This document shows positions 1 to 64,000 of a DNA stretch of 64,000 nt, in pieces. The position numbers and the translations under genes were made by a program. The stretch lies in contig JBDNFI010000012.1 of the NCBI GenBank assembly GCA_041689935.1, forward strand, positions 5,483 to 69,482, read 5' to 3'. The notes beneath the pieces are model-generated. The model made no database searches and was not told the origin of the DNA. It saw nothing but the letters and a program-made list of their open reading frames with translations. The DNA is from Cyclobacteriaceae bacterium (lineage in GTDB: Bacteria; Bacteroidota; Bacteroidia; Cytophagales; Cyclobacteriaceae). Every line of letters starts with the position of its first letter. The first letter of the stretch is position 1.

Positions 1-392
1 TCACCCAATGTTAGTTCAGCAGCTAATTTCTCTATTTTGTTCATCCCATTTTGCAAATCTATCTGGCTCAAATAGGGCAGGGCTGGGATGGTATTTTTGT
101 AGGTCTTTTTTTTGCCAAAAAGATCCAAAACCTTTTTGCCAGTATTGAACTGCTTGAAAACCTCTATGCCCATTTTGGCACAAAGAGCTGTGATTTTTTC
201 TTGCTTCGGCCCAATCCACTGTCCGCCCAAATCTATTTTGTCTTTGAAACTAGTCTGCTGACTAAGCACTCTGCCGCCAACTCTGTCTCTTGCTTCAAGA
301 GTAAGTACTTGAAGCCCAGCTTTCTTTAAAAGGGATGATGTGGTAAGCCCAGACACTCCAGCTCCTATTACGATTACGTCGATTTTATCCAT
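1..392 (-). CDS. FAD-dependent amine oxidase (monoamine-oxidase-like), N-terminal part; continues beyond the left edge
   Basis: Absent from the ORF track because there is no stop in the window. The reverse-strand ATG at 392-390 gives MDKIDVIVIGAGVSGLTTSSLLKKAGLQVLTLEARDRVGGRV.... This contains a GxGxxG Rossmann motif plus the EARDRVGGR signature of flavin amine oxidases. The frame is open to position 1. Confidence 0.75.
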   Translation of the reverse strand, partial: MDKIDVIVIGAGVSGLTTSSLLKKAGLQVLTLEARDRVGGRVLSQQTSFKDKIDLGGQWIGPKQEKITALCAKMGIEVFKQFNTGKKVLDLFGKKKTYKNTIPALPYLSQIDLQNGMNKIEKLAAELTLG

Positions 393-490
393 AACTGCGA
401 AATAAAGCTCAAATTAGACAAATACCAGATTGTATGAAAGATGCCATAGAATAATTGAACGGGTCGCTTCAAAATTAGCTAATTTCGTAC

Positions 491-1165
491 ATGCAATTTC
501 CCGAAATATTGTTTGAAGATAATCATTTGCTGGTGGTCAATAAGCCAGCGGGATTACTTGTGCAAGGTGATGATACGGGCGATATTACTTTGCTGGACCT
601 TGCCAAGGAATATATAAAGGATAAATATAATAAGCCTGGAAATGTGTATATCGGACTGCCGCATCGACTGGATAGGCCGGTAAGTGGGGTGGTATTACTT
701 GCCAAAACATCAAAGGCACTGGAAAGATTGAACAAGATTTTTAAATCGCGGGAGGTGAAAAAGATGTATTGGGCATTGGTGGAGAAAAGACCAACTATTG
801 AAACAGGGAGGCTTATGCATTATCTAGTGAAAAATGCCAAATTGAATATAACCAAAGCCTACGTAACCGAGCGAACTGATTCAAAATTTGCTGATTTGAG
901 TTATGAATTGCTGCAAGAAGTGGGAGGTAAGTTTTTACTAGAAGTAAGCCCTGTCACCGGCCGGCCTCATCAAATTCGGGTGCAATTGGCTAGTATGGGT
1001 TGCTCCATAGTGGGTGACTTGAAGTATGGAAGCCCTAAGCCAAATAGAGATGCAAGTATTTGTTTGCATGCAAGGTCATTACAATTGATACATCCTGTCA
1101 CTAAGGTGGAGATCAGGATTGAAGCCGATCCTCCCGCCGTTTTCAAAGCATATTTGAAATCCTAG
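491..1165 (+). CDS. RluA-family pseudouridine synthase
   Basis: 224 aa with the HRLDRPVSG catalytic-Asp motif and a PHQIRVQL block typical of RluA/RsuA-fold synthases. No S4 domain. Confidence 0.85.
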   Translation: MQFPEILFEDNHLLVVNKPAGLLVQGDDTGDITLLDLAKEYIKDKYNKPGNVYIGLPHRLDRPVSGVVLLAKTSKALERLNKIFKSREVKKMYWALVEKRPTIETGRLMHYLVKNAKLNITKAYVTERTDSKFADLSYELLQEVGGKFLLEVSPVTGRPHQIRVQLASMGCSIVGDLKYGSPKPNRDASICLHARSLQLIHPVTKVEIRIEADPPAVFKAYLKS

Positions 1166-1179
1166 AACGTATTGCGCAT

Positions 1180-1216
1180 AAAAAAAGCCCTAATTCGTGA
1201 AAATTAGGGCTTTTGT
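1180..1216. terminator. Bidirectional rho-independent terminator between convergent rluA-like gene and atpC
   Basis: The sequence is aaaaaaagccctaatt-cgtga-aaattagggcttttgt: a 10-bp stem flanked by an A-run and a T-run. Confidence 0.8.
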
Positions 1217-1232
1217 ATGTATGCTTGAAATT

Positions 1233-1475
1233 TTATTTTGCGGATTCAGCCAATAGAATGAGTTTATTATTAACCACTTCTACCACACCACCATCTATTT
1301 GTACGGAATGAGTACCTCCTTTTGTCACGTAAGTTACAGGACCCTTTGAAAGAGAACTAATTATAGGGGCGTGATTTTCTAGTATTTGAAACAAACCGTT
1401 GCTTCCTGGAAAGGTCGCAGAGATTACTTCTCCCTCGAATACTTTGCTGTCCGGTGTGATTATTTCTAAAAACAT
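1233..1475 (-). CDS. atpC: F0F1 ATP synthase subunit epsilon (short form)
   Basis: 80 aa lying immediately downstream of atpD. It has the beta-sandwich N-domain pattern (ITPD...EGEV..A.FPG..G.F.IL..HAP). Confidence 0.85.
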   Translation of the reverse strand: MFLEIITPDSKVFEGEVISATFPGSNGLFQILENHAPIISSLSKGPVTYVTKGGTHSVQIDGGVVEVVNNKLILLAESAK

Positions 1476-1481
1476 GCTGTA

Positions 1482-3071
<1,590 letters not shown>

Positions 3072-3095
3072 TTAAATTTTACCTCAATATAAAAT

Positions 3096-4307
3096 TTATT
3101 TGTTCAAGACTATTCTAAAGGTAGTTCCTACATTTTCTTCGGAGTTTTTCACAGATATTTTTCCTTTATGATAAGTCTCGATTATTCTTTTCACGAGGGT
3201 TAATCCAAGTCCCCAGCCTCGTTTTTTGGTGGTAAATCCTGGTCTAAAGACTTCCTTTAATTTCTTTTTGGGTATTCCTTTACCGTTGTCGGTTATGTCA
3301 ATTACCACGGTTTTCTTATTTTCCTCTTTTACCGAAATGGATATAATTCCGATTCCACTCATCGCATCGACAGCATTTTTACTCAAGTTTTCTATCACCC
3401 AATCAAATAATGCCCTATTTAATGGGCAAATAATAGAGGCTGATTCTGCATCCAATGTTATTTCTACTCTACTACTAATTCGCGGTCTCAAGTAACTTAC
3501 CGTTTGCTTAATTACGTCTACTATGTTTTCTTTCAGCAGTACAGGAGCTGAGCCGATACTTGAAAATCGCTGAGTAATCATCTCAAGTTTGTATATATCC
3601 TTGTCGAGCTCTAGGGACACTTCGTCAGTCCATTGGCTGGGGTCATTTTTGATGTATTCCATCCAGGCCATAAGAGAGGAAATGGGCGTGCCCAATTGAT
3701 GCGCCGTTTCTTTTGCCAGGCCAACCCAAATTCTGTTTTGCTCAGCAGTGCGAGAATAGCTAAAGGCTAAATACGCCAAAAGGATAAATACTGAAATGAT
3801 TGAAAGCTGTATATACGGATAATATTTTAATCTGTAGAGCAGGTCGGAATCTTTGTAATAAACATATTGATATTCAAACGCCGTATCAGTTTCATCTATT
3901 TTTAAAGTGACCATTACGGGTTCATGTGTAGTTTGCATGATGGCTAATTCCTTCCGCAATTTTTCATCTATCTTACTTTGCCCTTGTGTACTGTCTATAT
4001 CTAGGTTTCGGTAGTATATAGGGTCACCCGATGAATTGGTTAAAATTACGGGTATAGAATTATTCGTTACCACAATTTCTTGAAACACAAACATTAAGTT
4101 CTCTTGGAAAGCTGAATTGGCTGTAGCCTCAATTGTACTAGCATAAAGACTTATTAGTCTTTCCTCACGATCCTTTAATTCATACACAAGTTGATTGGTG
4201 TACCAGATAGATGCGCCACCGATGACGACGGCAATGATGATCACCACCCACTTTACTTGGGTTCGGTTTTGGTATAAATCTATAAATTGAAAATTTTGGT
4301 TTTTCAT
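3096..4307 (-). CDS. Sensor histidine kinase (membrane-anchored, orphan)
   Basis: H-box ETAHQLGTPISSL, N-box NLSKNAVDA, G-boxes DNGKGI and GWGLGL. The ORF is open to 4367, but those extra 20 codons run through the terminator hairpin, so I chose the ATG at 4307 (MKNQNF...). Confidence 0.85.
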   Translation of the reverse strand: MKNQNFQFIDLYQNRTQVKWVVIIIAVVIGGASIWYTNQLVYELKDREERLISLYASTIEATANSAFQENLMFVFQEIVVTNNSIPVILTNSSGDPIYYRNLDIDSTQGQSKIDEKLRKELAIMQTTHEPVMVTLKIDETDTAFEYQYVYYKDSDLLYRLKYYPYIQLSIISVFILLAYLAFSYSRTAEQNRIWVGLAKETAHQLGTPISSLMAWMEYIKNDPSQWTDEVSLELDKDIYKLEMITQRFSSIGSAPVLLKENIVDVIKQTVSYLRPRISSRVEITLDAESASIICPLNRALFDWVIENLSKNAVDAMSGIGIISISVKEENKKTVVIDITDNGKGIPKKKLKEVFRPGFTTKKRGWGLGLTLVKRIIETYHKGKISVKNSEENVGTTFRIVLNK

Positions 4308-4352
4308 TTTCGCGCTAATCGCATTGAAGATAGATTCTGGGACGCTTAAAAC

Positions 4353-4384
4353 AAAAAAAGGAGCCAATAGTAGCTCCTTTTTTG
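4353..4384. terminator. Rho-independent terminator after the ABC transporter operon
   Basis: The sequence is aaaaaaaggagc-caatagta-gctccttttttg: a hairpin with A- and T-runs on either side. Confidence 0.75.
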
Positions 4385-4400
4385 TAGAAATTATAGGTGT

Positions 4401-5723
4401 TTAATTTTTCATAAATAGCCATTTGCCAAGGGTTTTGTAATTAACCTTGGTGCCATGCATTAATATTCCGATCCGGTAAATTCTTCCTGCAAACCAGATA
4501 GTGCCCAAAAAGCCTAGGACAAGAAGCACCATACTCAACGCCAACTCCCACGCTGGAACGCCAAATCCAAGCCTGCCGACCATTGTGATAGGCGATGTAA
4601 ATGGGATAATGGAGAGCCAGAAAGTTACTTGTCCATTGGGTTCATTTAGCACGAACATAAATAGACCGATAATGGAAATAATCAATGGGATGGTGATTGG
4701 AAACATAAATTGCTGTGCTTCGGACGGATTTTCGACAGCAGAACCAACCGCTGCGAATAATGCCCCGTAAAGCAAATATCCACCAACAAAATAGAAAAGG
4801 AATACCGAGATGATATAGACAAAAGGAATGTTATTCACCATTTCCATAATTTCAGCCACTTTAGGATTCGATGCAAAATCTTCACCAGAAGCCTGAGCCA
4901 CGTTTCCTGCTACTTGATCCATCATTGCATCGGACGGATTGGTCAAGCCAAAGAAACTGAATACCGCCATGGACAATACTGCAATGAGCGTAATCCAAAT
5001 GAGCAATTGGGTTAACCCCACAGAGGCAATTCCCAAGACTTTGCCAAGCATAAGTTGGAAAGGTTTCACTGTCGAAACCACAATTTCAACAATCTTATTC
5101 GACTTTTCTTCTATCACGCCTTGCATTACCTGTGCGCCATAAATAAAGATGAAAAGGTAAATGAGAAATCCTCCCGCGTAGCCTACTCCAAAGGAAAGAC
5201 CTGCGCTGCTTTCTACTTCTTCGCCCGTTTCACTTAGGTTGATAGATCTTACCGTAACACTTGTTTTTAACGCTTCTAGCACCGCTGGATCTACGCCAGA
5301 TTCTTTCAGCTTCATGTCTTCAATCTGATTTTTGATCGTGCTTTCCAAATCACCAATCATGGTAAGGCTGGGATTGGTTTTGGTATAAATGGCAATCCCA
5401 GTAGGTTCATAGATATCAAATTCAGGAAGATGCAAGATGCCAAAATCATCACTTTTATTTAGGTCTTCTTTTGCTTCATCTATGGTCATTTCTGACTTCA
5501 CAAAATAAAAGCGGGAGGTTTCGGTAAAATCAAATCTACCAGAATCATCTATCACTCGAACCACATCTTGGGTTTGAGTTTTCTGTTCATTAATTGCTAA
5601 ATAAATGAGCCCTCCCATTAAAATTGGAAATATTAATGGGGTAAGTACCGTGGCTATCAGAAAAGATTTTTTCTGAACACGACTTAGAAACTCCCTTTGT
5701 ATAATTAGTAAAACCTTATTCAT
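4401..5723 (-). CDS. ABC-2 type transporter permease (NatB-like)
   Basis: 440 aa with an N-terminal TM segment, a large extracytoplasmic loop and a C-terminal cluster of TM helices. It overlaps the upstream ATPase gene by 8 nt. Confidence 0.8.
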   Translation of the reverse strand: MNKVLLIIQREFLSRVQKKSFLIATVLTPLIFPILMGGLIYLAINEQKTQTQDVVRVIDDSGRFDFTETSRFYFVKSEMTIDEAKEDLNKSDDFGILHLPEFDIYEPTGIAIYTKTNPSLTMIGDLESTIKNQIEDMKLKESGVDPAVLEALKTSVTVRSINLSETGEEVESSAGLSFGVGYAGGFLIYLFIFIYGAQVMQGVIEEKSNKIVEIVVSTVKPFQLMLGKVLGIASVGLTQLLIWITLIAVLSMAVFSFFGLTNPSDAMMDQVAGNVAQASGEDFASNPKVAEIMEMVNNIPFVYIISVFLFYFVGGYLLYGALFAAVGSAVENPSEAQQFMFPITIPLIISIIGLFMFVLNEPNGQVTFWLSIIPFTSPITMVGRLGFGVPAWELALSMVLLVLGFLGTIWFAGRIYRIGILMHGTKVNYKTLGKWLFMKN

Positions 5724-6642
5724 AACTTTTCTCCTTTGCTTTAGCTATAAAAATATCATTGATGCTTGGAATCTTCTCTGTAAAAGAATGCACTTCTACT
5801 TTGCTGATCAACTCCTGCAGTATTTCATTTGGATTAGTGACAGTGTTAGGTGCTTTAATCAGTGATTTTCGGAATTCATTTCCTAACTCCTCATTCTCTA
5901 GCACTTCATAGTCAGCGGTTATTCCATTCAAAGAACCCTTATATTGTACCAAATACTCATTAGCTTTATAGGCACTTTTTATATCTTCAATGGAGCCATC
6001 TAAGATCTTACGAGAATGATTGATCATGGCTATGTGGTCGCACAATTGCTCCACCGATTCCATTCTATGTGTACTGAAAATGATGGTTGCACCGTTTTCC
6101 TTGAGTTCGAGAATTTCATCTTTAATCAAATTCGCGTTTATAGGGTCAAATCCAGAAAAAGGCTCATCCAATATTAGGAGTTTAGGGTCATGGAGAACAG
6201 TGGCGATAAATTGCACCTTTTGTGCCATTCCTTTCGATAGGTCTTCGATATTTTTATTCCACCAACCTTCAATTTCAAATTTCTTAACCCATTTCTTGGT
6301 TTTTTCGGTTGATTCCTTCTTGGATAATCCGCGAAGCATACCAAAGTAGATCAGTTGTTCTCCAACCTTCATTTTCTTGTACAAGCCACGTTCCTCAGGA
6401 AGATAGCCAATCATTTGGATGTGCTTTTCACCAAGTTTTTCTCCATCTATTAAGATTTCACCCTCATCAGCCATGATGATTTGGTTGATGATGCGAATTA
6501 AAGTGGTTTTACCTGCACCATTCGGCCCTAACAATCCGAAAATCGATTTCTTTGGAATGCTCATACTTACGTCTTGCAAGGCTCGATGTTTAGCGTAGCT
6601 TTTGTGGATTCCTTTTACTTCAACGATATTTTCCATTAACAT
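5716..6642 (-). CDS. ABC transporter ATP-binding protein (NatA-like)
   Basis: Walker A GPNGAGKTT, signature LSKGMAQK, Walker B LLILDEPFSG. Confidence 0.92.
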   Translation of the reverse strand: MLMENIVEVKGIHKSYAKHRALQDVSMSIPKKSIFGLLGPNGAGKTTLIRIINQIIMADEGEILIDGEKLGEKHIQMIGYLPEERGLYKKMKVGEQLIYFGMLRGLSKKESTEKTKKWVKKFEIEGWWNKNIEDLSKGMAQKVQFIATVLHDPKLLILDEPFSGFDPINANLIKDEILELKENGATIIFSTHRMESVEQLCDHIAMINHSRKILDGSIEDIKSAYKANEYLVQYKGSLNGITADYEVLENEELGNEFRKSLIKAPNTVTNPNEILQELISKVEVHSFTEKIPSINDIFIAKAKEKSYE

Positions 6643-6750
6643 AAATTTTTTGGATAATGTGAAAGTAGAAAAATATCGAAATCTAACCTATTTTATGGAG
6701 AGGAAAGGTTTGGGAGGATGTGGAGTGGAATATTTTAAGGGTCTTTGATA

Positions 6751-7641
6751 TCAATCCTTGTGTCTAAAAATAATAGAGCCCATGGCTACATTCACGTCGA
6801 AGTTGAGCAAGTTCTTGTCATCTCCTGTGTAATACTGATTGGCATACAGGTTTTTCGAAATTTCCTTAAAATTGGATGGTAGGGTAACTGAACAAAGCGG
6901 GGAGCTTCGTAATTTTATCAAAATAGGGGCATTTGTCAGGGGCATAATTACTTCTAATTTTCCAGCACCCACACTTGCAAATATTTCGCAACTGTTTTCG
7001 GCTTTGTCGGAGAAGTCTAGCAATAAAGACCCAAATCCTACATCTGCCTTGATATGGTTTGCTTTTGATTTATTGATTTTGTGAATTTCTAATGATCCCA
7101 AATCTACATTAACTAAAAAGCTATCCATTTCGACACGGTTGGCTTTCCCTGTGAGGTAGCCAACTTTCACATCCGCACTACCCGTGGAGATGCGAAGTTT
7201 CTCTACAGCGAGTCCGGATAAATCTAAATAGGCATTGCCAACGCCATACTGTAGGTCTAAGTCATAAGGTTTTTTGTCTGAGAGGTAGATGTTGTAATTC
7301 TGCTTGGTTTCGGATTTTTTTGATCCGAGCATTTTCAAGGCAAGTACATTTTCGGCTTTTCCGGTGCTGCCTTGTAATTTGAATTCGGCATGGAGAATGC
7401 CCTCCCGCAATTCTGTGCTCATAATTGGGTCTACTAGCTGTGGTTCAGCATTTCCATACACCATTATGTTTTTACTGGTATTGCCTGGGCGAATATAGCA
7501 GGAAGCAGATGGTGCGGAAAGACTGAACTTCACTCTTTCATAAGAATTATCTTCGTTTACCGCGAATTGAGTCTTTTTTTGTGATAACGCTGTAAAATGG
7601 ATACAGATAACTGCCAAAAATAATATTATCCTGTAATGCAT
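6751..7641 (-). CDS. Secreted beta-strand-repeat protein (DUF4097/toastrack-like), function unknown
   Basis: It has a signal peptide (MHYRIILFLAVICIHFTALSQ). It also carries repeated GSxxV/L motifs (GSADVKV, GSLEI, GFGSLLLD, GAGKLEV, MGSIIF). Confidence 0.5.
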   Translation of the reverse strand: MHYRIILFLAVICIHFTALSQKKTQFAVNEDNSYERVKFSLSAPSASCYIRPGNTSKNIMVYGNAEPQLVDPIMSTELREGILHAEFKLQGSTGKAENVLALKMLGSKKSETKQNYNIYLSDKKPYDLDLQYGVGNAYLDLSGLAVEKLRISTGSADVKVGYLTGKANRVEMDSFLVNVDLGSLEIHKINKSKANHIKADVGFGSLLLDFSDKAENSCEIFASVGAGKLEVIMPLTNAPILIKLRSSPLCSVTLPSNFKEISKNLYANQYYTGDDKNLLNFDVNVAMGSIIFRHKD

Positions 7642-7710
7642 ACCTGATAGGAACGGTGTGATGTAAATTCTGGTTACATTTTTTTAAATATAAATTACTT
7701 TTTGGGCAAT

Positions 7711-7738
7711 AAAAAATGGAACCTGATTTGGCTTCCAT
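7711..7738 (-). terminator. Rho-independent terminator downstream of dnaJ
   Basis: The minus strand reads aatggaagcc-aaatca-ggttccatttttt: an imperfect stem followed by a T-run. Confidence 0.6.
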
Positions 7739-7765
7739 TTTCTTCTTTGAGTTTCGTCCTGTTTC

Positions 7766-8896
7766 CTAAAAGAACTCTTTTATTTTTTCGAAGAATCCTT
7801 TTTCATTTTTCCCTGGGTCTGGAGCAAAATTAGGCGACTCTTTGAGTGATTCTAAAGTGGCTTTTTCTTCTTTCGAAAGCTGCTTTGGCGTCCATACATT
7901 TACATGTATTAATTGATCACCTCTTCCGTAGCCATTTAGTTCTTTGATACCTTTGCCTCTTAAGCGTAGTATTTTACCGCTTTGCGTTCCTGGTTCTATT
8001 TTTATCTTGACTTGCCCATCTATAGTTGGCACTTCTAGGTTGGTTCCTAAGGTGGCATCTATAAAGCTGATGTATAAATCGTAAACGATATTATTGCCAT
8101 CTCTTTTCAGTCTTTCATCTTCTTTCTCTTCAATCAAAATTAACAAGTCGCCTGCTACACCTCCTGTTGGAGGCATATTTCCCTTGCCTGTCATGGTGAG
8201 TTGCATTCCTTCACCTACACCAGCAGGGATTTTAATAGAGATTACTTCTTCAAGAGGTTTTAAGCCAGAGCTGTCCACTCCGGGAGGTCTTTTGTCGATG
8301 ATCTGCCCTGAGCCTTGGCATACTGGGCAAGTGCTGGAAGAGACCATTTGACCCAGCATAGTATTTACTACTTTGCGCACTTGGCCAGCACCTTTGCAAT
8401 GAGTACAGCTTTTATAAGTGACTCCTTCGGCAGTTACAAGACGACTTACTTTAATTTTCTTTTCAACTCCGTGAGCAATTTCTTCAAGGCTAAGTTTTAG
8501 TTTGATCCGAAGGTTACTTCCTTTACGGGTTCGTCTGCCTCCGCCTCCACCACCAAAGAAGCCGTCGAATGGACTTCCTCCTCCACCTCCGCCACCGAAG
8601 ATGTCACCAAATTGGCTGAAAATGTCATCCATTGACATTCCACCACCACCACTAAAACCACCGCCGCCATTGCCCATTCCAGCATGGCCAAAACGGTCGT
8701 ATTTAGCTTTTTTGTCGGCATTACTTAATATCTCGTATGCTTCGGCTGCTTCTTTGAATTTATCTTCTGCCGTTGGGTCATCTGGGTTTTTGTCAGGGTG
8801 AAATTTGATAGCAATCTTGCGGTATGCTTTTTTTATTTCATCCGCAGCCGCATTTTTGTCAACACCTAGTATTTCGTAAAAATCTCTTTTAGCCAT
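7766..8896 (-). CDS. dnaJ: Molecular chaperone DnaJ
   Basis: J-domain with HPDKNP, a long G/F-rich linker, CxxCxGxG zinc-finger repeats (CTHCKGAG, CPVCQGSG) and the C-terminal substrate domains. Confidence 0.97.
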   Translation of the reverse strand: MAKRDFYEILGVDKNAAADEIKKAYRKIAIKFHPDKNPDDPTAEDKFKEAAEAYEILSNADKKAKYDRFGHAGMGNGGGGFSGGGGMSMDDIFSQFGDIFGGGGGGGSPFDGFFGGGGGGRRTRKGSNLRIKLKLSLEEIAHGVEKKIKVSRLVTAEGVTYKSCTHCKGAGQVRKVVNTMLGQMVSSSTCPVCQGSGQIIDKRPPGVDSSGLKPLEEVISIKIPAGVGEGMQLTMTGKGNMPPTGGVAGDLLILIEEKEDERLKRDGNNIVYDLYISFIDATLGTNLEVPTIDGQVKIKIEPGTQSGKILRLRGKGIKELNGYGRGDQLIHVNVWTPKQLSKEEKATLESLKESPNFAPDPGKNEKGFFEKIKEFF

Positions 8897-8898
8897 AA

Positions 8899-9447
8899 TT
8901 ATGCTCCTATTACTACTCTGGCAAAGCGAATAACTTTATCGCCTAGCAAATAGCCATTTTCAACTACGTCCACAACTTTTCCTTTTAGTTCTTCCCGAGA
9001 AGCGGGTATTTGAGTAATCGCTTCATGAAGGTCGGTGGTGAATTCACTGCCTTCTTCTAGCTCCATTTTTTTCAAGCCTTTTTGCTCTAAGGTATTGATA
9101 AGCTTATGATATATTAATAAGAAGCCATCCAATGCAAGATCTTTTTCTTCTGAATTCTCAAATGCTTTTTTTGCTCTTGTAAAATCGTCAACTACAGGAA
9201 GAAGTGATTTGATCAACTCTTCGTTGGCTGTGCTAATTAAGTCTAATCTTTCTCGTGCCGTTCTTCTTCTGAAATTTTCAAACTCTGAGAATAACCTAAG
9301 ATGCTTATCTTTAACTTCTGCAATTTCTATTTCCAGTTGCTGTATTTTTTCGGCAGACTCATCAGTAGTTGATTGATTATCATTGGAATTTTCATCCGGA
9401 TTTTGATTTTCTGGATTATCCTGGATTAATTCTTCTTGCTCTCCCAT
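8899..9447 (-). CDS. grpE: Nucleotide exchange factor GrpE
   Basis: 182 aa, adjacent to dnaJ. The conserved block is RL.AEFENFRRRT.RE (here RLFSEFENFRRRTARE). Confidence 0.95.
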   Translation of the reverse strand: MGEQEELIQDNPENQNPDENSNDNQSTTDESAEKIQQLEIEIAEVKDKHLRLFSEFENFRRRTARERLDLISTANEELIKSLLPVVDDFTRAKKAFENSEEKDLALDGFLLIYHKLINTLEQKGLKKMELEEGSEFTTDLHEAITQIPASREELKGKVVDVVENGYLLGDKVIRFARVVIGA

Positions 9448-9554
9448 TATATGTTTTTTGAAATTTTGTCTACGTCGTTTTTATTGCCAGTGTGTGCAGT
9501 CTTAGGCAAGAGGTCAAATTGTTTGCCAAAGGAAATTTTGGTGACAATTTGGCA

Positions 9555-10544
9555 TTATAGCAATTGCTTCCAAAGAATGTCCTTTAGTTCGTTTACCCCA
9601 TCATTTGTCAATGAAGATATACATAGTTTTGGAATGTCAGTGGGGAGCTTTTTTAGTAGCTTAGCTTGTTCTTTTTCAGAAACTAAGTCTGATTTAGAAA
9701 TAGCTATTACCCTTTTTTTATCTAGGAGCTCGGGATTGTATTTGGTCAGCTCTCCCAGTAAGATATTATAATCCTTTTTCACATTTTCCGAGTCTGCGGG
9801 AATCATAAATAGTAAAATAGAATTCCGCTCAATATGTTTTAGAAATCTAATGCCTAGACCTTTGCCTTCAGCAGCACCTTCAATAATACCCGGTATATCT
9901 GCAACCACAAATGATTTTTCATCAAAATATCGAACCACACCAAGATTTGGAACAAGCGTGGTAAAAGGATAATCTGCAATTTCGGGTTTGGCGGCTGATA
10001 TTACAGACAAAAGCGTGGATTTCCCAGCATTTGGAAAGCCTACCAAGCCTACATCAGCAAGTACTTTTAGTTCTAAGATTATCCATTCTTCAATACTGGA
10101 CTCACCGGGTTGGGCATATCTTGGCGTTTGCTTAGTAGAGGTTTTAAAATGGTCATTGCCCATGCCTCCTCTGCCACCTTGCGTCAACACATATTCTTGC
10201 CCATCTTCGGTGATCTCAAAACGAGTTTCTCCCGTTTCTGCATCTTTCACCACCGTTCCTAATGGCACATCGAGTATTATATTTTTGCCGTCTGCTCCCG
10301 TTTGATTTTTTGACGAACCATTCACACCATCTTCTGCGGACACGTGCTTTTTGTATTTCAAGTGGAGCAATGTCCACAACTGGGCATTAGCACGCAAAAT
10401 TACACTTCCTCCTTTGCCTCCATCACCTCCATCCGGGCCTCCTTTTGGGACATACTTTGCCCGCATAAAATGAATGGATCCTGCGCCACCTGAGCCTGAG
10501 CGCGAGCAGAATTTAACGTAATCGATGAAGTTAGAAGAAGCCAA
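9555..10544 (-). CDS. obg: GTPase Obg
   Basis: FIDYVKF...[24 protein letters not shown]-domain and G1 motif GFPNAGKST. The track ORF starts at the ATG at 10601 and would overlap adk by 47 nt. A TTG at 10544 gives the usual (M)[10 protein letters not shown]-terminus and removes the overlap. Confidence 0.93.
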
Positions 10545-10554
10545 TGTATTTAGT

Positions 10555-11127
10555 TTATAAGGAGTTAATAATTTTTGAAAGTTGGCCAAAGATATCATCA
10601 ATGGTGCCTACTCCATTTACCCTATGAAGCTTGCCTTGCTCAGCATAATGCTCAGCTACAGGGAAGGTTTCTTTTTCATATACTTCGATGCGAGTGGTGA
10701 TTTTCTCATCATTTTGATCGTCCACTCTGCCTGAGGTTTTCCCTCTTTCTTTGATTCTTTCTCGTAGCTCTTTGTGCGGAACTTCCAATGAGATCATGCA
10801 AGAAACAGGCGTTTCCTTTTTGTTCAATAACGCATCAAGGGCTTCTGCTTGAGCTACAGTGCGGGGAAAACCGTCGAAAATAATGCCTTTTACACTGCCA
10901 TTTTCATTGATCTTGTCATCCACCATGCCAATTACAACCTGATCAGGAACAAGATGGCCGTCATCCATATATTTTCGGGCTAGCAAACCTAGCTCTGTTC
11001 CTTCACTTAAATGCTTACGAAATAGATCGCCAGTTGAAATGTGAATGAGATTGAATTCTTCTATCAATTTTGCACTTTGAGTGCCTTTTCCTGCTCCAGG
11101 AGGTCCAAACAAAATTAAATTCAACAT
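10555..11127 (-). CDS. adk: Adenylate kinase
   Basis: P-loop [10 protein letters not shown] and the ISTGDLFR motif. 190 aa. Confidence 0.96.
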
Positions 11128-11158
11128 AGGTTTTTTTTGTTTTGAGAAGGCTTAGCCT

Positions 11159-11701
11159 TCATTCTTTCAATTGATATATATGATTAAGATTTCTGCCTAA
11201 ACCATCATAGTCTAGGCCATACCCTACCACAAATTTATTAGGGATTTCAAAGCCAATGTATTTTATATCCAAAGGCTTTTTCAATGAATCAGGTTTCAAC
11301 AATAAGGTAGCAACGGCTATACTCGCTGCTCCCAATTCTGCAAAATCCTCTAATATTTCTGACATTGTCAATCCAGTGTCTACAATATCTTCTATTATAA
11401 CTAAATGTCTATTAAATACATTTTCTGTTAAGCCAACAAGCTTTTTTATCTCACCAGTACTTTTGGTTTTGTGGTAACTTGCCACCTTGATGAAGGAAAC
11501 TTCAGATTCTATACTTATGTTTCTGACCAAGTCTGATGCAAAAACAAATGAGCCATTGAGAATCCCAACGAAGAGTGGCTTTTTGTCCTGATAATCCTCA
11601 CTAATTTCTTTCGACAATTCACGCACTCTTTTTAGAATCGTATTTTCATCCATATAGATTGAAAATTCCTTGTCTTTCAGCGTAATGAAATTGTTAATCA
11701 T
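11159..11701 (-). CDS. hpt: Hypoxanthine phosphoribosyltransferase
   Basis: PRPP-binding motif VIIEDIVDTGLT. The C-terminal block is VVGYGLDY. Confidence 0.92.
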   Translation of the reverse strand: MINNFITLKDKEFSIYMDENTILKRVRELSKEISEDYQDKKPLFVGILNGSFVFASDLVRNISIESEVSFIKVASYHKTKSTGEIKKLVGLTENVFNRHLVIIEDIVDTGLTMSEILEDFAELGAASIAVATLLLKPDSLKKPLDIKYIGFEIPNKFVVGYGLDYDGLGRNLNHIYQLKE

Positions 11702-11819
11702 TAGTTACAATAAGTTTTTTAGAGAATTAATTTGATTGATTCTTCCAATAAATGGCGAAATTACAAACTATTTGCAGAAGAACGATGTCCGAGTGTGATT
11801 AGATTAAAAGCGGGAGGAA

Positions 11820-12764
11820 TTAATCCAACTCACTAAAGAACTTTTTGTAGAGGTTCAACATGCTTTTAATATCCTTTTTATTCACCTTTTCGGTAGGCGT
11901 ATGCGCCCCGTGGATGGGTGCTCCTACAAAACACCAATCGATTGGATAGGGCGAGGTCTGCAATTCGCGTCCATCGCTTGACCCTCCCTCTTCTACCTCC
12001 CGCTGATATGGGATTTCTGAACCCTCCGCTATTGAGAGGATTTTGTTGATAAATATCTTTCTCGGTATATTTCTATCTCTCAGCGATATAGCAGCACCTT
12101 TTCCATGATACACACCATCCGTTACCCAAGTAATGTCGGAGATTAATGCTTGGTACACGCCAAATTCTTCAACCATAAATTTGGCAAGAAAAGGAACGCT
12201 CCCACCTCCATGCTCCTCCCAAGTGCTAAATACCAGTAAGCCATTCTCCAAGGTTTCTGCCAGTTTCAACAGGTTGAATACGCCCAAGCGATTATCCAAA
12301 TATGCGGAGCTAATGTGATCTTTGGTTTCTTCGAAATGGACTTCATAGGAAAGGGGAGTGCCCGATTGTATTCCTCTACCAAAGTGATAAAATGCATGCC
12401 CTTCCTTATCCGAAACAAGCGAACACCTGATCGGGCCAAGGGCATCTTCTCCAACAAGCATGGTGCTGTCCTCCGCATCTGGAGAGCCTACGGACACCAA
12501 TTGATTTTCGTAGCGGACGGTGAAGCCTACCGTATCGGTATGCGCAAAGGCGGCCACTTTCGGCTTGCCAAACGCCAAGACTAAAGTATCCTGAAAACCA
12601 TCCCCGAAATACATAACAGGTTTGCTTTTCCAATTGGGCATCCCTTCCTTCACATATTCAATAATGAAATCTCGGATGGCTGCTTCGTTTCCAGACGTTC
12701 CTGGTATATCGCAGAGTTGCTTTAGTAGATCAAATTCCTTCATTATTCGCAAAGCTAATCCCAA
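11820..12764 (-). CDS. M42-family metallopeptidase (glutamyl aminopeptidase/endoglucanase-like)
   Basis: The N-terminus LLKQLCDIPGTSGNEAAIRDFI is typical of M42 proteins, and metal-ligand-like H/D/E positions are present. Family assignment is from memory only. Confidence 0.65.
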   Translation of the reverse strand: MGLALRIMKEFDLLKQLCDIPGTSGNEAAIRDFIIEYVKEGMPNWKSKPVMYFGDGFQDTLVLAFGKPKVAAFAHTDTVGFTVRYENQLVSVGSPDAEDSTMLVGEDALGPIRCSLVSDKEGHAFYHFGRGIQSGTPLSYEVHFEETKDHISSAYLDNRLGVFNLLKLAETLENGLLVFSTWEEHGGGSVPFLAKFMVEEFGVYQALISDITWVTDGVYHGKGAAISLRDRNIPRKIFINKILSIAEGSEIPYQREVEEGGSSDGRELQTSPYPIDWCFVGAPIHGAHTPTEKVNKKDIKSMLNLYKKFFSELD

Positions 12765-12816
12765 ATTGATTGAAGAATGATTTTTTATCTATTTTTGTCA
12801 ACCTAAATCATCCAAC

Positions 12817-13467
12817 ATGCTATTCAATTTAACAGAATCAGCTTCTATTGCGAGCCATTTCCTTTCTGAAATTCGAGAGATCAATACCCAAAAGGATCGA
12901 CTGAGATTTCGTAGAAATATGGAGCGATTGGGCGAAATACTTGCCTACGAATTATCTAAGGAATTAGACTATTCTCCTGCGCATGTCAACACCGTATTGG
13001 GTGAGGCGAGTGTTGATGAGTTGAGAGAGTTTCCAGTGATCATCACCATTCTACGGGCAGGCTTGCCTCTTTATCAAGGGATTTTGAATTATTTTGATAG
13101 ATCTGATTCGGGTTTTGTAGGTGCTTATCGGGCGCACAAAGGGAGTGAAACTGAGTTTGTGATCAAAACTGACTATTTGGCTTGTCCGAATGTGGACGAT
13201 CGGATATTGATATTAGCTGACCCGATGTTGGCAACTGGTCGGTCTTTGGTAGATGGCATGAATATGATTCTGAAAAATGGTAAACCGAAGTTTGTTCATA
13301 TCGTATCTGCTATTGCTACTCCAGAAGGAATTCGCCATTTGAAGGAGCATTTTCCAGTTCCTTTTAAAATATGGACCGCAGTTGTGGATACTGGGCTAAA
13401 TGAAAAATCATACATTGTGCCTGGTTTGGGCGATGCAGGTGATTTAAGCTTTGGAGATAAATTATAA
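12817..13467 (+). CDS. upp: Uracil phosphoribosyltransferase
   Basis: ILRAGL, PRPP loop ILADPMLATGRS and C-terminal IVPGLGDAGD. Confidence 0.93.
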   Translation: MLFNLTESASIASHFLSEIREINTQKDRLRFRRNMERLGEILAYELSKELDYSPAHVNTVLGEASVDELREFPVIITILRAGLPLYQGILNYFDRSDSGFVGAYRAHKGSETEFVIKTDYLACPNVDDRILILADPMLATGRSLVDGMNMILKNGKPKFVHIVSAIATPEGIRHLKEHFPVPFKIWTAVVDTGLNEKSYIVPGLGDAGDLSFGDKL

Positions 13468-13479
13468 ATAGAAATTGTA

Positions 13480-14415
13480 ATGCAGGATTATTTACTGCTT
13501 TTGGCAGGATTAGTTGTATTGATAGCGGGAGGTGAAGGGCTGGTGAGAGGCTCCACTTCGTTAGCTCTTAAGTTTAGAATTTCACCATTGGTGGTAGGAC
13601 TTACCATAGTGTCGTTCGGCACCTCTGCTCCCGAGTTATTGATTAGCCTTACTTCCGCACTCCAAGGCAGTCCCGACTTGGCTATGGGAAATGTGGTAGG
13701 TTCCAATATTTGCAATATTGCGCTCATTCTTGGGCTTACATCCATTATTTATCCAATGGGCGTATCTAAGAATTCCCGACTTATTGACTGGCCTGTTTGT
13801 ATGGGAGCATCATTACTTCTGTACTTTCTTACCCTCAATGGGATTCTTTCCTGGGTAGAAGGCAGCGTGTTTGTGCTTTTATTAATCACTTACAATGTGT
13901 TTCTGATTCGTAAATCACGAAAAGAAAATACCCGATTAGAGGGCTTTGTGGCTGAAAAACATAGCAAAAATTCTTATTTGAGAGATATTGGTTTTATCTC
14001 GATAGGAATAGTTGGATTATATTTTGGAGCAGAGTGGTTTGTGGGAGGAGCTAAGAATATTGCCTCCTTGATGGGAATCAGCGAAAGAGTAATAGGGCTA
14101 ACCGTAGTAGCCCTTGGCACAAGTCTGCCAGAATTGGTCACCTCCGTGGTGGCGGCATTTCGTAAGCAAATGGATATGGCATTAGGCAATATCATTGGTT
14201 CCAATGTCTTTAATATTCTGAGCATATTGGGCATTACCAGCATCATCATCCCTATTCAAGTTTCTCCAGACATCATTCGTGTGGACATGGTTTGGATGCT
14301 CATCATCACATTCATGCTTTTTCCAATGATGGTTCTTTTCAGAAAAATTACTCGTGTGGAAGGATTTATATTGTTAGGCACTTATGTTGCTTATGTGGTG
14401 ACGGTAATGAAATAA
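13480..14415 (+). CDS. Calcium/sodium antiporter (CaCA family, YrbG-like)
   Basis: Two alpha-repeat signatures are present, GTSAPEL and GTSLPEL. The protein is a polytopic membrane protein of 311 aa. Confidence 0.9.
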   Translation: MQDYLLLLAGLVVLIAGGEGLVRGSTSLALKFRISPLVVGLTIVSFGTSAPELLISLTSALQGSPDLAMGNVVGSNICNIALILGLTSIIYPMGVSKNSRLIDWPVCMGASLLLYFLTLNGILSWVEGSVFVLLLITYNVFLIRKSRKENTRLEGFVAEKHSKNSYLRDIGFISIGIVGLYFGAEWFVGGAKNIASLMGISERVIGLTVVALGTSLPELVTSVVAAFRKQMDMALGNIIGSNVFNILSILGITSIIIPIQVSPDIIRVDMVWMLIITFMLFPMMVLFRKITRVEGFILLGTYVAYVVTVMK

Positions 14416-14416
14416 T

Positions 14417-14863
14417 ATGACCCTAGAACTTTTATTGCAGTATTTTGCAATTTTTTCAGTAAGCATTTTCAAATTTATTGCAGGCCCGATACTGGGGATG
14501 ACAACCGGCACAGATAGCTGGATTACGGCATTGCTCACAGTGGGAGGTATGATGACTGGCGTAGTCGCGGTCACTTTGGCGGGCAAACCCATGAGAATAT
14601 TTATCAACAAGAAGTTCTTCTCAAGAAGAAAAAAGTTTTCTGCTAAAAACAGGCGATTTGTAAAGCTTTGGGGGAGTTATGGGGTGTTCGGGGTTTCTTT
14701 TCTGACGCCTGTGATTCTCAGCCCAATTGGTGGGTCACTGTTGGTAGCGAGTATGGGAGGCAAAACCTCCCGCATTCTTTTGTGGATGACCTTAAGTGCT
14801 ATTTTCTGGGGAATTATCTTCTCCCAAGGTATTTTCTTCTTTGCAGATTATTTTAACTCCTAA
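14417..14863 (+). CDS. Small integral membrane protein, function unknown
   Basis: 148 aa with four predicted hydrophobic helices and a basic loop (KKFFSRRKKFSAKNRRF). It starts 2 nt after the antiporter stop. Confidence 0.5.
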   Translation: MTLELLLQYFAIFSVSIFKFIAGPILGMTTGTDSWITALLTVGGMMTGVVAVTLAGKPMRIFINKKFFSRRKKFSAKNRRFVKLWGSYGVFGVSFLTPVILSPIGGSLLVASMGGKTSRILLWMTLSAIFWGIIFSQGIFFFADYFNS

Positions 14864-14886
14864 ATCCAGCAAGCTTTTCTTTTGAA

Positions 14887-15798
14887 TTAGGCCTCCTCTA
14901 AATCCTCATCAGGCATTATTTCTATGTCCTGTATCAGCACCCTTTTAGATATTCTCTGGCCGGTAGGAGTTGCTGCAAGTCCGCCCAAGGCTGTTTCCTT
15001 ATAGCGAGCTTCCATACTTTGGCCTATTTCGCCCATTGCCTCTATGCATTCATCCACTGGGATTACAGCATCTACATTGGCAATGGCAATTTGTGCGGAA
15101 GAGAATGCAATCGCCGCTGCACTTGCATTGCGTACCACACAAGGGATTTCCACCAAGCCCGCTACAGGGTCGCACACTAAGCCTAGCATGCATTGGATGG
15201 TAATGCCCACCGCATTGAAAATTTGATCCACATTGCCACCAAGACAATACACCAATGCGCCAGAACCCATCGCTGCTGCTGAGCCAGTTTCTGCTTGGCA
15301 ACCACCTACTGCGCCAGATAGTGAGGCTTTTTTCTCTATAATCAGTCCGATACCAGCAGAAATTAAAATACCTTCCAGCATTTTTTGATCACCGGTGCCG
15401 TGAATTTCCTGCATGGTAGTAAATATGCCTGGCAATATTCCAGATGCTCCTGCAGTTGGTGCAGCCACGACTTTGCCCATACAGGAGTTTACTTCTTTGG
15501 CTGCTAATGCTCGTGATATTAGTTTTTTAAATTCCGGAGTCAATACATTCAAAGGATGATTGTACACCTTTTTTGCTCCATTATTAATCATTCCTGAGCG
15601 TGAAGTCATATTTTCTTCTAAGCCCGTTTTTACGGCATCTTTCATCACATCGTATGCCCTTTGTAATCCTTCGTAGATGGCCTCTTTACTAGTTCCTTTC
15701 TGCGAGATTTCAAATTCTAGCACTGTATCAAATAAAGATTGATTGTTTTCCTGCGCGTATTTCTTCCAGCCTTCGAAAGAGTCAAATAAAAATGCCAT
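14887..15798 (-). CDS. sdaAA: Iron-sulfur-dependent L-serine dehydratase, alpha chain only
   Basis: 303 aa with a Gly/Ala-rich core (AAPTAGASGILPG, GGCQAETGSAAAMG, VCDPVAGLVEIPC) characteristic of the SdaA alpha domain. No beta-chain gene is adjacent. Confidence 0.8.
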   Translation of the reverse strand: MAFLFDSFEGWKKYAQENNQSLFDTVLEFEISQKGTSKEAIYEGLQRAYDVMKDAVKTGLEENMTSRSGMINNGAKKVYNHPLNVLTPEFKKLISRALAAKEVNSCMGKVVAAPTAGASGILPGIFTTMQEIHGTGDQKMLEGILISAGIGLIIEKKASLSGAVGGCQAETGSAAAMGSGALVYCLGGNVDQIFNAVGITIQCMLGLVCDPVAGLVEIPCVVRNASAAAIAFSSAQIAIANVDAVIPVDECIEAMGEIGQSMEARYKETALGGLAATPTGQRISKRVLIQDIEIMPDEDLEEA

Positions 15799-15905
15799 AA
15801 TACAATTCTTTTAGGGTCTATTCTCAATACGAATGTCGGCAATTTACGTTCGAAGTCCATAGTATTTGCCAACAGATATATTTAATCCCTTGCTATATTT
15901 GCCAG

Positions 15906-16946
15906 ATGGAATTGAAAAATGACTTGGTATTAAGAGCCGCTCGTGGCGAAAAAACAGAGAGAACTCCCGTATGGATGATGCGGCAAGCCGGAAGGATATT
16001 GCCAGAATACAGAGCTGTACGGGATAAAATGAGCGGATTTATTGAGCTAGCAAAGACTCCTGAAAGAGCTGCCGAAGTAACTTTACAGCCGGTAGATCTG
16101 CTAGGAGTAGATGCGGCAATTATCTTTTCAGATATTTTGGTGATTCCAGAGGCAATGGGATTGCCTTATGAAATGATTGAAAAAAGAGGTCCGATATTCC
16201 CGAATACGGTCCGTACCCAGGCAGACTTATCAAAAATAAGAATTGCGAATGCTGCCGAGGACTTGAAATATGTCACCGATGCCATCAAAATCTCCAAAAG
16301 GGAGCTAAATGGTCGAGTTCCTTTGATTGGTTTTGCGGGAGCGCCTTGGACCGTATTTGCATATATGACAGAAGGCTCAGGGAGCAAGACTTTTTCGGTT
16401 CCTCGCAAGCTGTTGTATAACGAGCCTGCCTTTTCGCATCAATTGCTGCAAATGATTACCGATAGCACCATAGACTATTTGAAAGCTCAAATTGCCGCTG
16501 GTGCAGATATGGTGCAGATTTTCGACTCGTGGGCGGGGGTATTGCCAGCGGACCATTATAGTGAGTTTTCTATGAGATATATTCGCCAAATATGCGAGGC
16601 CATTACGGAAGCGCCCGTGACGGTATTTGCCAAAGGCGCATTTTTCGCTTTGGAAGAGATGGCCGATTTGCCATGCCGAACTATCGGCCTAGATTGGAAT
16701 ATGGGAATTGAAGCAACCAGAAAGATTATAGGTTCGGACAAAACCTTGCAGGGAAATTTAGATCCTGCGGCACTGTATGGCACGCGTAAAGAAGTGCAAA
16801 AAGCCACAGAAAGAATGCTGGATCAATTTGGTTCGCATAAGCATATTGCCAATTTGGGGCATGGCTTATATCCCGATATCCATCCCGATAGTGCCAAAGT
16901 ATTTGTGGAAACCGTGAAGGAGTATAGCTCAAAAATGCCTCGCTAA
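15906..16946 (+). CDS. hemE: Uroporphyrinogen decarboxylase
   Basis: [16 protein letters not shown] signature. 346 aa. Confidence 0.96.
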
Positions 16947-16960
16947 GTAAGCAGAAGATT

Positions 16961-17950
16961 TTATTCCAGAATGTTTTTCTTGATCGCCTCTTCCATAAGT
17001 CGATCCTTTGGGACAGGCACTACACCGATGTATTCACACACTAAGCCACCTCCTAGGTTTGCCAATGCAGCTATTTGTTTAGCTGGCATATTCAAAGCTA
17101 GGCCTATTGCCGCTATGCTAATGACCGTATCTCCCGCACCAGAAACATCAGAAATAAGACGTAGATGGGCAGGAATCCATATTTTCTCTTCGCCTGTATC
17201 GTAGTAAAGACCTTTTTCTGAAAGAGTTACCAGCACTTGTTTGGCATCCAATTCCTCCCGCAATTTTTCTACAGCATACTCAATATCTGCTTCATTGGAT
17301 AGGTCTATATCCATTTTGAGCCCTTCTCGGAGTTCTTTTAAATTTGGTTTAAATAGCGTTACTCCTGTATAATTGAGGAAATTCACCTTCTTCGGATCCA
17401 CTACTACAGGGATATTGTGCAAATTGGCAATTTCTATGGTTTTGGAAATAATGCCGGGTGTGATAGTTCCTTTATCATAATCTTCGAAAATGATTACATC
17501 TGATTCTGGAATCAGTTGAGCAATCAATTGGCTGAGGCTCCTTTCTTCCAATGCTTGAAGCGGGAGGTTGGATTCGGTATCTACTCTGAGCATGTGCTGC
17601 GAGCCAGACAGAATTCTTTCCTTTAGAGTAGTTATTCTTTTATCGCTTTGAATAATCCCACGTGTTTGCATCCCACGCGTTTTCATTAATTGGATAAAGT
17701 TATGGCCATCCGTATCATCGCCCACGATGGAACAAAGAATTGGGGTAGCACCTAAAGCCAGAATATTCAACGCGACATTGGCAGCTCCTCCTAGTCTACT
17801 TTCTCTTTTGATGGCATGCACCACAGGGACAGGAGCCTCGGGAGAAATTCTATCCACTTTGCCCCATATATAGGAGTCGACCATCACATCGCCAATGATT
17901 AATGCTTTAGCGCCCTTGAAGGATTCGAATAGATTTTCTACTGAGCTCAT
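16961..17950 (-). CDS. PfkB-family sugar kinase, HldE/RfaE domain-I-like (D-glycero-beta-D-manno-heptose-7-phosphate kinase)
   Basis: The N-terminal block is ALIIGDVMVDSYIWGKVDRISPEAPVPV and the PfkB motif is DVSGAGDT. Confidence 0.7.
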   Translation of the reverse strand: MSSVENLFESFKGAKALIIGDVMVDSYIWGKVDRISPEAPVPVVHAIKRESRLGGAANVALNILALGATPILCSIVGDDTDGHNFIQLMKTRGMQTRGIIQSDKRITTLKERILSGSQHMLRVDTESNLPLQALEERSLSQLIAQLIPESDVIIFEDYDKGTITPGIISKTIEIANLHNIPVVVDPKKVNFLNYTGVTLFKPNLKELREGLKMDIDLSNEADIEYAVEKLREELDAKQVLVTLSEKGLYYDTGEEKIWIPAHLRLISDVSGAGDTVISIAAIGLALNMPAKQIAALANLGGGLVCEYIGVVPVPKDRLMEEAIKKNILE

Positions 17951-17963
17951 AGTAATAATAGTA

Positions 17964-19160
17964 TCAATTAAGTTTCGATAGTAAATCTTTGATTCTTCTT
18001 AATGCCTCAATCAGATCGTCGTTGGAAGCTGCAAAAGAAATACGAATACAGTCCGGTGCGCCAAAAGCGCCACCTGTAACGACAGAAACATACGCTTCCT
18101 TGAGAATATAGATGGCTAATTCATCTGCATTATGAATGGTGGTATTTTCGTCACTTTTTCCAAAATAATGGCTTACATCAGGAAACGCATAGAATGCACC
18201 TTCAGGGTCATTCATTTTGATATTTGGGATATCGCTTAATAGATCCATCACCAATTTTTTGCGCTCTTTGTATACTTTGCCCATGGCAATGGTCGGGCTT
18301 AAGTCTCCCGAGATAGCGGCTAAGGCGGCTCTTTGAGCAATACTTGAAATACCAGAAGTGAATTGCCCTTGGATTTTTTCGCATGCTTTGGCAATGCTTA
18401 CCGGAGCCGAGACATAGCCTACTCTCCAGCCAGTCATTGCGAATCCTTTTGAGAAGCCATTGATGGTAATTACTTGGTCTTTCACCTCTGGGAAAGAACC
18501 AATGCTAATATGCTTGCCATTGAAATTGATATGCTCGTATATTTCATCCGCAACAATAAACACATTTGGATGCGTGCTCATCACCTGCGCAATGGCTTTC
18601 AACTCTTCTTTTGAAAATACTGCACCTGTTGGATTGCAAGGAGAGGAATAAATAATGGCCTTTGTCCTATCAGTGATGGCGGCTTCGAGTTGCTCAGCAG
18701 TTGCTTTGAAGTCTTGCTCCACACCACCATAAATATATACTGGAGTTCCTTCTGCCAATTTGATGATTTCTGCATAGCTCACCCAAAATGGACTAAATAC
18801 CACCACTTCATCGCCAGGGTTGAGAAGACACATCATTACATTGGCGATCGACTGCTTAGCACCAGCAGATACCACAATATTTTCTGCTTGTGATTCGACT
18901 CCATTTTCCTCCCGCAATTTTTTTGCGATTGCTTGCCTTAAGTCTGGGTACCCGGCTACGGGTGGATAGGTAAACCATTTTCCTTCATCAATGGCATCTT
19001 TTGCAGCTTGGCGAATATGATCTGGAGTAGCAAAATCAGGCTCTCCAAGACTGAGAGAGATCACATTTACACCTTGAGCTTTCAGTTCTCTAGCTTTGCT
19101 TGCCATAGCCAAAGTTGCTGATTCCTCCATATTTTTTATTCTATTAGATAGAAATTCCAT
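17964..19160 (-). CDS. PLP-dependent aminotransferase, class I (aspartate aminotransferase-like)
   Basis: The PLP-lysine motif is NGFSKGFAMTGWRVGY, with the conserved SPCNPTG block. 398 aa. Confidence 0.88.
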   Translation of the reverse strand: MEFLSNRIKNMEESATLAMASKARELKAQGVNVISLSLGEPDFATPDHIRQAAKDAIDEGKWFTYPPVAGYPDLRQAIAKKLREENGVESQAENIVVSAGAKQSIANVMMCLLNPGDEVVVFSPFWVSYAEIIKLAEGTPVYIYGGVEQDFKATAEQLEAAITDRTKAIIYSSPCNPTGAVFSKEELKAIAQVMSTHPNVFIVADEIYEHINFNGKHISIGSFPEVKDQVITINGFSKGFAMTGWRVGYVSAPVSIAKACEKIQGQFTSGISSIAQRAALAAISGDLSPTIAMGKVYKERKKLVMDLLSDIPNIKMNDPEGAFYAFPDVSHYFGKSDENTTIHNADELAIYILKEAYVSVVTGGAFGAPDCIRISFAASNDDLIEALRRIKDLLSKLN

Positions 19161-19231
19161 AGCACATATTTTCTGATAAAGTAAAGTCTAATTTGTTCCC
19201 AAATAAAGGGATTTTATGTCTTGGGTTAAAA

Positions 19232-19843
19232 TTATTGTTCGTAAAGAGTTCTGCTCAGGATGCTCCGTCCTAAGGTTATTTCGTCGGCATATTCCAGCTC
19301 TCCACCAATCGGAATGCCACGAGCAATGGTACTCATTTTGATCCCAGCGTCTTTCAGCTTTTTGGTAATGTAAAATGCCGTTGTGTCGCCTTCCATAGTA
19401 GATGGGAGTGCGAATATTATTTCCTTTATTTCACTGCCTTCGGCATATACTCGCTGAATGAGGCTGTCAATTTTTAATTCGCTTGGACCAATGCCAGAGA
19501 CGGGCGATATAATTCCGCCCAATACATGATATTTTCCTTGAAATTGGGACGTATTTTCAATGGCTAATACGTCTTGGATATTTTCTACCAGACAAATCAC
19601 GCTCGAATCTCTTTTGTGTGAGGAGCATATTTGGCATACTTCAGCGTCGGAGATATTGTGGCATTGCCCGCAATAGTGGATGTCTTTTCTCAAATGTGTG
19701 ATTGCTGCCGCAAGGTCGATCGTCTCTTGTTCGTTTTCTTTGAGGAGATACAATACGAGTCGCAATGCAGTTTTTTTTCCAATGCCTGGAAGTTTTGAAA
19801 TTTCATTTACGGCATTTTCTACCAGCTTGGAAGGGAAGTTCAT
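19232..19843 (-). CDS. recR: Recombination protein RecR
   Basis: HhH motif (LPGIGKKTA), C4 zinc finger (CGQCHN...CQIC) and a Toprim region. Confidence 0.95.
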
Positions 19844-19857
19844 GTAGTTTAGTTGGA

Positions 19858-20139
19858 TTAAAGTACTGCTGCATTGATTCCAGCATCAAGTATTGCATCT
19901 TTCATTGGTAAGAGCTCTTCTTCAGTGCCTTTTTTTACCGAACATTTTCCTTTATAATGGATAATCAATGTGCATTGTTCTGCTTGATGCTTGCTATGTT
20001 TACAGACTTTTATGAGCGTATCGATTACATGATCGAAGGTATTGACTTCATCATTGAAAACAACTAGCTCTTTGTCATCAACCAGTTCGAGGGTTTCGGT
20101 GACTACTTCTTCCTGATATTTGGTTAATTCGATTGTCAT
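19858..20139 (-). CDS. clpS: ATP-dependent Clp protease adaptor ClpS
   Basis: 93 aa with the ClpS core pattern [14 protein letters not shown]...C.HS..QAEQCT..IH..G. Confidence 0.88.
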
Positions 20140-20200
20140 ATCAACTATTTATTGGCAAAATTAAAAATTATGAACAATTTGGCCGCTTTCTAATTCGCAA

Positions 20201-21649
20201 ATGAATCCATTCGTCACATTATCCATTCTTGCAGCCTATTTTGGAGTTTTGCTCCTGATATCTTATTTCACAGGTAAGGGCGCTACAAATTTAACCTTTT
20301 TTACTGCCAATCGCCAAAGTCCTTGGTATTTGGTTGCGTACGGGATGATTGGCGCATCGCTTTCAGGGGTTACTTTTATTTCAGTGCCCGGCGAAGTAGG
20401 CGGAACGGCCTTTTCATATTTCCAAGTTGTGCTAGGCTATATGGTTGGCTATTTTGTCATTGCAACTGTGCTAATGCCGCTGTATTACCGAATGAATACC
20501 CTGACCATTTATGGGTATTTGGAGCAGCGGTTTGGTTTTTGGTCCTATAAAACGGGGGCATTTTTTTTCATTTTAAGTAGAGTAATTGGGTCTTCATTCC
20601 GGTTGTTTTTGGTGGCGAGTGTATTGCAATTGGCGGTTTTCAACGCATGGGATATTCCTTTTTGGGTCTCGGTATTGGTTACCGTAATTCTTATTTGGCT
20701 GTATACCTTCCGTGGAGGTATCAAAACCATCGTGTGGACAGATACCCTGCAGACCACATTTATGCTATTGGCCGTATTGGCAAGTATTCAGTTGATTTCC
20801 AATGAGCTTGATTTCAGTTTTACAGAAATGATTTCCTCCGTAAGAGAAAGTGAATATTCTCAAATATTTTTCTGGGATTGGAAGGATGGTAAAAGCTTTT
20901 TCAAGCAATTCACTTCGGGCGCTTTTATAGCGATAGTAATGACAGGCCTCGATCAAGATATGATGCAAAAAAACTTGACCTGCCGCAATTTAAAGGACGC
21001 ACAAAAAAATATTTTCTGGTTTAGCCTTACCCTCATTATTGTCAATTTGTTTTTCTTGGTGTTAGGGGTTCTCTTGTATCAATATGCTTTTGCGAAAGGG
21101 ATTGATATTCCACTGCGCACGGACAATTTGTATCCAATGCTGGCTTTGGATTATTTTCCAACGGCTATAGGCATTCTCTTTTTATTAGGAATTACAGCTG
21201 CAGCGTATTCCAGTGCCGATTCGGCCATGACAGCCCTCACCACGAGTTTTTGTGTAGATATTTTAGGGTTAGATGGAAAAGGGAATGAAGATGCAGGCCA
21301 AAAAACGCGAATGAAAGTTCATGTGGGTTTTACGATTGTCATTTTTGCCGTGATTATCCTATTTGAAATAATGAATGATCAGAGCGTAATTAATTCCATA
21401 TTCAAAGCTGCCGGATATACCTATGGACCATTATTGGGATTGTATTCGTTTGGAATAATGATGAAGAGGAATATAAAAGATAAATGGGTTCCTTTAGTCT
21501 GTATTATATCACCTATAGTGAGTTATGTCATCAATCTTAATTCTGAAGCATGGCTAAATGGCTATCAATTTGGCTTTGAGGTATTGATTTTAAATGGCCT
21601 GCTCACTTATATAGGCTTACTAATTATATCCAAAAAAGCGGGAGGATAA
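20201..21649 (+). CDS. Sodium:solute symporter family transporter
   Basis: 482 aa with about 13 TM helices. SSS-like blocks are present (GGIKTIVWTDTLQ). Confidence 0.8.
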   Translation: MNPFVTLSILAAYFGVLLLISYFTGKGATNLTFFTANRQSPWYLVAYGMIGASLSGVTFISVPGEVGGTAFSYFQVVLGYMVGYFVIATVLMPLYYRMNTLTIYGYLEQRFGFWSYKTGAFFFILSRVIGSSFRLFLVASVLQLAVFNAWDIPFWVSVLVTVILIWLYTFRGGIKTIVWTDTLQTTFMLLAVLASIQLISNELDFSFTEMISSVRESEYSQIFFWDWKDGKSFFKQFTSGAFIAIVMTGLDQDMMQKNLTCRNLKDAQKNIFWFSLTLIIVNLFFLVLGVLLYQYAFAKGIDIPLRTDNLYPMLALDYFPTAIGILFLLGITAAAYSSADSAMTALTTSFCVDILGLDGKGNEDAGQKTRMKVHVGFTIVIFAVIILFEIMNDQSVINSIFKAAGYTYGPLLGLYSFGIMMKRNIKDKWVPLVCIISPIVSYVINLNSEAWLNGYQFGFEVLILNGLLTYIGLLIISKKAGG

Positions 21650-21675
21650 TGAAGCTCTGAACGGAATCAAGGCTT

Positions 21676-22002
21676 TTACAAAAGCTCGATAGCGGGATCC
21701 CAAAATAGCTTGTCGAAATCTACTATTTGGTCATTTTCTACTTTTGTACCTTCGGCTTCGAGCATGGCTTGCATCGTATCTGGCGTTTCGAAAAAGTGCT
21801 TTCCTGTAAGTAACCCAATTCTATTTACGACTCTTTGGGCTGGCACGTCGGGATGTGGGTTTTTATTGAGTGCCCAGCCAACCATGCGAGAGGAACTTTT
21901 GGTACCTAAATAGGCAGCGATGGCTCCATAGCTCGTTACCCTCCCGCTTGGTATTAGCTTTGCGACCTGTAATACTTCTTGATAAAACTCCTTACCTTTC
22001 AC
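21676..22002 (-). CDS. MGMT-family protein lacking the acceptor cysteine (alkyltransferase-like, ATL)
   Basis: 108 aa containing only the DNA-binding domain (IPSGRVTSYGAIA). The active-site PCHRV is replaced by PAQRVV. Confidence 0.75.
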   Translation of the reverse strand: MKGKEFYQEVLQVAKLIPSGRVTSYGAIAAYLGTKSSSRMVGWALNKNPHPDVPAQRVVNRIGLLTGKHFFETPDTMQAMLEAEGTKVENDQIVDFDKLFWDPAIELL

Positions 22003-22891
22003 TTTCTACTTGTTCAGTATTTTTTATCACCGTCTGAACCACTTCTTTAATCTTCCTCAATATTTTCCCTTTTGCTGGATCATTTTGCTGAGTAAGCTCT
22101 ACAGAAAATTCGTAAGCAATGCCTTCTTTTTTGATATCCTTAATCAAAAGCTCTTCCGAATCATTCACAAGTTGAGATCGGTATTCAGCTATTCCATGCG
22201 AAATGGCCGAAAGTAAGGCTTCATCCGTGATTGCATGATTGATGGGCAACTCAAAACCAAAGATGACTTTTCGTAAGCTCAATTCTGAATAGCTAATCAC
22301 TTGCCCAGTAATGATTGCGCTATTGGGGATTAAGATTTTATCGCCTCCCGCATTTTCCAATACAATATTGAGGAAATTGATGTCTACTATTTTACCATCA
22401 TGCTCGCCTACCTTAATGTAATCGTTCAGTGCCAATTGATCACCAAACATCATAATGAGGCCATTGATCATATTATTGATGTAATCCTTAGAAAGGATGG
22501 CAATGGCAGCTGCCACAATGGTGATAGACGTGAAAAATCTCGCCACATCTATGCCAGTACCAATCAATATGGCAAGGATTAAAATAAAATTGGTCAGGAA
22601 TGAAGCAATTCTATTGATACCAAGCAGAAATGTGTCTTTAAATTCGGAGTTTCTGTTTTTGCGCTTTTGGTAGAAATAAACCAATATGATGCGCCCAATA
22701 GAAACAAGTAAGGCACCTGACAGGTAAAAGAGTAAGCCTTCGATTATGGTGTAGTCAATATTCCATTTGCGTAATTGACTTAAATAGCTACTTTTAAAAA
22801 AAAGTAAGCTAAAAAGGATAATGAGTTTGAGAATAAAAAAACCTCTTCTCATCAGTTCTTTTCTATTAAAAAGGTCATTTGTTCTTTTCAT
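21992..22891 (-). CDS. Mechanosensitive ion channel (MscS family)
   Basis: Three to four TM helices are followed by the beta-domain block GDYIKVGEHDGKIVDINFLNIVLEN..GDKILIPNS. Confidence 0.8.
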   Translation of the reverse strand: MKRTNDLFNRKELMRRGFFILKLIILFSLLFFKSSYLSQLRKWNIDYTIIEGLLFYLSGALLVSIGRIILVYFYQKRKNRNSEFKDTFLLGINRIASFLTNFILILAILIGTGIDVARFFTSITIVAAAIAILSKDYINNMINGLIMMFGDQLALNDYIKVGEHDGKIVDINFLNIVLENAGGDKILIPNSAIITGQVISYSELSLRKVIFGFELPINHAITDEALLSAISHGIAEYRSQLVNDSEELLIKDIKKEGIAYEFSVELTQQNDPAKGKILRKIKEVVQTVIKNTEQVESER

Positions 22892-23067
22892 AAGAGATTA
22901 TTTTGAGTCAGAGGTCTAAGTGAAATTCGTTCTTTGTTATGGCTATGAACCCTTTATCTTATAATTACGGTTAATCGTTATCATTAAAAGTAAAATGGTC
23001 TTACTTTTGCAATTGGATTAAAATCCTGTGTTCGGTCTGGTAAATATACTGAACAATAATAGAGCAA

Positions 23068-23847
23068 ATGGCAAGTACTCAATCAGCACTTATAAGAAAA
23101 ACCGAAAAATTACTTGTAGAAGTTGGTCTTATTACGCGCTTCATTGGTCGTTATTTTAAGGAAACTTTTACGGGTCCTTTTGAACTTCGCGAAACGGTAA
23201 GGCAATGCTATGAGGTTGGGTATAAAGCCCTCCCGCTTATTAGCGTCACTTCATTGATCGTGGGGTTGGTTTTTACACGCCAATCGAGACCTTCCCTTGA
23301 GGAGTTTGGTGCTGCTAGTTGGTTGCCAGCATTGATTTCTATTGCCATTGTACGTGCTTTAGGGCCACTTATTACGGCCATTATTTGTGCCGGAAAAGTA
23401 GGTTCTCAAATAGGAGCAGAGCTTAGCTCTATGAAAGTAACGGAGCAAATAGATGCGATGGAAGTAAGTGGCTCCAAGCCTTTTCGATACTTGGTGGTAA
23501 CGCGCGTCACTGCGATGACTTTGATGCTACCCATATTGGTGGCTTATGCCGATACTGTTGCTTTATTTGGTGGATTTTTATCTGTAAGCGGTACAGAGCT
23601 TACTTCTATTCAGCTATATTTCAATCAAGTATTCGAAGCGGTTTCATTTTTGGATATTGTTTCATCATTTATCAAATCGCTCTTTTTTGGTATGTGTATC
23701 GGGTTAGTTGCATCTTATAAGGGGTACAACTCATCAAAAGGAACAGAGGGCGTCGGAAAAGCGGCAAATACTTCCGTGGTAGTATCTATGTTTTTAATAT
23801 TTATACTTGAATTATTTGCTCTGCAAATCACAAATTTGTTTCGTTGA
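23068..23847 (+). CDS. mlaE: MlaE-family ABC transporter permease
   Basis: Conserved block GPLITAIICAGKVGSQIGAELSSMKVTEQIDAME. It overlaps the ATPase gene by 4 nt. Confidence 0.88.
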   Translation: MASTQSALIRKTEKLLVEVGLITRFIGRYFKETFTGPFELRETVRQCYEVGYKALPLISVTSLIVGLVFTRQSRPSLEEFGAASWLPALISIAIVRALGPLITAIICAGKVGSQIGAELSSMKVTEQIDAMEVSGSKPFRYLVVTRVTAMTLMLPILVAYADTVALFGGFLSVSGTELTSIQLYFNQVFEAVSFLDIVSSFIKSLFFGMCIGLVASYKGYNSSKGTEGVGKAANTSVVVSMFLIFILELFALQITNLFR

Positions 23848-24614
23848 TTATGAGTCCATCTGCTATAGATACCACCGAGAATGTAATAGAAATAGTAGGC
23901 CTGCAAAAAGCTTTTGGAGATTTGGAGATTCTCAGAGACATTAATCTTGACCTAATGAGAGGCGAAAACTTAGTGGTTTTGGGTAGGTCAGGGCAAGGTA
24001 AGTCTGTATTGATAAAATGTATTGTAGGCTTATTAATTGCCGATGCAGGTTCGATAAACGTACTGGGCAATGAGGTGACAAAGCTTAATACAAGGGAGTT
24101 AGATAAATTGCGACTAAAAATGGGATTCAATTTTCAGAATAGCGCTCTTTATGATTCAATGACTGTACGAGAAAATTTAGAATTTCCACTGATTCGAAAC
24201 CATATGCGCAAAACGCGGAAAGATTTAAATATAATGGTGGAAAAATCTCTTGAGGATGTAGGGATGCTGCACGCGATAGATCAGATGCCATCGGAATTAT
24301 CAGGTGGAATGCGAAAAAGAGTGGGTGTAGCAAGAACGCTTATTTTACAACCAGAAATAATGCTTTATGATGAACCTACTGCTGGCCTTGACCCCATTAC
24401 GGCACAGGAAATAAATGAGCTGATATTAGAAGTGCAGGAGCGTTTCCAAACTTCATCCATTATAATTACGCATGATATTACCTGCGCAAAAGTGACAGGA
24501 AATAGAATAAAAATACTTATTGACGGGCTATTTCAAGAGGAAGGCTCTTTCGAACATGTTTCCAAATCGACTGACCCGCGAATCAAACCGTTTTTCGATT
24601 ACAACGTTTTATAA
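23844..24614 (+). CDS. mlaF: MlaF-like ABC transporter ATP-binding protein
   Basis: Walker A GRSGQGKS, signature LSGGMRKR, Walker B IMLYDEPTAGLD. Confidence 0.9.
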   Translation: MIMSPSAIDTTENVIEIVGLQKAFGDLEILRDINLDLMRGENLVVLGRSGQGKSVLIKCIVGLLIADAGSINVLGNEVTKLNTRELDKLRLKMGFNFQNSALYDSMTVRENLEFPLIRNHMRKTRKDLNIMVEKSLEDVGMLHAIDQMPSELSGGMRKRVGVARTLILQPEIMLYDEPTAGLDPITAQEINELILEVQERFQTSSIIITHDITCAKVTGNRIKILIDGLFQEEGSFEHVSKSTDPRIKPFFDYNVL

Positions 24615-24615
24615 T

Positions 24616-25593
24616 ATGGCAAACGAAAATAAAAATAGAGTTAAGCTAGGCATTTTTGTGATAGTCGCTATTATCTTCATTACAATTGGAGTTTTCAGCA
24701 TAGGTAACCAAAGTAAGCTCTTCGTATCCACCTTTACCATACACACCAATTTCAATGATGCGGGAGGATTAATGGGAGGCAATAACGTCCTCTTCTCAGG
24801 AGTGAAAATAGGCACTGTCATACGTGTAAACATCGTTGCCGAGAATGAAGTGTCCGTGGAAATGGCCATAGAAGAACGCCTCCGAGAATTTATTAAAAAG
24901 GACTCAAATGCTAAAATTGGTTCCGATGGACTAATAGGTAATACCATCGTGGTAATTACAGGTGGCATATCTCAAAGTTCACCTGTAGAAGACGGAGATT
25001 TTCTACCAGCTATCCAAAGTGTCGATACAGAAGATATGATGGCTACTTTGCAAATGAATAACGAGAATTTGGTAGGCATTACCGAGCAATTGAGTGTGCT
25101 ACTCGCAGGGCTAAACCGAGGCGAAGGCACGTTAGGGAAATTATTTAAAGACACTTCTCTTTATACCAATCTTAACCAAACGATAGAAGGATTGGACCAA
25201 ATCCGCAGCAGTAGCCTAATAGTGACTAATGAATTGCAAATGCTGACAAAAAAACTCAATTCAGAGGATGGTTTAGTATACGCATTGTTTCAGGATGAAT
25301 CTATGGTGGTTAGTTTAAGAACAACTTTGGATAATCTTGAAAAGACTTCTACCCAAGCTGATGCTATTACAGCAGAAGTGAAATTGCTTACCGAAAAGTT
25401 GAATCAGAGTAATAGTGCGTTAGATTTGCTTACCAACGATCCGGAATTTGCCGAGTCCCTAAAATCCATGATGCAATATTTGGAATCCAGTTCTGTAAAA
25501 CTGGATGAAAATATGAAAGCCTTGCAGTCTAATTTTTTATTGAGAGGCTATTTCAAAAAGCAAGCTAAAGAAGAAGCAAAGAAGAATAATTGA
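24616..25593 (+). CDS. mlaD: MlaD/MCE-domain protein
   Basis: MANENKNRVKLGIFVIVAII anchor, an MCE beta-barrel (G.NV.FSGVKIGTV) and a long helical tail. The track ORF start at 24520 lies inside mlaF, so I chose the ATG at 24616, 2 nt after the mlaF stop. Confidence 0.85.
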   Translation: MANENKNRVKLGIFVIVAIIFITIGVFSIGNQSKLFVSTFTIHTNFNDAGGLMGGNNVLFSGVKIGTVIRVNIVAENEVSVEMAIEERLREFIKKDSNAKIGSDGLIGNTIVVITGGISQSSPVEDGDFLPAIQSVDTEDMMATLQMNNENLVGITEQLSVLLAGLNRGEGTLGKLFKDTSLYTNLNQTIEGLDQIRSSSLIVTNELQMLTKKLNSEDGLVYALFQDESMVVSLRTTLDNLEKTSTQADAITAEVKLLTEKLNQSNSALDLLTNDPEFAESLKSMMQYLESSSVKLDENMKALQSNFLLRGYFKKQAKEEAKKNN

Positions 25594-25635
25594 GTCCAAA
25601 ATAATAAGGAAGGTTAATCGTTTTAGCTAAAAAGT

Positions 25636-26319
25636 ATGATGAGAGTCCTATTCACCCTATGTCTAATTTTTTTATCAACTCAGCTGCTCCATGCACAAAA
25701 TAGTGAAAACAGGCCGTTGGCTGATTTTTTTGAAATAAGAGTAAATGATGGGATTGAAGTAGAGCTGATAAAATCGGAAAACCCCAGAATAGAAATAGAG
25801 ACCGAAGGAGTGAGTACCGATAAAGTAGTCACAGATTTATCTAGCGGGAGGTTGAGGATTCGCATGCGCATAGGAATATACCCAGGAGTGCGCGTAAAAT
25901 GTAAGGTTTATTACAACGAATTATCGTTGATACAGGCAATGGCCGCAGGAGTGATTACAAGCAATGAAACCTTCAAGGTAGACAGATTGAGTATTACAGC
26001 AAATGCGGGAGGCATTGTGAACTTGAATGTGGAAGCTCGTCGACTAATGTTAGAGGCCATAGCTGCGGGACAAATTTCTCTTACAGGAGAAGCAGAATTT
26101 ACCATGATAAATGCAGGCTCTGGAGGACAGATTGACGCTTTTAGTCTGATGGCCAAAGAAGCTGAAGTAAGAGCGAATAGTGGAGCTTCTGTAAACGTGA
26201 ATGTAATGGATAGCCTTAGTGGCAGGTCAAGCACAGGCGCACAAGTCAATTATAAAGGATCGCCCTCCAGCTTATTCGTAGAAACACAGCTTGGCGGTAC
26301 AATAAATCGAGCGTATTAG
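25636..26319 (+). CDS. Secreted DUF2807/head-GIN-domain (putative adhesin-like) protein
   Basis: It has a signal peptide and repetitive beta-helix-like units (ANAGGIVNL, AIAAGQISL, AGSGGQIDA, ANSGASVNV, TGAQVNY). Confidence 0.6.
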   Translation: MMRVLFTLCLIFLSTQLLHAQNSENRPLADFFEIRVNDGIEVELIKSENPRIEIETEGVSTDKVVTDLSSGRLRIRMRIGIYPGVRVKCKVYYNELSLIQAMAAGVITSNETFKVDRLSITANAGGIVNLNVEARRLMLEAIAAGQISLTGEAEFTMINAGSGGQIDAFSLMAKEAEVRANSGASVNVNVMDSLSGRSSTGAQVNYKGSPSSLFVETQLGGTINRAY

Positions 26320-26348
26320 TAAATTGATGTTTCTCAACCAATGAAACC

Positions 26349-26813
26349 ATGAAATCCCTAAAGTCAGCTGTTGTAGTTCTTCTCGTTTTATTTATCGCCA
26401 ATAGTACACAAGCGCAATCATCGGATAGCGAACAAGTAAAGGAATTAATAGAAAATCTGTTTGATGCCATGCGGGCAGCAGACGGAGTTGCATTTGGCAA
26501 ATGTTTTCATGAATCGGCTAAAATGATGACAGCACTAGTGGACGAGCAAGGGAATACTCGATTGGCAGAGGCGACTGTAAGTGGATTTGTAGAATCAATT
26601 TCCAAAGCAGAAGCAGGAACTCTTGATGAGCGGATTACAGCTTGGGATATAAAAGTAGATGGCCCAATGGCAATGGCTTGGACCAATTATGAATTCTACA
26701 GGGGAGATACTTTCAGCCACTGCGGAGTTAATAATTTCACCCTATATAAGGATAATGGTCAGTGGAAAATTGTCCAAATAATTGATACACGGAATAGGGA
26801 AGGGTGTAAATAA
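26349..26813 (+). CDS. Secreted NTF2/SnoaL-like fold protein
   Basis: It has a signal peptide ending ANSTQA. Size and pattern (W..Y.F......HCG.N.F.L.K.NG.WKIV) resemble the DUF4440/NTF2 superfamily. Confidence 0.5.
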   Translation: MKSLKSAVVVLLVLFIANSTQAQSSDSEQVKELIENLFDAMRAADGVAFGKCFHESAKMMTALVDEQGNTRLAEATVSGFVESISKAEAGTLDERITAWDIKVDGPMAMAWTNYEFYRGDTFSHCGVNNFTLYKDNGQWKIVQIIDTRNREGCK

Positions 26814-26826
26814 TGTGGTTATTTCC

Positions 26827-27573
26827 TTAGAAAAACCAAAGCTTAATTGCCAATGCAAATACGGTTACAATAAGGAAACGCTTTATCCATATATCTCCTT
26901 TATTGACAGACCATCTTGAGGCCACCCATCCTCCTCCCGCACTTCCCACGGCTAGGTTCAAGCCCCATATCCAGTTTACCTGATCTTCATAAATAAAAAC
27001 AGCTAAGGAGGAAAACGTAAAAAATAATGCAACAAATACCTTGGCGCTGTTTGTTTTTACCAAACTAAATCCATTGATCATGGTAAGTGCAGGAATCATT
27101 AAAAATCCAACTCCTGCTTGAATAAACCCGCCATAGATCCCTATAAAAAAGAAGACAATGATGCCGTAAGTCTGATGTTTAAAATCCATTTTCTCTACTT
27201 GGGTTTTAATGGATTTTCCTCCAAATACAGTCAGTAGAATTACAGCTACCATAATAACCGCCAGTATCCGGTTAAAGACTTCGCCTTCTATATTCACGGC
27301 GAAAAAAGCCCCTATAAGCCCACCAAAGAAGGAAGAAATACCAAGCCAAATACTGTATGGATAGGCGGAAACTCCCTTGCTTTGAAATCCAGCAACGCTA
27401 AAAATATTTTGGATAAAAACGGCTACTCGATTGGTAGCATTTGCAACCGTGGGTGGTAAGCCAAGAAAAATAAGTAATGGTAAGCTTAGTAAAGAGCCTC
27501 CTCCTGCAATGGTATTGAGAAAGCCAGACGCAAAGCCTACCACCAATACGAGTAAAATCTCACAAAGCTGCAT
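26827..27573 (-). CDS. TauE/SafE-family anion exporter
   Basis: 248 aa with about 8 TM helices. The N-terminal GxGGG-like motif is AGGGSLLSLPLLIFLGLPP..ANATN. Confidence 0.8.
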   Translation of the reverse strand: MQLCEILLVLVVGFASGFLNTIAGGGSLLSLPLLIFLGLPPTVANATNRVAVFIQNIFSVAGFQSKGVSAYPYSIWLGISSFFGGLIGAFFAVNIEGEVFNRILAVIMVAVILLTVFGGKSIKTQVEKMDFKHQTYGIIVFFFIGIYGGFIQAGVGFLMIPALTMINGFSLVKTNSAKVFVALFFTFSSLAVFIYEDQVNWIWGLNLAVGSAGGGWVASRWSVNKGDIWIKRFLIVTVFALAIKLWFF

Positions 27574-27576
27574 GGA

Positions 27577-28329
27577 TTAGTTACTTTGTAATTCTGCCAG
27601 GCTTTCTATTAGCAAGGTGCAGTATTTCTCTACATATTTGGCGATCTGTTCAATTTGGGACTCATCTATATTTGATCCCTCTAGGAGTGCCTTTCCATCT
27701 TCTAGTTTTTGGGCTAAGTCCGGCAAATCAAGCATATCAATATTAGCTTTATGCTTATGTCTGATCTCTCGCAATCGATCCAAGTTTTGCTCTACCAAAT
27801 ATTGATTGTATAGAGTCATTAGTTCTTTTAAAGAGCTTATATAGAGCTTTATAAGCTCTTTCATAAAGAAAGCATCTCCTTGGGTCAGAAGAATGATTTT
27901 TCTTTTAATTTTATCTTTTGGAATATGAATTTTATCGCTTGTAGGGTCTTGTAGGTTTATTTCATACGGTTTAGCATATTTGGAAATAATGGCAAATAGT
28001 TCCGGTGGGCTAAAGGGTTTAGTGATAAATTCATTCATGCCAGCGTTGGCAACTTTCTCTTTTATTTCACCAAAAGATGCCGCAGTGAGGGCAATGATAG
28101 GTATAGTCTCATAATGAGAATTTATTTGTCTGATGGATTTGGTAGCTTCAAAGCCATCCATTTCTGGCATTTGAAGATCCATCAATATTAAATCGTAAGA
28201 CTCTTTCTGAGATTTTTCCAAGGCAATTCGGCCATTATCAGCTAGGTCTGGATTGATTCCCCATTTTTGAAGATATTTAGTTGCTACTAATTGGTTGACT
28301 TCGTTGTCCTCCACTAAAAGCACCTTCAT
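27577..28329 (-). CDS. Response-regulator receiver domain fused to an HPt domain
   Basis: The REC domain is MKVLLVEDNEVNQ...DLILMDLQMPEMDG...KP. The C-terminal helical bundle carries the HPt-like histidine (IRHKHKANIDML). The start at 28329 is preferred over the track start at 28359. Confidence 0.8.
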   Translation of the reverse strand: MKVLLVEDNEVNQLVATKYLQKWGINPDLADNGRIALEKSQKESYDLILMDLQMPEMDGFEATKSIRQINSHYETIPIIALTAASFGEIKEKVANAGMNEFITKPFSPPELFAIISKYAKPYEINLQDPTSDKIHIPKDKIKRKIILLTQGDAFFMKELIKLYISSLKELMTLYNQYLVEQNLDRLREIRHKHKANIDMLDLPDLAQKLEDGKALLEGSNIDESQIEQIAKYVEKYCTLLIESLAELQSN

Positions 28330-28617
28330 TGAAAAATGTGAGTTGCCAGTCAAATTCAAAATAGTTTTTGATTTTATAATTGATTCAAAGCTTCACGCTA
28401 AGCAAAGGTGCAAGTTATCGTTTTTTCTATTGCTAGAAGGATACTGTTTTCAAATATTTAGAAATTAAGTGAAGTTTCTAAAACTCAATTTCAGATATAT
28501 TGTTATTACTCAATTAAAGCTCTAATATTGTGGTAGTTCATTTATAATTAAATTAAATTGTAAATTATAAATTTTAAAATTATTTTTATGCTTGAAAAGA
28601 AATTAAATTAAAATTTT

Positions 28618-29433
28618 GTGAAAAAAATTAATTTTGTAGTAATAATTAGCTTTTTTATTTTGTCAAACAATGCTTTTGGTCAGGAGAGCGTGCGAACCAC
28701 AATTTCTATTGGAACCAATCTTTCACTATCTACCATCAATGACAAGGGGATGAGTTCTATTCAGTATGATGGATTTATTCCTAGTATTCACTCGCGTTTG
28801 GAAAGGCGTAAAGTTAATTCTATATCAACGTTCTTTATTAGTGGTGAAAAAGGAATATTAACTCCAAAAGGGAATAAAAATGGAAAAATTGGAACTGCAA
28901 ATCAGAATGGTTTTACTGCAAATTATTCTTATCTGAGGAAAATAAATTTAACGCAAAAAAGATGGGCAATTTACACCGGGTTGCAACTTGGGACACTTCT
29001 GAGAAGCAGATTGCACAACAACTTAGTAAATAGTGCTAGAATTTACGAAAATATCAATCACATTGGTCCAGCAATATATGTTGAAAGGAAGATTAATTTG
29101 TTCCAAATGCCTTTAGATATTAGCGTCAGGATGAATGTACCAGTGTTTGCTGCAGTTATTCGACCCTCCGTAACTAATTTGGGAGACTTTCTCGGGAGAA
29201 GAGATGAAGAATTGAAAGACAGATTCCAAGAGCACGGTTTTACATCCTTTGGCAACCTATTAATGATTCAAAATGAAGTGAGTTTAAAATATCAATTGAA
29301 CAAATCGGATGCGCTTGCCATTAACTATTCTTGGCAATACCTTGATTATTCAAAGGTCAATAGCTTACAGTATGCCAGTCAGGTAGTTGGCGTTAGTTAT
29401 GTTAAAGGTCTTTGGTACCAAAAAAATGAATAA
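28618..29433 (+). CDS. Putative outer-membrane beta-barrel protein, function unknown
   Basis: GTG start, signal peptide ending NAFGQ, alternating-hydrophobicity strands and a C-terminal aromatic-rich end. Confidence 0.45.
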   Translation: MKKINFVVIISFFILSNNAFGQESVRTTISIGTNLSLSTINDKGMSSIQYDGFIPSIHSRLERRKVNSISTFFISGEKGILTPKGNKNGKIGTANQNGFTANYSYLRKINLTQKRWAIYTGLQLGTLLRSRLHNNLVNSARIYENINHIGPAIYVERKINLFQMPLDISVRMNVPVFAAVIRPSVTNLGDFLGRRDEELKDRFQEHGFTSFGNLLMIQNEVSLKYQLNKSDALAINYSWQYLDYSKVNSLQYASQVVGVSYVKGLWYQKNE

Positions 29434-30490
29434 TTTATTCCAAAATGTTATGAGTAGATTAATTAAAGTTTCTGGATTAAGAAAAATGAGGTTATTAGTA
29501 ATAATCTTAGTTTTGGGCACATTTACCAGCTGTGAACTCGTGTTGCTTGACGATACACAACCAAACAATCCAGCGGGAAATTTTGATGCCTTGTGGAGTA
29601 TTTTGAATGAGCGATATGCATTCTTTCAAATAAAAAATGTTGATTGGGATTTGACTTACGAAGAGTTCCGACCAAAAATTAATAATGAAATGAGAAATCC
29701 TGAACTCTTTGATGTTTGTTTCGAGATGTTAGAAACCCTTCGGGATGGACATATTTTTTTGAAAGGGGATGCGAACAGACGAGAATATACAGTAGTGCCA
29801 GTATTGGATCAAGGTGTGTTTAGTAAAAATGTGCTTTTCACTACTTACCTGAGAGAACAGACAGAAGAGATTGATGGTGCCATTTATAGAGATTTTAACG
29901 ATATTGGATACCTTTATTATGAGAGTTTTACGGATGATTTTACTCAAAGTGGCCTCGATAAACTCGTAGATAACCTAGCCAACAAAAGAGGATTAATAAT
30001 TGATTTAAGAGGAAACTCTGGAGGAAATCCAAAAAATGCTTTCAGACTTGCAGAGCGTTTGGTGCCTGAACGCAGGGAGGTTATCTACTCGCGAGAGAAA
30101 ACAGGGCCAGGAAGAGAAGATTTTTCTGAAAGAGAAATATTCAGTGTCGACCCAAATTCTAAGCGTTTCGATGGCCCTATTACCATCCTCACAAGTAGTA
30201 TCACCTTCAGTGCAGCTAATTTATTCGTGGCGATAATGCGAAATTTTGATCATGTAACACTTTCGGGTAGACCTACTGGTGGAGGTGGAGGAATTCCTGC
30301 CGTGTTTGAGCTTCCGAATGGCTGGACATTTTCCTATAGTGCATCTCTCATTACAATGCCCGATGGCTATGTGATTGAAAATGGATTCGATCCAGATTTT
30401 TTCGTTCAAATCAGTTCAGGGTTTGTACTGATAGGCAGGGATACCATTCTTGAATTTTCAATCAATAATTTGCGAAATAGGGCGAATTGA
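29426..30490 (+). CDS. S41-family (tail-specific protease-like) peptidase lipoprotein
   Basis: LIIDLRGNSGGNP box and Ser-nucleophile region TSSITFSAANLF. The lipobox is LVLGTFTSC. The start is ambiguous (29387, 29426, 29450 or 29486). Confidence 0.75.
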   Translation: MNNLFQNVMSRLIKVSGLRKMRLLVIILVLGTFTSCELVLLDDTQPNNPAGNFDALWSILNERYAFFQIKNVDWDLTYEEFRPKINNEMRNPELFDVCFEMLETLRDGHIFLKGDANRREYTVVPVLDQGVFSKNVLFTTYLREQTEEIDGAIYRDFNDIGYLYYESFTDDFTQSGLDKLVDNLANKRGLIIDLRGNSGGNPKNAFRLAERLVPERREVIYSREKTGPGREDFSEREIFSVDPNSKRFDGPITILTSSITFSAANLFVAIMRNFDHVTLSGRPTGGGGGIPAVFELPNGWTFSYSASLITMPDGYVIENGFDPDFFVQISSGFVLIGRDTILEFSINNLRNRAN

Positions 30491-31398
30491 AATTTCTATT
30501 TGCCATAGCGTTTTCAATCCTTTTTGTAGCCTCATGTACCGCTCCGAAGGAAAAGGAAATTGGGTATAGAGCTGTTGATTTCGAAAGATTTGGTGATTAC
30601 TGGTATAAAGGGAAAGCCGAGCTAAATGCCTACCACCTCTCCCAATTCCGCTATGGCCAAGTAGTAGAAGGAGAGGCCGTTTTAATTTTTGTGACAGAGG
30701 ATTTTTCTCGTAGCAAAAAGGTGAAAGTGGATGAGATTGACAATGAAGATATGGCTCAAGTAAAGGTGATGAAACTAAATGCCACCCGCGATTTTCTTAC
30801 TGGAATATATCCTTATCATCTGATGTCCTCTACCTTTACACCCATTTACGGGGATGAGCAAAGTTTAAAAATAACCGCCTCCTCACAAGAATGGTGTGGG
30901 CAATCTTTTACCTTGATAGAGCGGGAGGATAAAGATTTCAACGCTATTCTTCATTCATATTTCGAGTCAGAAGCAAACTATTCTTCCACAATTTCTGGAG
31001 TACTGGAAGATGAGCTATGGAATTTAATTCGCCTAAATCCAGATCTACTGCCACAGGGTGAATTTATGGCTGTGCCGGGCGTGCTATCCCAGCGTATGTC
31101 GCATGCCGAATTGATGCCGTACAAAGCAAATGCAGAATTGGTTGATTCAGGAATAGAATTTATGGAAGTAGATCGCCCAACAAAAAAATATAGTATTCAA
31201 TATCCCGAAATAGGGCGAGAGTTAATGATTTATTTTACTGCTTCATTCCCCTTTGAAATCTTGGCTTGGGAAGAAAAAGCATCCTTCCGGGATCAAGCGT
31301 ATACTCGCGCCATCCGCAAAGGGAATTTGATGCTAGACTACTGGAAAAGAAACGCCCCAGCAGATACCGTTTGGAGAGATTCGTTGAAGTTGCGATGA
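30487..31398 (+). CDS. Lipoprotein of unknown function; its last 126 nt are duplicated at 34717-34842
   Basis: The TTG start overlaps the previous stop and the lipobox is FVASC. I recognise no family motif. Confidence 0.6.
   Translation: MKFLFAIAFSILFVASCTAPKEKEIGYRAVDFERFGDYWYKGKAELNAYHLSQFRYGQVVEGEAVLIFVTEDFSRSKKVKVDEIDNEDMAQVKVMKLNATRDFLTGIYPYHLMSSTFTPIYGDEQSLKITASSQEWCGQSFTLIEREDKDFNAILHSYFESEANYSSTISGVLEDELWNLIRLNPDLLPQGEFMAVPGVLSQRMSHAELMPYKANAELVDSGIEFMEVDRPTKKYSIQYPEIGRELMIYFTASFPFEILAWEEKASFRDQAYTRAIRKGNLMLDYWKRNAPADTVWRDSLKLR
31273..31398 (+). repeat. Copy A of a diverged direct repeat (partner at 34717-34842)
   Basis: Codon-by-codon alignment of the last 42 codons of the 30487-31398 gene with 34717-34842 shows 105/126 identical nt. 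Both copies end in TGA. Confidence 0.85.
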
Positions 31399-31753
31399 AG
31401 CCCACATTTCATTGGGAATTATTTTACTGATTTTAGAAATTACTGAATTTACTGTTTGGAATCCGAGTAATTCACTCATTACATAAAAAAACTACATTTT
31501 ATTGCTCATTTTAAGGCTTTTATCTATATAAAGATTCGTGCAAAATTTGCTTTCTTAATCAACAGTAATGACTCTTTGTAAATGATAATAAATCACTAAG
31601 CATCCTTCAAAAATGAATTCTTTATCCGGCCTCTTAGAAACAAAAGTTTGGTTAAAGAATAATTTGAACCTGTTTTGTTGTTTGAAAAATAACTGTTGAA
31701 ATATTAGTATTAATCATATTTTTTTTTATAATTTAACTCAGCAATTAAATAAA

Positions 31754-32002
31754 ATGAAAAGAATAAAGCTGTTATTAATTTTGTTTATTATTTCATTATT
31801 TTGATTAAGTTTAAATGCTGATCCATGTGGAGATAAGTGTAAGCAAGATTTAACTATCAATGCTAATGGTTATTGTAATACCACGCTAATCATGTGTCAT
31901 GAATCTTCAACTGGTGAAGTTTATGTAATGCGGTGCACTATAATTGTGCCTCATATTAATGCTGAGGAAAAAAGGTGCAAACGCCCTCTTTGGATGGAAT
32001 AA
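31754..32002 (+). pseudogene. Small Cys-rich secreted peptide gene interrupted by an in-frame TGA (codon 17)
   Basis: The ATG at 31754 gives MKRIKLLLILFIISLF-TGA(31802-31804)-LSLNADPCGDKCKQDLTINANGYCNTTLIMCHESSTGEVYVMRCTIIVPHINAEEKRCKRPLWME, ending in a stop at 32000-32002. It is a paralogue of the next ORF: both share D-x-CG-x-x-C, GY.C and M.C spacing. Confidence 0.6.
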
Positions 32003-32020
32003 TTTTAAACGTAATAAATT

Positions 32021-32257
32021 ATGAAAAAATTAATTCTATTTTTTGCAACAATAACACTTTATTTAGCATTTCCTAATGAATTGAAAAGTGGAGATTGTGG
32101 AGCTTCTTGTAGTTATACTCCATTTGACTTTGGGTATGAATGTAGAGAGGTTTTATATCTTTTTAATGGTCAATTTTATTGGGTAAATATGTGTGTGTCA
32201 GATACTATTCTTACTCCATTTAATAAGGTTGGAAATTGTATTATTCAAATCAAATAG
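32021..32257 (+). CDS. Small Cys-rich secreted peptide (78 aa)
   Basis: It has a signal peptide (MKKLILFFATITLYLAF) and a mature part with 5 Cys, including GDCGASC. It lies directly upstream of the two paralogous lipoprotein genes. Confidence 0.6.
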   Translation: MKKLILFFATITLYLAFPNELKSGDCGASCSYTPFDFGYECREVLYLFNGQFYWVNMCVSDTILTPFNKVGNCIIQIK

Positions 32258-32304
32258 TAAAAAAATCATTCATTTTTATGATAGATAATTTTTAGTCTAA
32301 CTTA

Positions 32305-33465
32305 TTGCTTTTACTTAGTTTTCTATTCTTAGTAAGCTGTAATTCCAGTAAAGGAATAGAGGATCCGTTAAAAGTTAAGGTGAATGAAGCGACGTATCTT
32401 TTAGGGGAGGAAAAGTTAGTGCTTCCGTTAGACTATGAATCGGGTGTTGATTCTTATATTAGGGGATACGTGGATTTTGACAGATATTTCTTCTATAATA
32501 AAAGCAATAAAAGTATATATACATACTTATTACGAGACTCCCTTTTCGAACTCGAATACATTACCCAAGTTCCTTTGAGTTTGGATAGCCATTTACAAAG
32601 AGTTGCTGAAGTATATTATCATAATACAGATTCGATTTTCGTTTTTGATGATCGTAATTTATATGGGGATCGTCCTGATTTGTTTCTTATCAATGTAAAT
32701 GGAGAGATACTTAATTCCTATAAACTTTCTAATGTCACGAATGGTGATGTAATGAAACTCGATAGACTGTATACGATTACAGGTCCCACTGTGTACTATC
32801 ATAAAGGTAAAATTTATATGGCCACAAGTTTGAGCGACCAAACGACCAAGGAAAATTTGAAACCTCTTTTGATTTATGATTTAGTTACAGGCGAAAAGAC
32901 ACTTCGTGGGGAATTCCCCTTGCTCCCCACTACTCCAATTTTTGGTCAATTTACTTACTCTTTTCAGTTTGTGTTTGTTCCAGATAGAGAAGAATTATAT
33001 TTCTCATGGGCTTATGAATCAGACTTATATCGTTATAGCTTGGTGAAGGATACTTGGGAAAAATTTAGATTTAGTGCAGATGAGTTTTCTAGGCCAGATG
33101 AAATGACTAAAAGGGACAATCTGCGATCCTATACTGAGTCTAACTCTTGGTTTTACGGCGTTTTTTACGATTACAAAACTAAAAGATTGCATAGACAATT
33201 GCTTTCTAGTCTTACTGAATTTAGCCCAACGATGAGTTCATCTAATTTGGTTCAAGGCTTGGTATTGACTCCTGATGAACAACGAATGGTTGTTTATAGT
33301 ATTGATATAGAAACAGGAAACTATGATGTAGTACATGGGTTTAGTCATTTTAGGACAATATTGTTTCACCCACGCCTCGGCCCTCTAATGCAAACACAGT
33401 TAAATGAATCTTACAACCTAGATGTAGAAGATTACTTAATTTTAGCCCCTATTGTTATTCAATAA
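32305..33465 (+). CDS. Lipoprotein, paralogue 1 (possibly beta-propeller/DUF4221-like; unverified)
   Basis: TTG start and lipobox FLVSC. It shows clear homology to the next ORF: YYHNTDSIFVFD vs CYHNQDSIFVYD, GPTVYYHKGKIYMA vs GPTMIYHKGNMYFS, and YFSWAYESDLYRY vs YFSYAYDSDLYVF. Confidence 0.7.
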   Translation: MLLLSFLFLVSCNSSKGIEDPLKVKVNEATYLLGEEKLVLPLDYESGVDSYIRGYVDFDRYFFYNKSNKSIYTYLLRDSLFELEYITQVPLSLDSHLQRVAEVYYHNTDSIFVFDDRNLYGDRPDLFLINVNGEILNSYKLSNVTNGDVMKLDRLYTITGPTVYYHKGKIYMATSLSDQTTKENLKPLLIYDLVTGEKTLRGEFPLLPTTPIFGQFTYSFQFVFVPDREELYFSWAYESDLYRYSLVKDTWEKFRFSADEFSRPDEMTKRDNLRSYTESNSWFYGVFYDYKTKRLHRQLLSSLTEFSPTMSSSNLVQGLVLTPDEQRMVVYSIDIETGNYDVVHGFSHFRTILFHPRLGPLMQTQLNESYNLDVEDYLILAPIVIQ

Positions 33466-33484
33466 TTTTACAATTTCATTAATT

Positions 33485-34660
33485 ATGCGATTATTTTTAT
33501 CCTTTTTGATTCTTGCAATTGTACTTACAGTTGCATTTGCCTGTTCAAATTTGGAGGAGGCATATGAAGTAAAAATTACTAATAAGAAGGTTCAGGTAGG
33601 AGACATGTTGATTGGGATTAAATTAGATTCTGTCAGTGGATCCTACTACAAAATAAAGGGAATTACTCCGCTAAATGAATATTATTATTTTAATCCCTAC
33701 AATTTAAGTATTTATCTATATGACTTAACCGACAGTATCAATGATGTTAAGAAAAGAATAAGAATTCCGTTGGATGCCTCAATCAATTTCCGCAATGTAG
33801 ACGATATCTGCTATCATAATCAGGACTCAATATTTGTATATGATAACTCAAATGAAGAGGGCTCGAATGCTGACTTATTTTTATTGAATGGGGAGGGAGC
33901 TATTGTCAATTCATTTAATGTTTTTGACCTGAGTCAAGGTGATCCTATGAGGGTTCCAAAGGATAATGTTTTTAACGGGCCAACGATGATTTACCATAAA
34001 GGGAATATGTATTTTTCTGCATTGCCAACTAGTAGGACCAACTCTGATAAAATTGCGCCCTTATTGAAATACAACTTAGCAAAAAGAGAACGAAGTCTTT
34101 TGGGAGATTTTGAAATAAAAATACCAGATTCTTATCATTACGTACAATTTACCATGAATGGTTTTATTGATTTCAATCCGAAGACAGAAAAGATATATTT
34201 TTCCTACGCTTATGATTCTGATTTATATGTTTTTGATATCAATAAGCAAGAATGGAAAACGCTTAGGTTCATGGCTGATCTGTTCAGAAGTCCAGATGGT
34301 ATTGGTACAGCTGAGGTTATTCCTTATATACAAGAAAATACATGGTTTATGTACCTAATGGTTGACCCTAGAGATAATACGGTGCTTAGAAAACTCTCTA
34401 TCCCAAATGATGCTTCATTGCCTGATGACTTTGATAACAATTCGATGCTCCCGCCACCGTTATTTAATCAGTGGTTATTCAAAATTGATCCAAATACAGG
34501 TGATTATGTTCAAGTTTCTGATTTTGACTTGCGTAAAGTAAGGTTTATTCATCCGAAATGGGGACCTATGATTACCGTTCAAGTAAATTACGATTCTTTA
34601 GGTCTTGATCCTCAAGATTATATATTCTTCTCGCCAGTTGATTTTTCTGGTCCTGAATAG
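33485..34660 (+). CDS. Lipoprotein, paralogue 2
   Basis: The ATG at 33485 gives MRLFLSFLILAIVLTVAFAC (lipobox). The track start at 33452 overlaps the previous gene. It is homologous to 32305-33465 along its whole length. Confidence 0.7.
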   Translation: MRLFLSFLILAIVLTVAFACSNLEEAYEVKITNKKVQVGDMLIGIKLDSVSGSYYKIKGITPLNEYYYFNPYNLSIYLYDLTDSINDVKKRIRIPLDASINFRNVDDICYHNQDSIFVYDNSNEEGSNADLFLLNGEGAIVNSFNVFDLSQGDPMRVPKDNVFNGPTMIYHKGNMYFSALPTSRTNSDKIAPLLKYNLAKRERSLLGDFEIKIPDSYHYVQFTMNGFIDFNPKTEKIYFSYAYDSDLYVFDINKQEWKTLRFMADLFRSPDGIGTAEVIPYIQENTWFMYLMVDPRDNTVLRKLSIPNDASLPDDFDNNSMLPPPLFNQWLFKIDPNTGDYVQVSDFDLRKVRFIHPKWGPMITVQVNYDSLGLDPQDYIFFSPVDFSGPE

Positions 34661-34716
34661 ATTTGATTGAAATTCTAGATAACAATTAATCAACAAATTT
34701 TCTCTTAATTAGTATT

Positions 34717-34842
34717 GAAAAATCATCCTCCCGCGATCAAATATATACGCGTGCCACCCGCAAAGGCGATTTGATGCTAGATTATTGGAAAAGAAACGCG
34801 CCAGCAGATACAGTTTGGAGAGATTCGTTGAGTATGGATTGA
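34717..34842 (+). pseudogene. Orphan 3-prime fragment (42 codons) homologous to the end of the 30487-31398 gene
   Basis: It translates EKSSSRDQIYTRATRKGDLMLDYWKRNAPADTVWRDSLSMD-stop, against EKASFRDQAYTRAIRKGNLMLDYWKRNAPADTVWRDSLKLR-stop for the intact gene. There is an in-frame stop at 34687-34689 and no start upstream. Confidence 0.8.
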
Positions 34843-34904
34843 TTTCCCAATTCTAAGCTGATACTACTTCATCAAGCTTCATCATCAATAAAGCATTTAT
34901 CGAA

Positions 34905-35870
34905 TTAAAAATTCTGAGCTAAATAGAAATATAGTGGCATCCCAACAGTAATGTTTATCGGAAAGGTAACCGCCAGAGCCATTGGCAAGAATAAACCAGG
35001 GTTAGCTTCAGGCACAGATATTTTCATGGCAGCAGGTACAGCAATATAAGAAGCACCAGCGGCTAAGATGGCAAACAAGAATCTATTGCCTAGATCATCG
35101 GTAACTACTGAACTTATAATGGCAACGATGCTGCCATTAACCAATGGTATTACTATCGCAAAAATGAGCGGGAACCAGCCAAATGAAAAGAATGCTTTCA
35201 ATTTCCTACCACTTGTTATGCCCATATCCAACAGAAAGATTGCCAAAAACCCTTTGAACAAATCATTGGTGAAAGGTTCTATCCCTTCTGCTTGTTGCGC
35301 ATTTGCCAAATATCCAATGATCAAACTCCCCAGAATAAGCAACACGCTGCCGTTGGTAAATGAATGACGGAGGACGGCGATTTTGCTAATACTTTTATTC
35401 GAAGTTTCCTTATTGAAAATTGTGAGTAGCACTAGCCCAACAATAATCGCTGGCGACTCCATTAAGGCCATAATAGCAACCATATGCCCCTGTGCAACTA
35501 ATTGTTGCGATTCTAGAAATGATACTGCCGTCACAAAAGTAACCGCACTGACCGAACCATAAGCCGCTGCGACGGCTGCCGAATCATACACATTTAATTT
35601 TATTTTGAGTATCAAAAATGTGTAAACTGGAATGATCACTGCGATGGTCATACCAAACAACATTGACCAGCCTATTTCACTTGTAATAGCTTCGTGAGAT
35701 AATTCTTGACCTCCTTTAAAACCTATGGCAAAAAGTAGATAAAGAGAAATGAATTTCGATGAATTGGACGGTATTTCTAAATCACTTTTTAAATAAACAG
35801 CAATTATCCCAAGTACAAAAAACAATAAAGCAGGATTGGTTAGATTTTCAATAAGTAGGCTGAAATTCAT
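34905..35870 (-). CDS. Sodium-dependent bicarbonate transporter family permease (SbtA/DUF897-like)
   Basis: 321 aa with 10 TM-like segments. The N-terminus NPALLFFVLGIIAVYLKSDLEIP....KFISLYLLFAIGFKGG is typical of this family. Assignment is from memory. Confidence 0.65.
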   Translation of the reverse strand: MNFSLLIENLTNPALLFFVLGIIAVYLKSDLEIPSNSSKFISLYLLFAIGFKGGQELSHEAITSEIGWSMLFGMTIAVIIPVYTFLILKIKLNVYDSAAVAAAYGSVSAVTFVTAVSFLESQQLVAQGHMVAIMALMESPAIIVGLVLLTIFNKETSNKSISKIAVLRHSFTNGSVLLILGSLIIGYLANAQQAEGIEPFTNDLFKGFLAIFLLDMGITSGRKLKAFFSFGWFPLIFAIVIPLVNGSIVAIISSVVTDDLGNRFLFAILAAGASYIAVPAAMKISVPEANPGLFLPMALAVTFPINITVGMPLYFYLAQNF

Positions 35871-36444
35871 CTTTTATGTTCTGTAGGCAAGTCTGATTTT
35901 TAAAAAGAACCAAGGTACTCATTTCCTCGGAAAATTATTTATTGGAAATCCGATAGGAACGATCGCTTAGGTTACTCAAATCTATCCATTATTGTTTAGG
36001 GCAATGGGAATTAAATTCTTTTAGACCTTTTTTATTGATGCCGCATGTTTCTCTGAACGAGTTTTACTTGCTTTTGCCTCCATTAGGGTTTGCATGTGTT
36101 TTTCAACCTCCCGCTTAGGATTTAGCATTCTGTTGCGAGCTATTCGATCTTCTCACTCAATGCGCTCTATTGAAATAAAGTTTTTCAATTAGGGTAATTG
36201 ATTGACCTTAAGCCAACATTCAATAAGATTTGCACAACTTCTTCATCTGAAAATTGGGTTAAATTCAATCTCAACAAACTCATTCAGGAAGTCCAAAGGG
36301 TTTACAAGCTCAAAACCAGAGCTTCCGATGGGATTGCTTGCTATTCGGCAATCATTTCCGTGAATTTTTCTGGGACTAAAACGAAAAAAAATATCCGAAT
36401 GCAAACTCTTCATAGTTGCATCCGGATATAATTAGTTGCTGATG

Positions 36445-37881
36445 TTACTGACCTTGCCCTAAAGAATAGGCGGCTTTTCCATCAAATGAATAGAGATTTT
36501 CCGTTTTGATAGTGTCAATATTTTCCTTGATCGAATTATTCAAAAGATCAATGATGGAAGATTTATTGAAAGCAGCACCTTGGGTAGGCTCAAATCTACA
36601 TCTCCAATGATCTGTACAAAAAGTTTCTTTAAACCCATTTGGCCAAACTTTGATGCCTCTATTGGTGATCATCTTCAGTTTGATATGGTCACTTTCTATC
36701 GTTTTTAGTTTATCAGCAAGTTCGTTTGGCTCAAGCCCATTCCAATGCACAAACACATCCACACCTACTAGTTGTTTATTGGCAGCTGGTCTGCGTTTAT
36801 ATTTTGGAAGCGACAAGGCCGAATCTGAAGCATAAGAAGCTTGTTTAAGAATGGTCGGCCTTTGGCCAAGATTGCCAATGACCGCTTGAGCAAATTCCTT
36901 CGTTCCTACTTTTGACGTGCTTAAGCCTTCCCCGTAAATATCAGCTGTATGAATGCCCTGCTCTAGGGTAAGCAACCATGCATTTTGGATGGTTTCGGCT
37001 ATCGACGATTGCCCGATATGATTCAACATCATAACGGCACCTTGCAATAGGCCTGAAGGATTAGCGATATTTTTTCCGCCAATATCTGGAGCCGTTCCAT
37101 GGATGGCTTCGAACATAGAGCACTCCTCTCCAATATTTGAAGAGCCTCCCAAACCAACTGAACCTGTGATTTCGGCGGCGATATCCGAAATAATATCGCC
37201 GTATAAATTTGGCATTACAAGTACATCAAATCTTTCTGGCGATTCGGCCACTTTAGCCGCTCCGATATCCACAATCCAATGCTCTTTAGTGATTTCAGGG
37301 TATTCCTCTGCGATTTCATCAAACACTTGGTGAAACAAACCATCCGTTTGTTTCATAATATTATCTTTTGTGAAGCAGGTTACCTTTTTGCGGTTTTGTT
37401 GCGTAGCATATTCAAAAGCATATCGAACAATTTTTTCACAACCAGGACGGCTGATCAATTTTAGGCATTGTACCACTTCATCAGTTTGTTGATGTTCAAT
37501 ACCTGCATATAAGTCTTCCTCATTTTCCCTTATAATGACCAAATCCATTTTAGGATGCTTGGTTTGAATGATAGGGTGCAAACTCATGCAGGGCCTTACA
37601 TTAGCATATAGTCCAAGGAATTTGCGGGTGGTTACATTTAAGCTCTTGTAGCCGCCACCTTGTGGAGTGGTAATAGGTGCTTTCAAAAAGATTTTGTTAC
37701 GTCTGATTACGTCCCAAGAATCAGCACTAATTCCGGAGGTGTTTCCAGCCAAGTAAACCTTTTCGCCAACCTGTATTTCTTCAATTTCAATTTTTGCTCC
37801 CGCTGCCAAAAGTATTTCTAATGTGGCATCCATAATTTCTGGGCCAATTCCATCACCTTTTGCTATCGTAATTTTTGTCAT
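36445..37881 (-). CDS. icd: Isocitrate dehydrogenase (NAD(P)-dependent) with a C-terminal extension of about 120 aa
   Basis: IAKGDGIGPEIMDA, the NLYGDIISD metal/substrate motif and HGTAPDI. The ATG at 37881 (MTKITIAKGDG) is preferred to the track start at 37911. Confidence 0.9.
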   Translation of the reverse strand: MTKITIAKGDGIGPEIMDATLEILLAAGAKIEIEEIQVGEKVYLAGNTSGISADSWDVIRRNKIFLKAPITTPQGGGYKSLNVTTRKFLGLYANVRPCMSLHPIIQTKHPKMDLVIIRENEEDLYAGIEHQQTDEVVQCLKLISRPGCEKIVRYAFEYATQQNRKKVTCFTKDNIMKQTDGLFHQVFDEIAEEYPEITKEHWIVDIGAAKVAESPERFDVLVMPNLYGDIISDIAAEITGSVGLGGSSNIGEECSMFEAIHGTAPDIGGKNIANPSGLLQGAVMMLNHIGQSSIAETIQNAWLLTLEQGIHTADIYGEGLSTSKVGTKEFAQAVIGNLGQRPTILKQASYASDSALSLPKYKRRPAANKQLVGVDVFVHWNGLEPNELADKLKTIESDHIKLKMITNRGIKVWPNGFKETFCTDHWRCRFEPTQGAAFNKSSIIDLLNNSIKENIDTIKTENLYSFDGKAAYSLGQGQ

Positions 37882-37974
37882 TTGAATCGATTTTTTTTTC
37901 CAATCTTGCAAAGATGACTATTTCATTACATAATTTTTTATTTATCTTTATAATGGAAAGCATAAATAAATTTT

Positions 37975-38898
37975 ATGAATTATACTTTAAATCAGCTACG
38001 GATTTTTCTCAAAATTGTTCAAACGCAAAGTGTTACGAAGGCCTCCGAAGAAATGCATTTAACCCAACCTGCGGTTTCTATTCAGCTCAAAAACTTCCAG
38101 AATCAGTTCGATATTCCTCTTACAGAGATAGTTGGGCGAAATATTTACATCACAGAATTTGGGAAAGAAATTGCCGAAGCTGCGGAAAGCATCATAAATC
38201 AGGTCTATGCAATCAATAACAAAACCTTGGCTTACAGGGGACAGATGGTGGGTAGGCTAAAGTTTTCGGTGGTGTCCACTGGAAAATATGTGATGCCTTA
38301 TTTCCTTACGGAATTTATGACACAACATGCCGGGATACAATTAGTGATGGATGTAACCAATAAGAATATGGTTATAAAAAGTTTGGAAAATAATGAAGTT
38401 GATTTTGCCCTTGTTTCGATTTTGCCATCCAATCTTCCTATCGAGAAATTAGATTTGCTTCAAAACAAATTGTACCTCGTCGGCAATACCAAATCAAAAA
38501 TTAAGAAGTCCCTCAGCCCACATGAAGTCTTCCAAAACTTACCGTTGATTTTCAGAGAAAAAGGCTCCGGCACGAGGCAAACAATGGAAAATTTCATTGA
38601 GGGAAACGATTTCAAAGTATTGAAAAAAATGGAACTGACTTCGAATGAAGCGGTAAAACAAGCACTATTGGCAGGTTTGGGCTATTCGATTATGCCCTTA
38701 ATTGGCATTAAAAATGAACTGCACACGAAGGAGCTACAAATAATTCCTTTGAAAGGGCTGCCAATCAGAACAACTTGGAGCTTGATTTGGCTAAAGAGCA
38801 AAAAACACTCGCCGGTTTCTTTATCCTTCTTATCGCATTTGAGAGAGCATAAAGCGCAAATTGTTCAAGATACCTTTAGCTGGTATGAGCAGTATTAG
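37975..38898 (+). CDS. LysR-family transcriptional regulator
   Basis: The N-terminal wHTH is LRIFLKIVQTQSVTKASEEMHLTQPAVSIQLKNFQ, followed by a periplasmic-binding-fold effector domain. It is divergent from icd. Confidence 0.9.
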   Translation: MNYTLNQLRIFLKIVQTQSVTKASEEMHLTQPAVSIQLKNFQNQFDIPLTEIVGRNIYITEFGKEIAEAAESIINQVYAINNKTLAYRGQMVGRLKFSVVSTGKYVMPYFLTEFMTQHAGIQLVMDVTNKNMVIKSLENNEVDFALVSILPSNLPIEKLDLLQNKLYLVGNTKSKIKKSLSPHEVFQNLPLIFREKGSGTRQTMENFIEGNDFKVLKKMELTSNEAVKQALLAGLGYSIMPLIGIKNELHTKELQIIPLKGLPIRTTWSLIWLKSKKHSPVSLSFLSHLREHKAQIVQDTFSWYEQY

Positions 38899-38934
38899 GT
38901 GGGCTTGGCTGTTTCCGTATAATATCTGTGAATC

Positions 38935-39498
38935 TTAGACCCTGAGCAAACCTCGAAAACCTCTTGCACCATCATATGACTCTACTTCACTGTGAGAAAT
39001 AAAAACGGATCCATAGCGCCAATCGCCAATTATCGCACCACCTAGTTTGCGCATGGAGGGCGGTGTCTTAAGCCAACTCGAGGTTTTGGTATCCATCTTT
39101 CCAAGCTGCTGTATTTGATGGTATTGTGCAGCCGATAAAAGCTCAATACCCATTTCAGCTGCCATGCCTACAGCACTATGTTCAGGTTTTAATTTTTTTC
39201 TTGATCCCAAAGCTTCGTGATCATAACAAACACTTCGGCGGCCTGCGGGACTTTCGGCTGAGCAATCACAAAATACAAACTCATCAGATTCTTCGTAATA
39301 GGCTACCACATCTGGCTCGCCACCCGTATCTTCCATTTGGTACAGCGACCATAGCTTTTCGGGCTTCTGTTCAAGTTTGGCTTGTATATCAGCCCAATTC
39401 AGTTCTATATGGCGTTGCGGATTTTTTCGAAACCGCTCGGCTAAGGTTTTGAGGAGGGTATCTTTTTGATCGGAGGAAAGGCTGGTTTTAACGGGCAT
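38935..39498 (-). CDS. DUF4256-like protein, function unknown
   Basis: 187 aa. The pattern (GGEPDVV....DEFVFCDCSAESP.GRRS.CYD) resembles the DUF4256 family, from memory. Confidence 0.55.
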   Translation of the reverse strand: MPVKTSLSSDQKDTLLKTLAERFRKNPQRHIELNWADIQAKLEQKPEKLWSLYQMEDTGGEPDVVAYYEESDEFVFCDCSAESPAGRRSVCYDHEALGSRKKLKPEHSAVGMAAEMGIELLSAAQYHQIQQLGKMDTKTSSWLKTPPSMRKLGGAIIGDWRYGSVFISHSEVESYDGARGFRGLLRV

Positions 39499-39525
39499 TT
39501 TTGAATGAAATTTAGTGAAAGTTTT

Positions 39526-39580
39526 TTGTTCACAAATTTTAACTGTTCACGTTACGTGAACAAATAAAAAATGTGAACAA
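39526..39580. promoter_or_regulatory. Nested inverted repeats: four GTTCAC/GTGAAC half-sites
   Basis: The outer arms are TTGTTCACA (39526-39534) and TGTGAACAA (39572-39580). The inner element is a perfect 9+1+9 palindrome, TGTTCACGTTACGTGAACA (39544-39562). Half-sites are symmetrically spaced 17 bp apart. The element lies 28-82 bp upstream of the DUF4256-like gene start. Confidence 0.6.
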
Positions 39581-39728
39581 AATTTTTAAAGACTGAGTCT
39601 TGCGTAGACTTTATTCCTTTTTCTCTTCGTTCAATCTATCCCGATCAGTGAAATTGATTTTTACTATGTCTAATACTATCAGCCATTCTCCTCATTAGTA
39701 TTCTTTCATTCATTGCCTCTCTAGCAAA

Positions 39729-41036
39729 TTATGCATTGAGGTCTAATAGAGTGGAGGCAATATCCTCCCGCAGTTTTACGGTAATTTCTACCTCTTTGGC
39801 AAAGCTCGCCCATTGATTCACGGTTTCATTAATTTCATCAATTATTTGTGATGCTTTTTTACATCGGATGGATTTCCCAATGACCATCAAATCTGTTTTA
39901 GTAATATTTTTCCTTTTACCATTTACGCTCAAAGCATGCTGACTTACCCATTCGCTACCTGGCCTGTAAGCATGGCAAATATCATAGGCAGGAGCCAACT
40001 CCCATTTGCTATTTTGTTTTAGTAGGAATGAGAAATTCTTGGTATGGTCGTCACAATTACGAGCGATTACATTAAACACCATTCTTCTAAACATCTGTTC
40101 GGCATCAGTATAGCTCAGTTTTAACTCACGCATACACTGAAAAAGCTGCTCATAACTAAAGCTATTTACGAGGTTGAAATCGAAATGCTTTAAAGCGCAA
40201 AAGGTTTGAACATGGTATTTTGCCTCGCCACCTGCCCGGTCGAAACGCTTAGTCATAAAATGAGCCCGACCATTTTCTTCCAAAAGGCGGGAGGGCATCA
40301 TCTCTATGCCACATTTTGTTGCCATGTTGAAGTAGGCCATTTCTACTCTTCCATACCCTTTGCTTGAGCCTAATTGCACATCGCTTACGCCATCTAGTTT
40401 AATCAGCCAATGCTCGTAACCCTTAGGGGCTTTGGTTTGGCCTGATTTTACTTCTCCAGTTTTTTCGTTCCACGCTATTACTGCCTTTGGACGAGCACCA
40501 CCGGCAGAAGTGCCAATTTTCAAAATATCCAAAACCGCTTCTTTTTCTTCTTTATTTAGGTTGGTGGTAAATGCCTCCCGTAGGTTGAGCATTTTTTGGG
40601 CGGTAGCAACCAAGCTATCAATTTCTATGGAGAATGAGCGCTTGGTTTCGGTGAACATAACTGGTTCAAATTCCAATGCCCCCATACCACGAGTGCCGAT
40701 GAAACACAGCATTTCCACCGGATTCATACTGTCTTGTGGGCGACCTTGCTGTGCCAGCCAAAGGTTAATCATTTGATTCCCGTATTTATCAGGCAATGCA
40801 TCGGCTAATAGACCGGGTAAGCCTTTGAAGGTGTCGTTTTCTGGGTCTCTATCTTTTCGCAATTCTGGAAATGAAAATTGATTCCTATTATCGGAAATAG
40901 GCATTTTGAGTGGCGACAAATCCCAGCCTAATTGCCTGAATTTGGGGTCATATTCAAAAGTAGCATAGCCTGTTTCTGGAGCCCAGGCAATAGCGCCAAC
41001 TAATTCACCCCATATTTTTACTTCTGCTACTTGCAT
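39729..41036 (-). CDS. hipA: Type II toxin HipA (Ser/Thr kinase)
   Basis: 435 aa with the N-terminal coupling domain (VWG..VG.I). Kinase core: GGARPKA loop and catalytic DDHTKNFSF. Confidence 0.92.
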   Translation of the reverse strand: MQVAEVKIWGELVGAIAWAPETGYATFEYDPKFRQLGWDLSPLKMPISDNRNQFSFPELRKDRDPENDTFKGLPGLLADALPDKYGNQMINLWLAQQGRPQDSMNPVEMLCFIGTRGMGALEFEPVMFTETKRSFSIEIDSLVATAQKMLNLREAFTTNLNKEEKEAVLDILKIGTSAGGARPKAVIAWNEKTGEVKSGQTKAPKGYEHWLIKLDGVSDVQLGSSKGYGRVEMAYFNMATKCGIEMMPSRLLEENGRAHFMTKRFDRAGGEAKYHVQTFCALKHFDFNLVNSFSYEQLFQCMRELKLSYTDAEQMFRRMVFNVIARNCDDHTKNFSFLLKQNSKWELAPAYDICHAYRPGSEWVSQHALSVNGKRKNITKTDLMVIGKSIRCKKASQIIDEINETVNQWASFAKEVEITVKLREDIASTLLDLNA

Positions 41037-41039
41037 TGC

Positions 41040-41405
41040 CTACCAATCTATTTCTTCAGAGTCCTTGGTGTTTTTTGTTGATTTGCCTCTTGCTCTATGG
41101 CGTTTATTTTTTTGCAGTTTCGCCAAAGCCAGAGGGCTTAGGGTTTCTTTTACTTCAAATAGGCTAAGCACCTGCAATTGATCCAAAATCCTCAATACCT
41201 GTATAAGCGTAGTCAAAGTTACTGTTTCGCCTCTCTCCAGCAAACTCAGCGTAGACCGACTGATGCCGGCTGCTGCTGACAATTCATCCTGAGTTTTATT
41301 CTGCTCCATCCGGTGATGCCTTACAAATAGCCCAACGTATTCGGTAAGCACTTTATCGCTTATAGAATGCATTTTGTTGAATGATTTATCAGTCATAAAT
41401 GGCAT
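41040..41405 (-). CDS. hipB: HipB-like XRE-family antitoxin / transcriptional repressor
   Basis: The HTH is KTQDELSAAAGISRSTLSLLERGE. It lies 3 nt upstream of hipA. The real start may be the internal ATG at 41372. Confidence 0.85.
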   Translation of the reverse strand: MPFMTDKSFNKMHSISDKVLTEYVGLFVRHHRMEQNKTQDELSAAAGISRSTLSLLERGETVTLTTLIQVLRILDQLQVLSLFEVKETLSPLALAKLQKNKRHRARGKSTKNTKDSEEIDW

Positions 41406-41416
41406 TTTTATGTATT

Positions 41417-41528
41417 AGTGAATGATATATCATGCGAATGTAGTGCTTTTTTTAGTAAAACAAAAAATGAATGGAATATCATTCATTAAGCTACTTATTT
41501 GACTATAGTGACTGATATATCATTCATT
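41417..41528. promoter_or_regulatory. Three 22-bp palindromic operator-like sites upstream of hipB
   Basis: S1 (41417) is AGTGAATGATATATCATGCGAA. S2 (41466) is AATGAATGGAATATCATTCATT. S3 (41507) is AGTGACTGATATATCATTCATT. The shared consensus is ArTGAATG-N6-CATTCATT. Confidence 0.7.
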
Positions 41529-41656
41529 TTTATATTCTAAAGCCAAACTACGAAAATCGAAGGTGAATATTACGTTTTTATTTGTGCCACTAGTTTTAGC
41601 TGTGGTGGTTTATGTGGTTGATTTTTCTCAGGTGTGACAGTTTGAGAACGGAGGGC

Positions 41657-41704
41657 GGATTGCAAATCCTATTTTATCTGGCTTCGAGATTACAAATCTC
41701 GAAG
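41657..41704. other. Two tandem short hairpins (GGATTGCAAATCC and CTTCGAGATTACAAATCTCGAAG) downstream of the three-gene operon
   Basis: The first has a 5-bp stem with a 3-nt loop. The second has a perfect 9-bp stem with a 5-nt loop. They share the core GATTrCAAATC. Neither is followed by a U-tract on the minus strand. Confidence 0.4.
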
Positions 41705-41741
41705 AGGTGGATTAAGTCGGCTTGCAGAGTAATTACATAAT

Positions 41742-42599
41742 TCAATATTTCTGTTTGCTTGGGATTACGCCTCTAATTCCACCCGTTGGATCATCTACGT
41801 CACCGCCATATCGCGGAATTAAGTGGATATGAACATGGTCAATAGTTTGTCCAGCTTTACTTCCGATGTTTATGCCAATATTAAATCCATCAGGTTCAAA
41901 TCGTATTTTTAAAAGCTCCTTGACTTTATTGAGAACAAACCAGCAAGCAGATTGCTCTTTAAATGTTAAATCAAAATAATTGGCACAATGCTTTTTGTGG
42001 ATAATTAATGTGTGCCCTTTATTCACTGGATATTTATCAAATATGGCATATACCATCGCAGATTCAAGAATTAGCTCGCTTTCTGATTCTGGATTACAAA
42101 ATGGGCACCCTATATTTTCGACTCGACTAATTTGATTAAAATGTCTGTACTCATAGATTTCACAATTATCATTTCTGTAAAAGGATTTTGAATTTAAAAT
42201 CACATTACACTGATAAGTTTGCTTTTGATGAATTTTATGAGTTCTAAAACCTTCAAATTGCAGATCCCTCCTAACTGCGATATAAACTTTTCCAGTTGGT
42301 TTTACTAATTGAGATAGCTCCATCAAAACAATAGCTTGCTCCTCTGGTAGGAGTACATTCAATACGTAAAAGCAAAGTATTGTATCAAACTTTCTTTTTG
42401 GGTATTCGGGAAAATAATGCTTGTCGTACCCAGTAATATCAATTCCTTTTTCTTTCATCAACTCAACGTCTTTTCCAAAACCACACCCGAAATCCAATAC
42501 TTCTCCTTTTAGCAAATTCTTATTTAAAAGGAGTTTTGCTGGGAACGAAAGAGCATGTCTTTCTTTAGCGGTGAGGTGATTATAATTATTGAATCCCAT
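41742..42599 (-). CDS. Fusion protein: class I SAM-dependent methyltransferase (N) + histidine-triad (HIT) nucleotide hydrolase/transferase (C)
   Basis: MTase motif I is VLDFGCGFGKD and the post-I motif is ITGYD. The HIT domain starts at CPFCNP..., continues with PVNKGHTLIIHKKH and has the triad IDHVHIHLIPR. Its ATG shares a base with the upstream stop (TAATG). Confidence 0.8.
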   Translation of the reverse strand: MGFNNYNHLTAKERHALSFPAKLLLNKNLLKGEVLDFGCGFGKDVELMKEKGIDITGYDKHYFPEYPKRKFDTILCFYVLNVLLPEEQAIVLMELSQLVKPTGKVYIAVRRDLQFEGFRTHKIHQKQTYQCNVILNSKSFYRNDNCEIYEYRHFNQISRVENIGCPFCNPESESELILESAMVYAIFDKYPVNKGHTLIIHKKHCANYFDLTFKEQSACWFVLNKVKELLKIRFEPDGFNIGINIGSKAGQTIDHVHIHLIPRYGGDVDDPTGGIRGVIPSKQKY

Positions 42600-43645
42600 T
42601 ATTTCATAAATTCAAAGCCATTGTTTGATGCAATTGTGATTAATGGTTGTACGTTTTCAAGAAATTTTTCTTTGGAAAAGCCCTGATTTTGATCTGGGAA
42701 GATTGTTAAGTAGTCTTGAAGTATTGTATTATTTGGGCTATTGTGCTTTACAATATCAAATGCAATTTTTTGTAAATTGAAAAATGAATCAAAATACAAA
42801 TCAAGAGGTGGGAGTTTGTTACCCTTTGAGCTATTGTATGATTTGTCTGCAGGAATTAAATTCCAAATTAAATCGTGGGAGACAAAACTATAAGGAATGA
42901 AATGTTCGAGAGCATAATTTCCCTTACAGAGATCTTTTCCTGTATAGATGCATTTAACTGATCCAATTTCTTTAATAACTAAATCCCAAAATTGAGATTT
43001 TTGCCGATTTAAGCTATTCCTTTTAGCGGCCTTAATCAATTTATTTGGTATGTCAGGTACATTAGGGTTTTTTGATTGAAGAAACAAGGCAAGATTCCAA
43101 TAACAAAAACCTTTAATTACTCCTGTTGCTTTTTTTAAATATTTAATCCATTGAGGGTTAATAATAATGTGATCGTCAAACAGAGCATATAAGCACCAGT
43201 TATTAAAATCCTCAGACTCTGAATAAATTCGTTTCGATCTTTGAAAGTCAGTTTCACCTTTCAATTTCGGAAACCAAGGCGTTAGAAACCAATGCGGAAC
43301 ATTGTTATTATAATGTTTAAGTATCTTTAAGGTGTCACTATTTGTTGTCCTTGATAATTTTTGGAAAACCAATGGTTGTCTTTCATCAATGGAAATTTGT
43401 TCAATTTCTTTTATATCTCGTATTGAATCTTGCTTTCCAAAGGAAACCTGAAAGTAGTTTACCGTATGCCATGCATTAGAAATCATTCTTGCAAATAAAT
43501 CCTTTTTCGCAATTTTTGATTGTCCCATTTCAATTTCTTCTAAAATGGATATTAGCCAATAAAACTTATATGTTGCAGATGTCTTATTAAAACAAGCAGC
43601 AAGAATGTTTATTGGCAACTCTTTTGAATCAGGTAAGTTGCTCAT
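42599..43645 (-). CDS. HNH (His-Me finger) nuclease-domain protein with an unassigned N-terminal region of about 250 aa
   Basis: The C-terminal motif is ALEHFIPYSFVSHDLIWNLIPADKSYNSSKGNK (H...H..WNL.P....N..K). The ORF is open to 43693. The ATG at 43645 lies one nt after the upstream TGA. Confidence 0.75.
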   Translation of the reverse strand: MSNLPDSKELPINILAACFNKTSATYKFYWLISILEEIEMGQSKIAKKDLFARMISNAWHTVNYFQVSFGKQDSIRDIKEIEQISIDERQPLVFQKLSRTTNSDTLKILKHYNNNVPHWFLTPWFPKLKGETDFQRSKRIYSESEDFNNWCLYALFDDHIIINPQWIKYLKKATGVIKGFCYWNLALFLQSKNPNVPDIPNKLIKAAKRNSLNRQKSQFWDLVIKEIGSVKCIYTGKDLCKGNYALEHFIPYSFVSHDLIWNLIPADKSYNSSKGNKLPPLDLYFDSFFNLQKIAFDIVKHNSPNNTILQDYLTIFPDQNQGFSKEKFLENVQPLITIASNNGFEFMK

Positions 43646-43646
43646 T

Positions 43647-44504
43647 TCAAACTCTGATTTCATTCGTCTCATATTCCTTAAGTGTTTTGCCACTTTTAAG
43701 TTTCCATTCTGTTAGACCATTTGCATTTCGCCCTAGAACAATAGAGGCTGCAGTAGAGGGGCTGCTAAAAATGTAGTCCTCAGGAAAATCTAAAAATTCC
43801 TTTCTATCAATTAGTACGCCTTCGTCAATTAGTTTTTGGCGAAATGTTACAAAATTTTGTGTCATCGAAACCACAATGGAACCCGCAGCTTTTGAACCTT
43901 TAAATACGACAAACCCATCAGAACTTGGCTGTCCTTTGCCATCAGATCCTCGTGCAGATTTAATGAAAAATGTATCTTGCTGTTGTTTAGGTCTAAATTC
44001 TCTTTTTTCATCAAATACTTTATGGCCTAAAGTGTTAACCAACATTTTGATGTATTCTATAAACTCTTCCATCTCAGCTCTATCAGGTTCTGAAATTGAC
44101 GATTGAGTTGGAATTATAGAATTATCAACTTTATATCGATTGGCAATTTTCGCGATGTCGTGGAGTCTATTTTCTAAGTATTTGATATGAGCCTTATTTA
44201 AGTTCTCATCTTTGCTGATAAATACTATTGCTTCGTTCCAAAAATCTTTCTGAGTTAGTTGTTGATTAAGGCGTTTCAATATGGATTCAGCTTCACCAAT
44301 ATATACTTGATCTTTTCCTTCATCATCCTTCCCAAATAACAAGTAAACCCCAGTACTGGTCAGGTCATCTCGGTCTACGCAGTCCTTAATTTTTATTCTT
44401 GGAATTTTATAAGCTTTGCCTGACCAGTTAGAAAGTTCACAGCTCATCCTTCCATTTGGATCTCCATCAATGAGAAATATCTTTATTGTTTTACCGAATT
44501 TCAT
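43647..44504 (-). CDS. GIY-YIG nuclease-domain protein with a DUF4357-like C-terminal domain
   Basis: The GIY-YIG core is GVYLLFGK-x9[13 protein letters not shown]...NEA. The C-terminal block is [23 protein letters not shown]. The ATG at 44504 is preferred to the TTG at 44525. Confidence 0.75.
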
Positions 44505-44610
44505 TTTGGAAATGTTGTCTACCAATAAAACTACCTCTTTTCACTCAAAAAATAAAATAGCAGAAAGCCATAATTGTAGGAGTTCCCAAGCTCAACGCCT
44601 AAAAAAGCAA

Positions 44611-44640
44611 AAAACCCTACTAAAGCTAGCAGGGTTTTTT
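44611..44640. terminator. Bidirectional rho-independent terminator downstream of tRNA-Ser
   Basis: The sequence is aaaaccctacta-aagc-tagcagggtttttt: an 8-bp stem with one mismatch, flanked by A6 and T6. Confidence 0.75.
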
Positions 44641-44647
44641 GTTGATG

Positions 44648-44732
44648 CAGAGGAGGAGGGATTCGAACCCCCGGTACCTTGCGGTACAACGGTTTTCAAG
44701 ACCGCCGCATTCGACCACTCTGCCACTCCTCT
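44648..44732 (-). tRNA. tRNA-Ser (anticodon UGA)
   Basis: The reverse complement reads AGAGGAG-TG-GCA-GAGTGGTCGAA-TGC-G-GCGGT-CTTGAAA-ACCGT-long variable arm (GTACCGCAAGGTAC)-GGGGGTTCGAATCCCTC-CTCCTCT-G. It is 85 nt, has a class II variable arm and the anticodon loop CU-UGA-AA. CCA is not encoded. Confidence 0.9.
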
Positions 44733-44787
44733 GTGTTTTGCAGAATTTCGAGCTGCAAATGTAAAAGAAAATTGATTGAAGACAATA

Positions 44788-45753
44788 CTAAATCGTAATA
44801 ATTTCTTGATCTGGACCATCTGTATTATCGCTAAGGACTTTGGCGCGATCCAAGGTGGCATTCAGTACGAAGCCTAGCAGAATAATCACCGCCAATATAT
44901 AAAACCACACCATCACCGCGATCAATGCGCCTATAGAGCCATATAGCTTGTTGTACATCCCGAAATTGTTGATGTATAGCGAAAATCCTAATGAAGCTAA
45001 TACACTAAGGAGTGCGGCTAGCACTGCTCCCCAGCTAAAAAAGTGCCATCGGTCGTGGATGGCAGGCGCGAAATAATAAATGGTAGCGATCGCAAAAAGG
45101 AAAACCACAAAAATGACTAAAAAGCGTAAGAGATAAATCAAATAGATCATATAACTCGCGTCGAGGATGTCCTGAGGATATACATAGTTGATTACCGCCT
45201 CGCCTACTGTGAGTAGAATAATAGCCAAAAACAAAGTGAATGCTAAAATACCTGTGAGGAAGGCAGCCATCATCCGCGTTTTCAGAAAGCCCCTAACCTC
45301 CCGCGTTTGATAGCAGGCGTTGAATGCTTTGATTATAGACATGGTGCCATTAGTGGCCAAAAAGGTGGAAGTCAAAAAACCAATAGTCAGCAAATCTCCT
45401 CTTGATTTACTTACAATATCTTCTATCGTTTGGCTTGTAAACTCATACACCGTTGCTGGTAATACTTCTTTCAAAAAACCCAAAATTGCCTGCTCGCTAA
45501 AGGGCTCATAGAAATACTGTATATACGGAATGAGGGTAAACAAGAAAATGATGGCAGGAAATATAGACAGCGTGAAATTGAAGGCAATACCGTTGGCTTT
45601 ATCCCAAATGTCGTCTTTGGTGAGTTTGCGAGCGAAAAGCTTGAGAAACTGATATAATGAGAAGGTATCTTTTATCACCTCTATCCCCTCCAAATAGTTG
45701 ACGCTTTTGGTGATGATTTTCGATGATTTTATCTTCTCAAGTAGATTAGTCAT
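44788..45753 (-). CDS. YihY/BrkB-family membrane protein
   Basis: 321 aa with six TM helices and the FNFTLSIFPAIIFL and YGSIGALIAVMVWFY blocks typical of YihY. Confidence 0.8.
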   Translation of the reverse strand: MTNLLEKIKSSKIITKSVNYLEGIEVIKDTFSLYQFLKLFARKLTKDDIWDKANGIAFNFTLSIFPAIIFLFTLIPYIQYFYEPFSEQAILGFLKEVLPATVYEFTSQTIEDIVSKSRGDLLTIGFLTSTFLATNGTMSIIKAFNACYQTREVRGFLKTRMMAAFLTGILAFTLFLAIILLTVGEAVINYVYPQDILDASYMIYLIYLLRFLVIFVVFLFAIATIYYFAPAIHDRWHFFSWGAVLAALLSVLASLGFSLYINNFGMYNKLYGSIGALIAVMVWFYILAVIILLGFVLNATLDRAKVLSDNTDGPDQEIITI

Positions 45754-46156
45754 GGTACAGTGGCTTCAATACCTCTACCAGTTTGGCAGGTGGCCGGCAT
45801 GGTTTGCCTGTTTCTTTGTTTATAAAGGCCAAAATCGTTTCTCCCTCATGGATCAGCTCCTGATTTTCATTGTAAAATAGGTATTTAAATACAGACTTTA
45901 CGCCAAGCATTTTCGGCAGCGATACTTTTATGGTAATAAGCTCATCGTATCGGGCGGGCAAAAGATACTTCGAGTAGTTTTCCAGCACGGGCATCAGTAT
46001 GCCCTCATCTTCAATTTCCTTGTACGAATAGCCCATGGTGCGTAGGGCTTCTACTCGCGCCACTTCGTAGTAGGTGGCATAGTTGCCGTAATAGGCAAAT
46101 CCCATCTGATCGGTTTCCGCATAGCGAATTCTCAAAGTTACGGTAGCTTCAAACAT
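45746..46156 (-). CDS. Acyl-CoA thioesterase (4HBT/YbgC-like hotdog fold)
   Basis: 136 aa. The N-terminal block is IRYAETDQMGFAYYGNY, with the catalytic Asp. Confidence 0.85.
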   Translation of the reverse strand: MFEATVTLRIRYAETDQMGFAYYGNYATYYEVARVEALRTMGYSYKEIEDEGILMPVLENYSKYLLPARYDELITIKVSLPKMLGVKSVFKYLFYNENQELIHEGETILAFINKETGKPCRPPAKLVEVLKPLYHD

Positions 46157-46165
46157 GCGGTTCGT

Positions 46166-47224
46166 TTATTGGTAAATTCGAGATCGATTGAGTGCCGCCT
46201 GATATCTCCGCGCATTGCGCAGATGCTCTCCCAAGTTGTTGGTAAAATGGTGATATCCTGAAAAATCCTCTTTGGCGCACATATAAATATAGTTATGCTT
46301 GGCCGGATTCAAAACTGCATCGATTGCATAAACGGGCGGGAGGTTGATTGGCCCAGGTGGCAAGCCTGCATACTTGTAGGTATTGTAGGGCGAATCTATC
46401 TCCTTATGGATATTCAGCACACGCCTAATTTCAAAGTCGCCATGCGCAAATACCAGCGTAGGATCGGCTTGCAATGGAATGCCTCTTTGCAATCTATTCA
46501 AGTAAAGGCCCGCAATCGTTGGGCTTTCGTCCCGTTTTTGCGATTCGGCATTTACGATAGATGCCAGCGTAATCACTTCTGAAGGCTCCATACCTAAGTC
46601 TTTGGCTTTTGCCACTCGGGTATCTGTCCAGAAATCCTTGTATTCCCAATGCATTCTGTCTAGCAGTTCATCCGTGGTAGTAGTCCAATACACCTCATAG
46701 GTATTTGGGATAAACATGCTGATAAAATTTTGCTCTTCAAAAGCGTATTTCCGCCATACTTCGGGCTGCTTTATTCGGACTAAAAAAGAAAGGCTATCTA
46801 TTTGAATTCCTTTGGTGATTTTGCCAGCAAGATCCTCCAGCGTACGAATGTTGTTAAACGTAATGCGGGTGGGTATCTGTGCTCCCGATCGTAGCAAGGT
46901 TACGGCTTCAATATTGGTCATGTTGCTCTCTAGTTCATAAAGGCCAGGTTTCACCAATTGGTCGTAGTCCATCCACTTGGCGACCAAACTAAAGGTAACT
47001 AAGTCCTGTACGATATCTTCATCGTAGAGCATATTCTGCACCTGCTTGAAATCCGCATCCTTTGGGATTAGGATTACACGAGCTTCTTTATCTACAAGCA
47101 CGTTGGGCGTTTTTACAATCTGATAGCCATAAAAAAGGCCGGTAGTCGTGATCATGGAAAAAACGACCATGCCTATCACAAAAATTTTGCGTCGAAGAGA
47201 AGGTTCTTTATCTGATGTTTTCAC
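46166..47224 (-). CDS. mltG: Endolytic murein transglycosylase MltG (YceG-like)
   Basis: N-terminal TM anchor. The catalytic block is LASIVNAES, followed by NTYKYAGLPPGPI. Confidence 0.9.
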   Translation of the reverse strand: MKTSDKEPSLRRKIFVIGMVVFSMITTTGLFYGYQIVKTPNVLVDKEARVILIPKDADFKQVQNMLYDEDIVQDLVTFSLVAKWMDYDQLVKPGLYELESNMTNIEAVTLLRSGAQIPTRITFNNIRTLEDLAGKITKGIQIDSLSFLVRIKQPEVWRKYAFEEQNFISMFIPNTYEVYWTTTTDELLDRMHWEYKDFWTDTRVAKAKDLGMEPSEVITLASIVNAESQKRDESPTIAGLYLNRLQRGIPLQADPTLVFAHGDFEIRRVLNIHKEIDSPYNTYKYAGLPPGPINLPPVYAIDAVLNPAKHNYIYMCAKEDFSGYHHFTNNLGEHLRNARRYQAALNRSRIYQ

Positions 47225-47338
47225 TGTATATCTGTCAATCTATTGAGCAAAATTAAACAAATTACCCGTGTGGCAAGGTTCCTTTTATCAGCTATTCCCG
47301 ATATTTCGAGATAATTTCTCGGGCGGTTTCAGCTTATT

Positions 47339-47740
47339 TTATGAAAAATTCCTTTTGCTCGACAAGCTGCGATACGCATAATCCGCTATCAGTAAGCTGA
47401 TAATAGCTAATGTAGCCAAAATAAGTGAGGAGTTTCCGAGGCCAAAATCTAGATATTTGATGAAAGAAAGGAGGGACTGAGAGAAATTATATTGATCTGG
47501 AATGGAGTAGCTAGTTGAGCTGAAAGTAGAAATCAACCATAAGAGTAGGGAAAATAGAGATAGTCCTCCCGCAAAAAGGAATGGCATCAAGTTGGATTTG
47601 CTCTTTATTTTTAATGGAGAAGTCTTTGGTTGAAGCATACTCATAATGCTATCTTCCAAATGACTAGGAGCTTTTTCCTGAATTGACTTTTTCATCAAGT
47701 CATCCCATTTTTCCATTTTATTATTCTCCTGTGTATTCAT
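47339..47740 (-). CDS. Putative membrane anti-sigma factor (partner of the upstream ECF sigma)
   Basis: It shares a 4-nt ATGA overlap with the sigma gene. 133 aa with a short cytoplasmic segment and two TM helices. No family motif recognised. Confidence 0.45.
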   Translation of the reverse strand: MNTQENNKMEKWDDLMKKSIQEKAPSHLEDSIMSMLQPKTSPLKIKSKSNLMPFLFAGGLSLFSLLLWLISTFSSTSYSIPDQYNFSQSLLSFIKYLDFGLGNSSLILATLAIISLLIADYAYRSLSSKRNFS

Positions 47741-48288
47741 ACGAGCAATCCATTTTTCTCAAATAGTTCCTTTAAAATACTTCCCAAACGCTGTCGAGCT
47801 CTAAATATACTCACTTTGGCGTTTGAGTGGCTCATGTCCATAATCTTGCCTATTTCTTCCAAGCTCAAGTCCTCCATATAATACAGCGTGATGATGCCGG
47901 CATCTTTCGCGTTTAGAGTTGCGATGGCTTTATTCACCAAGGCTTCCTTCTCGCTTTTGTCCGAATCGCCCGCCAAATCTTCAAATTCCAAATTACTTTC
48001 TTCCAATGGCTTGGTTTGGAGGGTATTTTTTCTTTTGCTGCTCAAAGCGAAATTCACCACAATACGATAAAACCAAGTAGAAAATTTCGAATCGCCTCGG
48101 AAGCTATTTAATGATTGGTGTGCTTTCAAAAAGGAGTCCTGCACCACTTCTTCTGCTTCCATACTATCGCCAGTCACCCTGATGGCGATGGTAAAGGCAA
48201 AGTTTTGATAACGGGTTATTAGCAGTCGAAACGCTTCATTATCTCCACCGCATATTTTGGCGATTAGTTCTTGGTCACTTATCATCAT
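47737..48288 (-). CDS. ECF-type RNA polymerase sigma-70 factor
   Basis: Region 2 is AEEVVQDSFLKA...FSTWFYRIVVN. The region 4 HTH is LSLEEIGKIMDMSHSNAKVSIFRAR. Confidence 0.9.
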   Translation of the reverse strand: MMISDQELIAKICGGDNEAFRLLITRYQNFAFTIAIRVTGDSMEAEEVVQDSFLKAHQSLNSFRGDSKFSTWFYRIVVNFALSSKRKNTLQTKPLEESNLEFEDLAGDSDKSEKEALVNKAIATLNAKDAGIITLYYMEDLSLEEIGKIMDMSHSNAKVSIFRARQRLGSILKELFEKNGLLV

Positions 48289-48413
48289 GGAATGATCTAT
48301 GTGATGCGTTTTTTTATGAAAAGTTACACATTTGGCTTTAAATAAAAATTATCCGTGTCAAGTGTAACCTATGGCCATTTTCTGCATCCTATCAGCACAA
48401 TAAATTTAAAATT

Positions 48414-48734
48414 ATGAATCCTATATTTGTTCCTATTATTCTTGGAGTAGCTGTATTTACCATGATCGTTTTTCTTAGAAAATATGATAACGATGAGCGC
48501 ATGGCGATGATTGAAAAAGGCTTAGACCCAAATGCACCTATGCCAGTGAAAACCTCAGGTGTATTGCGTTTCGCATTACTAGCGATTGGCATTGGCCTTG
48601 GAATATTGGTTGGCTACTTCATTGTAGAATTTACCCAATTGACTGAGCAAGTAACTGTTGCCATTACCATTATTTTTGGCGGACTAGCCTTATTGCTAGC
48701 CTATTACATTGAGCAAAAACAGAAAGATTCTTAA
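48414..48734 (+). CDS. Small membrane protein, function unknown
   Basis: 106 aa with three hydrophobic helices. Confidence 0.45.
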   Translation: MNPIFVPIILGVAVFTMIVFLRKYDNDERMAMIEKGLDPNAPMPVKTSGVLRFALLAIGIGLGILVGYFIVEFTQLTEQVTVAITIIFGGLALLLAYYIEQKQKDS

Positions 48735-48904
48735 AAGAGAAAGCCCCAGTGATTTTGCCAGAGTTTATATTCCGAATACAGCGGGAGGATAAATGATCTT
48801 CATGTTGATTGAAAATCCATTTACCATTGCCAATGGAACGCTCACTGATCTGCCAATAAAAGAAGATTAATCTTTTATGCATTCTGTAGCTCAATGCTAT
48901 TTAT

Positions 48905-49501
48905 TTAGCCTACAATTCCTGATGCGCACAATTGATCTATCGTTGGGTCTGGTCGACCACCTTTTGGCTCAATCGTGATTGAAAATGCAGAAGCTTTAGG
49001 AATATCCTTCATCTTCAAGAATGAGCCTTGATCTCGATCGGCCAATATGCCCATATCTACAAATTGCCCATCTATAGTTGCCCATAGTTGATAATCTTTA
49101 TCATCGGGCAAGGGGGTAAGATTATTTACCATTAGGAAGGTCGCTTCGGATTGCTCATTCCACCATACCGAAAGGCTTGCAGTAGGCTGGATTTGCAAGC
49201 CGATGAGACCTATTTTCTGATAATTTGGATCAGCCGAAATAGAGAAGGCAAACTCTAATTCACTCAAGCGTATATTATTGAATTGTAGCTCTTCGGCCAT
49301 TTGAGTATGCTCAATGATCAGTTCATTCAATCCATCTTCTGTTTGGTAGTACATCTTCCCAAAATATACGGCCACAGCAAAACCTGCAATGGCTAATACC
49401 ATGCTAAATGCACCAATCTTTTTCCAAAATGTAAATCTGGAATGATCGGTCTTTGGAGTAGGAGAAGTAGTGATTTTGCGATTATTATCAGGTGTGTTCA
49501 T
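48905..49501 (-). CDS. RskA-type anti-sigma C-terminal-domain protein lacking the N-terminal anti-sigma domain
   Basis: It has a single TM segment (IGAFSMVLAIAGFAVAVYF). The extracytoplasmic domain carries YQLWATIDGQFVDMGIL and FSITIEPKGG blocks typical of RskA. Confidence 0.6.
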   Translation of the reverse strand: MNTPDNNRKITTSPTPKTDHSRFTFWKKIGAFSMVLAIAGFAVAVYFGKMYYQTEDGLNELIIEHTQMAEELQFNNIRLSELEFAFSISADPNYQKIGLIGLQIQPTASLSVWWNEQSEATFLMVNNLTPLPDDKDYQLWATIDGQFVDMGILADRDQGSFLKMKDIPKASAFSITIEPKGGRPDPTIDQLCASGIVG

Positions 49502-49698
49502 TTGGATATCTATTAGTAGGGCGCAGCAAACTGCAGTTATTTGCCTCCTTCTACTCGATGTGTTAGTATTTTTTTCGGACGATCTTTTGCCGATAAAGCA
49601 ATCGAGTATTGTCTATAAAAGCTCATCCAACGGCTTCTTGTCACTGACAAGCCACCGTTGGATGAGTTTAGTTCTGACGGATAACGAAGCTTCAACTA

Positions 49699-51093
49699 TT
49701 ATAAGTGAATCACTTCATCGTAAGCTGCCGCGGCCGCCTCCATGATCGCTTCCGACATAGTTGGGTGTGGATGAACTGATTTAATGATTTCGTGCCCAGT
49801 AGTTTCTAGCTTTCTAGCGACTACTATTTCGGCAATCATTTCCGTGACGTTAGTACCTAACATGTGCGCGCCAAGTAGCTCACCATATTTGGCATCAAAT
49901 ATCAATTTCACAAAACCATCTGCAACACCTCCCGCTTTTGCTTTTCCGGAAGCAGAGAATGGGAACTTACCCACTTTGATATTGAAACCAGCTTCCTTAG
50001 CTGCTTTCTCAGTATATCCAACCGATGCAACTTCAGGAATGCAATAGGTACAGCCTGGAATATTATTGTAATTGAGTGGCTCTGGATTATGACCCGCAAT
50101 CTTCTCTACACAAATAATGCCCTCAGCAGAGGCCACGTGCGCTAGGGATTGGCCTTTTACAATATCGCCGATAGCATATACGCCGTCTACATTTGTTTTG
50201 TAAAAATCATCTACGATTACTTTGCCTTTCTCGGTTTTTACGCCAGTAGCTTCCAAGCCAATTCCTTCTATATTGGTCGCAATCCCTACCGCTGAAAGGA
50301 CAATCTCGCATTCTATAATTTCTTCACCTTTTGGCGTTTTTACGGTTACTTTACAGCCTTTACCTTTGGTGTCTACTTTGGTTACTTCCGACTTGGTCAT
50401 GAATTTCATTCCCGCCTTTTTGTAAATCCTCTCTAGTCCTTTTGATACTTCTTCATCTTCGACAGGAAGTATTCTGTCCATATATTCTACTACAGTTACT
50501 TCCGTACCGATGGAGTTGTACAGATAAGCAAACTCCATCCCGATAGCGCCAGAACCAACTACCACCATAGAAGCAGGCTGCTTTTCTAAGGTCATCGCTT
50601 TGCGGTATTCAACCACTTTTTGGCCGTCGATAGGTAGGTTTAGCAGTTCTCTTGCCCTCCCGCCTGTTGCCAATATGATGTGATTTGCTGTGTATTCTGT
50701 GGTTTTGCCACTATCGTCTTTTACATCTACTTTCTTGCCTTTTTTCAAGGTGCCGAAACCAGATATATGGTCTATTTTATTCTTTTTAAGAAGAAATTGG
50801 ATGCCTTTGCTCATTCCATCTGCCACATTTCTACTTCTCTTTACCATGCCTGTGAAATCTGGACTGGCGTTTTCTACATTAATGCCATAATCTTTGGCAT
50901 GCTTGATATATTCAAATACTTGGGCACTTTTCAGAAGGGCTTTTGTTGGGATACAACCCCAATTGAGGCAGATACCGCCAAGTTCGGTTCTTTCCACTAC
51001 CCCTACTTTCATTCCTAGCTGTGAAGCTCTGATAGCGGCAACATAACCACCCGGCCCACTGCCTATTACAATCAAATCGTATTTTGCTGACAT
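49699..51093 (-). CDS. lpdA: Dihydrolipoyl dehydrogenase
   Basis: GSGPGGY FAD motif, redox-active disulfide GGICLNWGCIPTK and C-terminal HPHPTMSE. Confidence 0.96.
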   Translation of the reverse strand: MSAKYDLIVIGSGPGGYVAAIRASQLGMKVGVVERTELGGICLNWGCIPTKALLKSAQVFEYIKHAKDYGINVENASPDFTGMVKRSRNVADGMSKGIQFLLKKNKIDHISGFGTLKKGKKVDVKDDSGKTTEYTANHIILATGGRARELLNLPIDGQKVVEYRKAMTLEKQPASMVVVGSGAIGMEFAYLYNSIGTEVTVVEYMDRILPVEDEEVSKGLERIYKKAGMKFMTKSEVTKVDTKGKGCKVTVKTPKGEEIIECEIVLSAVGIATNIEGIGLEATGVKTEKGKVIVDDFYKTNVDGVYAIGDIVKGQSLAHVASAEGIICVEKIAGHNPEPLNYNNIPGCTYCIPEVASVGYTEKAAKEAGFNIKVGKFPFSASGKAKAGGVADGFVKLIFDAKYGELLGAHMLGTNVTEMIAEIVVARKLETTGHEIIKSVHPHPTMSEAIMEAAAAAYDEVIHL

Positions 51094-51284
51094 ATTATGA
51101 ATTATAGAGATTAATTATCGATTAAAATTCAGATACCAAAGTTACGCTTTATCCATAAAGTAAAAAAGCCACTTGTGACACGGATGAGAATTGATTTGGC
51201 TTATTCGCTTAAATTAATCCTCAATTAAGCATTTATGTTTAATATTGTTGTTGAGAATCATTTGATAGAATTAAAATTAGAACC

Positions 51285-52031
51285 ATGAAGTTATTAGAGG
51301 GCAAAACCGTACTGGTGACGGGCGCATCGAAAGGAATAGGCAGAGCCGTGGCAGAAAAATGCGCACAGGCTGGAGCAAATATAGCATTTACCTACCTGTC
51401 TAGTGTGGAGAAAGGGCAAGCATTGGAAGAAGAACTGAAAGCATTTGGTGTAAAAGCCAAAGGGTATCGCTCTGATGCTTCCAATTTTGCGGCAGCCGAA
51501 ATCTTGATCAACGATGTAGTAGCTGACTTTGGGAGCTTAGATGTGCTCGTAAATAATGCGGGTATTACCAAAGATAATTTGCTGATGAGACTAACGGAGG
51601 AGGCTTGGGATGAGGTGATAAATGTGAATCTGAAATCTTGCTTCAATACAGTAAAAGCAGCGACGCGTACTTTTATGAAACAAAGAAGTGGTTCTATTGT
51701 GAATATGACTTCTGTAGTGGGTATAAAAGGAAATGCCGGACAGGCAAATTATGCGGCTTCTAAAGCAGGCATTATCGGTTTTACCAAATCTGTAGCCTTG
51801 GAGCTTGGCTCAAGAAATATTCGCTGCAATGCCATAGCACCAGGATTTATCGAAACAGAAATGACAGCCGCGTTGGATGATAAAACAGTGCAAGGCTGGA
51901 GAGATGCCATCCCATTGCGACGTGGGGGCTCACCAGAAGATGTTGCCGATTGTGTGGTTTTTCTTGGTTCAGATATGTCCTCGTACATAAGTGGGCAAGT
52001 GCTGCAAGTAGATGGCGGAATGCTAACCTAA
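51285..52031 (+). CDS. fabG: 3-oxoacyl-[ACP] reductase
   Basis: TGASKGIGRA, NNAGIT and the catalytic YAASKAG. 248 aa. Confidence 0.93.
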   Translation: MKLLEGKTVLVTGASKGIGRAVAEKCAQAGANIAFTYLSSVEKGQALEEELKAFGVKAKGYRSDASNFAAAEILINDVVADFGSLDVLVNNAGITKDNLLMRLTEEAWDEVINVNLKSCFNTVKAATRTFMKQRSGSIVNMTSVVGIKGNAGQANYAASKAGIIGFTKSVALELGSRNIRCNAIAPGFIETEMTAALDDKTVQGWRDAIPLRRGGSPEDVADCVVFLGSDMSSYISGQVLQVDGGMLT

Positions 52032-52116
52032 CGATCAATGGAACGAATCCTAAGACCAAATTTTACCACATAAATAAATTTTGAAACCAAAGTCCTATAC
52101 CTCCGCTTAAGCTATT

Positions 52117-54186
52117 ATGACCAAAATACTATTTGAGTATTCGCCGTGGTTATTAATTCCTGCCGCAGGTGTAGGTTTTTTGTTCGCTTGGCTGCTTTAT
52201 GCCAAAAAAGGACCTTGGCCAATACGTATCCACAAATTGCTTTTCGGCCTACGTGTATTGGTGTTCACGGTAATTGCCTTCCTTTTGCTCGGCCCGCTCC
52301 TTAGGCAGATTGAAAATTACTTTGAGAAGCCTGAAATCATTCTTGCCTGGGACAATAGCCTTTCAGTCAGTGCAGGGACAGATTCTTTAGCCCTTGCCAA
52401 TTTGCAGGGGCGATTGATTTCGGAAGCAGCTGTTTGGCGAGAAAATGGCTTCGATGTGAATATTCAAGCCTTTGACCGTGATAAGGAGGCCTTCGGAACC
52501 ATCCCTAGTTTTTCCTCCCGTCAAACTAATCTGCACGACCAGCTAAAGAGAATTGAAGAGCAAAGTGAAGGAAATAACTTACGCCAAGTCCTACTTATTT
52601 CCGACGGAATTAATAACGCAGGACTCAATCCATCTTTTCAACTTTATGGCTTTAATCTAAGTACTTTTGGGCTGGGAGACACCATTCCAAAAAGAGATAT
52701 TCTGATTAGCTCGCTGCGCTTTAATAAAATCAGTTATAAAGGTTCCAGATTTCCAATTGTAGCTGAAATTGCTCAAAATGGCTACGAGGGAGTAAGTACG
52801 CAAGTGCGAGTATTAAGAGGCGGGAAGGTAATTGAAAGTCAAATTATTTCTTTTAGCTCTGGCGAGAATTTCAAAACAGCGGAATTCTTGATTGAAGCAG
52901 AAGGCGATGGCTTACAAACCTACCAAATTGCCATTGATCCAGTACAGGGGGAATTTACACGGGAAAATAATCAAAAATCAGCCTTTGTGGAGGTGATAGA
53001 GGCAAAGCAACAAATTTTAATAGTAGCTGCTGCCCCACATCCAGATATAAAAGCACTTAGAAGTGTATTAGAGCAAAGTAATGCCTATGAGCTCACCGTA
53101 CACATTCATGGCATTGATGATTGGGTTTATACTGAAGAATTTGACTTGGCCATTTTGCATCAACTCCCAAGTAGGATAGCGGATGCTAATTCAATTTTGG
53201 AGCGAATCCCATCCTCTACTCCAAAGTGGTATATCATGGGTAGCCAAACGGATTTGAATTTATTTAGCCAAATGAATGGGTTGATGGAATTACGCCGGAC
53301 TTCCCCACAGCCAGATAGAGTATTTCCTGCCTTTAGCGATAATTACGATCGCTTTGTTTTTGAAACAGAGCAAAGAGACTTCCTTCGAAACCTCCCGCCC
53401 GCTGCTGTGCCGTTTGGAGAATATATCATTTATCCAAATGCTGAAATCATGCTTTTTCAGCGCGTTGGAAATGTGCTTACTGATAGGCCATTATTAATGA
53501 CTGGAATGGTAGGCGATGCGAAAACTGCGGTGATGATAGGCGAAGGCTTGTGGAATTGGCGAATGGACAATATAAAGCGGGAGGGAACGGAATTTGATCA
53601 GCTTTTTTCTAAGCTTATACAATATTTGGCCGCTCGTGAAGACAATCGAAAGTTTCGTTTCTATCCAATCAAAAATGAATGGGACGAAGGCGAAACCATT
53701 GTTTTCGAAAGTGAAGGGTATAACGATATCTTAGAAAAAATTTATAACTATCAGGTAGATATTAAGATTACGAATGAAGCGGATAGCTCAATGGAGTACA
53801 CATACGAGCCAACTGCTAGTTCGGCAAGATATCGTGTTTCTGGTCTGAAACCGGGCATTTATCGCTATGAGGGAAGGACTAGCCTGCAAGGAAATGCTGA
53901 AGTAGATAGAGGAGAATTTCTGGTAACAAGACGCGAGGTTGAGCTGAACAACCTCACGGCCAATCATGGCCTTATGCGCTCATTGGCGACGAACCACGGT
54001 GGAAAATATTACAATATCAACGAAGTAGATGCCCTTATTGCTGATTTTGAAGCCCTTGACCCAACACAAAGAATTATAAGTGAGGAAACATTTTTACCTG
54101 CTAATCGCTTGCTGTGGCTGTTTTTATTGATTGTATTGATAGCAGGTGTTGAATGGTTTTTAAGAAAATATTACGGATCTTATTAA
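52117..54186 (+). CDS. Large conserved membrane protein (BatA-N-like double-TM anchor, C-terminal TM), function unknown
   Basis: 689 aa with two TM helices at the N-terminus, one at the extreme C-terminus and a long soluble middle. No catalytic motif recognised. Confidence 0.5.
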   Translation: MTKILFEYSPWLLIPAAGVGFLFAWLLYAKKGPWPIRIHKLLFGLRVLVFTVIAFLLLGPLLRQIENYFEKPEIILAWDNSLSVSAGTDSLALANLQGRLISEAAVWRENGFDVNIQAFDRDKEAFGTIPSFSSRQTNLHDQLKRIEEQSEGNNLRQVLLISDGINNAGLNPSFQLYGFNLSTFGLGDTIPKRDILISSLRFNKISYKGSRFPIVAEIAQNGYEGVSTQVRVLRGGKVIESQIISFSSGENFKTAEFLIEAEGDGLQTYQIAIDPVQGEFTRENNQKSAFVEVIEAKQQILIVAAAPHPDIKALRSVLEQSNAYELTVHIHGIDDWVYTEEFDLAILHQLPSRIADANSILERIPSSTPKWYIMGSQTDLNLFSQMNGLMELRRTSPQPDRVFPAFSDNYDRFVFETEQRDFLRNLPPAAVPFGEYIIYPNAEIMLFQRVGNVLTDRPLLMTGMVGDAKTAVMIGEGLWNWRMDNIKREGTEFDQLFSKLIQYLAAREDNRKFRFYPIKNEWDEGETIVFESEGYNDILEKIYNYQVDIKITNEADSSMEYTYEPTASSARYRVSGLKPGIYRYEGRTSLQGNAEVDRGEFLVTRREVELNNLTANHGLMRSLATNHGGKYYNINEVDALIADFEALDPTQRIISEETFLPANRLLWLFLLIVLIAGVEWFLRKYYGSY

Positions 54187-54226
54187 TTGGTTTTGTATAT
54201 CAAAACTAAATAATTAATTTCGGCGT

Positions 54227-55018
54227 ATGAAGTCATATTTCCTTTTATTAATTTTGTTTACGGCGATTTCCTGCACCGATCACAAAAAGTCTGGCGATGA
54301 ATACTTTGCTGAGGGAAATTACAAACAAGCTATTAAGCATTTTGACTATATTATCGAATACAACCCATTCGATAATCAGACTATTTTCAAACGTGCCAGA
54401 GCCAAACAGGAACTAGAACTGTACGAGGAAGCTATAGTTGATTTGGAACGGGCGATAACGATAGATAAGAGTAATTTCAGCTATTTTTTTACACGTGGAA
54501 TGTGCTACTGGGGATTGGAGAACATAGAAGGTGCCGCTATTGATTTTCGAAATGCTTCTAATATAAATAAAAAAGACTTTGATTCATTTTTGATGCTTGG
54601 TAGAGCCTATATAAAATTAGGCGAAAGAGCAAAGGCTTACGATGCGATGGAATCTGCGGTAGAATTGGATGAGGAAAATTTGGGCGGGAGGTATTATCGT
54701 GGAATCGCACGTGCCAGATATGGCGATATTCTAGGAGCGGTAATCGATCTTTCCTACTATTTGAATGAGAACAAGGATGATACGAATGCCTTGTACAATC
54801 GTGCCATCTGCTATATTGGGGAAGGATTTTATATGGGAAGCATAAGAGATTTCACCCGATTATTAGAGCTCGAACCGGACAATGATCTAGCAGCGGTGCA
54901 TCGAGCCATCTCTTATGCGCGTATCGGCAATACAGTTATTGCCTGCCGGGAGTTAGGTAGATTGGCCAAAAAGGGAGACGAAACAAGTATAAAACTATTG
55001 GAGGAATATTGTAGGTAA
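54227..55018 (+). CDS. Tetratricopeptide-repeat lipoprotein
   Basis: The lipobox is FTAISC. It contains repeated 34-aa A/Y/G-patterned TPR units. Confidence 0.75.
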   Translation: MKSYFLLLILFTAISCTDHKKSGDEYFAEGNYKQAIKHFDYIIEYNPFDNQTIFKRARAKQELELYEEAIVDLERAITIDKSNFSYFFTRGMCYWGLENIEGAAIDFRNASNINKKDFDSFLMLGRAYIKLGERAKAYDAMESAVELDEENLGGRYYRGIARARYGDILGAVIDLSYYLNENKDDTNALYNRAICYIGEGFYMGSIRDFTRLLELEPDNDLAAVHRAISYARIGNTVIACRELGRLAKKGDETSIKLLEEYCR

Positions 55019-55457
55019 ATGATAAGCATCTCTACTTTCTACTTTCACACTTTTCGAGATAGTGTCTTTATCTTTCCTCTTTAGCGTCATCATCTTAGCG
55101 AACTCCGCGCTTAATTTTTTTTATTAGAAACCACACCTGCTGCAAAATTTTAAGCAATGGGCGTTTTTTTATTAAGCAGTTTTTTAGAGTAATTTACTTG
55201 TAGGAGACACCTGGGAAACGTTCCTACTGGTAATGAAGGTCTCTGCGCTTAAATTCCTTGTCCAGTAACTGTAAGTCGCGCATAGATTTTTCTATTCTAC
55301 ATAAAGTAATCTTACTAATTATTTAATCATAAGAATCATACTTCAGACATTCTTAGTGTTTTCACCCAGCAAACTCCATGTTTGATTTTCTATATCAGTA
55401 GCCACAATTGAATGAACGATTATTCTAACATCACCTTATTCCGAATGCTTAATTCAC

Positions 55458-55490
55458 AAAAAAAGGCTGTCTGAATTAATAGACAGCCTT
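55458..55490 (-). terminator. Rho-independent terminator of clpC
   Basis: The minus strand reads aaggctgtct-attaattc-agacagcctttttttg: a 10-bp perfect stem plus T7, about 25 nt after the clpC stop. Confidence 0.85.
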
Positions 55491-55514
55491 TCGATATTCG
55501 ATTAATAATTGATG

Positions 55515-58055
55515 CTATTTTTCAGCGTCCTTATCTACAAGTCCTTTTTTAAGGCTAACGACTATTTCTTCTGCCCCATCTACATGGTCGGCCAATAATG
55601 TATCACCCACCTGAATTTCTCCTCTAAGGATTTCCTCTGCAATCGGGTCTTCCAAATATTTTTGGATCGCTCTATTGAGTGGTCTTGCTCCATATTGTGG
55701 ATCATATCCCTTTTCTGATAAGAAATCTTTTGCCTTTTCGCTGAGTTCAATTTCGTACCCTAAATCCTTGATACGAACAAATAGCTTGCTCAAAGAAATA
55801 TCAATGATTTTGTGAATATGCTCTTTTTGTAGAGAATTGAATATAATCACGTCATCCAAACGATTCAAAAATTCCGGACTAAAGGTCTTCTTGAGGGCTT
55901 TCTGTATGGTATCTCTCATCACATCATCTATTGCTTCTTGTTTTGTTTGTGAGGCAAAACCAATTCCCGCACCGAAATCCTTTAGATCGCGCACGCCAAT
56001 GTTGGAAGTCATTATGATAATGGTATTTCTGAAGTCAACTCTTCGGCCTAAGCCATCTGTTAATATCCCATCGTCTAATACTTGAAGAAGGATATTATAC
56101 ACATCTGGATGCGCTTTCTCAATTTCATCAAGTAGGATTACTGCGTAAGGCTTACGTCGAACTTTCTCGGTCAATTGTCCACCTTCTTCATATCCAACAT
56201 AGCCTGGAGGTGCTCCAACCAAACGGGAGATCGAGAATTTCTCCATATACTCACTCATATCTATACGGATAAGTGAATCGTCTTTATCAAAAAGATACGT
56301 TGCAAGAACTTTTGCTAATTCAGTTTTTCCCACACCTGTTGGGCCTAAGAATACGAAAGAGCCTATTGGCTTTTTCGGGTCTTTGAGACCAACCCTTGTG
56401 CGCTGTATTGCTTTAGTCAATTTCTTAATAGCCTCTTCTTGGCCTATTACTTTGCCTGCAAGTGATTCACCCATTTTCAGTAATTTTGCACTTTCATTTT
56501 GCGCAATTCTATTTACCGAAATACCAGTAATCATAGCAATTACTTCTGCTACATTTTCTTCGTCAACCGTATAGCGTTGATTCTTGGTTTCTTCTTCCCA
56601 TCGAAGTTTTGCCGCATCCAGCTCTTCAAGAAGTTTTTTCTCTTTATCGCGGAGCCTTGCAGCTTCTTCGTATTTCTGGCTTTTTACAACATTATTTTTA
56701 TCTTTCTTCACATCCTCTATGTCCGACTCTAGCTGCTCGATATCAGCAGGAACATGGATATTTTTGATGTGAACACGCGCTCCTGTTTCATCCAAAATAT
56801 CAATTGCTTTATCAGGAAGAAAACGATCGCTAATGTATCTGTCAGACATTTTGACACAAGCTTCAATAGCAGCTTGGGAATAGTTAACATGGTGATGCTC
56901 CTCGTACTTATCTTTTATGTTTTCAAGTATTTGGATGGTTTCATTTATTGTGGTTGCATCCACCATCACCATTTGGAATCTACGAGCAAGAGCACCGTCT
57001 TTCTCTATATATTGTCTGTACTCATCTAAGGTAGTAGCACCGATACATTGGATTTCGCCACGAGAAAGCGCTGGCTTGAACATGTTACTTGCGTCAAGAG
57101 AGCCTGAAGCACCTCCCGCTCCAACAATTGTGTGCAATTCATCAATGAAAAGAATGACATCTTTCGATTTTTCCAATTCATTCATTACCGCCTTCATTCG
57201 TTCCTCAAATTGGCCACGGTATTTTGTTCCCGCTACCAATGAAGCCAAATCAAGCGTTACCACTCTTTTATTGAAAAGGACTCTTGAAACTTTTTTCTCA
57301 ATTATTCTTAGGGCGAGGCCTTCTGCGATGGCAGTTTTACCCACTCCAGGCTCACCTATTAATATTGGGTTGTTTTTCTTTCGACGGCTAAGGATTTGAG
57401 CTACTCGCTCTATTTCTTTTTCACGTCCCACAATCGGATCCAACCTGCCATCTTCTGCAAGTCTGGTCAAGTCGCGACCAAAATTGTCTAGCACTGGTGT
57501 TTTGGATTTCTCGGCACCTTTAGCAGAACCCATGCCTCCAGCAGAGCTGCCCGAGCTACCGAACACTTTGCTGCTATCATCGTCGTTGCCATCAGTATCG
57601 GAAGCAGCCATAGGGCTGTCCGATTTATACTCAAGAAGTTCCTTTACCACATCATAACTTACATTATATTTTTCCATCACTTGAGTAGGTAGGCTATCTT
57701 CGTCGCGGAGAATTGATAATAATAAATGCTCCGTACCGATTAGCTGGCTTTTAAATATTTTTGCTTCTAAATAAGTGATTTTCAGCACTTTTTCAGACTG
57801 CCTAGTAAGAGGGATATTTGCTAAGTTTTTGACGTTATGCGATGCAGTTCCCTTAGTAGCTTTTTCCAAAGCCTGTCTCATTTCATCTAACGGAACGCCT
57901 AATTTTTTCAGAAGAGATACGGCTACACCTTCGCCCTCCCGCAATAACCCAAGCACCAAGTGCTCAGTACCAATATAGTCATGCCCCAGGCGCAAAGCTT
58001 CCTCGCGGCTAAGGGATATTACTTCTTTTACTCGATTCGAAAATTTTGCTTCCAT
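55515..58055 (-). CDS. clpC: ATP-dependent Clp protease ATP-binding subunit ClpC-type (class I AAA+)
   Basis: Two Clp_N repeats, Walker A GEPGVGKTA (D1) and GPTGVGKTE (D2), and a UVR-like linker (YEEAARLRDKEKKL). 846 aa. Confidence 0.93.
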   Translation of the reverse strand: MEAKFSNRVKEVISLSREEALRLGHDYIGTEHLVLGLLREGEGVAVSLLKKLGVPLDEMRQALEKATKGTASHNVKNLANIPLTRQSEKVLKITYLEAKIFKSQLIGTEHLLLSILRDEDSLPTQVMEKYNVSYDVVKELLEYKSDSPMAASDTDGNDDDSSKVFGSSGSSAGGMGSAKGAEKSKTPVLDNFGRDLTRLAEDGRLDPIVGREKEIERVAQILSRRKKNNPILIGEPGVGKTAIAEGLALRIIEKKVSRVLFNKRVVTLDLASLVAGTKYRGQFEERMKAVMNELEKSKDVILFIDELHTIVGAGGASGSLDASNMFKPALSRGEIQCIGATTLDEYRQYIEKDGALARRFQMVMVDATTINETIQILENIKDKYEEHHHVNYSQAAIEACVKMSDRYISDRFLPDKAIDILDETGARVHIKNIHVPADIEQLESDIEDVKKDKNNVVKSQKYEEAARLRDKEKKLLEELDAAKLRWEEETKNQRYTVDEENVAEVIAMITGISVNRIAQNESAKLLKMGESLAGKVIGQEEAIKKLTKAIQRTRVGLKDPKKPIGSFVFLGPTGVGKTELAKVLATYLFDKDDSLIRIDMSEYMEKFSISRLVGAPPGYVGYEEGGQLTEKVRRKPYAVILLDEIEKAHPDVYNILLQVLDDGILTDGLGRRVDFRNTIIIMTSNIGVRDLKDFGAGIGFASQTKQEAIDDVMRDTIQKALKKTFSPEFLNRLDDVIIFNSLQKEHIHKIIDISLSKLFVRIKDLGYEIELSEKAKDFLSEKGYDPQYGARPLNRAIQKYLEDPIAEEILRGEIQVGDTLLADHVDGAEEIVVSLKKGLVDKDAEK

Positions 58056-58168
58056 ATTATATATCTATAAAGCCTCTGTACCTGCTAAATGTAAATGATT
58101 CAGTTTGAAAATACCACTTAAGGAAGGATAAAAATCATGTAGGAAAAACGTGAAAACCCTACATTTGT

Positions 58169-58810
58169 TTAATTCTTCTTCCTAATAGATGCCAAAAGCA
58201 AGGATTTTGCTTGGGGTCCTTCACAAAAGAGGAGATCCAGAATCGATAGGTTGTTCGCAAAGTCTGCGCCAAACACTTGATAGTATGACATTGGGTCAAA
58301 TTCTAAAATATCATGAATCGATTTATTAGGTTGAAGACTGTTTCTTAAATCGATCACGCTTATTTCAGGCTGTTTTTCAAATGTTTGTGTATATTCTACG
58401 TGAACGTTGAAATTCAATAATTTAAGACATTTTGTCAGGATTAGCCTGTTCAAATCCAAAAGGCGGGAGGGTTTAGCTTCAAGAATATCTCGGATGTCAT
58501 TTTCAAAAAACTCGAAATAGGGAGCATTTCCGTATCCCGACTGGATGGTGCGCCAATGAATATCTGTCCATCTTTGAGAATAATCAATTTCTATATCCTT
58601 AATGGCCTGTTTGCTACTGCCTGTTACAGGGACGGAAAGAGCCGTAACATTATTTGCAGTCTGGATGTAGCACCTATTTCTATAGCTTTGCTTCCTGAAG
58701 TTCTCCTGCGTTTCTAACCGGATAGTATTGAAGCGCAATAGTTGGGCAAACCAAGCAATGCTTGGGAAGTAATGCATTTCAATAAGGGCGGTAGATGTTT
58801 CTGCTGGCAC
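58169..58810 (-). CDS. WbqC-family protein
   Basis: HYFPSIAWFAQLL....RLE..ENF.KQSYRNRC.I is the characteristic WbqC N-terminus. Confidence 0.7.
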   Translation of the reverse strand: MPAETSTALIEMHYFPSIAWFAQLLRFNTIRLETQENFRKQSYRNRCYIQTANNVTALSVPVTGSSKQAIKDIEIDYSQRWTDIHWRTIQSGYGNAPYFEFFENDIRDILEAKPSRLLDLNRLILTKCLKLLNFNVHVEYTQTFEKQPEISVIDLRNSLQPNKSIHDILEFDPMSYYQVFGADFANNLSILDLLFCEGPQAKSLLLASIRKKN

Positions 58811-58854
58811 TGTTTTGTTTTTTTTATCTATGCCAAGGAAGCCTGCTCCCTTGA

Positions 58855-59484
58855 TTACAAGAATTCGTCAATATTACCCAAGCCTTCGCGTATTACTTCG
58901 ATTTGGTCGCCTGAGCAATCCACTACTGTGGAAGCTACATTTTTGCCATAGTCGCCATGAATGACGATGTCAACCTGATTTTTGAATTTCTCATAAATCA
59001 ATTCAGGATCAGTAGAATACTCAATCACTTCGTCTTCATCTCGAATGGAAGTGGTGATAATTGGATTGCCCAACCTTTCTACAATCAATCGAGGAATCTT
59101 ATGATCAGGCACTCGAATACCAATAGTCTTCTTTTTGGTATTTAGTATTTTGGGGACTTTACTGCCTGCATTCAGGATAAATGTAAAGGGGCCTGGAAGT
59201 GCCTTTTTCATTACCTTATACACTGGTGTACTCAAATTGCGAACATATTCGGATATATTACTCAAGTCGCTGCAAATGATAGAGAAATTTGCTTTTTCGG
59301 GTTTCAGCCCTTTCAGTTGAGCTACTCTTTGCACAGCTTTTTGATTGAAAATATCGCAGCCCATCCCATAAATAGTATCAGTAGGATAAATGATGACACC
59401 ACCATTGCGGAGTACTTCCACAATTTGATCAATCTTTTTATCCTCAGGATTTTCCTCGTATAGACGTATAAATTCCGCTGACAT
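58855..59484 (-). CDS. tsaC: L-threonylcarbamoyladenylate synthase (YrdC/TsaC type)
   Basis: 209 aa containing only a YrdC domain, with [14 protein letters not shown] and GPFTFIL blocks. Confidence 0.85.
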
Positions 59485-59637
59485 AGTTTATTATTTACCC
59501 AAAGTTAAGCTTTTTTTATTTCTGGCATGGCTAATTTCACGAGGCATAATTGGATTCTGAGCAAAAACCTACTTGACGAAGATGATATTATCCTCCCGCC
59601 ATTTTGTAATATAGCATTCGGATTAAACGTAATAATT

Positions 59638-60561
59638 ATGCGAAAGAGTATCTATTCATTTCTACACCTAATTTTCATTTTCAGCTTTGCTTGTACTACC
59701 CAAGCACAAGAGCTCAAGACTATTTCCATCAATAATGCCACCGAAACTTCCCTCTTTCTCAAATGGAGTGAAGAACGGGTACCAATGATTTCTGCTCATA
59801 GAGGTGGGCCAGCACCAGGATTTCCAGAAAACTGTATTGGGACATTTGAGAATACAATCAAATATACTCACGCAATTATTGAATGTGATATTGCGATAAC
59901 TTCGGATGGGCATTTGGTAATGATGCATGACAATACACTGGATCGCACTACTAACGGTACAGGTAAGGTCAATGAGGTGACGTTGGAATATATTCAGTCA
60001 TTATACTTGAAAGATGATGGGGGCAATTTGACAAATTTTCAGGTACCAACATTGCGGGAGGTTTTGGAATGGGGTAAGGGCAAAGTGGTTTTTACCTTGG
60101 ATGTGAAGCGTGGCGTTCCTTTCGAAAAAGTTACTGATTTGATTATCGAAACAGAAACCAGCCATTTGTCGATAATGATTACCTACAATATGGAAGCCGC
60201 CATGCAAGTGCATGAATTGATTCCTGATTTGCCGATTTCTATGTCGCTTGGTAGTATGGATGCCATCGAACAATGGCGCAAAACAGGTATTCCTGCTGAA
60301 AATGTAGTGGCGTTTGTCGGCACCTCCGAAAGAGATGCCGAGCTATATGATGTTTTGCATAAAGAAGGAATTTACTGTATTTTAGGTACTATGGGGAACT
60401 TAGACAGAAGCGCGGCTACAAATGGCGATGAACTCTACGCCAACCTGATTCGAAATGGTGCAGATATCCTATCTACAGATAGACCAATAGAAGCTGCCAA
60501 AGCTCTTGCGCCAATGGTCAACACAGAAAGCAGATTTTATCAAAGATTTTTCAAAAACTAA
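59638..60561 (+). CDS. Glycerophosphodiester phosphodiesterase family protein (secreted)
   Basis: ISAHRGG...PENC and ECDI...DGHLVMMHD motifs. The ATG at 59638 gives a signal peptide. The track start at 59527 adds 37 non-signal residues. Confidence 0.8.
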
Positions 60562-60563
60562 AA

Positions 60564-61586
60564 ATGATAGATTTAAGAAGCGACACCGTTACAAAACCAA
60601 CACCTAAAATGATGCAGGCAATGATGTCTGCAAAAGTGGGTGATGACGTGTTTGGCGAAGACCCAACGGTAAATGAATTGGAGCAGAAATTAGCTGCATA
60701 TTTCGGTATGGAGGCAGGGCTGTTTTGCCCGAGTGGCACCATGACCAACCAAATTGCTATTCGAATTTTGACCCAAGCTCAAGATGAAGTGATTTGCCAT
60801 AAATACTCGCATATTTACCTGTATGAAGGTGGTGGGCTTATGGCAAACTCACATGTTTCTGTTGCTTTGCTGGAAGGTGAAAATGGAATTTTGAGCGTAG
60901 AAGCCATAAAAGGAGCTATCAATAACCCAGATGATGTTCACCGTCCGCTTAGTAGAGTGGTAGCTTTGGAGAACACGATGAACAAAGGTGGAGGAGCAAT
61001 TTATCCGATGTCCACCATTCGTGAGATCAGCAAAATGGCGAGAGAACATGGTTTGGCGATGCATTTGGATGGAGCAAGACTTTTCAATGCATTGGTAGAA
61101 ACAGGCAACGATCCATTAGAATATGGGCAATGGTTCGATACTATTTCTATTTGCTTATCCAAAGGATTAGGTTGTCCTGTAGGTTCGGTTTTGCTTTCTT
61201 CCGCTGATAATATTCGCAAAGCACGGAGAGTGCGCAAAGTATTTGGAGGTGGCATGCGCCAAGCTGGATATTTGGCTGCTGCGGGTATTTATGCATTGGA
61301 TAATCATGTAAGCCGCCTCAAAGAAGACCACGATAAAGCGGCTAAATTAGGAGAAGTTTTAGCCACACTTGGTTGGGTCGAAAAAGTGAGTCCAGTTGCA
61401 ACCAATATTGTCATCTTCCATTTGATTCCAAGCTTAAATAATAAGGAAATCCTTACCAAACTTACCGAAGCGGGAATTGGTGGAGTACTCTTCGGACCTG
61501 GTCAAATTCGCTTAGTTACGCATTTGGACTTTAGCGATGAGCAATTGGCGCAAGCAATCGAAATTCTGAAAAGGTTCGAACCATGA
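60564..61586 (+). CDS. ltaE: Low-specificity L-threonine aldolase
   Basis: [13 protein letters not shown]-terminus and the PLP-lysine region SICLSKGLG. 340 aa. Confidence 0.88.
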
Positions 61587-62854
61587 GTTTATTCGCTTCA
61601 TCGGCTCCCTTAGCCGAGCGGATCAGACCTGAGGCGCTCGATGATCTCATAGGTCAGAAACACTTGGTAGGGCCAGGAAGTGTATTACGTTCGGTCATCA
61701 AATCAGGACATGTGCCTTCGCTGATTCTTTGGGGACCTCCTGGAGTGGGCAAAACAACGCTTGCGAATATTATAGCCAAGCAAGTGAAAACGCCTTTTGC
61801 GACGTTGAGCGCGGTAAGCTCTGGCGTAAAGGAGGTGCGGGAGGTAATACAACGAGCCAAAAATACAGGCCGAATTATCCTTTTTATAGATGAAATTCAC
61901 CGATTTAATAAATCCCAACAAGATGCTTTGCTGCAGGCCGTAGAAAAAGGCTACATCTCCTTGATTGGGGCGACTACGGAAAATCCATCTTTTGAGGTAA
62001 ACGCCGCATTGCTTTCTCGTTGCCAAGTGTATATTCTCAAAGCACTCGACGAAGCTGATTTGGTTAGCCTAATGAAAAAAGCACTCGAAGAGGACGAAGT
62101 GCTTGCAAAGAAGAAACTTGTACTTACAGAAACGGCAGCACTTATTCGCATTTCTGGTGGAGATGCCCGAAAGCTTTTAAACTTGCTGGAAATCGTCGCC
62201 GATTACTTGGATGAAGGAGAAGAAATCCTCGATGAAAGTGTGATGAAAATCGCACAGCAAAAAATAGCCATATATGATAAATCTGGAGAGCAACATTATG
62301 ATATCATTTCTGCATTTATCAAATCCATAAGAGGCAGCGATCCTAATGCAGCCTTGTATTGGCTTGCCCGAATGATAGAAGGCGGGGAGGATGTGAAATT
62401 TATCGCCCGTCGATTATTGATTTTGGCCTCCGAAGATATTGGCAACGCCAATCCAAATGCGCTCCTGCTTGCTACCACCACTTTTCAAGCCGTATCGATG
62501 ATTGGTTACCCGGAGTCTCGTATTATATTGGGGCAGTGTGCTACCTATTTGGCATGCTCACCCAAGAGCAATGCGGCCTATTTGGGAATAGACAAAGCCT
62601 TAGCCGAAGTACGAAATACTGGAGACCTACCTGTTCCTTTACCTATCCGAAATGCACCCACCCGCCTTATGAAAGATCAAGGTTATGGAAAAGGCTACAA
62701 ATATTCACATGACTTTCCAGGCAATTTTGCCTTCCAAGAATTTTTACCTGATGAACTAAGCCGTACCGTATTTTATGACCCAGGTAAGAATGCGCGGGAG
62801 GAAGAATTTCGTAAACAACTCCAAAAGCTTTGGAAGGATAAATACGACTATTGA
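61583..62854 (+). CDS. rarA: Replication-associated recombination protein A (AAA+ ATPase)
   Basis: LAERIRP..LD...GQ.HL, Walker A GPPGVGKTT, Walker B/sensor FIDEIHRFNK and a MgsA C-terminal domain. Confidence 0.93.
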   Translation: MSLFASSAPLAERIRPEALDDLIGQKHLVGPGSVLRSVIKSGHVPSLILWGPPGVGKTTLANIIAKQVKTPFATLSAVSSGVKEVREVIQRAKNTGRIILFIDEIHRFNKSQQDALLQAVEKGYISLIGATTENPSFEVNAALLSRCQVYILKALDEADLVSLMKKALEEDEVLAKKKLVLTETAALIRISGGDARKLLNLLEIVADYLDEGEEILDESVMKIAQQKIAIYDKSGEQHYDIISAFIKSIRGSDPNAALYWLARMIEGGEDVKFIARRLLILASEDIGNANPNALLLATTTFQAVSMIGYPESRIILGQCATYLACSPKSNAAYLGIDKALAEVRNTGDLPVPLPIRNAPTRLMKDQGYGKGYKYSHDFPGNFAFQEFLPDELSRTVFYDPGKNAREEEFRKQLQKLWKDKYDY

Positions 62855-62870
62855 TCCCTATCTTTGGAAG

Positions 62871-63905
62871 CTAGGTAATATCTGGATTCAACGAGATTTC
62901 ATCTGGCATATAGTGCTTGTGCCATTTGCTCAATTTCTCATTGGTTTGATGATTCATTTGCGATACTTTTTGGATCCGATCAATGACAAAGACATGCTCA
63001 TGGCTCATTTGGACTTCATCTAAAGGCCCTCTCGGTGAAATTAATTTCACGAAAATCGGTGCGGTTTCTATGCAGATAAACAGAAGCAAAATAAACCAGC
63101 TAGCGGTTGCCATCACCGAATTCTTCTCTCCCAATCTGCCCAATGCCTCCAATCTGGCAGCCATTCCATCATAGCGATCACCTTCTAAAGTGAGTAGTTC
63201 AGCTTGGAGTTTTTGATACACGCTATCTCTCGCCACGAGCAGTTGGGCAATATTCATTTTAGCATCTGCTTCGTAGCTCTTAAATTCTTCTCCAGCTTTG
63301 TCTGCATCAGCTTTTTTCAATAAATAAATTGGGCCAAGATTTTTCTGCATAGAGCCGCCAGTGCCATCGGCTTCCTTCCGAGCTTCTTCGGCCAATATGT
63401 CCTTGCGGTTTTGGGCAATAGCAATTTTTCCTTCCCAGTCGCTCACAGCACTATCGTAGCTTGCAAGGGTATTTGTAAACCGCAACGAAATACTTGCCTC
63501 CTGATTTTTCTTTAATTCTTGCTTCATCAACACAAGCTCCGAAGCAATTTCAGGTTCAAATATTTTGAGCTCTAGCGGACGGGAAATCACAATGGCCAAT
63601 ACGATAGCTAATAGCAAACGAGGAATAGCCATTGCCCATTCGCTTCGTCTACTTTTGCTTTTTTTCATACTCGATACGATATATCGATCGAGATTAAAAA
63701 TCATAGCTCCCCATAATAGGCCAAAGCCAACGGAAAGAAAGATGTTTTCACTAATAGTATAGAGCGCATACCCAGAAGCCAAAAAGGCGAATATGGCTGT
63801 AAACAAAATGGTGGCTCCAATACCAGCGTATTTATTGATTTCACTTGGGCATCTTTTGATATAGCCCTTGGGAACTCCAGAACAGAAAAGAAAGAATTGC
63901 TGCAT
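62871..63905 (-). CDS. DUF4407-like membrane protein with a long coiled-coil segment
   Basis: The N-terminus is FCSG......RCPSE.NKYAGIGATILFTA, followed by TM helices and a central coiled coil. Family assignment is from memory. Confidence 0.55.
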   Translation of the reverse strand: MQQFFLFCSGVPKGYIKRCPSEINKYAGIGATILFTAIFAFLASGYALYTISENIFLSVGFGLLWGAMIFNLDRYIVSSMKKSKSRRSEWAMAIPRLLLAIVLAIVISRPLELKIFEPEIASELVLMKQELKKNQEASISLRFTNTLASYDSAVSDWEGKIAIAQNRKDILAEEARKEADGTGGSMQKNLGPIYLLKKADADKAGEEFKSYEADAKMNIAQLLVARDSVYQKLQAELLTLEGDRYDGMAARLEALGRLGEKNSVMATASWFILLLFICIETAPIFVKLISPRGPLDEVQMSHEHVFVIDRIQKVSQMNHQTNEKLSKWHKHYMPDEISLNPDIT

Positions 63906-64000
63906 AATGCGAGAGGATTTTGTTCAAGCTTAACGAATAAGCTATATGCTTATTTTACGTGCAACAAAATTCGATTAACCGAGTGATTTATTCGACTGAT

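What the first reader, a model, noticed from the sequence alone, without database searches (positions are those of the whole stretch)
748..62801. Hyper-abundant, frame-independent octamer GCGGGAGG / CCTCCCGC (about one per 1.6 kb)
**Counts.** Reading by eye I find 41 exact copies.
- As GCGGGAGG on the + strand (19): 748, 5511, 11810, 13525, 17560, 21638, 24760, 25844, 26005, 30921, 40287, 46336, 48781, 53577, 54684, 58463, 60054, 61837, 62794.
- As CCTCCCGC (22): 1130, 5170, 7401, 11996, 14766, 17254, 18908, 21940, 22344, 23229, 26933, 34727, 36107, 39764, 45297, 47565, 49928, 50656, 53391, 57112, 57935, 59592.
- Several one-off variants also occur, for example 2251, 8280, 40575, 52515 and 62384.

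**Enrichment.** For DNA of roughly 40 percent GC, a word with seven G/C is expected about 0.5 times on both strands in 64 kb. That is my own mononucleotide estimate. The enrichment is therefore on the order of 50-100 fold.

**Frame independence.** Almost all copies lie inside genes, but in all three frames and on both sense and antisense strands, encoding different peptides:
- L-R-E-E at 17254 and 18908
- A-G-G at 24760, 26005 and 49928
- S-G-R at 25844
- T-S-R at 14766
- L-P-L or L-P-P at 17560, 23229, 53391 and 59592
- P-P-A at 1130

Selection is therefore on the nucleic-acid word and not on a protein motif. Flanks are A/T-rich with no clear extended consensus, and C is rare immediately 3-prime of GG.

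**Orientation.** Orientation relative to the window strand is balanced (19 vs 22), which argues against a replichore-polarised KOPS- or Chi-type signal. Relative to transcription, the purine-rich form is on the sense strand in roughly 26 of 36 genic copies.

**Precedents and distribution.** Comparable densities are known for DNA uptake sequences (Neisseria DUS, Pasteurellaceae USS) and the cyanobacterial HIP1 octamer. I know of no described equivalent for this word in Bacteroidota. The motif-free intervals 40295-45296 and 30929-34726 coincide with the two putative acquired segments. Gaps of about 4 kb also occur in core genes (1138-5169, 7409-11809), so that correlation is only suggestive.
Basis: seen in the sequence. 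Interest (0 to 1): 0.75.

Follow-up and report, generated by a model that had tools for sequence, protein, structure and literature searches.

The report
Genus-specific hyperabundant DNA octamer GCGGGAGG
One exact eight-letter DNA word is written about once every 1.5 kb into the genes of the marine Cytophagales genus Peijinzhouia, in every reading frame and on both strands, and is kept there across species, which most resembles the "DNA uptake sequences" so far known only from two proteobacterial families.

Summary
GCGGGAGG/CCTCCCGC occurs 41 times at the listed coordinates and is the commonest 8-mer of a 40% GC window. Expected counts are 0.5-1.2 (shuffles, Markov orders 0-3) and 1.4 under protein-preserving codon shuffles.

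The signal is at DNA level. 37 of 77 peptide sites that could spell the word synonymously do so (about 1 expected), using rare codons, in all frames and both orientations. The word is sharply 8-9 bp (GCGGGAGG, then not C) with a weak A-tract at -5..-3. One-mismatch variants are near chance.

The word is confined to Peijinzhouia. Three species lineages and two unlinked loci carry 0.6-0.8 copies per kb. Sister lineages and about 80 other loci carry 0-5 copies each.

Copies sit at orthologous positions across species that are 81-84% identical. Fourfold sites are 95% identical inside the word and 44% outside. Within-species polymorphism is not reduced, which points to a weak force acting at every copy.

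There is no replichore polarity, no hairpin partners and no mobile-element flanks.

Best reading (about 0.4): a DUS/USS-like drive from sequence-biased uptake or recombination. Rivals are a HIP1-like structural or methylation word, a Chi-like signal, and sequence-specific repair. Function is untested, but a cultured species exists.

The parts
748..755 (+). word copy; sense, frame 2 (SREV) in pseudouridine synthase gene 491-1165(+)
1130..1137 (-). word copy; antisense (PPA) in gene 491-1165(+)
5170..5177 (-). word copy; sense, frame 0 (AGG) in ABC-2 permease gene 4401-5723(-)
5511..5518 (+). word copy; antisense (TSR) in gene 4401-5723(-)
7401..7408 (-). word copy; sense, frame 2 (LREG) in gene 6751-7641(-)
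11810..11817 (+). word copy; intergenic, just 3' of gene 11820-12764(-)
11996..12003 (-). word copy; sense, frame 2 (QREV) in M42 peptidase gene 11820-12764(-)
13525..13532 (+). word copy; sense, frame 0 (AGG) in Na/Ca exchanger gene 13480-14415(+)
14766..14773 (-). word copy; antisense (TSR) in gene 14417-14863(+). This is the only copy with a nearby complementary partner (GGGAGG ttttg CCTCCC).
17254..17261 (-). word copy; sense, frame 2 (LREE) in PfkB kinase gene 16961-17950(-)
17560..17567 (+). word copy; antisense (NLPL) in gene 16961-17950(-)
18908..18915 (-). word copy; sense, frame 2 (LREE) in aminotransferase gene 17964-19160(-)
21638..21645 (+). word copy; sense, frame 0 (AGG) at the 3' end of Na/solute symporter gene 20201-21649(+)
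21940..21947 (-). word copy; sense, frame 1 (SGR) in MGMT-like gene 21676-22002(-)
22344..22351 (-). word copy; sense, frame 0 (AGG) in mechanosensitive channel gene 21992-22891(-)
23229..23236 (-). word copy; antisense (ALPL) in mlaE gene 23068-23847(+)
24760..24767 (+). word copy; sense, frame 0 (AGG) in mlaD-like gene 24520-25593(+)
25844..25851 (+). word copy; sense, frame 1 (SGR) in DUF2807 gene 25636-26319(+)
26005..26012 (+). word copy; sense, frame 0 (AGG) in DUF2807 gene 25636-26319(+)
26933..26940 (-). word copy; sense, frame 0 (AGG) in TauE gene 26827-27573(-)
30921..30928 (+). word copy; sense, frame 2 (ERED) in unknown gene 30487-31398(+). This is the only copy inside the low-GC segment 28.6-34.7 kb.
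34727..34734 (-). word copy; intergenic, 3' of gene 33452-34660(+)
36107..36114 (-). word copy; intergenic between 34905-35870(-) and icd 36445-37911(-)
39764..39771 (-). word copy; sense, frame 2 (LRED) at the 3' end of hipA-like gene 39729-41036(-)
40287..40294 (+). word copy; antisense (PSR) in hipA-like gene 39729-41036(-)
45297..45304 (-). word copy; sense, frame 2 (TREV) in BrkB-family gene 44788-45753(-). The outgroup has TKEL at this position.
46336..46343 (+). word copy; antisense (NLPP) in yceG/mltG gene 46166-47224(-). The outgroup has the same peptide with other codons.
47565..47572 (-). word copy; sense, frame 0 (AGG) in gene 47339-47740(-)
48781..48788 (+). word copy; intergenic between convergent genes 48414-48734(+) and 48905-49501(-)
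49928..49935 (-). word copy; sense, frame 0 (AGG) in lpd 49699-51093(-); perfect in all three species lineages
50656..50663 (-). word copy; sense, frame 1 (GGR) in lpd; perfect in all three species lineages
53391..53398 (-). word copy; antisense (NLPP) in 689-aa unknown gene 52117-54186(+); perfect in all three lineages
53577..53584 (+). word copy; sense, frame 2 (KREG) in the 689-aa gene; perfect in all three lineages
54684..54691 (+). word copy; sense, frame 1 (GGR) in 263-aa gene 54227-55018(+); perfect in all three lineages
57112..57119 (-). word copy; sense, frame 0 (AGG of the invariant VGAGGAS) in clpC 55515-58055(-). Eight outgroups keep the peptide with other codons. The site is polymorphic among P. 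sedimentorum strains.
57935..57942 (-). word copy; sense, frame 2 (LREG of GLLREGEG) in clpC. A Leu TTG codon supplies the first G where most outgroups have Ile.
58463..58470 (+). word copy; antisense (PSR) in wbqC-like gene 58169-58810(-); conserved in L083 and in most P. sedimentorum strains
59592..59599 (-). word copy; in the 5' extension of the long GDPD ORF call 59527-60561(+), or intergenic if the shorter start seen in relatives is used; conserved in L083
60054..60061 (+). word copy; sense, frame 2 (LREV) in the GDPD gene. The outgroup has LTEV.
61837..61844 (+). word copy; sense, frame 2 (VREV) in rarA 61583-62854(+). L083 is one transition away (GCGAGAGG).
62794..62801 (+). word copy; sense, frame 2 (AREE) in rarA; perfect in all three lineages
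28618..34660 (.). word-poor, low-GC (about 35%) segment encoding proteins mostly without Pfam matches (one S41 peptidase); 1 copy in about 6 kb
41040..44732 (.). word-free accessory island next to tRNA-Ser (44647-44732): HTH regulator, HIT-methyltransferase fusion, HNH endonuclease, DUF4357; GC 31-41%

Best explanation
**Shown.** GCGGGAGG is a double-strand DNA-level signal. Its effective form is AAA-N2-GCGGGAGG followed by A, G or T. It has been written into the chromosome of the genus Peijinzhouia (Cytophagales) at about 0.6-0.8 copies per kb. It arises mainly through synonymous codon choice and has been kept at the same positions since before the known species split.

**Inferred.** The pattern is best explained by a weak force that acts at every copy and biases transmission, that is, a molecular drive. 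My preferred form is the one known for the DNA uptake sequences of Neisseriaceae (DUS) and Pasteurellaceae (USS):
1. A surface or periplasmic DNA receptor of a natural-transformation system prefers fragments that carry the word.
2. Alleles that carry the word are therefore taken up more often and recombined into the chromosome.
3. Word-creating mutations spread, and word-destroying mutations are overwritten wherever the protein tolerates the word.

As a side effect, the word marks DNA of the same genus as self for genetic exchange. Neither the receptor nor competence itself has been demonstrated in this genus.
For: **Real and DNA-level**
- 41 copies against about 0.8 expected. Codon-aware nulls give 1.2 sense and 0.17 antisense, against 27 and 10 observed.
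- 37 of 77 synonymously compatible peptide sites are occupied, against about 1 expected. This happens despite rare codons (CGG 8%, AGG 12%, GCG 16%).

**Sharp specificity, as in uptake sequences**
- Over-representation is 57.8 at 0 mismatches, 0.56 at 1 and 0.07 at 2.
- This is the same shape as the published DUS/USS profiles: 183/2.0/0.22 and 392/4.8/0.65 (PMC1939737).

**Weak extended flanks independent of coding strand**
- A at -5..-3 in 71 of 123 positions, p = 8e-10, in sense and antisense copies alike.
- C at +1 in 2/41, 0/9, 0/16 and 0/18 copies.
- This recalls the AT-rich flanks of the USS (my own knowledge).

**Strand symmetry**
- Orientation counts are 19:22, 8:8, 4:5 and 7:11 in four contigs.
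- The window shows a single-signed replication skew component.
- The sense excess is weaker than coding constraint alone predicts.

**Lineage-specific but shared among related species**
- Three Peijinzhouia species lineages and an unlinked FtsH locus carry the word.
- Sister lineages at 85-86% ClpC identity and about 80 other loci carry 0-5 copies each.

**Maintenance**
- 11 of 12 window copies are perfect at the orthologous site in a genome 81% identical, against a 21% background, p = 3e-7.
- Identity is 0.99 inside the word and 0.80 in the flanks.
- Fourfold sites are 18/19 identical inside the word, against 44% outside.
- 10 of 16 sites are perfect in all three lineages, against 10.8% background.

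**A weak per-copy force**
- Within-species polymorphism at word columns equals background (4.5% against 4.6%).
- Fixed differences are 8-fold fewer (2.7% against 21.3%). The MK-like test gives p = 0.006.
- Disrupting mutations arise but do not fix.

**Accessory DNA.** Word-poor accessory DNA is suggestive of a signal that accumulates with residence time.
Against: - No competence or uptake data exist for this genus, and I could not inspect its whole genome for competence genes.
- Sequence-specific uptake is known only in two proteobacterial families. A 2025 survey still treats it so.
- Natural transformation studied in the Bacteroidota genus Riemerella has, to my knowledge, shown no sequence requirement.
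- About half of DUS/USS copies lie in terminators, often as inverted pairs. Here only 1 of 41 copies has a complementary partner. Intergenic density (4 copies in about 6.7 kb) is no higher than genic density.
- Conservation, frame independence and steep mismatch profiles are also reported for HIP1 and other abundant words. They do not single out uptake.
- Depletion in accessory DNA is not significant (p = 0.11).
- The polymorphism test rests on 5 columns, 3 of them from one low-coverage metagenome contig.
Confidence: 0.4

Rival explanations
1. HIP1-like word. The octamer is the binding or modification site of a lineage-specific chromosomal protein, such as a nucleoid-associated protein or an orphan methyltransferase and its reader. 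It is kept at high density by ordinary weak selection for chromosome structure, replication or repair, with no role in DNA uptake.
For: - HIP1 (GCGATCGC) in cyanobacteria shows the same package: 15-300 fold enrichment, more than one copy per gene, all frames, and conservation between genomes beyond codon usage. Its function is still unknown after decades (PMC5861425; PMC4390886).
- Here genic and intergenic densities are equal, there is no terminator association and spacing is near random. This fits HIP1 better than DUS/USS.
Against: - The word is not a palindrome, so symmetric methylation or dimer binding does not apply.
- About half of all synonymously compatible sites are filled. Polymorphism is at the neutral level while fixation is 8-fold lower. 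Classical selection on roughly 3000 interchangeable sites struggles to produce this.
- No candidate protein is known.
- Sister lineages lack any comparable word.
Confidence: 0.2
2. Chi-like signal. The word is recognised on unwound DNA by an AddAB/RecBCD-type helicase-nuclease, or by another DNA-degrading defence enzyme. It switches the enzyme from degradation to recombination and so marks the chromosome as self.
For: - The word is G-rich. From my own recollection, it matches E. coli Chi GCTGGTGG at 6 of 8 positions and a reported H. influenzae Chi variant GSTGGAGG at 7 of 8.
- The Chi sequence of Bacteroidota AddAB is unknown (PMC2887965).
- The word is conserved in core genes and sparse in an accessory island.
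Against: - Known Chi sites and KOPS are co-oriented with replication. Here orientation is balanced in every contig, and the window appears to lie in one replichore.
- From my own knowledge, known Chi words are only a few-fold over-represented and far from saturating. Here enrichment is at least 50 fold with 48% occupancy.
- AddAB is widespread in the phylum, yet the word stops at the genus boundary.
Confidence: 0.15
3. Repair-driven writing. A sequence-specific mismatch-processing enzyme, in the manner of very-short-patch repair, corrects near-cognate heteroduplexes toward GCGGGAGG. This produces biased gene conversion without any uptake step.
For: - The data require a per-copy transmission bias.
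- Most observed losses are C-to-T or G-to-A transitions. This is the class of change that a VSP-type system reverses.
- The word is GC-rich in an AT-rich genome, so something must oppose the mutation bias.
Against: - One-mismatch variants are not depleted (29 against 18.6 expected), which efficient correction would predict.
- To my knowledge, no repair enzyme with a non-palindromic 8-9 bp specificity is known, and VSP repair gives only mild word biases.
- The upstream A-tract preference is hard to fit.
Confidence: 0.1
4. RNA-level signal. The purine-rich form acts in mRNA, for example by pairing with the CCUCC end of 16S rRNA, or its complement acts as a C-rich Rho-loading site in antisense transcripts.
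For: - The word contains GGAGG.
- 27 of 37 genic copies have the purine-rich form on the sense strand.
Against: - The protein-preserving null predicts a stronger sense bias (7:1) than observed (2.7:1).
- Antisense copies are enriched about 59 fold.
- Occupancy is similar in the two orientations: 27/48 sense against 10/29 antisense.
- The flank preferences follow the word, not the transcript.
- Copies lie anywhere within genes.
Confidence: 0.03
5. By-product or artefact. The word reflects codon or peptide bias, remnants of a mobile element, or an assembly or sequencing artefact.
For: AGG tripeptides and xREx peptides account for 23 of the 41 copies.
Against: - Codon- and protein-preserving shuffles give 1.4 copies.
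- Outgroups keep the same peptides without the word: 1 of 32 compatible sites occupied, against 15 of 26 in the clade.
- There is no flank similarity beyond about 5 bp.
- The same copies appear in independent NCBI, JGI, ENA/TARA and Logan assemblies.
Confidence: 0.01

Closest known systems
Pasteurellaceae uptake signal sequence (USS; 9-mer core AAGTGCGGT with AT-rich flanks)
   Same: - Short exact core at about 1 copy per 1-1.5 kb in an AT-rich genome.
- Mostly inside genes, in several frames and on both strands, with no replichore polarity.
- Weaker A/T-rich flanking preferences.
- Roughly 100-fold drop in over-representation from 0 to 1 mismatch.
- Shared by related species at homologous positions.
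   Different: - Unrelated word and an unrelated phylum.
- No enrichment in terminators or inverted pairs.
- Intergenic density is not elevated.
- Uptake preference and competence are untested here.
Neisseriaceae DNA uptake sequence (DUS, 10-12-mer, read by the minor pilin ComP)
   Same: - Hyperabundant non-palindromic word.
- Lineage-specific and conserved in core genes, sparse in recently acquired DNA.
- Steep mismatch profile.
   Different: - DUS dialects form a graded family across genera. Here the nearest sister lineages have no related word at all.
- About half of DUS copies are in terminators. Here essentially none are.
- No ComP-type receptor is known in Bacteroidota.
Cyanobacterial HIP1 (GCGATCGC)
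   Same: - An octamer with 15-300 fold enrichment, in all frames.
- Conserved between genomes beyond what codon usage explains.
- Function unknown.
- Similar density in genes and spacers.
   Different: - HIP1 is a palindrome linked to GATC/CGATCG methyltransferases and is spread across a phylum.
- This word is asymmetric and confined to one genus.
Chi (GCTGGTGG and the AddAB Chi words) and KOPS/AIMS octamers
   Same: - G-rich, non-palindromic octamer that is over-represented in core DNA.
- Partial letter match to Chi (my own recollection).
   Different: - Chi, KOPS and AIMS are strongly co-oriented with replication and only modestly enriched.
- This word is orientation-balanced and close to saturating.

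Membership tests
DNA uptake sequences (DUS/USS) | Short exact word present at roughly one copy per kb across the chromosome | tested here: met
   0.64 per kb in the window, and 0.59-0.80 per kb in L083, L088 (an unlinked FtsH locus) and L094-L097. A whole-genome count was not possible.
DNA uptake sequences (DUS/USS) | Over-representation collapses about 100 fold with a single mismatch | tested here: met
   57.8, 0.56 and 0.07 at 0, 1 and 2 mismatches. The published values are 183/2.0/0.22 and 392/4.8/0.65.
DNA uptake sequences (DUS/USS) | Both orientations about equally frequent, with no replichore polarity | tested here: met
   Orientation counts are 19:22, 8:8, 4:5 and 7:11. The skew analysis places the window in one replichore.
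DNA uptake sequences (DUS/USS) | Shared by related species, conserved at orthologous core positions, absent outside the lineage | tested here: met
   10 of 16 sites are perfect in three species lineages. Sister lineages and about 80 other loci carry 0-5 copies each.
DNA uptake sequences (DUS/USS) | Large fraction of copies in transcription terminators, often as inverted-repeat pairs | tested here: not met
   1 of 41 copies has a complementary partner of at least 6 nt within 35 nt. 4 of 41 are intergenic. The comparison figure is about half in terminators.
DNA uptake sequences (DUS/USS) | Competent cells preferentially take up DNA that carries the word, through a cognate receptor such as ComP | not testable with these tools
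   This needs uptake or transformation assays with P. sedimentorum and a whole-genome search for competence genes.
HIP1-type highly iterated palindromes | The word is a palindrome containing a methyltransferase site | tested here: not met
   GCGGGAGG differs from its reverse complement CCTCCCGC. The methylation state is unknown.
HIP1-type highly iterated palindromes | At least 15-fold enrichment, frame-independent, conserved between genomes beyond codon usage | tested here: met
   The HIP1 criteria come from PMC5861425.
Chi / KOPS / AIMS polar octamers | Strong orientation bias along each replichore | tested here: not met
   Orientation is balanced in every contig. The replication-related GC skew component is +0.07 (CI 0.03-0.11) with the same sign across the window.
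Chi / KOPS / AIMS polar octamers | Recognised by RecBCD/AddAB or FtsK | not testable with these tools
   This needs biochemistry. The Chi sequence of Bacteroidota AddAB is unknown.
REP / MITE-type dispersed repeats | Extended conserved sequence, usually a palindromic hairpin, in intergenic DNA | tested here: not met
   Information content is about 0 beyond roughly 5 bp of flank. 37 of 41 copies are inside genes. There are no hairpins.

The most novel reading that the evidence does not exclude
Peijinzhouia carries a previously unknown sequence-specific self-recognition system for DNA. It evolved independently in Bacteroidota, with its own 8-9 bp word and an unknown reader protein. A second, unrelated FCB-group lineage (L036) has its own frame-independent octamer, AGGGGGCT, at the same density. 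This hints that such systems arise repeatedly and have been overlooked.
Probability: 0.3. Interest if true: 0.88.

Novelty: new variant of a known kind. Interest (0 to 1): 0.72.

Why it matters
- **Few known cases.** Genome-wide words maintained at the DNA level are rare and poorly understood. DUS and USS, in two proteobacterial families, are the only ones with a known mechanism. HIP1 has resisted explanation for decades.
- **What this case offers.** It is a clean third case in a different phylum. It has a sharp phylogenetic on/off boundary between the genus and sister lineages at about 85% ClpC identity, and a cultured representative (P. sedimentorum). This makes the question directly testable.
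- **How to find the reader protein.** Comparing gene content across the boundary should nominate the reader protein. Uptake, methylome and pull-down experiments can then tell the models apart.
- **If it is an uptake sequence.** It would be the first evidence of sequence-selective transformation outside Proteobacteria, and of how it works in bacteria whose outer-membrane DNA import route is unknown.
- **Practical uses.** The word is a ready-made marker for binning Peijinzhouia contigs and for flagging horizontally acquired DNA in them.

Tried and rejected
- **Literature.** A search for the bare word returned only eukaryotic primers and promoters. Searches on uptake sequences, abundant oligomers, Bacteroidota competence, Chi in Bacteroides and the genus name found no prior description.
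- **Codon or peptide explanation.** Rejected by protein-preserving shuffles and by outgroups that keep the peptides without the word.
- **Reshaping of the proteome.** Compatible peptides are no denser than in outgroups. A few sites do show replacements (Ile to Leu, Thr or Lys to Arg), but one outgroup cannot polarise them.
- **Terminator or hairpin role.** Rejected.
- **RNA-level reading.** Rejected.
- **Regular spacing.** Gaps are roughly exponential, CV 0.84, not significant.
- **Dialects in relatives.** No related or other hyperabundant word occurs in the nearest lineages. Most apparent hits elsewhere were local repeats (L004, L069, L034) or peptide-level biases (L043 PDD/PDE, L064 [IL]DE).
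- **Depletion in acquired DNA.** The direction is right but it is not significant.
- **Retrieving the source contig.** Look-ups of window proteins returned only fragmented assemblies, not the rest of the 81-kb source contig.
- **Scans not attempted.** I did not run pattern scans of viral or metagenome collections for paired words, because chance 16-mer hits would swamp the few true ones.

Full report
**1.

A pattern search finds GCGGGAGG 41 times, 19 on the + strand and 22 on the - strand.

The expected count is far lower under all composition nulls:
- 100 dinucleotide-preserving shuffles give a mean of 0.78, with a largest value of 4.
- Markov chains of order 0-3 give 0.46-1.23.
- Orders 4-5 rise to 4.4 and 17.8 only because the sub-words they are trained on come almost entirely from the word itself. 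The 7-mers GCGGGAG and CGGGAGG occur 45 times each, and 41 of those are inside the full word.

Seven of the word's eight bases are G/C, yet it is the most frequent 8-mer of a 39.5% GC window. It outnumbers every A/T-rich word.

**2. Codon-aware nulls do not remove the enrichment**

I used a set of 62 long, non-overlapping ORFs covering 89.5% of the window. Of the 41 copies, 27 are on the sense strand, 10 are antisense and 4 are intergenic, and all three frames are used.

| Null model | Sense expected | Antisense expected |
|---|---|---|
| Synonymous codons shuffled within each gene (proteins and codon usage kept) | 1.21 | 0.17 |
| Codons permuted within each gene | 0.49 | 0.14 |
| Observed | 27 | 10 |

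The first null is conservative, because its codon pool includes the word's own codons.

The null sense:antisense ratio is about 7:1, which is stronger than the observed 2.7:1. The sense excess is therefore what coding tolerance predicts, and it needs no RNA-level explanation.

**3. Near-saturation of synonymous opportunities**

I listed every peptide that can spell the word in any frame and either orientation:
- Sense: AGG; [SGRC]GR; xRE[GAVDE].
- Antisense: PPA; [SPTA]SR; xLP[LPHQR].

The window's proteins contain 77 such sites. Of these, 37 carry the word, against about 1.0 expected from codon usage. Examples are AGG at 10 of 14 sites and xRE[GAVDE] at 13 of 22.

This occurs even though the codons needed are rare: CGG is 8% of Arg codons, AGG is 12% of Arg codons, and GCG is 16% of Ala codons. 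Occupancy is similar in the two orientations (27/48 sense, 10/29 antisense).

**4. Anatomy of the signal**

- **Exact core.** All 24 one-mismatch variants together occur 29 times, against 18.6 expected. Over-representation, measured as (observed - expected)/expected, is 57.8 at 0 mismatches, 0.56 at 1 and 0.07 at 2.
- **Short, weak flanks.** A occupies 71 of 123 positions at -5 to -3 (p = 8e-10). This holds in sense copies (45/81) and antisense copies (21/30) alike, so the preference follows the word and not the transcript.
- **Ninth position.** C at +1 is nearly excluded: 2/41 in the window and 0/9, 0/16 and 0/18 in three other loci. The effective motif is AAA-N2-GCGGGAGG-D.
- **No wider similarity.** Beyond about 5 bp there is no flank similarity, so these are not copies of a mobile element.
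- **No hairpins.** Only 1 of 41 copies has a complementary partner of at least 6 nt within 35 nt.
- **Spacing.** Gaps are roughly exponential: mean 1551 bp, CV 0.84, not significantly regular.

**5. Orientation relative to replication**

At fourfold-degenerate sites I separated the GC skew into two components, with word copies masked. One flips with gene direction (-0.118). The other does not (+0.069; bootstrap 95% CI 0.033-0.108).

The second component has the same sign in all three thirds of the window. This suggests the window lies within one replichore. The word nevertheless splits 19:22.

**6. Which organisms have the word**

The window carries ordinary housekeeping genes:
- atpD, dnaJ/grpE, obg and recR
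- icd, lpd, clpC and rarA
- mla genes

A scan of one genome per GTDB species with ClpC returned 80 loci, with a best identity of 82% (Roseivirgaceae, Ohtaekwangia and Ekhidna MAGs). Nearly all carry 0-1 copies in up to about 22 kb. The few loci with 3-5 copies are GC-rich or only distantly related.

The large protein collection shows ClpC relatives at 100% and 96% identity, then a gap down to 86% and 85%. The 90%-identity clusters of both ClpC and FtsH contain proteins named Peijinzhouia sedimentorum. That genus belongs to Cytophagales, family Peijinzhouiaceae.

| Status | Locus | Description | Copies |
|---|---|---|---|
| Word-positive | window | this window | 41 in 64 kb |
| Word-positive | L083 | 96% ClpC identity, JGI metagenome | 16 in 20.9 kb (8+, 8-) |
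| Word-positive | L094-L097 | P. sedimentorum group, including a TARA ocean contig | 13-18 in 18.5-22.5 kb |
| Word-positive | L088 | unlinked FtsH locus of the same genus cluster | 9 in 15.2 kb (4+, 5-) |
| Word-negative | L084 | sister lineage | 1 |
| Word-negative | L085 | sister lineage | 3 |
| Word-negative | L091, L092, L093 | sister lineages | 1 each |

The nearest relatives have no other hyperabundant word, so there is no dialect series.

**7. The copies are old and actively maintained**

*Window against L083.* The two are 81-82% identical over a syntenic 14 kb.
- 11 of 12 window copies and 11 of 14 L083 copies are perfect at the orthologous position.
- The four non-shared sites are each a single transition away.
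- Only 20.9% of ordinary 8-mers are fully conserved in this alignment, giving p = 3e-7.
- Per-base identity is 0.99 inside the word and 0.79-0.81 in the 30 nt on either side.
- Fourfold-degenerate sites are near saturation outside the word (43.6% identical). Inside the word, 18 of 19 are identical (p = 4e-6).

*Three species lineages.* The window, L083 and the P. sedimentorum group share 16 union sites. Ten are perfect in all three, against a 10.8% background (p = 9e-7).

*ClpC.* The peptides VGAGGAS and G[LIM][LI]REGEG are invariant from Peijinzhouia to Pedobacter. Eight outgroups spell them with assorted codons, and only the Peijinzhouia genomes spell GCGGGAGG. The wobble positions just outside the word differ even between those genomes.

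**8. The force is weak per copy**

I compared word columns with all other columns in the same alignment.

| Measure | Word columns (n = 112) | Other columns (n = 13,768) |
|---|---|---|
| Polymorphic among four P. sedimentorum-group strains (96-98% identical) | 4.5% | 4.6% |
| Fixed differences between species | 2.7% | 21.3% (p = 2e-8) |

The McDonald-Kreitman-like contrast gives p = 0.006. Word-breaking mutations, mostly C-to-T or G-to-A, arise and segregate at the neutral rate but rarely fix.

This is the expected signature of weak purifying selection or biased conversion spread over thousands of interchangeable copies. It is not what strong function at each site would produce.

Caveat: the test rests on five polymorphic columns, and three of them come from one 8x-coverage metagenome contig (L097).

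**9. Accessory DNA**

Two segments are poor in the word:
- 28.6-34.7 kb has about 35% GC, and its proteins are mostly without Pfam matches. It holds 1 copy.
- 41.0-44.7 kb lies next to tRNA-Ser and encodes an HTH regulator, a HIT-methyltransferase fusion, an HNH endonuclease and DUF4357. It holds 0 copies.

Occupancy of compatible sites is 1/7 there against 36/70 elsewhere. The direction is right but the difference is not significant (Fisher p = 0.11).

**10. Mechanism**

*Shown.* A double-strand DNA word is created mainly by synonymous substitutions. It saturates about half of the places where proteins allow it. It is strand-symmetric and genus-specific. It is maintained over long periods by a weak force acting at every copy.

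*Inferred.* Ordinary selection for a function that needs only some copies per unit length cannot easily hold each of roughly 3000 interchangeable copies. A transmission bias acting at every copy can. The one established mechanism of that kind is the DUS/USS drive, in which a DNA receptor prefers the word and word-bearing alleles are therefore recombined in more often.

Points that fit the DUS/USS drive:
- The mismatch-load profile has the same shape as the published DUS/USS profiles (PMC1939737).
- The strand symmetry fits.
- The A/T-rich flanks fit.
- The conservation in core genes fits.
- The lineage boundary fits.

Points against it:
- The word has no terminator or inverted-pair association, whereas about half of DUS/USS copies lie in terminators (preprint 10.1101/2025.10.24.684340).
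- Intergenic density is not raised.
- There is no evidence for competence in this genus.

I put this reading at about 0.4. The rivals are:

| Rival | Confidence | Main points |
|---|---|---|
| HIP1-like structural or methylation word | 0.2 | Shares the equal genic and intergenic density. Fails on palindromy. |
| Chi-like signal | 0.15 | Letter resemblance to Chi (6/8 to E. coli Chi, my own recollection). The Bacteroidota Chi is unknown. The word lacks polarity and is far too enriched. |
| Sequence-specific repair | 0.1 | One-mismatch variants are not depleted. |
| RNA-level signal | 0.03 | Disfavoured by the strand and flank analyses. |
| By-product or artefact | 0.01 | Refuted by the nulls, the outgroups and independent assemblies. 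|

**11. Novelty and significance**

No report of this word, or of any DUS-, USS- or HIP1-like word in Bacteroidota, was found in the held literature. A 2025 survey still treats uptake sequences as a property of two proteobacterial families.

I class the finding as a new variant of a known kind, namely genome-wide maintained words. It has a different phylum, word and placement, and no known reader protein.

Its value is that the on/off boundary is sharp and a cultured species exists. Comparative genomics together with uptake, methylome and pull-down experiments can decide among the models.

In passing, one other FCB-group MAG among about 60 sizeable loci (L036) has its own frame-independent, strand-balanced octamer, AGGGGGCT. 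It occurs 14 times in 22.5 kb against 0.2 expected, and it is absent from the nearest loci. The phenomenon may therefore recur.

**12. Limits**

- All counts come from about 120 kb of non-redundant Peijinzhouia DNA at two chromosomal regions. No whole genome could be read.
- Replichore assignment rests on a modest skew signal.
- Several resemblances are from my own knowledge and were not checked against a source here: the USS flanks, the Chi variants, and the lack of sequence specificity in Riemerella transformation.

Noticed in passing
L036 (JAGFIZ010000106.1), 1-22457: A MAG labelled Bradyrhizobiaceae has a ClpC closest to Bacteroidota and Rhodothermales loci (75% identity to L038). It carries its own dispersed octamer, AGGGGGCT, 14 times (7+, 7-) against 0.2 expected. 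The copies are in several frames and orientations, with a G-rich upstream flank. Its nearest loci, L038, L035 and L020, have none. This looks like a second, independent case of the same phenomenon.
   Followed up: partly
window 41040-44732: A low-GC island abuts tRNA-Ser (44647-44732). It encodes an HTH regulator next to a HipA-like kinase, a HIT-domain/methyltransferase fusion, an HNH endonuclease and a DUF4357 protein. It contains no copy of the word and looks like a tRNA-targeted accessory or defence island.
   Followed up: partly
window 28618-34660: A segment with about 35% GC encodes five proteins. Four have no Pfam match and one is an S41 peptidase. It is present in another assembly of the same species (L087). 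It holds only one word copy.
   Followed up: partly
L094 and L097 compared with L095 and L096, at the ClpC AGG site (orthologous to window 57112-57119): Among strains 96-98% identical, two carry GCTGGCGG (two changes within 8 bp) where the other two carry the word, as do both other species. A double change in one octamer suggests allele replacement by recombination and not two independent point mutations.
   Followed up: no
L097 (ENA ERZ23398518 NODE_3198), syntenic block: This strain alone has lost three further word copies by single substitutions (CTTCCCGC, GTGGGAGG, CCACCCGC). That is roughly the neutral expectation for its 228 private substitutions. It could reflect relaxed maintenance in that lineage or low-coverage assembly noise.
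   Followed up: partly
L085 and L092 (same JGI sample, 3300045922): This word-negative sister organism has 4 copies in 44.6 kb, against about 0.8 expected. All 3 in L085 are at GGR or AGG peptides. This is a slight excess that might be chance, or a trace of an incipient or decayed signal.
   Followed up: no
L083 17885-18060 and 19433-19610: Two copies of an element of about 150 bp bracket a DUF4221 gene. The element has terminal inverted repeats containing CACGCGTG (gctggcgCACGCGTG ... CACGCGTGcgccagc). It looks like a MITE or a pair of inverted repeats.
   Followed up: no
L004 5361-5995: A cluster of short hairpin repeats built on CCCCTCCT ... AGGAGGGG, with ten arms in about 650 bp. This is a local REP-like array, not a dispersed word.
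   Followed up: no
L069 6019-6215: A tandem array of a 21-bp unit (GGTCCGCGGAGATGGCAGAC...), about ten copies, in an Odoribacteraceae MAG.
   Followed up: no
window 62383-62391: GCGGGGAGG is a one-base-insertion relative of the word, inside rarA. It shows that near-copies are not only substitution variants.
   Followed up: no

Follow-up and report, generated by a model that had tools for sequence, protein, structure and literature searches.

Known systems and the locus

Prophages, integrative and conjugative elements and genomic islands insert into the 3' ends of tRNA or protein genes and supply a replacement 3' end. Campbell-type integration of circular DNA by a single crossover is known mainly from laboratory constructs and from plasmid/chromosome co-integrates. 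Flexible genomic islands occupy conserved loci and are exchanged by recombination in the flanking core genes, usually without a duplicated gene fragment. Homology-facilitated illegitimate recombination is the explanation given for orphan arrays and displaced C-termini in Rhs, CDI and T6SS effector-immunity loci (Kirchberger et al. 2017, PMC5361080). Incoming DNA brings its own 3' region of a conserved gene along with new downstream genes, homology serves as the anchor, and the resident 3' fragment is pushed downstream without a start codon and with no dedicated integrase, all of which the locus described here resembles. Jackson 2009, de Vries & Wackernagel 2002, Prudhomme 2002 and Meier & Wackernagel 2003 are cited in that 2017 paper by Kirchberger et al.

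The locus lies in a 64,000-nucleotide stretch of a Cyclobacteriaceae genome (hereafter the window). A first-pass annotation, made from the sequence alone, proposed that a cassette of about 3.3 kb bracketed by two diverged copies of one gene end is the footprint of a horizontal insertion or replacement. The relevant features are as follows.

29387-30490, + strand: S41 peptidase gene, the left neighbour (Tricorn_C1 and Peptidase_S41 domains; Pfam PF03572, 1e-28, and PF14684)
30487-31398, + strand: conserved target lipoprotein gene, an ORF of 303 aa with lipobox FVASC
31273-31398, + strand: in-gene repeat copy, comprising the final 42 codons of the lipoprotein gene (41 sense codons and the TGA)
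31399-31753, no strand: AT-rich left end of the cassette, 355 nt, no ORF
31754-32002, + strand: "small A", a pseudogene of the small secreted Cys-rich type, interrupted in frame by a TGA at 31802-31804
32021-32257, + strand: "small B", an intact ORF for a Cys-rich secreted protein (78 aa, 5 Cys)
32305-33465, + strand: first DUF4221-type beta-propeller lipoprotein, divergent (386 aa, lipobox LVSC)
33485-34660, + strand: second beta-propeller lipoprotein of DUF4221 type, a paralogue of the first (391 aa when counted from the ATG at 33485)
34661-34716, no strand: spacer of 56 nt that separates the orphan from the last gene of the cassette
34717-34842, + strand: orphan copy of the last 42 lipoprotein-gene codons, ending in TGA, no start
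34905-35870, - strand: sbtA-like transporter gene, the conserved right neighbour (PF05982)

The duplicated gene end

The target lipoprotein belongs to no named family and has no match in Pfam or NCBIfam. At E <= 1e-40 it has 3270 homologues, the majority of them in Cytophagales, its gene is syntenic in all relatives, and its C-terminus, which is the part that is duplicated, is conserved across the clade.

As the first-pass annotation described, the 42-codon end recurs in frame, with 105 of 126 nt identical up to both TGA stops. An ungapped alignment of 31273-31387 with 34717-34831 covers 115 nt at 87% identity (blastn E = 2e-35), and the final 11 nt of the in-gene copy are diverged. The two copies differ at 16 codons, of which 8 are non-synonymous (13 nt) and 8 synonymous, the latter being exactly those that had been listed as a minimum. 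The left half of the repeat has 48/59 identical positions and the right half 52/56, a difference that is not significant (p = 0.096). The orphan was correctly described as start-less: upstream, its frame is closed by stops at distances of 9 and 21 codons, and this frame also differs from that of the preceding gene. Similarity ends on the left, where the 56-nt spacer does not resemble the gene upstream of 31273 and the nucleotides adjoining the two window copies (GTATT versus GGGAA) are dissimilar. The orphan region gives no fold signal (z = 0.27).

The independent assembly L061 matches this structure at 100% across its full extent, and over the parts that they cover L076 matches at 100% and L075 with one mismatch. 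Thus, the repeat structure is not an assembly artefact.

One detail had been offered as a weak hint that the orphan is the native end. The in-gene copy does carry a degenerate word, CCTTCCGG, where the orphan has the signature octamer CCTCCCGC. However, CCTCCCGC is also present at this site in the related loci L001, L062 and L070, and so it is probably ancestral and was simply lost from the in-gene copy, which makes it uninformative on this point. L002 carries CCTCCCGA at the same site and L068 differs.

Composition and genes of the cassette

The intervening DNA is AT-rich as claimed, with 31.9% GC compared to 39.5% for the window, and the cassette is both the lowest-GC and the most tetranucleotide-deviant 3.3 kb of the 64 kb. 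The reported lack of the signature octamer also holds, since no CCTCCCGC occurs between 30928 and 34727 whereas there is one per 1.6 kb elsewhere in the window. The cassette was said to begin with 355 bp of non-coding DNA. No ORF is present in 31399-31753, and this stretch has no counterpart in L070 or L074, but the adjoining small A pseudogene had been overlooked.

Small A is a homologue of an 82-aa Cys-rich protein of locus L072, to judge from an alignment of its translation by eye, and L061 and L076, both assembled independently, have the in-frame TGA too. Small B is 38% identical to an 80-aa L072 protein (tblastn 6e-12). The order of small protein followed by propellers is found on the contigs of P0127 and L072, and in L072 the same four-gene module resides at an unrelated locus. 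The first propeller shares 32% identity with its neighbour, 67% with its counterparts in L071 and L074, and 44% with that in L072. The second, which would extend to 402 aa from an upstream TTG at 33452, has only 4 non-self homologues among 5.8 billion proteins. The versions of the cassette in L070, L071 and L074 hold just two propeller genes and no recombinase. Across three versions, cassette size is 2.8-3.3 kb, all of it cargo.

The cargo propellers are related to bona fide DUF4221 members by profile and by predicted fold. Neither window propeller matches PF13970 directly even at E = 10, below the gathering threshold. However, a profile of the cargo family matches P0134, P0135, P0137, P0138, P0140, P0141 and P0150 at E values of 1e-13 to 1e-33, and these seven proteins pass the PF13970 threshold. 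The AlphaFold model of the second propeller is all-beta with modest confidence (pLDDT 60, pTM 0.65). Among PDB entries it comes closest to 3s9j (TM 0.50-0.54), the crystal structure of the DUF4221 protein BVU_1028. Separately, a 399-aa protein of L072 has a faint precomputed match to PF13970. Like the DUF4221 (PF13970) lipoproteins of Bacteroidota, the cargo proteins are lipoproteins of about 390 aa with a predicted all-beta, repeated fold. Unlike them, they form a very small, PF13970-negative sub-family, with 11 representative clusters at E <= 1e-30, and they are paired with small Cys-rich secreted proteins.

Empty sites and other carriers among relatives

The predicted empty site exists in four related lineages (L001, L002, L062 and L068/L069; about 79% protein identity), where the gene order is S41 peptidase, lipoprotein, an optional 188-aa gene, sbtA, ICDH and LysR with no cassette. 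The comparison of these sequences supports the view that the cassette is accessory, strain-variable DNA. A cassette-free genome of the window's own species was not found, as all three other assemblies carry the cassette, which is a point against presuming gain rather than loss in this genome.

The insertion is not a single event confined to this genome, because at least two other lineages, L070/L071 and L073/L074, have the two-propeller cassette with an orphan gene end at this very site. In all three cassette lineages the stop codon of the rebuilt gene falls at the exact ancestral codon position, with endings KLR*, NLK* and NLQ* versus the native NLR*.

The most informative comparison is between the near-isogenic L070/L071, which carry the cassette, and L001, which is empty. 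Both flanks are 95-98% identical at the nucleotide level, and the sbtA, ICDH and LysR proteins are 98.7-99.4% identical. The in-gene end of L070 equals that of L001 up to ...GAATTTGA and diverges after it; over 137 nt it shows 2 mismatches, and it stays native-like until 5 nt from the end of the gene. In the L070 orphan, identity to L001 resumes at AGATACCGTTTGG... and runs through the stop into downstream DNA. These two matches overlap, and thus a 36-nt stretch is common to both junctions (35/36). To the left of this stretch, the orphans of L070, L073 and L074 consist of decayed lipoprotein-gene sequence with a 27-nt deletion. When its local alignment is tested against shuffled sequences, L074 (4/2000 shuffles) gives a significant result, and L073 (76/2000) and L070 (141/2000) give weaker ones. 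It follows that the left part of the orphan predates the right.

The proposal that the orphan side is native therefore fares well in one respect, as the 3' part of the L070 orphan and its downstream flank are colinear with the L001 gene end. By analogy with this pair, the 3' part of the window orphan and its downstream flank are probably the native gene end as well. The fuller claim, that the in-gene copy is foreign and the orphan native, does not match L070, where the in-gene copy is native-like and the left part of the orphan is old with indels. Thus, both L070 copies look chimeric around the 36-nt stretch.

The left neighbour adds a further difference. The window S41 peptidase is a divergent "class II" allele of this conserved gene, 76% identical to that of the cassette-bearing L070 and only 63-68% identical to those of cassette-free relatives.

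Origin of the cassette

Faced with the repeat, the empty sites, the polymorphism with junctions inside the gene end, the colinearity of the orphan in a sister species, the deviant composition and the coding-type divergence, we favour, with little more than even confidence, an origin in which the cassette was placed by recombination into the gene end, on a segment that carried its own diverged copy of that end. The resident end would have recombined with the copy travelling with the cassette, either in a single crossover with a circular intermediate or in an equivalent pair of exchanges. On the left, this would rebuild a full-length gene with its stop at the ancestral codon position, and on the right it would leave the start-less 42-codon orphan beside the native neighbour sbtA. 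Because the cassette carries no recombinase, the exchange is attributed to host homologous recombination, which might have acted once the DNA had been taken up or transferred. With direct repeats on both sides, the cassette could later be lost again, and further recombination could refresh the repeat. The direction of the event, a gain, and the parts of each copy that are native in this genome are what we infer from these comparisons.

Campbell-type integration predicts exactly the L070 pattern, with the gene native on its left and imported on its right, then the cargo, then a repeat imported on its left and native on its right; reversible loss via the repeats is predicted also. Unlike the known cases, it would call for a hypothetical natural circular form of the cassette; neither such a form nor a donor was observed, which counts against the reading we favour. 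Flexible islands share presence or absence at a fixed locus between conserved genes, deviant composition, cell-surface cargo and divergent neighbour alleles (the S41 classes) linked to the cassette, but here a 126-nt gene-end repeat marks the cassette junctions.

The first-pass annotation took the two copies to have diverged under coding selection in different lineages. The former holds up, since the copies differ with dS 0.47 and dN/dS 0.29 (0.16 over the first 38 codons), the synonymous excess over neutrality reaches p = 0.02 and 0.0015, and orphan versus L001 gives dN/dS of 0.11-0.20. The latter is not supported, as a neighbour-joining tree of the 126 nt pairs the window copies together, if weakly (66% bootstrap). 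Any donor would therefore be nearer this genome than all sampled relatives. The notion of a foreign segment carrying an orthologous gene end thus stands as far as the cassette is accessory, deviant in composition and flanked by copies with coding-like divergence, but not in its simple form, because the copies pair and both look chimeric in L070.

That pairing also fits an alternative that we consider possible though fairly unlikely, in which the cassette is an ancient resident that arose with a local duplication and was inherited vertically, no foreign end ever arrived, and the empty genomes reflect deletion between the repeats. The orphan would have been refreshed by gene conversion from the in-gene copy or by right-flank recombination with cassette-free alleles. 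The same site is occupied in three lineages and cassette divergence tracks flank divergence. The window cassette is 74-80% identical at the nucleotide level to those of other lineages (L070: 74-75%) versus 77-78% for flanks; the L074/L073 cassette is 89% identical to that of L070, and L073 flanks are 92-94% identical to L001. These figures count against the reading we favour to the extent that they fit long residence as well as transfer. Also in favour, polarisation of the differences against relatives, done by eye, assigns mostly synonymous changes to the in-gene copy and changes at all codon positions to the orphan, including its last three codons (SMD* versus the family NLR*). Deletion between the 36-nt repeats of L070 would restore the exact L001 sequence. 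Moreover, the left border of that stretch coincides with the 27-nt deletion of the orphan, where a right-flank tract would stop. Ordinary recombination of the flanks with cassette-free alleles could also yield the L070 pattern with no movement of the cassette, a further point against the reading we favour.

Four points weigh against long residence. At neutral sites the window lineage and L001 have diverged to dS ~1.4, at which an unrefreshed orphan would be unrecognisable, and therefore repeated conversion must be invoked. Of the 15 changes in the first 38 codons, 8.7 are synonymous, which exceeds the ~34% predicted for a half-neutral history (one-sided p ~0.04, hand calculation). L001 and L070 differ across the whole S41 region (63% protein identity), and thus no simple repeat-mediated deletion separates them. 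Finally, the composition of the cassette is deviant, which points to an outside origin at some stage.

An extension of the reading we favour, which we regard as doubtful, would make the cassette a recombinase-free mobile unit that uses a decoy target end as a homology arm, relies on host RecA only, has moved in and out repeatedly and travels with the class II haplotype. Each cycle would refresh the centre of the repeat, and the outer arm (the left part of the orphan) and the cassette-borne stop region would stay with the element. Class II alleles at the S41 peptidase gene and at the upstream 271-aa gene would form this co-adapted surface haplotype.

It is very unlikely that the cassette is the remnant or satellite of a site-specific integrative element that targets the 3' end of the lipoprotein gene, with an attachment site carrying a replacement gene end, the repeats as attL and attR, and the integrase lost or supplied in trans. 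The likeness to integrative elements is real, as target-end direct repeats flank the cargo, the target is intact with its ancestral stop position, the native end is displaced to the far side, and one site is reused in three lineages. Also, 36 nt are well preserved at both L070 junctions beside an older arm that could be element-borne. However, tyrosine or serine recombinases, excisionases and other mobility genes are absent from all three cassette versions, and no recombinase or transposase domain is found in the intact cassette ORFs or in the neighbours at 21992-47224 (Pfam, NCBIfam, PADLOC, PHROGs), so that an integrase-bearing element is rejected for the cassette and the window genes scanned nearby. 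Searches of viral contigs, plasmids and PHROGs give no matches. The cassette is just 2.8-3.3 kb of cargo, its repeats are long, diverged and lineage-dependent in length (115-126 nt versus 36 nt plus a decayed part), the window repeat has scattered mismatches and no clear identical core (its longest mismatch-free run is 19 nt), and the L072 module lacks repeats of this kind.

We find it scarcely probable that a linear fragment entered by homology-facilitated illegitimate recombination, anchored in or upstream of the lipoprotein gene and with its far end joined 126 nt before the resident stop, which would leave the in-gene copy wholly foreign and the orphan wholly native. Such events are documented in transformable bacteria and are proposed for T6SS/Rhs orphan arrays (PMC5361080). 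Coding-type divergence between the copies is consistent with this route, as is the start-less 3' fragment downstream of the acquired genes (34717-34842). The orphan adjoins native sbtA, as the lipoprotein gene does in L068/L069, where its intact form is followed by 11 nt and then sbtA; the stop of the orphan lies 62 nt from the sbtA stop codon. The S41 allele class shared with L070 would fit an imported tract that extends leftwards. However, L070 versus L001, which is the only checkable pair, shows the opposite of the prediction, and its chimeric copies fit a reciprocal crossover better than one illegitimate end-join. In the window, the right half of the repeat has lineage-specific states in both copies, with GGAAAAGAAACGC in each versus GGAAACGCAACTCA in L001, L002 and L070, and yet other states in the remaining relatives. 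No microhomology is seen at the 34716/34717 junction when the two window copies are compared. Unlike in Rhs, CDI and T6SS loci, the duplicated end is the conserved rather than the variable one, only 42 codons are displaced, and the cassette carries no toxin or immunity signature.

Other classes were rejected: a transposon or IS (no transposase, no terminal inverted repeats pairing the cassette ends, and a repeat that is 115-126 nt and diverged), an integron gene cassette (no integrase, four genes, and no Rfam or structured element in 31000-36500), and a polymorphic toxin locus of the Rhs, CDI or T6SS kind (conserved duplicated C-terminus, no toxin or immunity family found).

Implications

The structure is genuine, but as a probable trace of gene acquisition by recombination it is fairly unremarkable, and it reveals no new mechanism. 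It offers a clean natural case in which genes are added at a fixed spot, the interrupted gene is kept intact and there is no obvious mobile-element machinery, and the near-isogenic pair with and without the cassette (L070/L071 versus L001) fixes the junctions to the base. The cassette also draws attention to a very rare, uncharacterised four-gene surface module of two small Cys-rich proteins and two DUF4221-type propellers. Its link to a divergent S41 peptidase allele provides a starting point for the role of DUF4221 proteins.

A repeated gene end brackets an AT-rich cassette

The last 42 codons of a conserved lipoprotein gene recur downstream of an intervening 3318 bp, which we refer to as the cassette. 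The region, which lies between an S41 peptidase gene and a gene for an sbtA-like transporter, is organized as follows.

Features of the lipoprotein-cassette region
30487-31398: conserved lipoprotein gene, TTG start, lipobox FVASC, 303 aa; in-gene copy of the repeat at 31273-31398
Left end of the cassette, before the pseudogene: ORF-less stretch of 355 nt
31754-32002: pseudogene of a small Cys-rich secreted protein, in-frame TGA at 31802
32021-32257: intact paralogue of the small Cys-rich protein, 78 aa
32305-33465: first propeller lipoprotein, 386 aa
33485-34660: second propeller lipoprotein, 391 aa
34717-34842: orphan copy of the gene end

As the first-pass annotation had described, the two copies match at 105/126 nt with the frame kept as far as the TGA stop of each. 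They differ by eight synonymous and eight non-synonymous codon changes. The core of the repeat (31273-31387 versus 34717-34831) aligns over 115 nt at 87% without gaps (blastn E = 2e-35). The orphan has no start codon, and stops interrupt its reading frame 9 and 21 codons before it. Because the independent assembly L061 is identical to the window throughout this region, and two more assemblies from this organism agree over the parts they cover (L076 100%, L075 one mismatch), the arrangement is real and not an assembly artefact.

The lipoprotein has no useful match in Pfam, NCBIfam, PADLOC or PHROGs, and none in a PDB sequence search. Across 60 related loci, the 3' end of its gene is not a general insertion hotspot. 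The sole additional copy, in an Emticicia MAG (L033, 3578-3768), is an apparent 33-nt perfect duplicate around a run of N, which is a scaffolding artefact rather than biology. A possible extension of the repeat past the stop codon into the left flank of the cassette was non-significant (150/3000 shuffles in L070; none in L074 or the window) and is not considered further.

The cassette is the GC minimum of the window (31.9% versus 39.5%) and its strongest tetranucleotide outlier, in keeping with the AT-richness that the first-pass annotation had noted. It also lacks the signature octamer CCTCCCGC, which occurs 41 times in the window on both strands (positions include 748, 1130, 5170 ... 62794) against 0.6 expected. 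The first-pass annotation had taken this word in the orphan as a weak pointer to the native copy. This argument fails since CCTCCCGC is present at that position in the related loci L001, L062 and L070, and so the word is probably ancestral there and was lost from the in-gene copy. There is a single copy in 26941-34726, which spans a response regulator gene, the S41 and lipoprotein genes and the cassette. The octamer is about equally dense in the closest relatives (0.4-0.7 per kb in L001, L002, L062, L068 and L070) and absent in the distant relatives checked (L003 Cyclobacterium, L008 Belliella, L017 Pleomorphovibrio, L026 Lewinellaceae MAG and L035 Emticicia), which makes it an over-represented word specific to this clade. 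Conceivably, it serves as an uptake or Chi-like signal.

Divergence of the two copies

The differences between the copies had been read as the product of coding selection, and the Nei-Gojobori estimates agree (dS 0.47, dN 0.134, dN/dS 0.29), with a dN/dS of 0.16 over the first 38 codons. The synonymous excess over neutrality is significant for the whole repeat (p = 0.02) and for these 38 codons (p = 0.0015). Between the orphan and L001, dN/dS is 0.11-0.20, in the manner of orthologues. These ratios argue that the orphan was coding sequence during most of its past.

Each copy is about as distant from L001 (104/126) as from its partner in the window (105/126). In the left half of the repeat (48/59 between copies) the copies are no closer than between species, whereas the right half (52/56) carries lineage-specific states common to both. 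This contrast, which is non-significant (Fisher p = 0.096), is suggestive of a mosaic repeat. A poorly resolved tree of the 126-nt ends pairs the two window copies weakly (66% bootstrap).

Cassette cargo

The non-coding start of the cassette was correctly recognized in the first-pass annotation, which overlooked the pseudogene that follows it. The interrupting TGA (31802-31804) occupies codon 17 in the first of the small Cys-rich genes and is seen in three independent assemblies; the remaining three module genes are intact. The two larger products are paralogues with 32% identity. None of the cargo proteins has a meaningful match in Pfam, NCBIfam, PADLOC or PHROGs, and the propeller family is very rare: a search of 5.8 billion proteins yielded four homologues besides the query itself. 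An exhaustive profile search recovered 95 representative clusters, of which just 11 reach E <= 1e-30. The more distant matches pass Pfam PF13970 (DUF4221), and an AlphaFold model, all-beta and modestly confident (pLDDT 60, pTM 0.65), has as its top PDB match the DUF4221 structure 3s9j. These distant matches and the predicted fold indicate that the cargo consists of small Cys-rich proteins followed by putative divergent DUF4221-type beta-propeller lipoproteins.

The identical four-gene order is found at an unrelated locus (L072), between genes for an amino-acid permease and UDP-glucose dehydrogenase, where no gene-end repeats were found at the flanks of the module. It appears again on a short contig bearing P0127. 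The genome of L001, whose corresponding site is cassette-free, carries at another locus (L078, 8001-9188) a lone distant DUF4221-type paralogue, P0131. This gene follows a BatA/MoxR-type operon, and no small Cys-rich partner gene was called beside it.

Relatives with and without the cassette

The closest sampled relatives have a lipoprotein about 79% identical to that of the window. An empty site, as predicted in the first-pass annotation, is present in L001 (Cytophagales bacterium SYC-11), L002 (a Roseivirgaceae MAG), L062 and L068/L069. Their gene order is S41 peptidase, lipoprotein, sbtA, two small genes, ICDH and LysR, and the gap between lipoprotein and sbtA is either empty or holds one convergent gene of 188-198 aa. 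No cassette-free genome was found for the species of the window itself. Both propeller genes occupy the same site in L070/L071 and in L073/L074 (about 89% identical to the former), each with a lipoprotein-gene fragment to the right of the cassette. A metagenome scan for the cassette returned the window's own species and nothing else.

Other small genes vary around this site. The 188-aa convergent gene lies 3' of the lipoprotein gene in L002, L062 and L070; it is absent in L068 and in the window (the window holds no remnant), and partly deleted in L001 (10914-11438 versus L070 11316-11882, with L070 11529-11770 lacking a counterpart). In all relatives, two small genes (91-93 aa and 130-137 aa) separate sbtA from ICDH. 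Window positions 35871-36444 lack both, apart from a sole remnant of the 93-aa gene in two separate tblastn segments at 36051-36253 (minus strand).

L070/L071 and L001 provide a pair with and without the cassette from near-same organisms (DNA 95% identical upstream and 97.8% downstream; sbtA, ICDH and LysR proteins 98.7-99.4%). The L070 in-gene end equals L001 (2 mismatches in 137 nt) as far as ...GAATTTGA, 5 nt short of the gene end, and then departs into cassette DNA. In the L070 orphan, identity to L001 restarts at AGATACCGTTTGG... and extends past the stop codon into the flank beyond. Thus, a 36-nt stretch is found at both L070 junctions, and the 3' part of the orphan with the DNA that follows it represents the native gene end.

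To the left of this stretch, the orphan of L070, L073 and L074 is still recognizable lipoprotein-gene sequence, where AGCTTCTCGCAAAGTAAATTGTGCTG in the orphan matches AGCTATTCGCAAAGGTAAATTGATGCTG in the gene (shuffles scoring as high: 4/2000 for L074, 76/2000 for L073 and 141/2000 for L070). This left part has a 27-nt deletion and many substitutions, and therefore is much older than the right part. In 3/3 cassette-bearing lineages the rebuilt gene stops at the exact ancestral codon position, with KLR*, NLK* and NLQ* in place of the native NLR*.

A proposed model for cassette insertion

We propose that the resident gene end recombines with a diverged copy of that end carried along with the cassette. 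The left repeat would be native as far as the exchange point and then cassette-borne, supplying the last codons and the stop, whereas the right repeat would be cassette-borne to the exchange point and native thereafter. This pattern could arise from one reciprocal crossover with circular DNA or from two exchanges of equivalent effect, and it fits L070 in detail. The first-pass annotation proposed that a foreign gene end arrived with the cassette and displaced the native end. This holds in outline, but L070 contradicts the view that the in-gene copy is foreign and the orphan wholly native.

No recombinase or transposase was found in the cassette or the scanned neighbours, and so host homologous recombination is the likely agent. 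Likewise, the cassette has no terminal inverted repeats and no match in phage or plasmid sequences. Searches for regulatory features gave no Rfam match in 31000-36500, no promoter or terminator enrichment, and no fold signal for the orphan region as an sbtA 3' UTR (z = 0.27).

Alternatively, the cassette may be an old resident whose repeats are renewed either through gene conversion or when the flanks recombine with alleles that lack the cassette. The window and L070 show about equal nucleotide identity in the cassette (74-75%) and in its flanks (77-78%), in keeping with long residence. Such a history would also account for the boundary of the pristine 36 nt in L070, which falls exactly at the 27-nt deletion of the orphan. 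Under the exchange model proposed here, the direct repeats would permit subsequent loss of the cassette.

A possible linked haplotype and a second AT-rich block

Upstream of the lipoprotein gene, the S41 gene and a 271-aa gene (window 28618-30490; L070 5400-7600) fall into two deeply diverged allele classes. The window and L070, both cassette-bearing, share one S41 class (76% protein identity), and the cassette-free L001, L002, L062 and L068 have the other (63-68% to the first). These alleles and the cassette may form a linked surface haplotype (n = 2). L070 and L001 are only 63% identical in protein across the S41 region, though 95-99% identical elsewhere, and given this difference the cassette polymorphism may be part of a larger haplotype.

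A second compositionally deviant, AT-rich block (41742-44525, 31-35% GC) carries genes for a methyltransferase-HIT fusion, an HNH_4 protein and a DUF4357 protein; a HipA-like kinase gene lies nearby (39729-41036). This block could be a defence or accessory island.

Relation to known systems

The footprint of the cassette resembles C-terminal displacement by homology-facilitated illegitimate recombination, a mechanism put forward for effector-immunity arrays of Rhs, CDI and T6SS loci (PMC5361080). It resembles to the same degree the footprint of integrative elements that bring a substitute end for their target gene. However, the cassette has no integrase, unlike these elements, and no toxin or immunity cargo, unlike the arrays, and the L070 pattern contradicts a foreign in-gene copy with a wholly native orphan, as the illegitimate-recombination model would have it. 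The cassette is best classed as an accessory islet without a recombinase of its own, put into a gene end by homologous recombination. It does not amount to a new mechanism; its value lies in a base-level pair with and without the cassette, and in drawing attention to a rare DUF4221 module that goes together with a divergent allele of S41.

Follow-up and report, generated by a model that had tools for sequence, protein, structure and literature searches.

SspE and DndI, restriction effectors that sense DNA phosphorothioation (PT), combine an N-terminal DUF262 domain (a ParB-like NTPase with a DGQQR motif) with a C-terminal DUF1524/HNH domain (PMC11662687). ScoMcrA/TagI-type modification-dependent endonucleases, found in or near PT loci, join an N-terminal reader domain (a sulfur-binding wHTH domain, SBD, and/or SRA) to a C-terminal HNH domain in one polypeptide of a few hundred residues, and a brxP-mcrA-brxC arrangement is described in the BREX type 4 locus of Bacteroides salyersiae (bioRxiv 10.1101/2024.06.03.597175). 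HIT-domain proteins appear in defence as ThsC, an optional accessory of type II Thoeris (PMC8565338), and nucleoside 5'-thiophosphates are among the known substrates of HIT enzymes (PMC8775712). DUF4357 occurs as an accessory domain in GmrSD, McrB and GIY-YIG proteins (PMC4619093, PMC5714182, PMC11090510). The PADLOC class PDC-S14 is a computational candidate only: we found it mentioned in genome surveys alone, and a search for a published functional test returned none.

The locus analysed here lies in a 64-kb window, the whole stretch of DNA under study, and consists of three start/stop-coupled minus-strand ORFs between hipBA and tRNA-Ser(UGA). A preliminary description had proposed that the three genes form a single undescribed defence system. 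We consider it more probable that the locus is a composite defence islet, in which two independent modules have been brought into a single transcription unit, and in this lineage alone. Module A would consist of ORF1, a single-gene PDC-S14-type protein with a GIY-YIG-like region and DUF4357, and module B of ORF2 and ORF3, a conserved translationally coupled cassette. The features of the locus are as follows.

44647..44732, minus strand: tRNA-Ser, anticodon UGA (ARAGORN); upstream neighbour, outside both modules
44608..44641, minus strand: terminator-like hairpin and T-run 3' of the tRNA (terminator scan, 15-pair stem), between the tRNA and the ORF1 promoter region
44505..44600, minus strand: ORF1 upstream region, presumed operon promoter (likeness to the related locus L094)
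43647..44504, minus strand: ORF1, 285 aa from ATG 44504 (PDC-S14 full-length match, DUF4357, NCBI family name)
44127..44351, minus strand: GIY-YIG-like N-terminal region of ORF1 (sub-threshold Pfam matches)
43680..43841, minus strand: DUF4357 C-terminal domain of ORF1 (Pfam PF14267)
42599..43645, minus strand: ORF2, 348 aa (HNH_4, start from homolog alignment, AF2 model, Foldseek)
42962..43645, minus strand: N-terminal domain of ORF2, aa 1-228, all-alpha, without known relatives (AF2 model, fold search)
42761..42952, minus strand: Cas9-type HNH domain of ORF2, ~aa 232-295 (HNH_4), followed by a C-terminal helical extension
41742..42599, minus strand: ORF3, 285 aa, class I SAM-methyltransferase fused to HIT (Pfam, PDB, NCBI name)
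42270..42533, minus strand: methyltransferase domain of ORF3, aa 23-110 (Pfam)
41796..42107, minus strand: HIT domain of ORF3, aa 165-268, with the HVHIHLI motif (Pfam)
41682..41704, minus strand: hairpin with a 10-bp stem, without a U-tract, beginning 38 nt past the ORF3 stop
39729..41405, minus strand: toxin-antitoxin pair hipB (41040-41405) and hipA (39729-41036) (Pfam, NCBIfam); downstream neighbour

The coupled arrangement and its junctions, as first described, were borne out by a check of the ORFs. The stop codon of ORF1 (TGA, 43649-43647) is followed one nucleotide downstream by the ATG of ORF2 at 43645, and the ORF2 stop and ORF3 start overlap in TAATG (42601-42597). ORF2 can also be read as 42599-43693 from a GTG start, and the homolog alignment places its real start at ATG 43645; ORF1 can be read as 43647-44525 from an alternative TTG, and the start at ATG 44504 is more likely than TTG 44525, judging by the choice of gene callers in the related loci L081 and L094. 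The proximal region upstream of ORF1 has a 45-nt BLAST match in L094 (91% identity), and conservation is visible in the alignment over ~90 nt. At the other end, the hairpin past ORF3 probably marks the end of the operon as a putative terminator: the RNA of nt 41660-41745 folds at -20 kcal/mol (z = -3.4), and none of 200 shuffles folds equally well.

Both flanks named in the preliminary description were confirmed, hipBA by Pfam and NCBIfam and the tRNA by ARAGORN. The hipBA pair has its own upstream repeats and lies outside both modules, and its position beside the cassette is not conserved in other genomes (80 species genomes). The operon sits on the 3' side of tRNA-Ser(UGA), which had been taken for a landing site of acquired DNA. 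This reading is not supported: the tRNA 3' end is present once in the window, with no repeat of it, no integrase is found among the scanned neighbour genes on the low-coordinate side of the operon, and the ORF1-ORF2 block occurs in L094 without an upstream tRNA. A tRNA-integrated genomic island is likewise unsupported, with no such repeat in the window and no integrase among those scanned genes. GC content is 0.32-0.34 over ORF2 and ORF3 versus ~0.40 in the window, and all three genes fall below the window average. The operon does lie in the longest GCGGGAGG-free gap of the window (40294-45297, 5.0 kb), as had been remarked, but this carries little weight, since at 41 copies of GCGGGAGG per 64 kb about 1.7 gaps of such size are expected by chance.

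ORF1 matches PDC-S14 from end to end. The best model, PDLC04925, aligns at E = 2.6e-120 (aa 4-288 versus profile positions 9-296 of 301), and the four remaining models match as well, so that all five sub-models are hit and ORF1 belongs to PDC-S14 on a full-length profile match, with the same length and the same domain order. The earlier statement that no named system could be matched thus stands for ORF2-ORF3, but not for ORF1, which corresponds to this PADLOC candidate. The domain assignments fared similarly: Pfam recovers DUF4357, HNH, methyltransferase and HIT, whereas GIY-YIG is seen only below threshold. DUF4357 (PF14267) covers all 54 profile positions (7.6e-23, 80.7 bits versus a cutoff of 38.4), while GIY-YIG PF01541 reaches E = 0.034 (14.9 bits, cutoff 22.6) and T5orf172 E = 0.067, also sub-threshold. 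Both of the latter matches fall on the residues named in the preliminary description, the motifs GVY...YIGEA...R...E..N are visible in the sequence, and the NCBI family name is 'GIY-YIG nuclease family protein'; a search for PDB sequence matches to ORF1 returned none. On plasmids, ORF1 relatives adjoin type I R-M, GmrSD-like or helicase/MTase genes in all 4 of the 4 cases examined, which agrees with the PDC-S14 trait of a single-gene unit in defence/R-M neighbourhoods. In loci L095-L100 the relative of ORF1 is a solitary gene in housekeeping surroundings. Across orders of Bacteroidota, close relatives share 86-91% identity with synonymous sites saturated, and those examined lie among housekeeping genes; judged from these comparisons, such conservation and setting is unusual for a defence gene. 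ORF1 differs from PDC-S14 in this unusually conserved Bacteroidota subfamily and in being joined here in an operon with an unrelated cassette. DUF4357 is carried as well by the type IV restriction proteins GmrSD and McrB. We infer that ORF1 would be an autonomous DNA nuclease, probably modification-reading, of the kind usually found beside other restriction systems.

ORF2 looks like an active nuclease from its HNH_4 score, catalytic residues and structure model. HNH_4 matches at 2.8e-9 (37.2 bits versus a Pfam cutoff of 22), and across 96 diverse family members the residues D/E247-H248, N262 and N271 hardly vary. The AF2 model has a pLDDT of 96.5, and Foldseek matched it only to HNH domains, including Cas9 HNH domains up to probability 0.9; domain model, fold alignment and the catalytic His and Asn all place ORF2 among HNH / His-Me finger proteins. 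The N-terminal domain of ~230 residues has no Pfam match and no PDB fold match at E <= 0.001 (Foldseek), while forming ~1,200 clusters at 50% identity by itself. The protein is not Cas9: it has 348 aa, the NCBIfam Cas9 models score 20-23 bits versus cutoffs of 100-375, and the HNH segment alone aligns. Nor is it an SspE/DndI effector (no GmrSD_N/GmrSD_C match at E <= 10, no PADLOC SspE match) or an SBD/SRA-HNH enzyme such as ScoMcrA or TagI (no SBD/SRA by Pfam or PDB fold search). Like SspE and DndI, ORF2-family members are His-Me-finger nucleases encoded beside PT-modification genes, and both kinds can also occur away from such genes; unlike them, ORF2 has neither the DUF262/ParB-like NTPase nor DUF1524, its HNH is of the HNH_4 (Cas9) type and its N-terminal domain is matchless. 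With ScoMcrA/TagI-type enzymes it shares size, residence in or near PT loci and a layout with a putative N-terminal reader, whereas it lacks the SBD or SRA, and those enzymes lack a HIT or MTase-HIT partner. The mcrA of the B. salyersiae BREX type 4 locus is likened to ORF2 here by layout and PT-locus setting. JGI labels ORF2 relatives 'McrA', and the family is rare in phages.

The methyltransferase part of ORF3 matches generic class I families only (Methyltransf_23 at 4e-12, and _11, _12, _25 and _31). The HIT domain is recognized by PF01230 at 4.8e-22 (78.9 bits versus a cutoff of 21.5), carries the HVHIHLI motif of a HIT protein and matches PDB HIT proteins at 2e-18. NCBI names ORF3 a 'bifunctional class I SAM-dependent methyltransferase/HIT family protein', and its relatives are labelled 'Ap4A HIT family hydrolase' by JGI. 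A classical R-M DNA methyltransferase was rejected, as no DNA-MTase family match and no DPPY/NPPY or PCQ motif is found in ORF3, which upholds the earlier view that this is not a canonical R-M system. Residues 8-83 of ORF3 match positions 5-82 of the 478 in TIGR04096 ('DNA phosphorothioation-associated putative methyltransferase') at 2.5e-16; with 59.5 bits against a cutoff of 150, over the N-terminal sixth of the model only, ORF3 is not a member. The likeness is thus confined to the first 78 matched positions of the model, and ORF3 has its HIT domain where the TIGR04096 family has a C-terminal region of its own; a protein so named shares the Synechocystis pSYSM locus with an ORF2-family HNH. 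ORF3 also matches ThsC of PADLOC weakly (3e-9). As in type II Thoeris, a HIT-family protein is here an optional accessory gene, but ThsA/ThsB are absent, the partner is an HNH nuclease and the HIT domain is fused to a methyltransferase.

On comparative evidence, ORF2 and ORF3 together are a real conserved two-gene module. An MTase-HIT gene directly follows ORF2 in ~45 of 80 species-genome loci, a HIT-only gene in ~11 and neither in ~24; the corresponding counts for 45 assessable metagenome loci are 32, 1 and 12. A (MTase-)HIT gene is therefore found directly 3' of the HNH gene in ~70% of loci, and the ORF3-type partner is missing in 27-30%. The 1-nt overlap between ORF2 and ORF3 is seen again in L090. 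On plasmids of Hymenobacter and Persicobacter, a HIT-only relative of ORF3 is paired with an HNH protein of ~340 aa; in the proteobacterium Polaromonas, a plasmid carries an HNH-HIT pair in inverted gene order, its HNH aligning with 254 columns of the ORF2 profile at 96% probability. ORF3 can be 81% identical where the HNH partner is only ~31% identical to ORF2, and both genes show strong purifying selection over saturated synonymous divergence. The flanks of the cassette are highly variable, and the two genes are kept as a unit amid many different neighbours. The cassette occurs in Bacteroidota, Cyanobacteria and Proteobacteria. The distribution is patchy, with at least 236 matches among 185,579 GTDB species genomes, a lower bound from a pattern-seeded scan. 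Searches of PADLOC-DB v2 and of the literature open to searching did not turn up the pair; the cassette is widespread and apparently undescribed.

Defence genes are heavily represented among the cassette neighbours (ResIII, SNF2 and UvrD helicases, PLD nucleases, GmrSD, SLFN-helicase, HEC-06, PDC-S41 and Wadjet), in support of the defence-island character first suggested for these genes; some flanks consist of housekeeping genes. The recurrent link of ORF2-ORF3 to Ssp phosphorothioation loci is new relative to the preliminary description and is invisible from the window sequence. In 13 of 80 loci, and in a further 6 from metagenomes, the cassette is flanked by genes or gene fragments of SspB, SspC or SspD, and it lies beside Ssp-type genes on 4 of 7 annotated plasmids; 67 of the 80 loci have no Ssp or Dnd genes within 10 kb, and the others carry partial sets only. 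On plasmids of Hymenobacter, Synechocystis (pSYSM), Geminocystis and Leptolyngbya, the ORF2-family HNH is found among PT genes, with cysteine desulfurase, DUF4007, PAPS reductase, DndB or the 'DNA phosphorothioation-associated putative methyltransferase' as neighbours. The Hymenobacter HNH adjoins an apparently complete set of ssp genes and leaves it uninterrupted. Elsewhere the cassette abuts truncated genes: the N-terminal half of SspC, an N-terminal fragment of SspB and a C-terminal fragment of SspE. An Ssp (SspABCD-SspE) system at the present locus was rejected, with sspB, sspC and sspD not found in the 64-kb window, which contains no Ssp/Dnd genes (SspA, B, C and D absent by tblastn and HMM). 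Residence in the same islands or common ancestry, rather than current function, may underlie the PT link.

Gene structure, domain content, the conserved pair, the non-conserved trio and the defence/PT neighbourhoods are directly supported by these data, and the biochemical roles are those that we infer from them. The most likely role of ORF2-ORF3, as far as domains and neighbourhoods can indicate, is restriction by a nuclease linked to DNA modification, with a partner that processes nucleotides. ORF2 would be the effector, its intact Cas9-type HNH targeted or gated by the 230-residue N-terminal domain. Since ORF2-family nucleases occur alone as well as inside Ssp/BREX-4-type PT loci, with an optional HIT partner, ORF2 would be a restriction nuclease sensing the modification state of DNA, with PT as the prime suspect. 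ORF3 would be the accessory, a small SAM-methyltransferase fused to a HIT enzyme of Hint/Fhit type that hydrolyses or transfers nucleotides. Rather than methylating DNA for self-protection, it would process a nucleotide-linked substrate arising during ORF2 activity, for which thio- or adenylyl-nucleotides, adducts at DNA ends and a regulatory nucleotide are candidates. A more specific proposal, possible but doubtful, is that the cassette is an undescribed PT-linked immune module, whose N-terminal domain reads PT or adenylylated DNA and whose HIT-MTase acts directly on DNA ends or nucleotides that bear sulfur or AMP. It might, for instance, desulfurate or cap the thionucleotides set free by cleavage, or remove the mark of the invader.

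The model of the preliminary description, in which ORF1, ORF2 and ORF3 are interdependent components of one integrated system, draws on the tight start/stop coupling, which leaves no space for an internal promoter, on the low GC of all three genes, and on L094, a second and diverged genome, where the ORF1-ORF2 adjacency is kept with the same tight junction at dS ~1.1-1.5 under a different upstream flank. The last observation may point to some lineage-specific functional coupling of ORF1 and ORF2. Synteny, on which the model had itself been staked, fails in other genomes: ORF1 adjoins ORF2 relatives in no species genome (0 of 80), and among 36 assessable metagenome loci in just one, from the same organism. 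The ORF1 family has >7,600 members, with ORF2/ORF3 missing in every other context examined, and ORF2-ORF3 stays a unit amid its changing neighbours. A single three-gene system is thus very unlikely. A chance grouping of housekeeping-type enzymes, with ORF3 as an Ap4A/nucleotide-salvage HIT hydrolase and small-molecule methyltransferase and ORF1 and ORF2 as repair nucleases, would fit the JGI label of ORF3 relatives, the very conserved close relatives of ORF1 among housekeeping genes and the housekeeping genes at some cassette flanks. It is extremely unlikely given an HNH-HIT pairing that is kept across phyla and survives inversion of gene order, the richness in neighbouring defence genes and the patchy distribution.

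The conserved pair could also be read as R-M-like, ORF3 marking host DNA by methylation or a nucleotidyl-derived group and ORF2 cutting unmarked DNA. Coupled genes, an enzyme more conserved than the nuclease, the relation of the ORF3 MTase N-terminus to a dnd-associated MTase family and a mobile, island-like distribution are consistent with such a pair, but ORF2-family genes lack the ORF3 partner in more than a quarter of loci and have a HIT-only, MTase-less partner in others, which argues against it because hosts would not tolerate a toxic nuclease without protection from it. With the methyltransferase matching generic families and no DNA-MTase family, we regard this reading as unlikely. Quite improbable, in turn, is a selfish or addiction-type mobile cassette without a defence role (a free-standing HNH endonuclease carrying cargo, or a pair of toxin/antitoxin kind), which would insert into defence loci, ssp operons among them, and erode them. 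The variable flanks, the truncated SspC, SspB and SspE pieces, the adjoining hipBA and a LAGLIDADG gene in the homologous Synechocystis locus speak for it; against it stand the strong purifying selection on both genes, the uninterrupted ssp set of the Hymenobacter plasmid and the rarity of the family in phages. Neither a recurring target site nor a gene in both intact and interrupted form was found, and in L056 the gene that follows the cassette does not supply the lost half of SspC.

To take the three genes for a single system would have been a false lead, and splitting the modules shows which part is worth experiments. Defining a system takes more than start/stop coupling, and defence modules can be spliced into a shared operon within one lineage. 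The HNH + (MTase-)HIT cassette represents a large family with a confidently modelled domain that lacks a known fold relative, and to our knowledge its HIT/MTase-HIT class of partner enzyme has as yet no mechanistic tie to nuclease-based immunity. The cassette could account for unassigned 'mcrA'-like genes inside PT loci. If it is indeed a PT-linked immune module, this would be the first role of HIT enzymes in DNA-backbone-modification immunity and would add a further class of PT effectors to DndFGH, DndI, SspE, SspFGH and the SBD-HNH enzymes. Should the PT link prove functional, the cassette would provide a compact two-gene handle on the sensing and processing of backbone-modified DNA.

The three coupled minus-strand ORFs of the preliminary description are present in the window at 41742-44525, in the following arrangement:

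44647-44732, tRNA-Ser(UGA), with its own terminator
44504 (start ATG) to 43649-43647 (stop TGA), minus strand, ORF1, 285 aa, start as placed by gene callers on sister contigs
43645 (start ATG, one nucleotide past the ORF1 stop), minus strand, ORF2, an HNH protein
42601-42597, minus strand, TAATG in which the stop of ORF2 and the start of ORF3 overlap; ORF3 is a methyltransferase-HIT fusion

An alignment with 15 homologs places the ORF2 start at ATG 43645 and not at an upstream GTG. Pfam searches bear out most of the domains first read by eye: DUF4357 in ORF1 (E = 7.6e-23), HNH_4 in ORF2 (E = 2.8e-9), and Methyltransf_23 (E = 4e-12) and HIT (E = 4.8e-22) in ORF3. The GIY-YIG region of ORF1 lies where its residues had been named, but scores below threshold (PF01541, E = 0.034; T5orf172, E = 0.067); the NCBI family name of the protein is 'GIY-YIG nuclease family protein'. 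GC content is 0.32-0.34 across ORF2 and ORF3 versus approximately 0.40 in the window. A strong hairpin begins 38 nt past ORF3 and probably ends the operon. The neighbouring hipB and hipA genes are confirmed, and TAGTGAnTGATATATCAT-like motifs are repeated upstream of hipB (41416-41433, 41468-41487 and 41506-41528). These repeats are probably HipB operator sites, in which case hipBA would be transcribed separately.

The trio had been proposed to form one defence system, which its synteny in other genomes does not support. We scanned GTDB with one genome per species, found an ORF2 relative in 236 genomes, and fetched the best 80 of the 236 loci with 10-kb flanks, analyzing their neighbours by tblastn and by clustering of all neighbouring ORFs. 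An independent metagenome scan yielded 66 loci, 36 of which were assessable for ORF1 upstream and 45 for the downstream partner.

Genes adjoining ORF2 relatives in the two scans
ORF1 upstream: 0/80 species loci; 1/36 assessable metagenome loci, that one from the same organism (99-100% identity)
Methyltransferase-HIT fusion immediately 3': ~45/80 species loci; 32/45 assessable metagenome loci
HIT-only gene downstream: ~11/80 species loci; 1/45 metagenome loci
Neither gene downstream: ~24/80 species loci; 12/45 metagenome loci

The full three-gene arrangement is found only on contigs of the same organism (L081, L115, L116 and L173). Outside it, ORF1 and ORF2 are adjacent in a single diverged relative (L094; ORF1 91% and ORF2 78% identical), where the contig stops before ORF3 and the upstream flank diverges after ~90 nt, with no tRNA there.

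ORF2 and ORF3, by contrast with the trio, are a genuine module, coupled and co-inherited, for which the scans reveal no other conserved neighbour. Other loci repeat their tight junction, L090 with a 1-nt overlap. The ORF3 family, named 'bifunctional class I SAM-dependent methyltransferase/HIT family protein' by NCBI, has ~3,000 matches at 74-81% identity, and ORF3 is more conserved than its HNH partner: in locus L083 its identity is 81%, against only ~31% to ORF2 for the adjoining HNH protein. On annotated plasmids, HIT-only relatives adjoin ~340-aa HNH proteins in Hymenobacter canadensis, Persicobacter and Polaromonas, the last with inverted gene order. The Polaromonas HNH protein aligns to the ORF2 family profile over both domains (254 columns, 96% probability); for those of H. 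canadensis and Persicobacter, both Cytophagales, the alignment begins only at the pre-HNH region. The persistence of the pairing across phyla and through an order inversion argues for a functional linkage of HNH and HIT. ORF2 can occur without ORF3.

The preliminary description could match the operon to no named anti-phage system, but for ORF1 there is an end-to-end match to the PADLOC model PDC-S14 (2.6e-120). ORF1 thereby adds a member to a single-gene candidate family that is catalogued but uncharacterised; literature searches yielded surveys or unrelated systems and no study of PDC-S14 function. The family exceeds 7,600 members, with close relatives 85-91% identical across several Bacteroidota orders. 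Such identity could reflect recent horizontal spread, yet synonymous sites of the homologs are saturated (pS ~0.8) and dN is ~0.08, which rules this out and indicates strong purifying selection. The close relatives are solitary between housekeeping genes (e.g. L095:6001-6864 and L100:6001-6864); the conservation and housekeeping surroundings of this subfamily are not what one expects of a putative defence gene. Distant plasmid relatives (35-52% identity) lie near restriction-modification-type genes in 4/4 cases examined: directly after hsdR-hsdM-hsdS, among type I restriction-modification genes, near a GmrSD-like gene, and near a helicase and a DNA methyltransferase. DUF4357 is a C-terminal add-on of GmrSD, McrB, GIY-YIG and T5orf172 proteins (PMC4619093, PMC5714182, PMC11090510). 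ORF1 would most likely work independently, as a modification-reading GIY-YIG-type nuclease.

The signs once taken to mark foreign origin were also examined. An integrative island at tRNA-Ser is unsupported: there is no att-type repeat, the tRNA 3' end has no second copy anywhere in the window, and no integrase is found among the neighbouring genes scanned. Nor is ORF1 habitually placed beside a tRNA, none being present in six other ORF1 loci. The gap free of GCGGGAGG is indeed the longest of the window, but it is statistically ordinary and so does not indicate acquisition. The 8-mer itself is a strongly over-represented genomic word, with 41 copies on both strands across the whole window (e.g. 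748-755, 39764-39771 and 45297-45304) versus 0.78 expected from shuffles. Elsewhere, 28000-35000 is a low-GC stretch (0.31-0.35) that may be another acquired segment, containing:

28618-29433, 30487-31398, 32305-33465 and 33452-34660, ORFs without Pfam match
31273-31387 and 34717-34831, a 115-nt direct repeat, 87% identical

The ORF2 N-terminal domain, comprising the first 228 residues, has no Pfam match even at E <= 10, and a diverged DUF4007/SspB domain is rejected by hhalign (0.3% probability), as are other Pfam domains by the lack of matches. An exhaustive search recovered 1,211 clusters of the domain at 50% identity, and nearly all full-length members measure 350-390 aa, indicating a constant architecture. 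The Cas9-type catalytic residues D/E247-H248, N262 and N271 hardly vary among 96 diverse members; the HNH nuclease core of ORF2 is intact. An AlphaFold model built from the 96-sequence alignment (pLDDT 96.5, pTM 0.91) supersedes an earlier one from a shallow 16-sequence alignment (pLDDT 67), whose fold matches were meaningless. In Foldseek searches of PDB and BFVD with this model, Cas9 and phage HNH proteins matched the HNH domain alone, and nothing matched the all-alpha N-terminal domain at E <= 0.001. ORF2 as Cas9, as an SspE/DndI-type protein or as an SBD/SRA-HNH enzyme is ruled out.

The surroundings of the ORF2-ORF3 cassette are rich in defence genes, interspersed with housekeeping genes: ResIII, SNF2, UvrD and SLFN-type helicases, PLD nucleases, GmrSD, KAP and MORC-like ATPases, HEC-06, PDC-S41 and Wadjet. 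In L024:11892-17315, the cassette is followed immediately 3', on the same strand, by Wadjet JetA and JetC, which enclose a 192-aa gene. Genes of phosphorothioation (PT) are a recurrent neighbour. In this nomenclature DUF4007 is SspB, DUF6079 is SspC/BrxC and PAPS reductase is SspD/BrxP (PMC12839542, bioRxiv 10.1101/2024.06.03.597175). Genes or fragments of SspB, SspC or SspD lie directly beside the cassette in 13/80 loci, a very large enrichment given that sspBCD occurs in only ~3% of genomes (bioRxiv 10.1101/2024.06.03.597175). Ssp genes also appear in six additional metagenome loci, and an SspE C-terminal fragment follows the cassette in L090. These adjoining sets are partial, and the window contains no Ssp genes.

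An SspD-like PAPS-reductase gene (368 aa, PADLOC SspD 9.8e-94) adjoins the pair in L007, L010, L015, L021, L035, L043, L044 and L046. One count has it next after ORF3 in 8 loci; the detailed listing differs, placing it right after ORF3 on the same strand in six, before ORF2 in L015 and in opposite orientation in L035. Within 10 kb these loci have neither SspB nor SspC intact, and the three genes may form a distinct variant. Two loci have SspB and an N-terminal SspC half ahead of ORF2. That the cassette splits sspC in two is rejected: PADLOC gives neither SspC nor any other match for the gene that follows ORF3 in L056, and the genes downstream at other loci belong to Wadjet or are unrelated. 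Three small genes also accompany the cassette in loci other than that of the window (L090:6256-6594, 6753-6959 and 8872-9114; also L003, L006, L008 and L083): a ~110-aa ORF that corresponds to the SspB/DUF4007 N-terminus, keeps constant boundaries and precedes ORF2 in several loci, a conserved gene of 68 aa that overlaps the start of ORF2, and a conserved 79-80-aa gene after ORF3. None of the three is in the window; they may be regulators or extra components.

Annotated plasmids carry full-length ORF2 relatives (27-31% identity, 98-99% coverage) in the following settings:

Hymenobacter yonginensis plasmid: cysteine desulfurase, DUF4007, a 1158-aa protein and PAPS reductase around the HNH gene
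Synechocystis pSYSM: DUF4007 upstream and cysteine desulfurase downstream of the HNH gene, with a 'DNA phosphorothioation-associated putative methyltransferase' in the same locus
Geminocystis plasmid: DUF4007, PAPS reductase and DndB around the HNH gene
Leptolyngbya plasmid: cysteine desulfurase near the HNH gene
Nostoc, Allochromatium and Calothrix plasmids: no PT genes around the HNH gene

In pSYSM the SspC-like and HNH genes are separated by an inserted LAGLIDADG endonuclease gene of opposite strand (L101:5426-6382). The methyltransferase name in pSYSM is that of TIGR04096, which the ORF3 methyltransferase N-terminus matches partially and below cutoff (2.5e-16). In Bacteroides salyersiae, PT synthesis is reported not to require the 'mcrA' gene that lies between brxP and brxC (bioRxiv 10.1101/2024.06.03.597175).

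For ORF2 and ORF3 the absence of a named counterpart stands: the cassette is not in PADLOC-DB v2, where ORF2 has only weak matches to Cas9 models and PDC-M01B, and ORF3 to ThsC and mad2. No HNH+HIT(+methyltransferase) system or HIT-containing anti-phage nuclease system was found in the available literature, which returned surveys or unrelated systems only. ORF2 would act as a restriction-type nuclease, its N-terminal domain sensing some state of the DNA, for which PT is the leading candidate. ORF3, in which the HIT motif and SAM-binding motif I are both intact, would serve as an accessory enzyme with a nucleotide-linked substrate rather than as a protective DNA methylase, given that ORF2 genes are often solitary and that the partner may consist of HIT alone. 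HIT enzymes hydrolyse AMP-linked adducts. They also hydrolyse nucleoside 5'-thiophosphates (PMC8775712), and the two activities would make a role for ORF3 in handling thio- or adenylyl-nucleotides chemically plausible. The cassette would best be placed among modification-linked HNH restriction modules, from which its HIT-methyltransferase partner, an unprecedented one, and its N-terminal domain, which matches no known fold, set it apart; together with its phosphorothioation association, it is a lead worth following.
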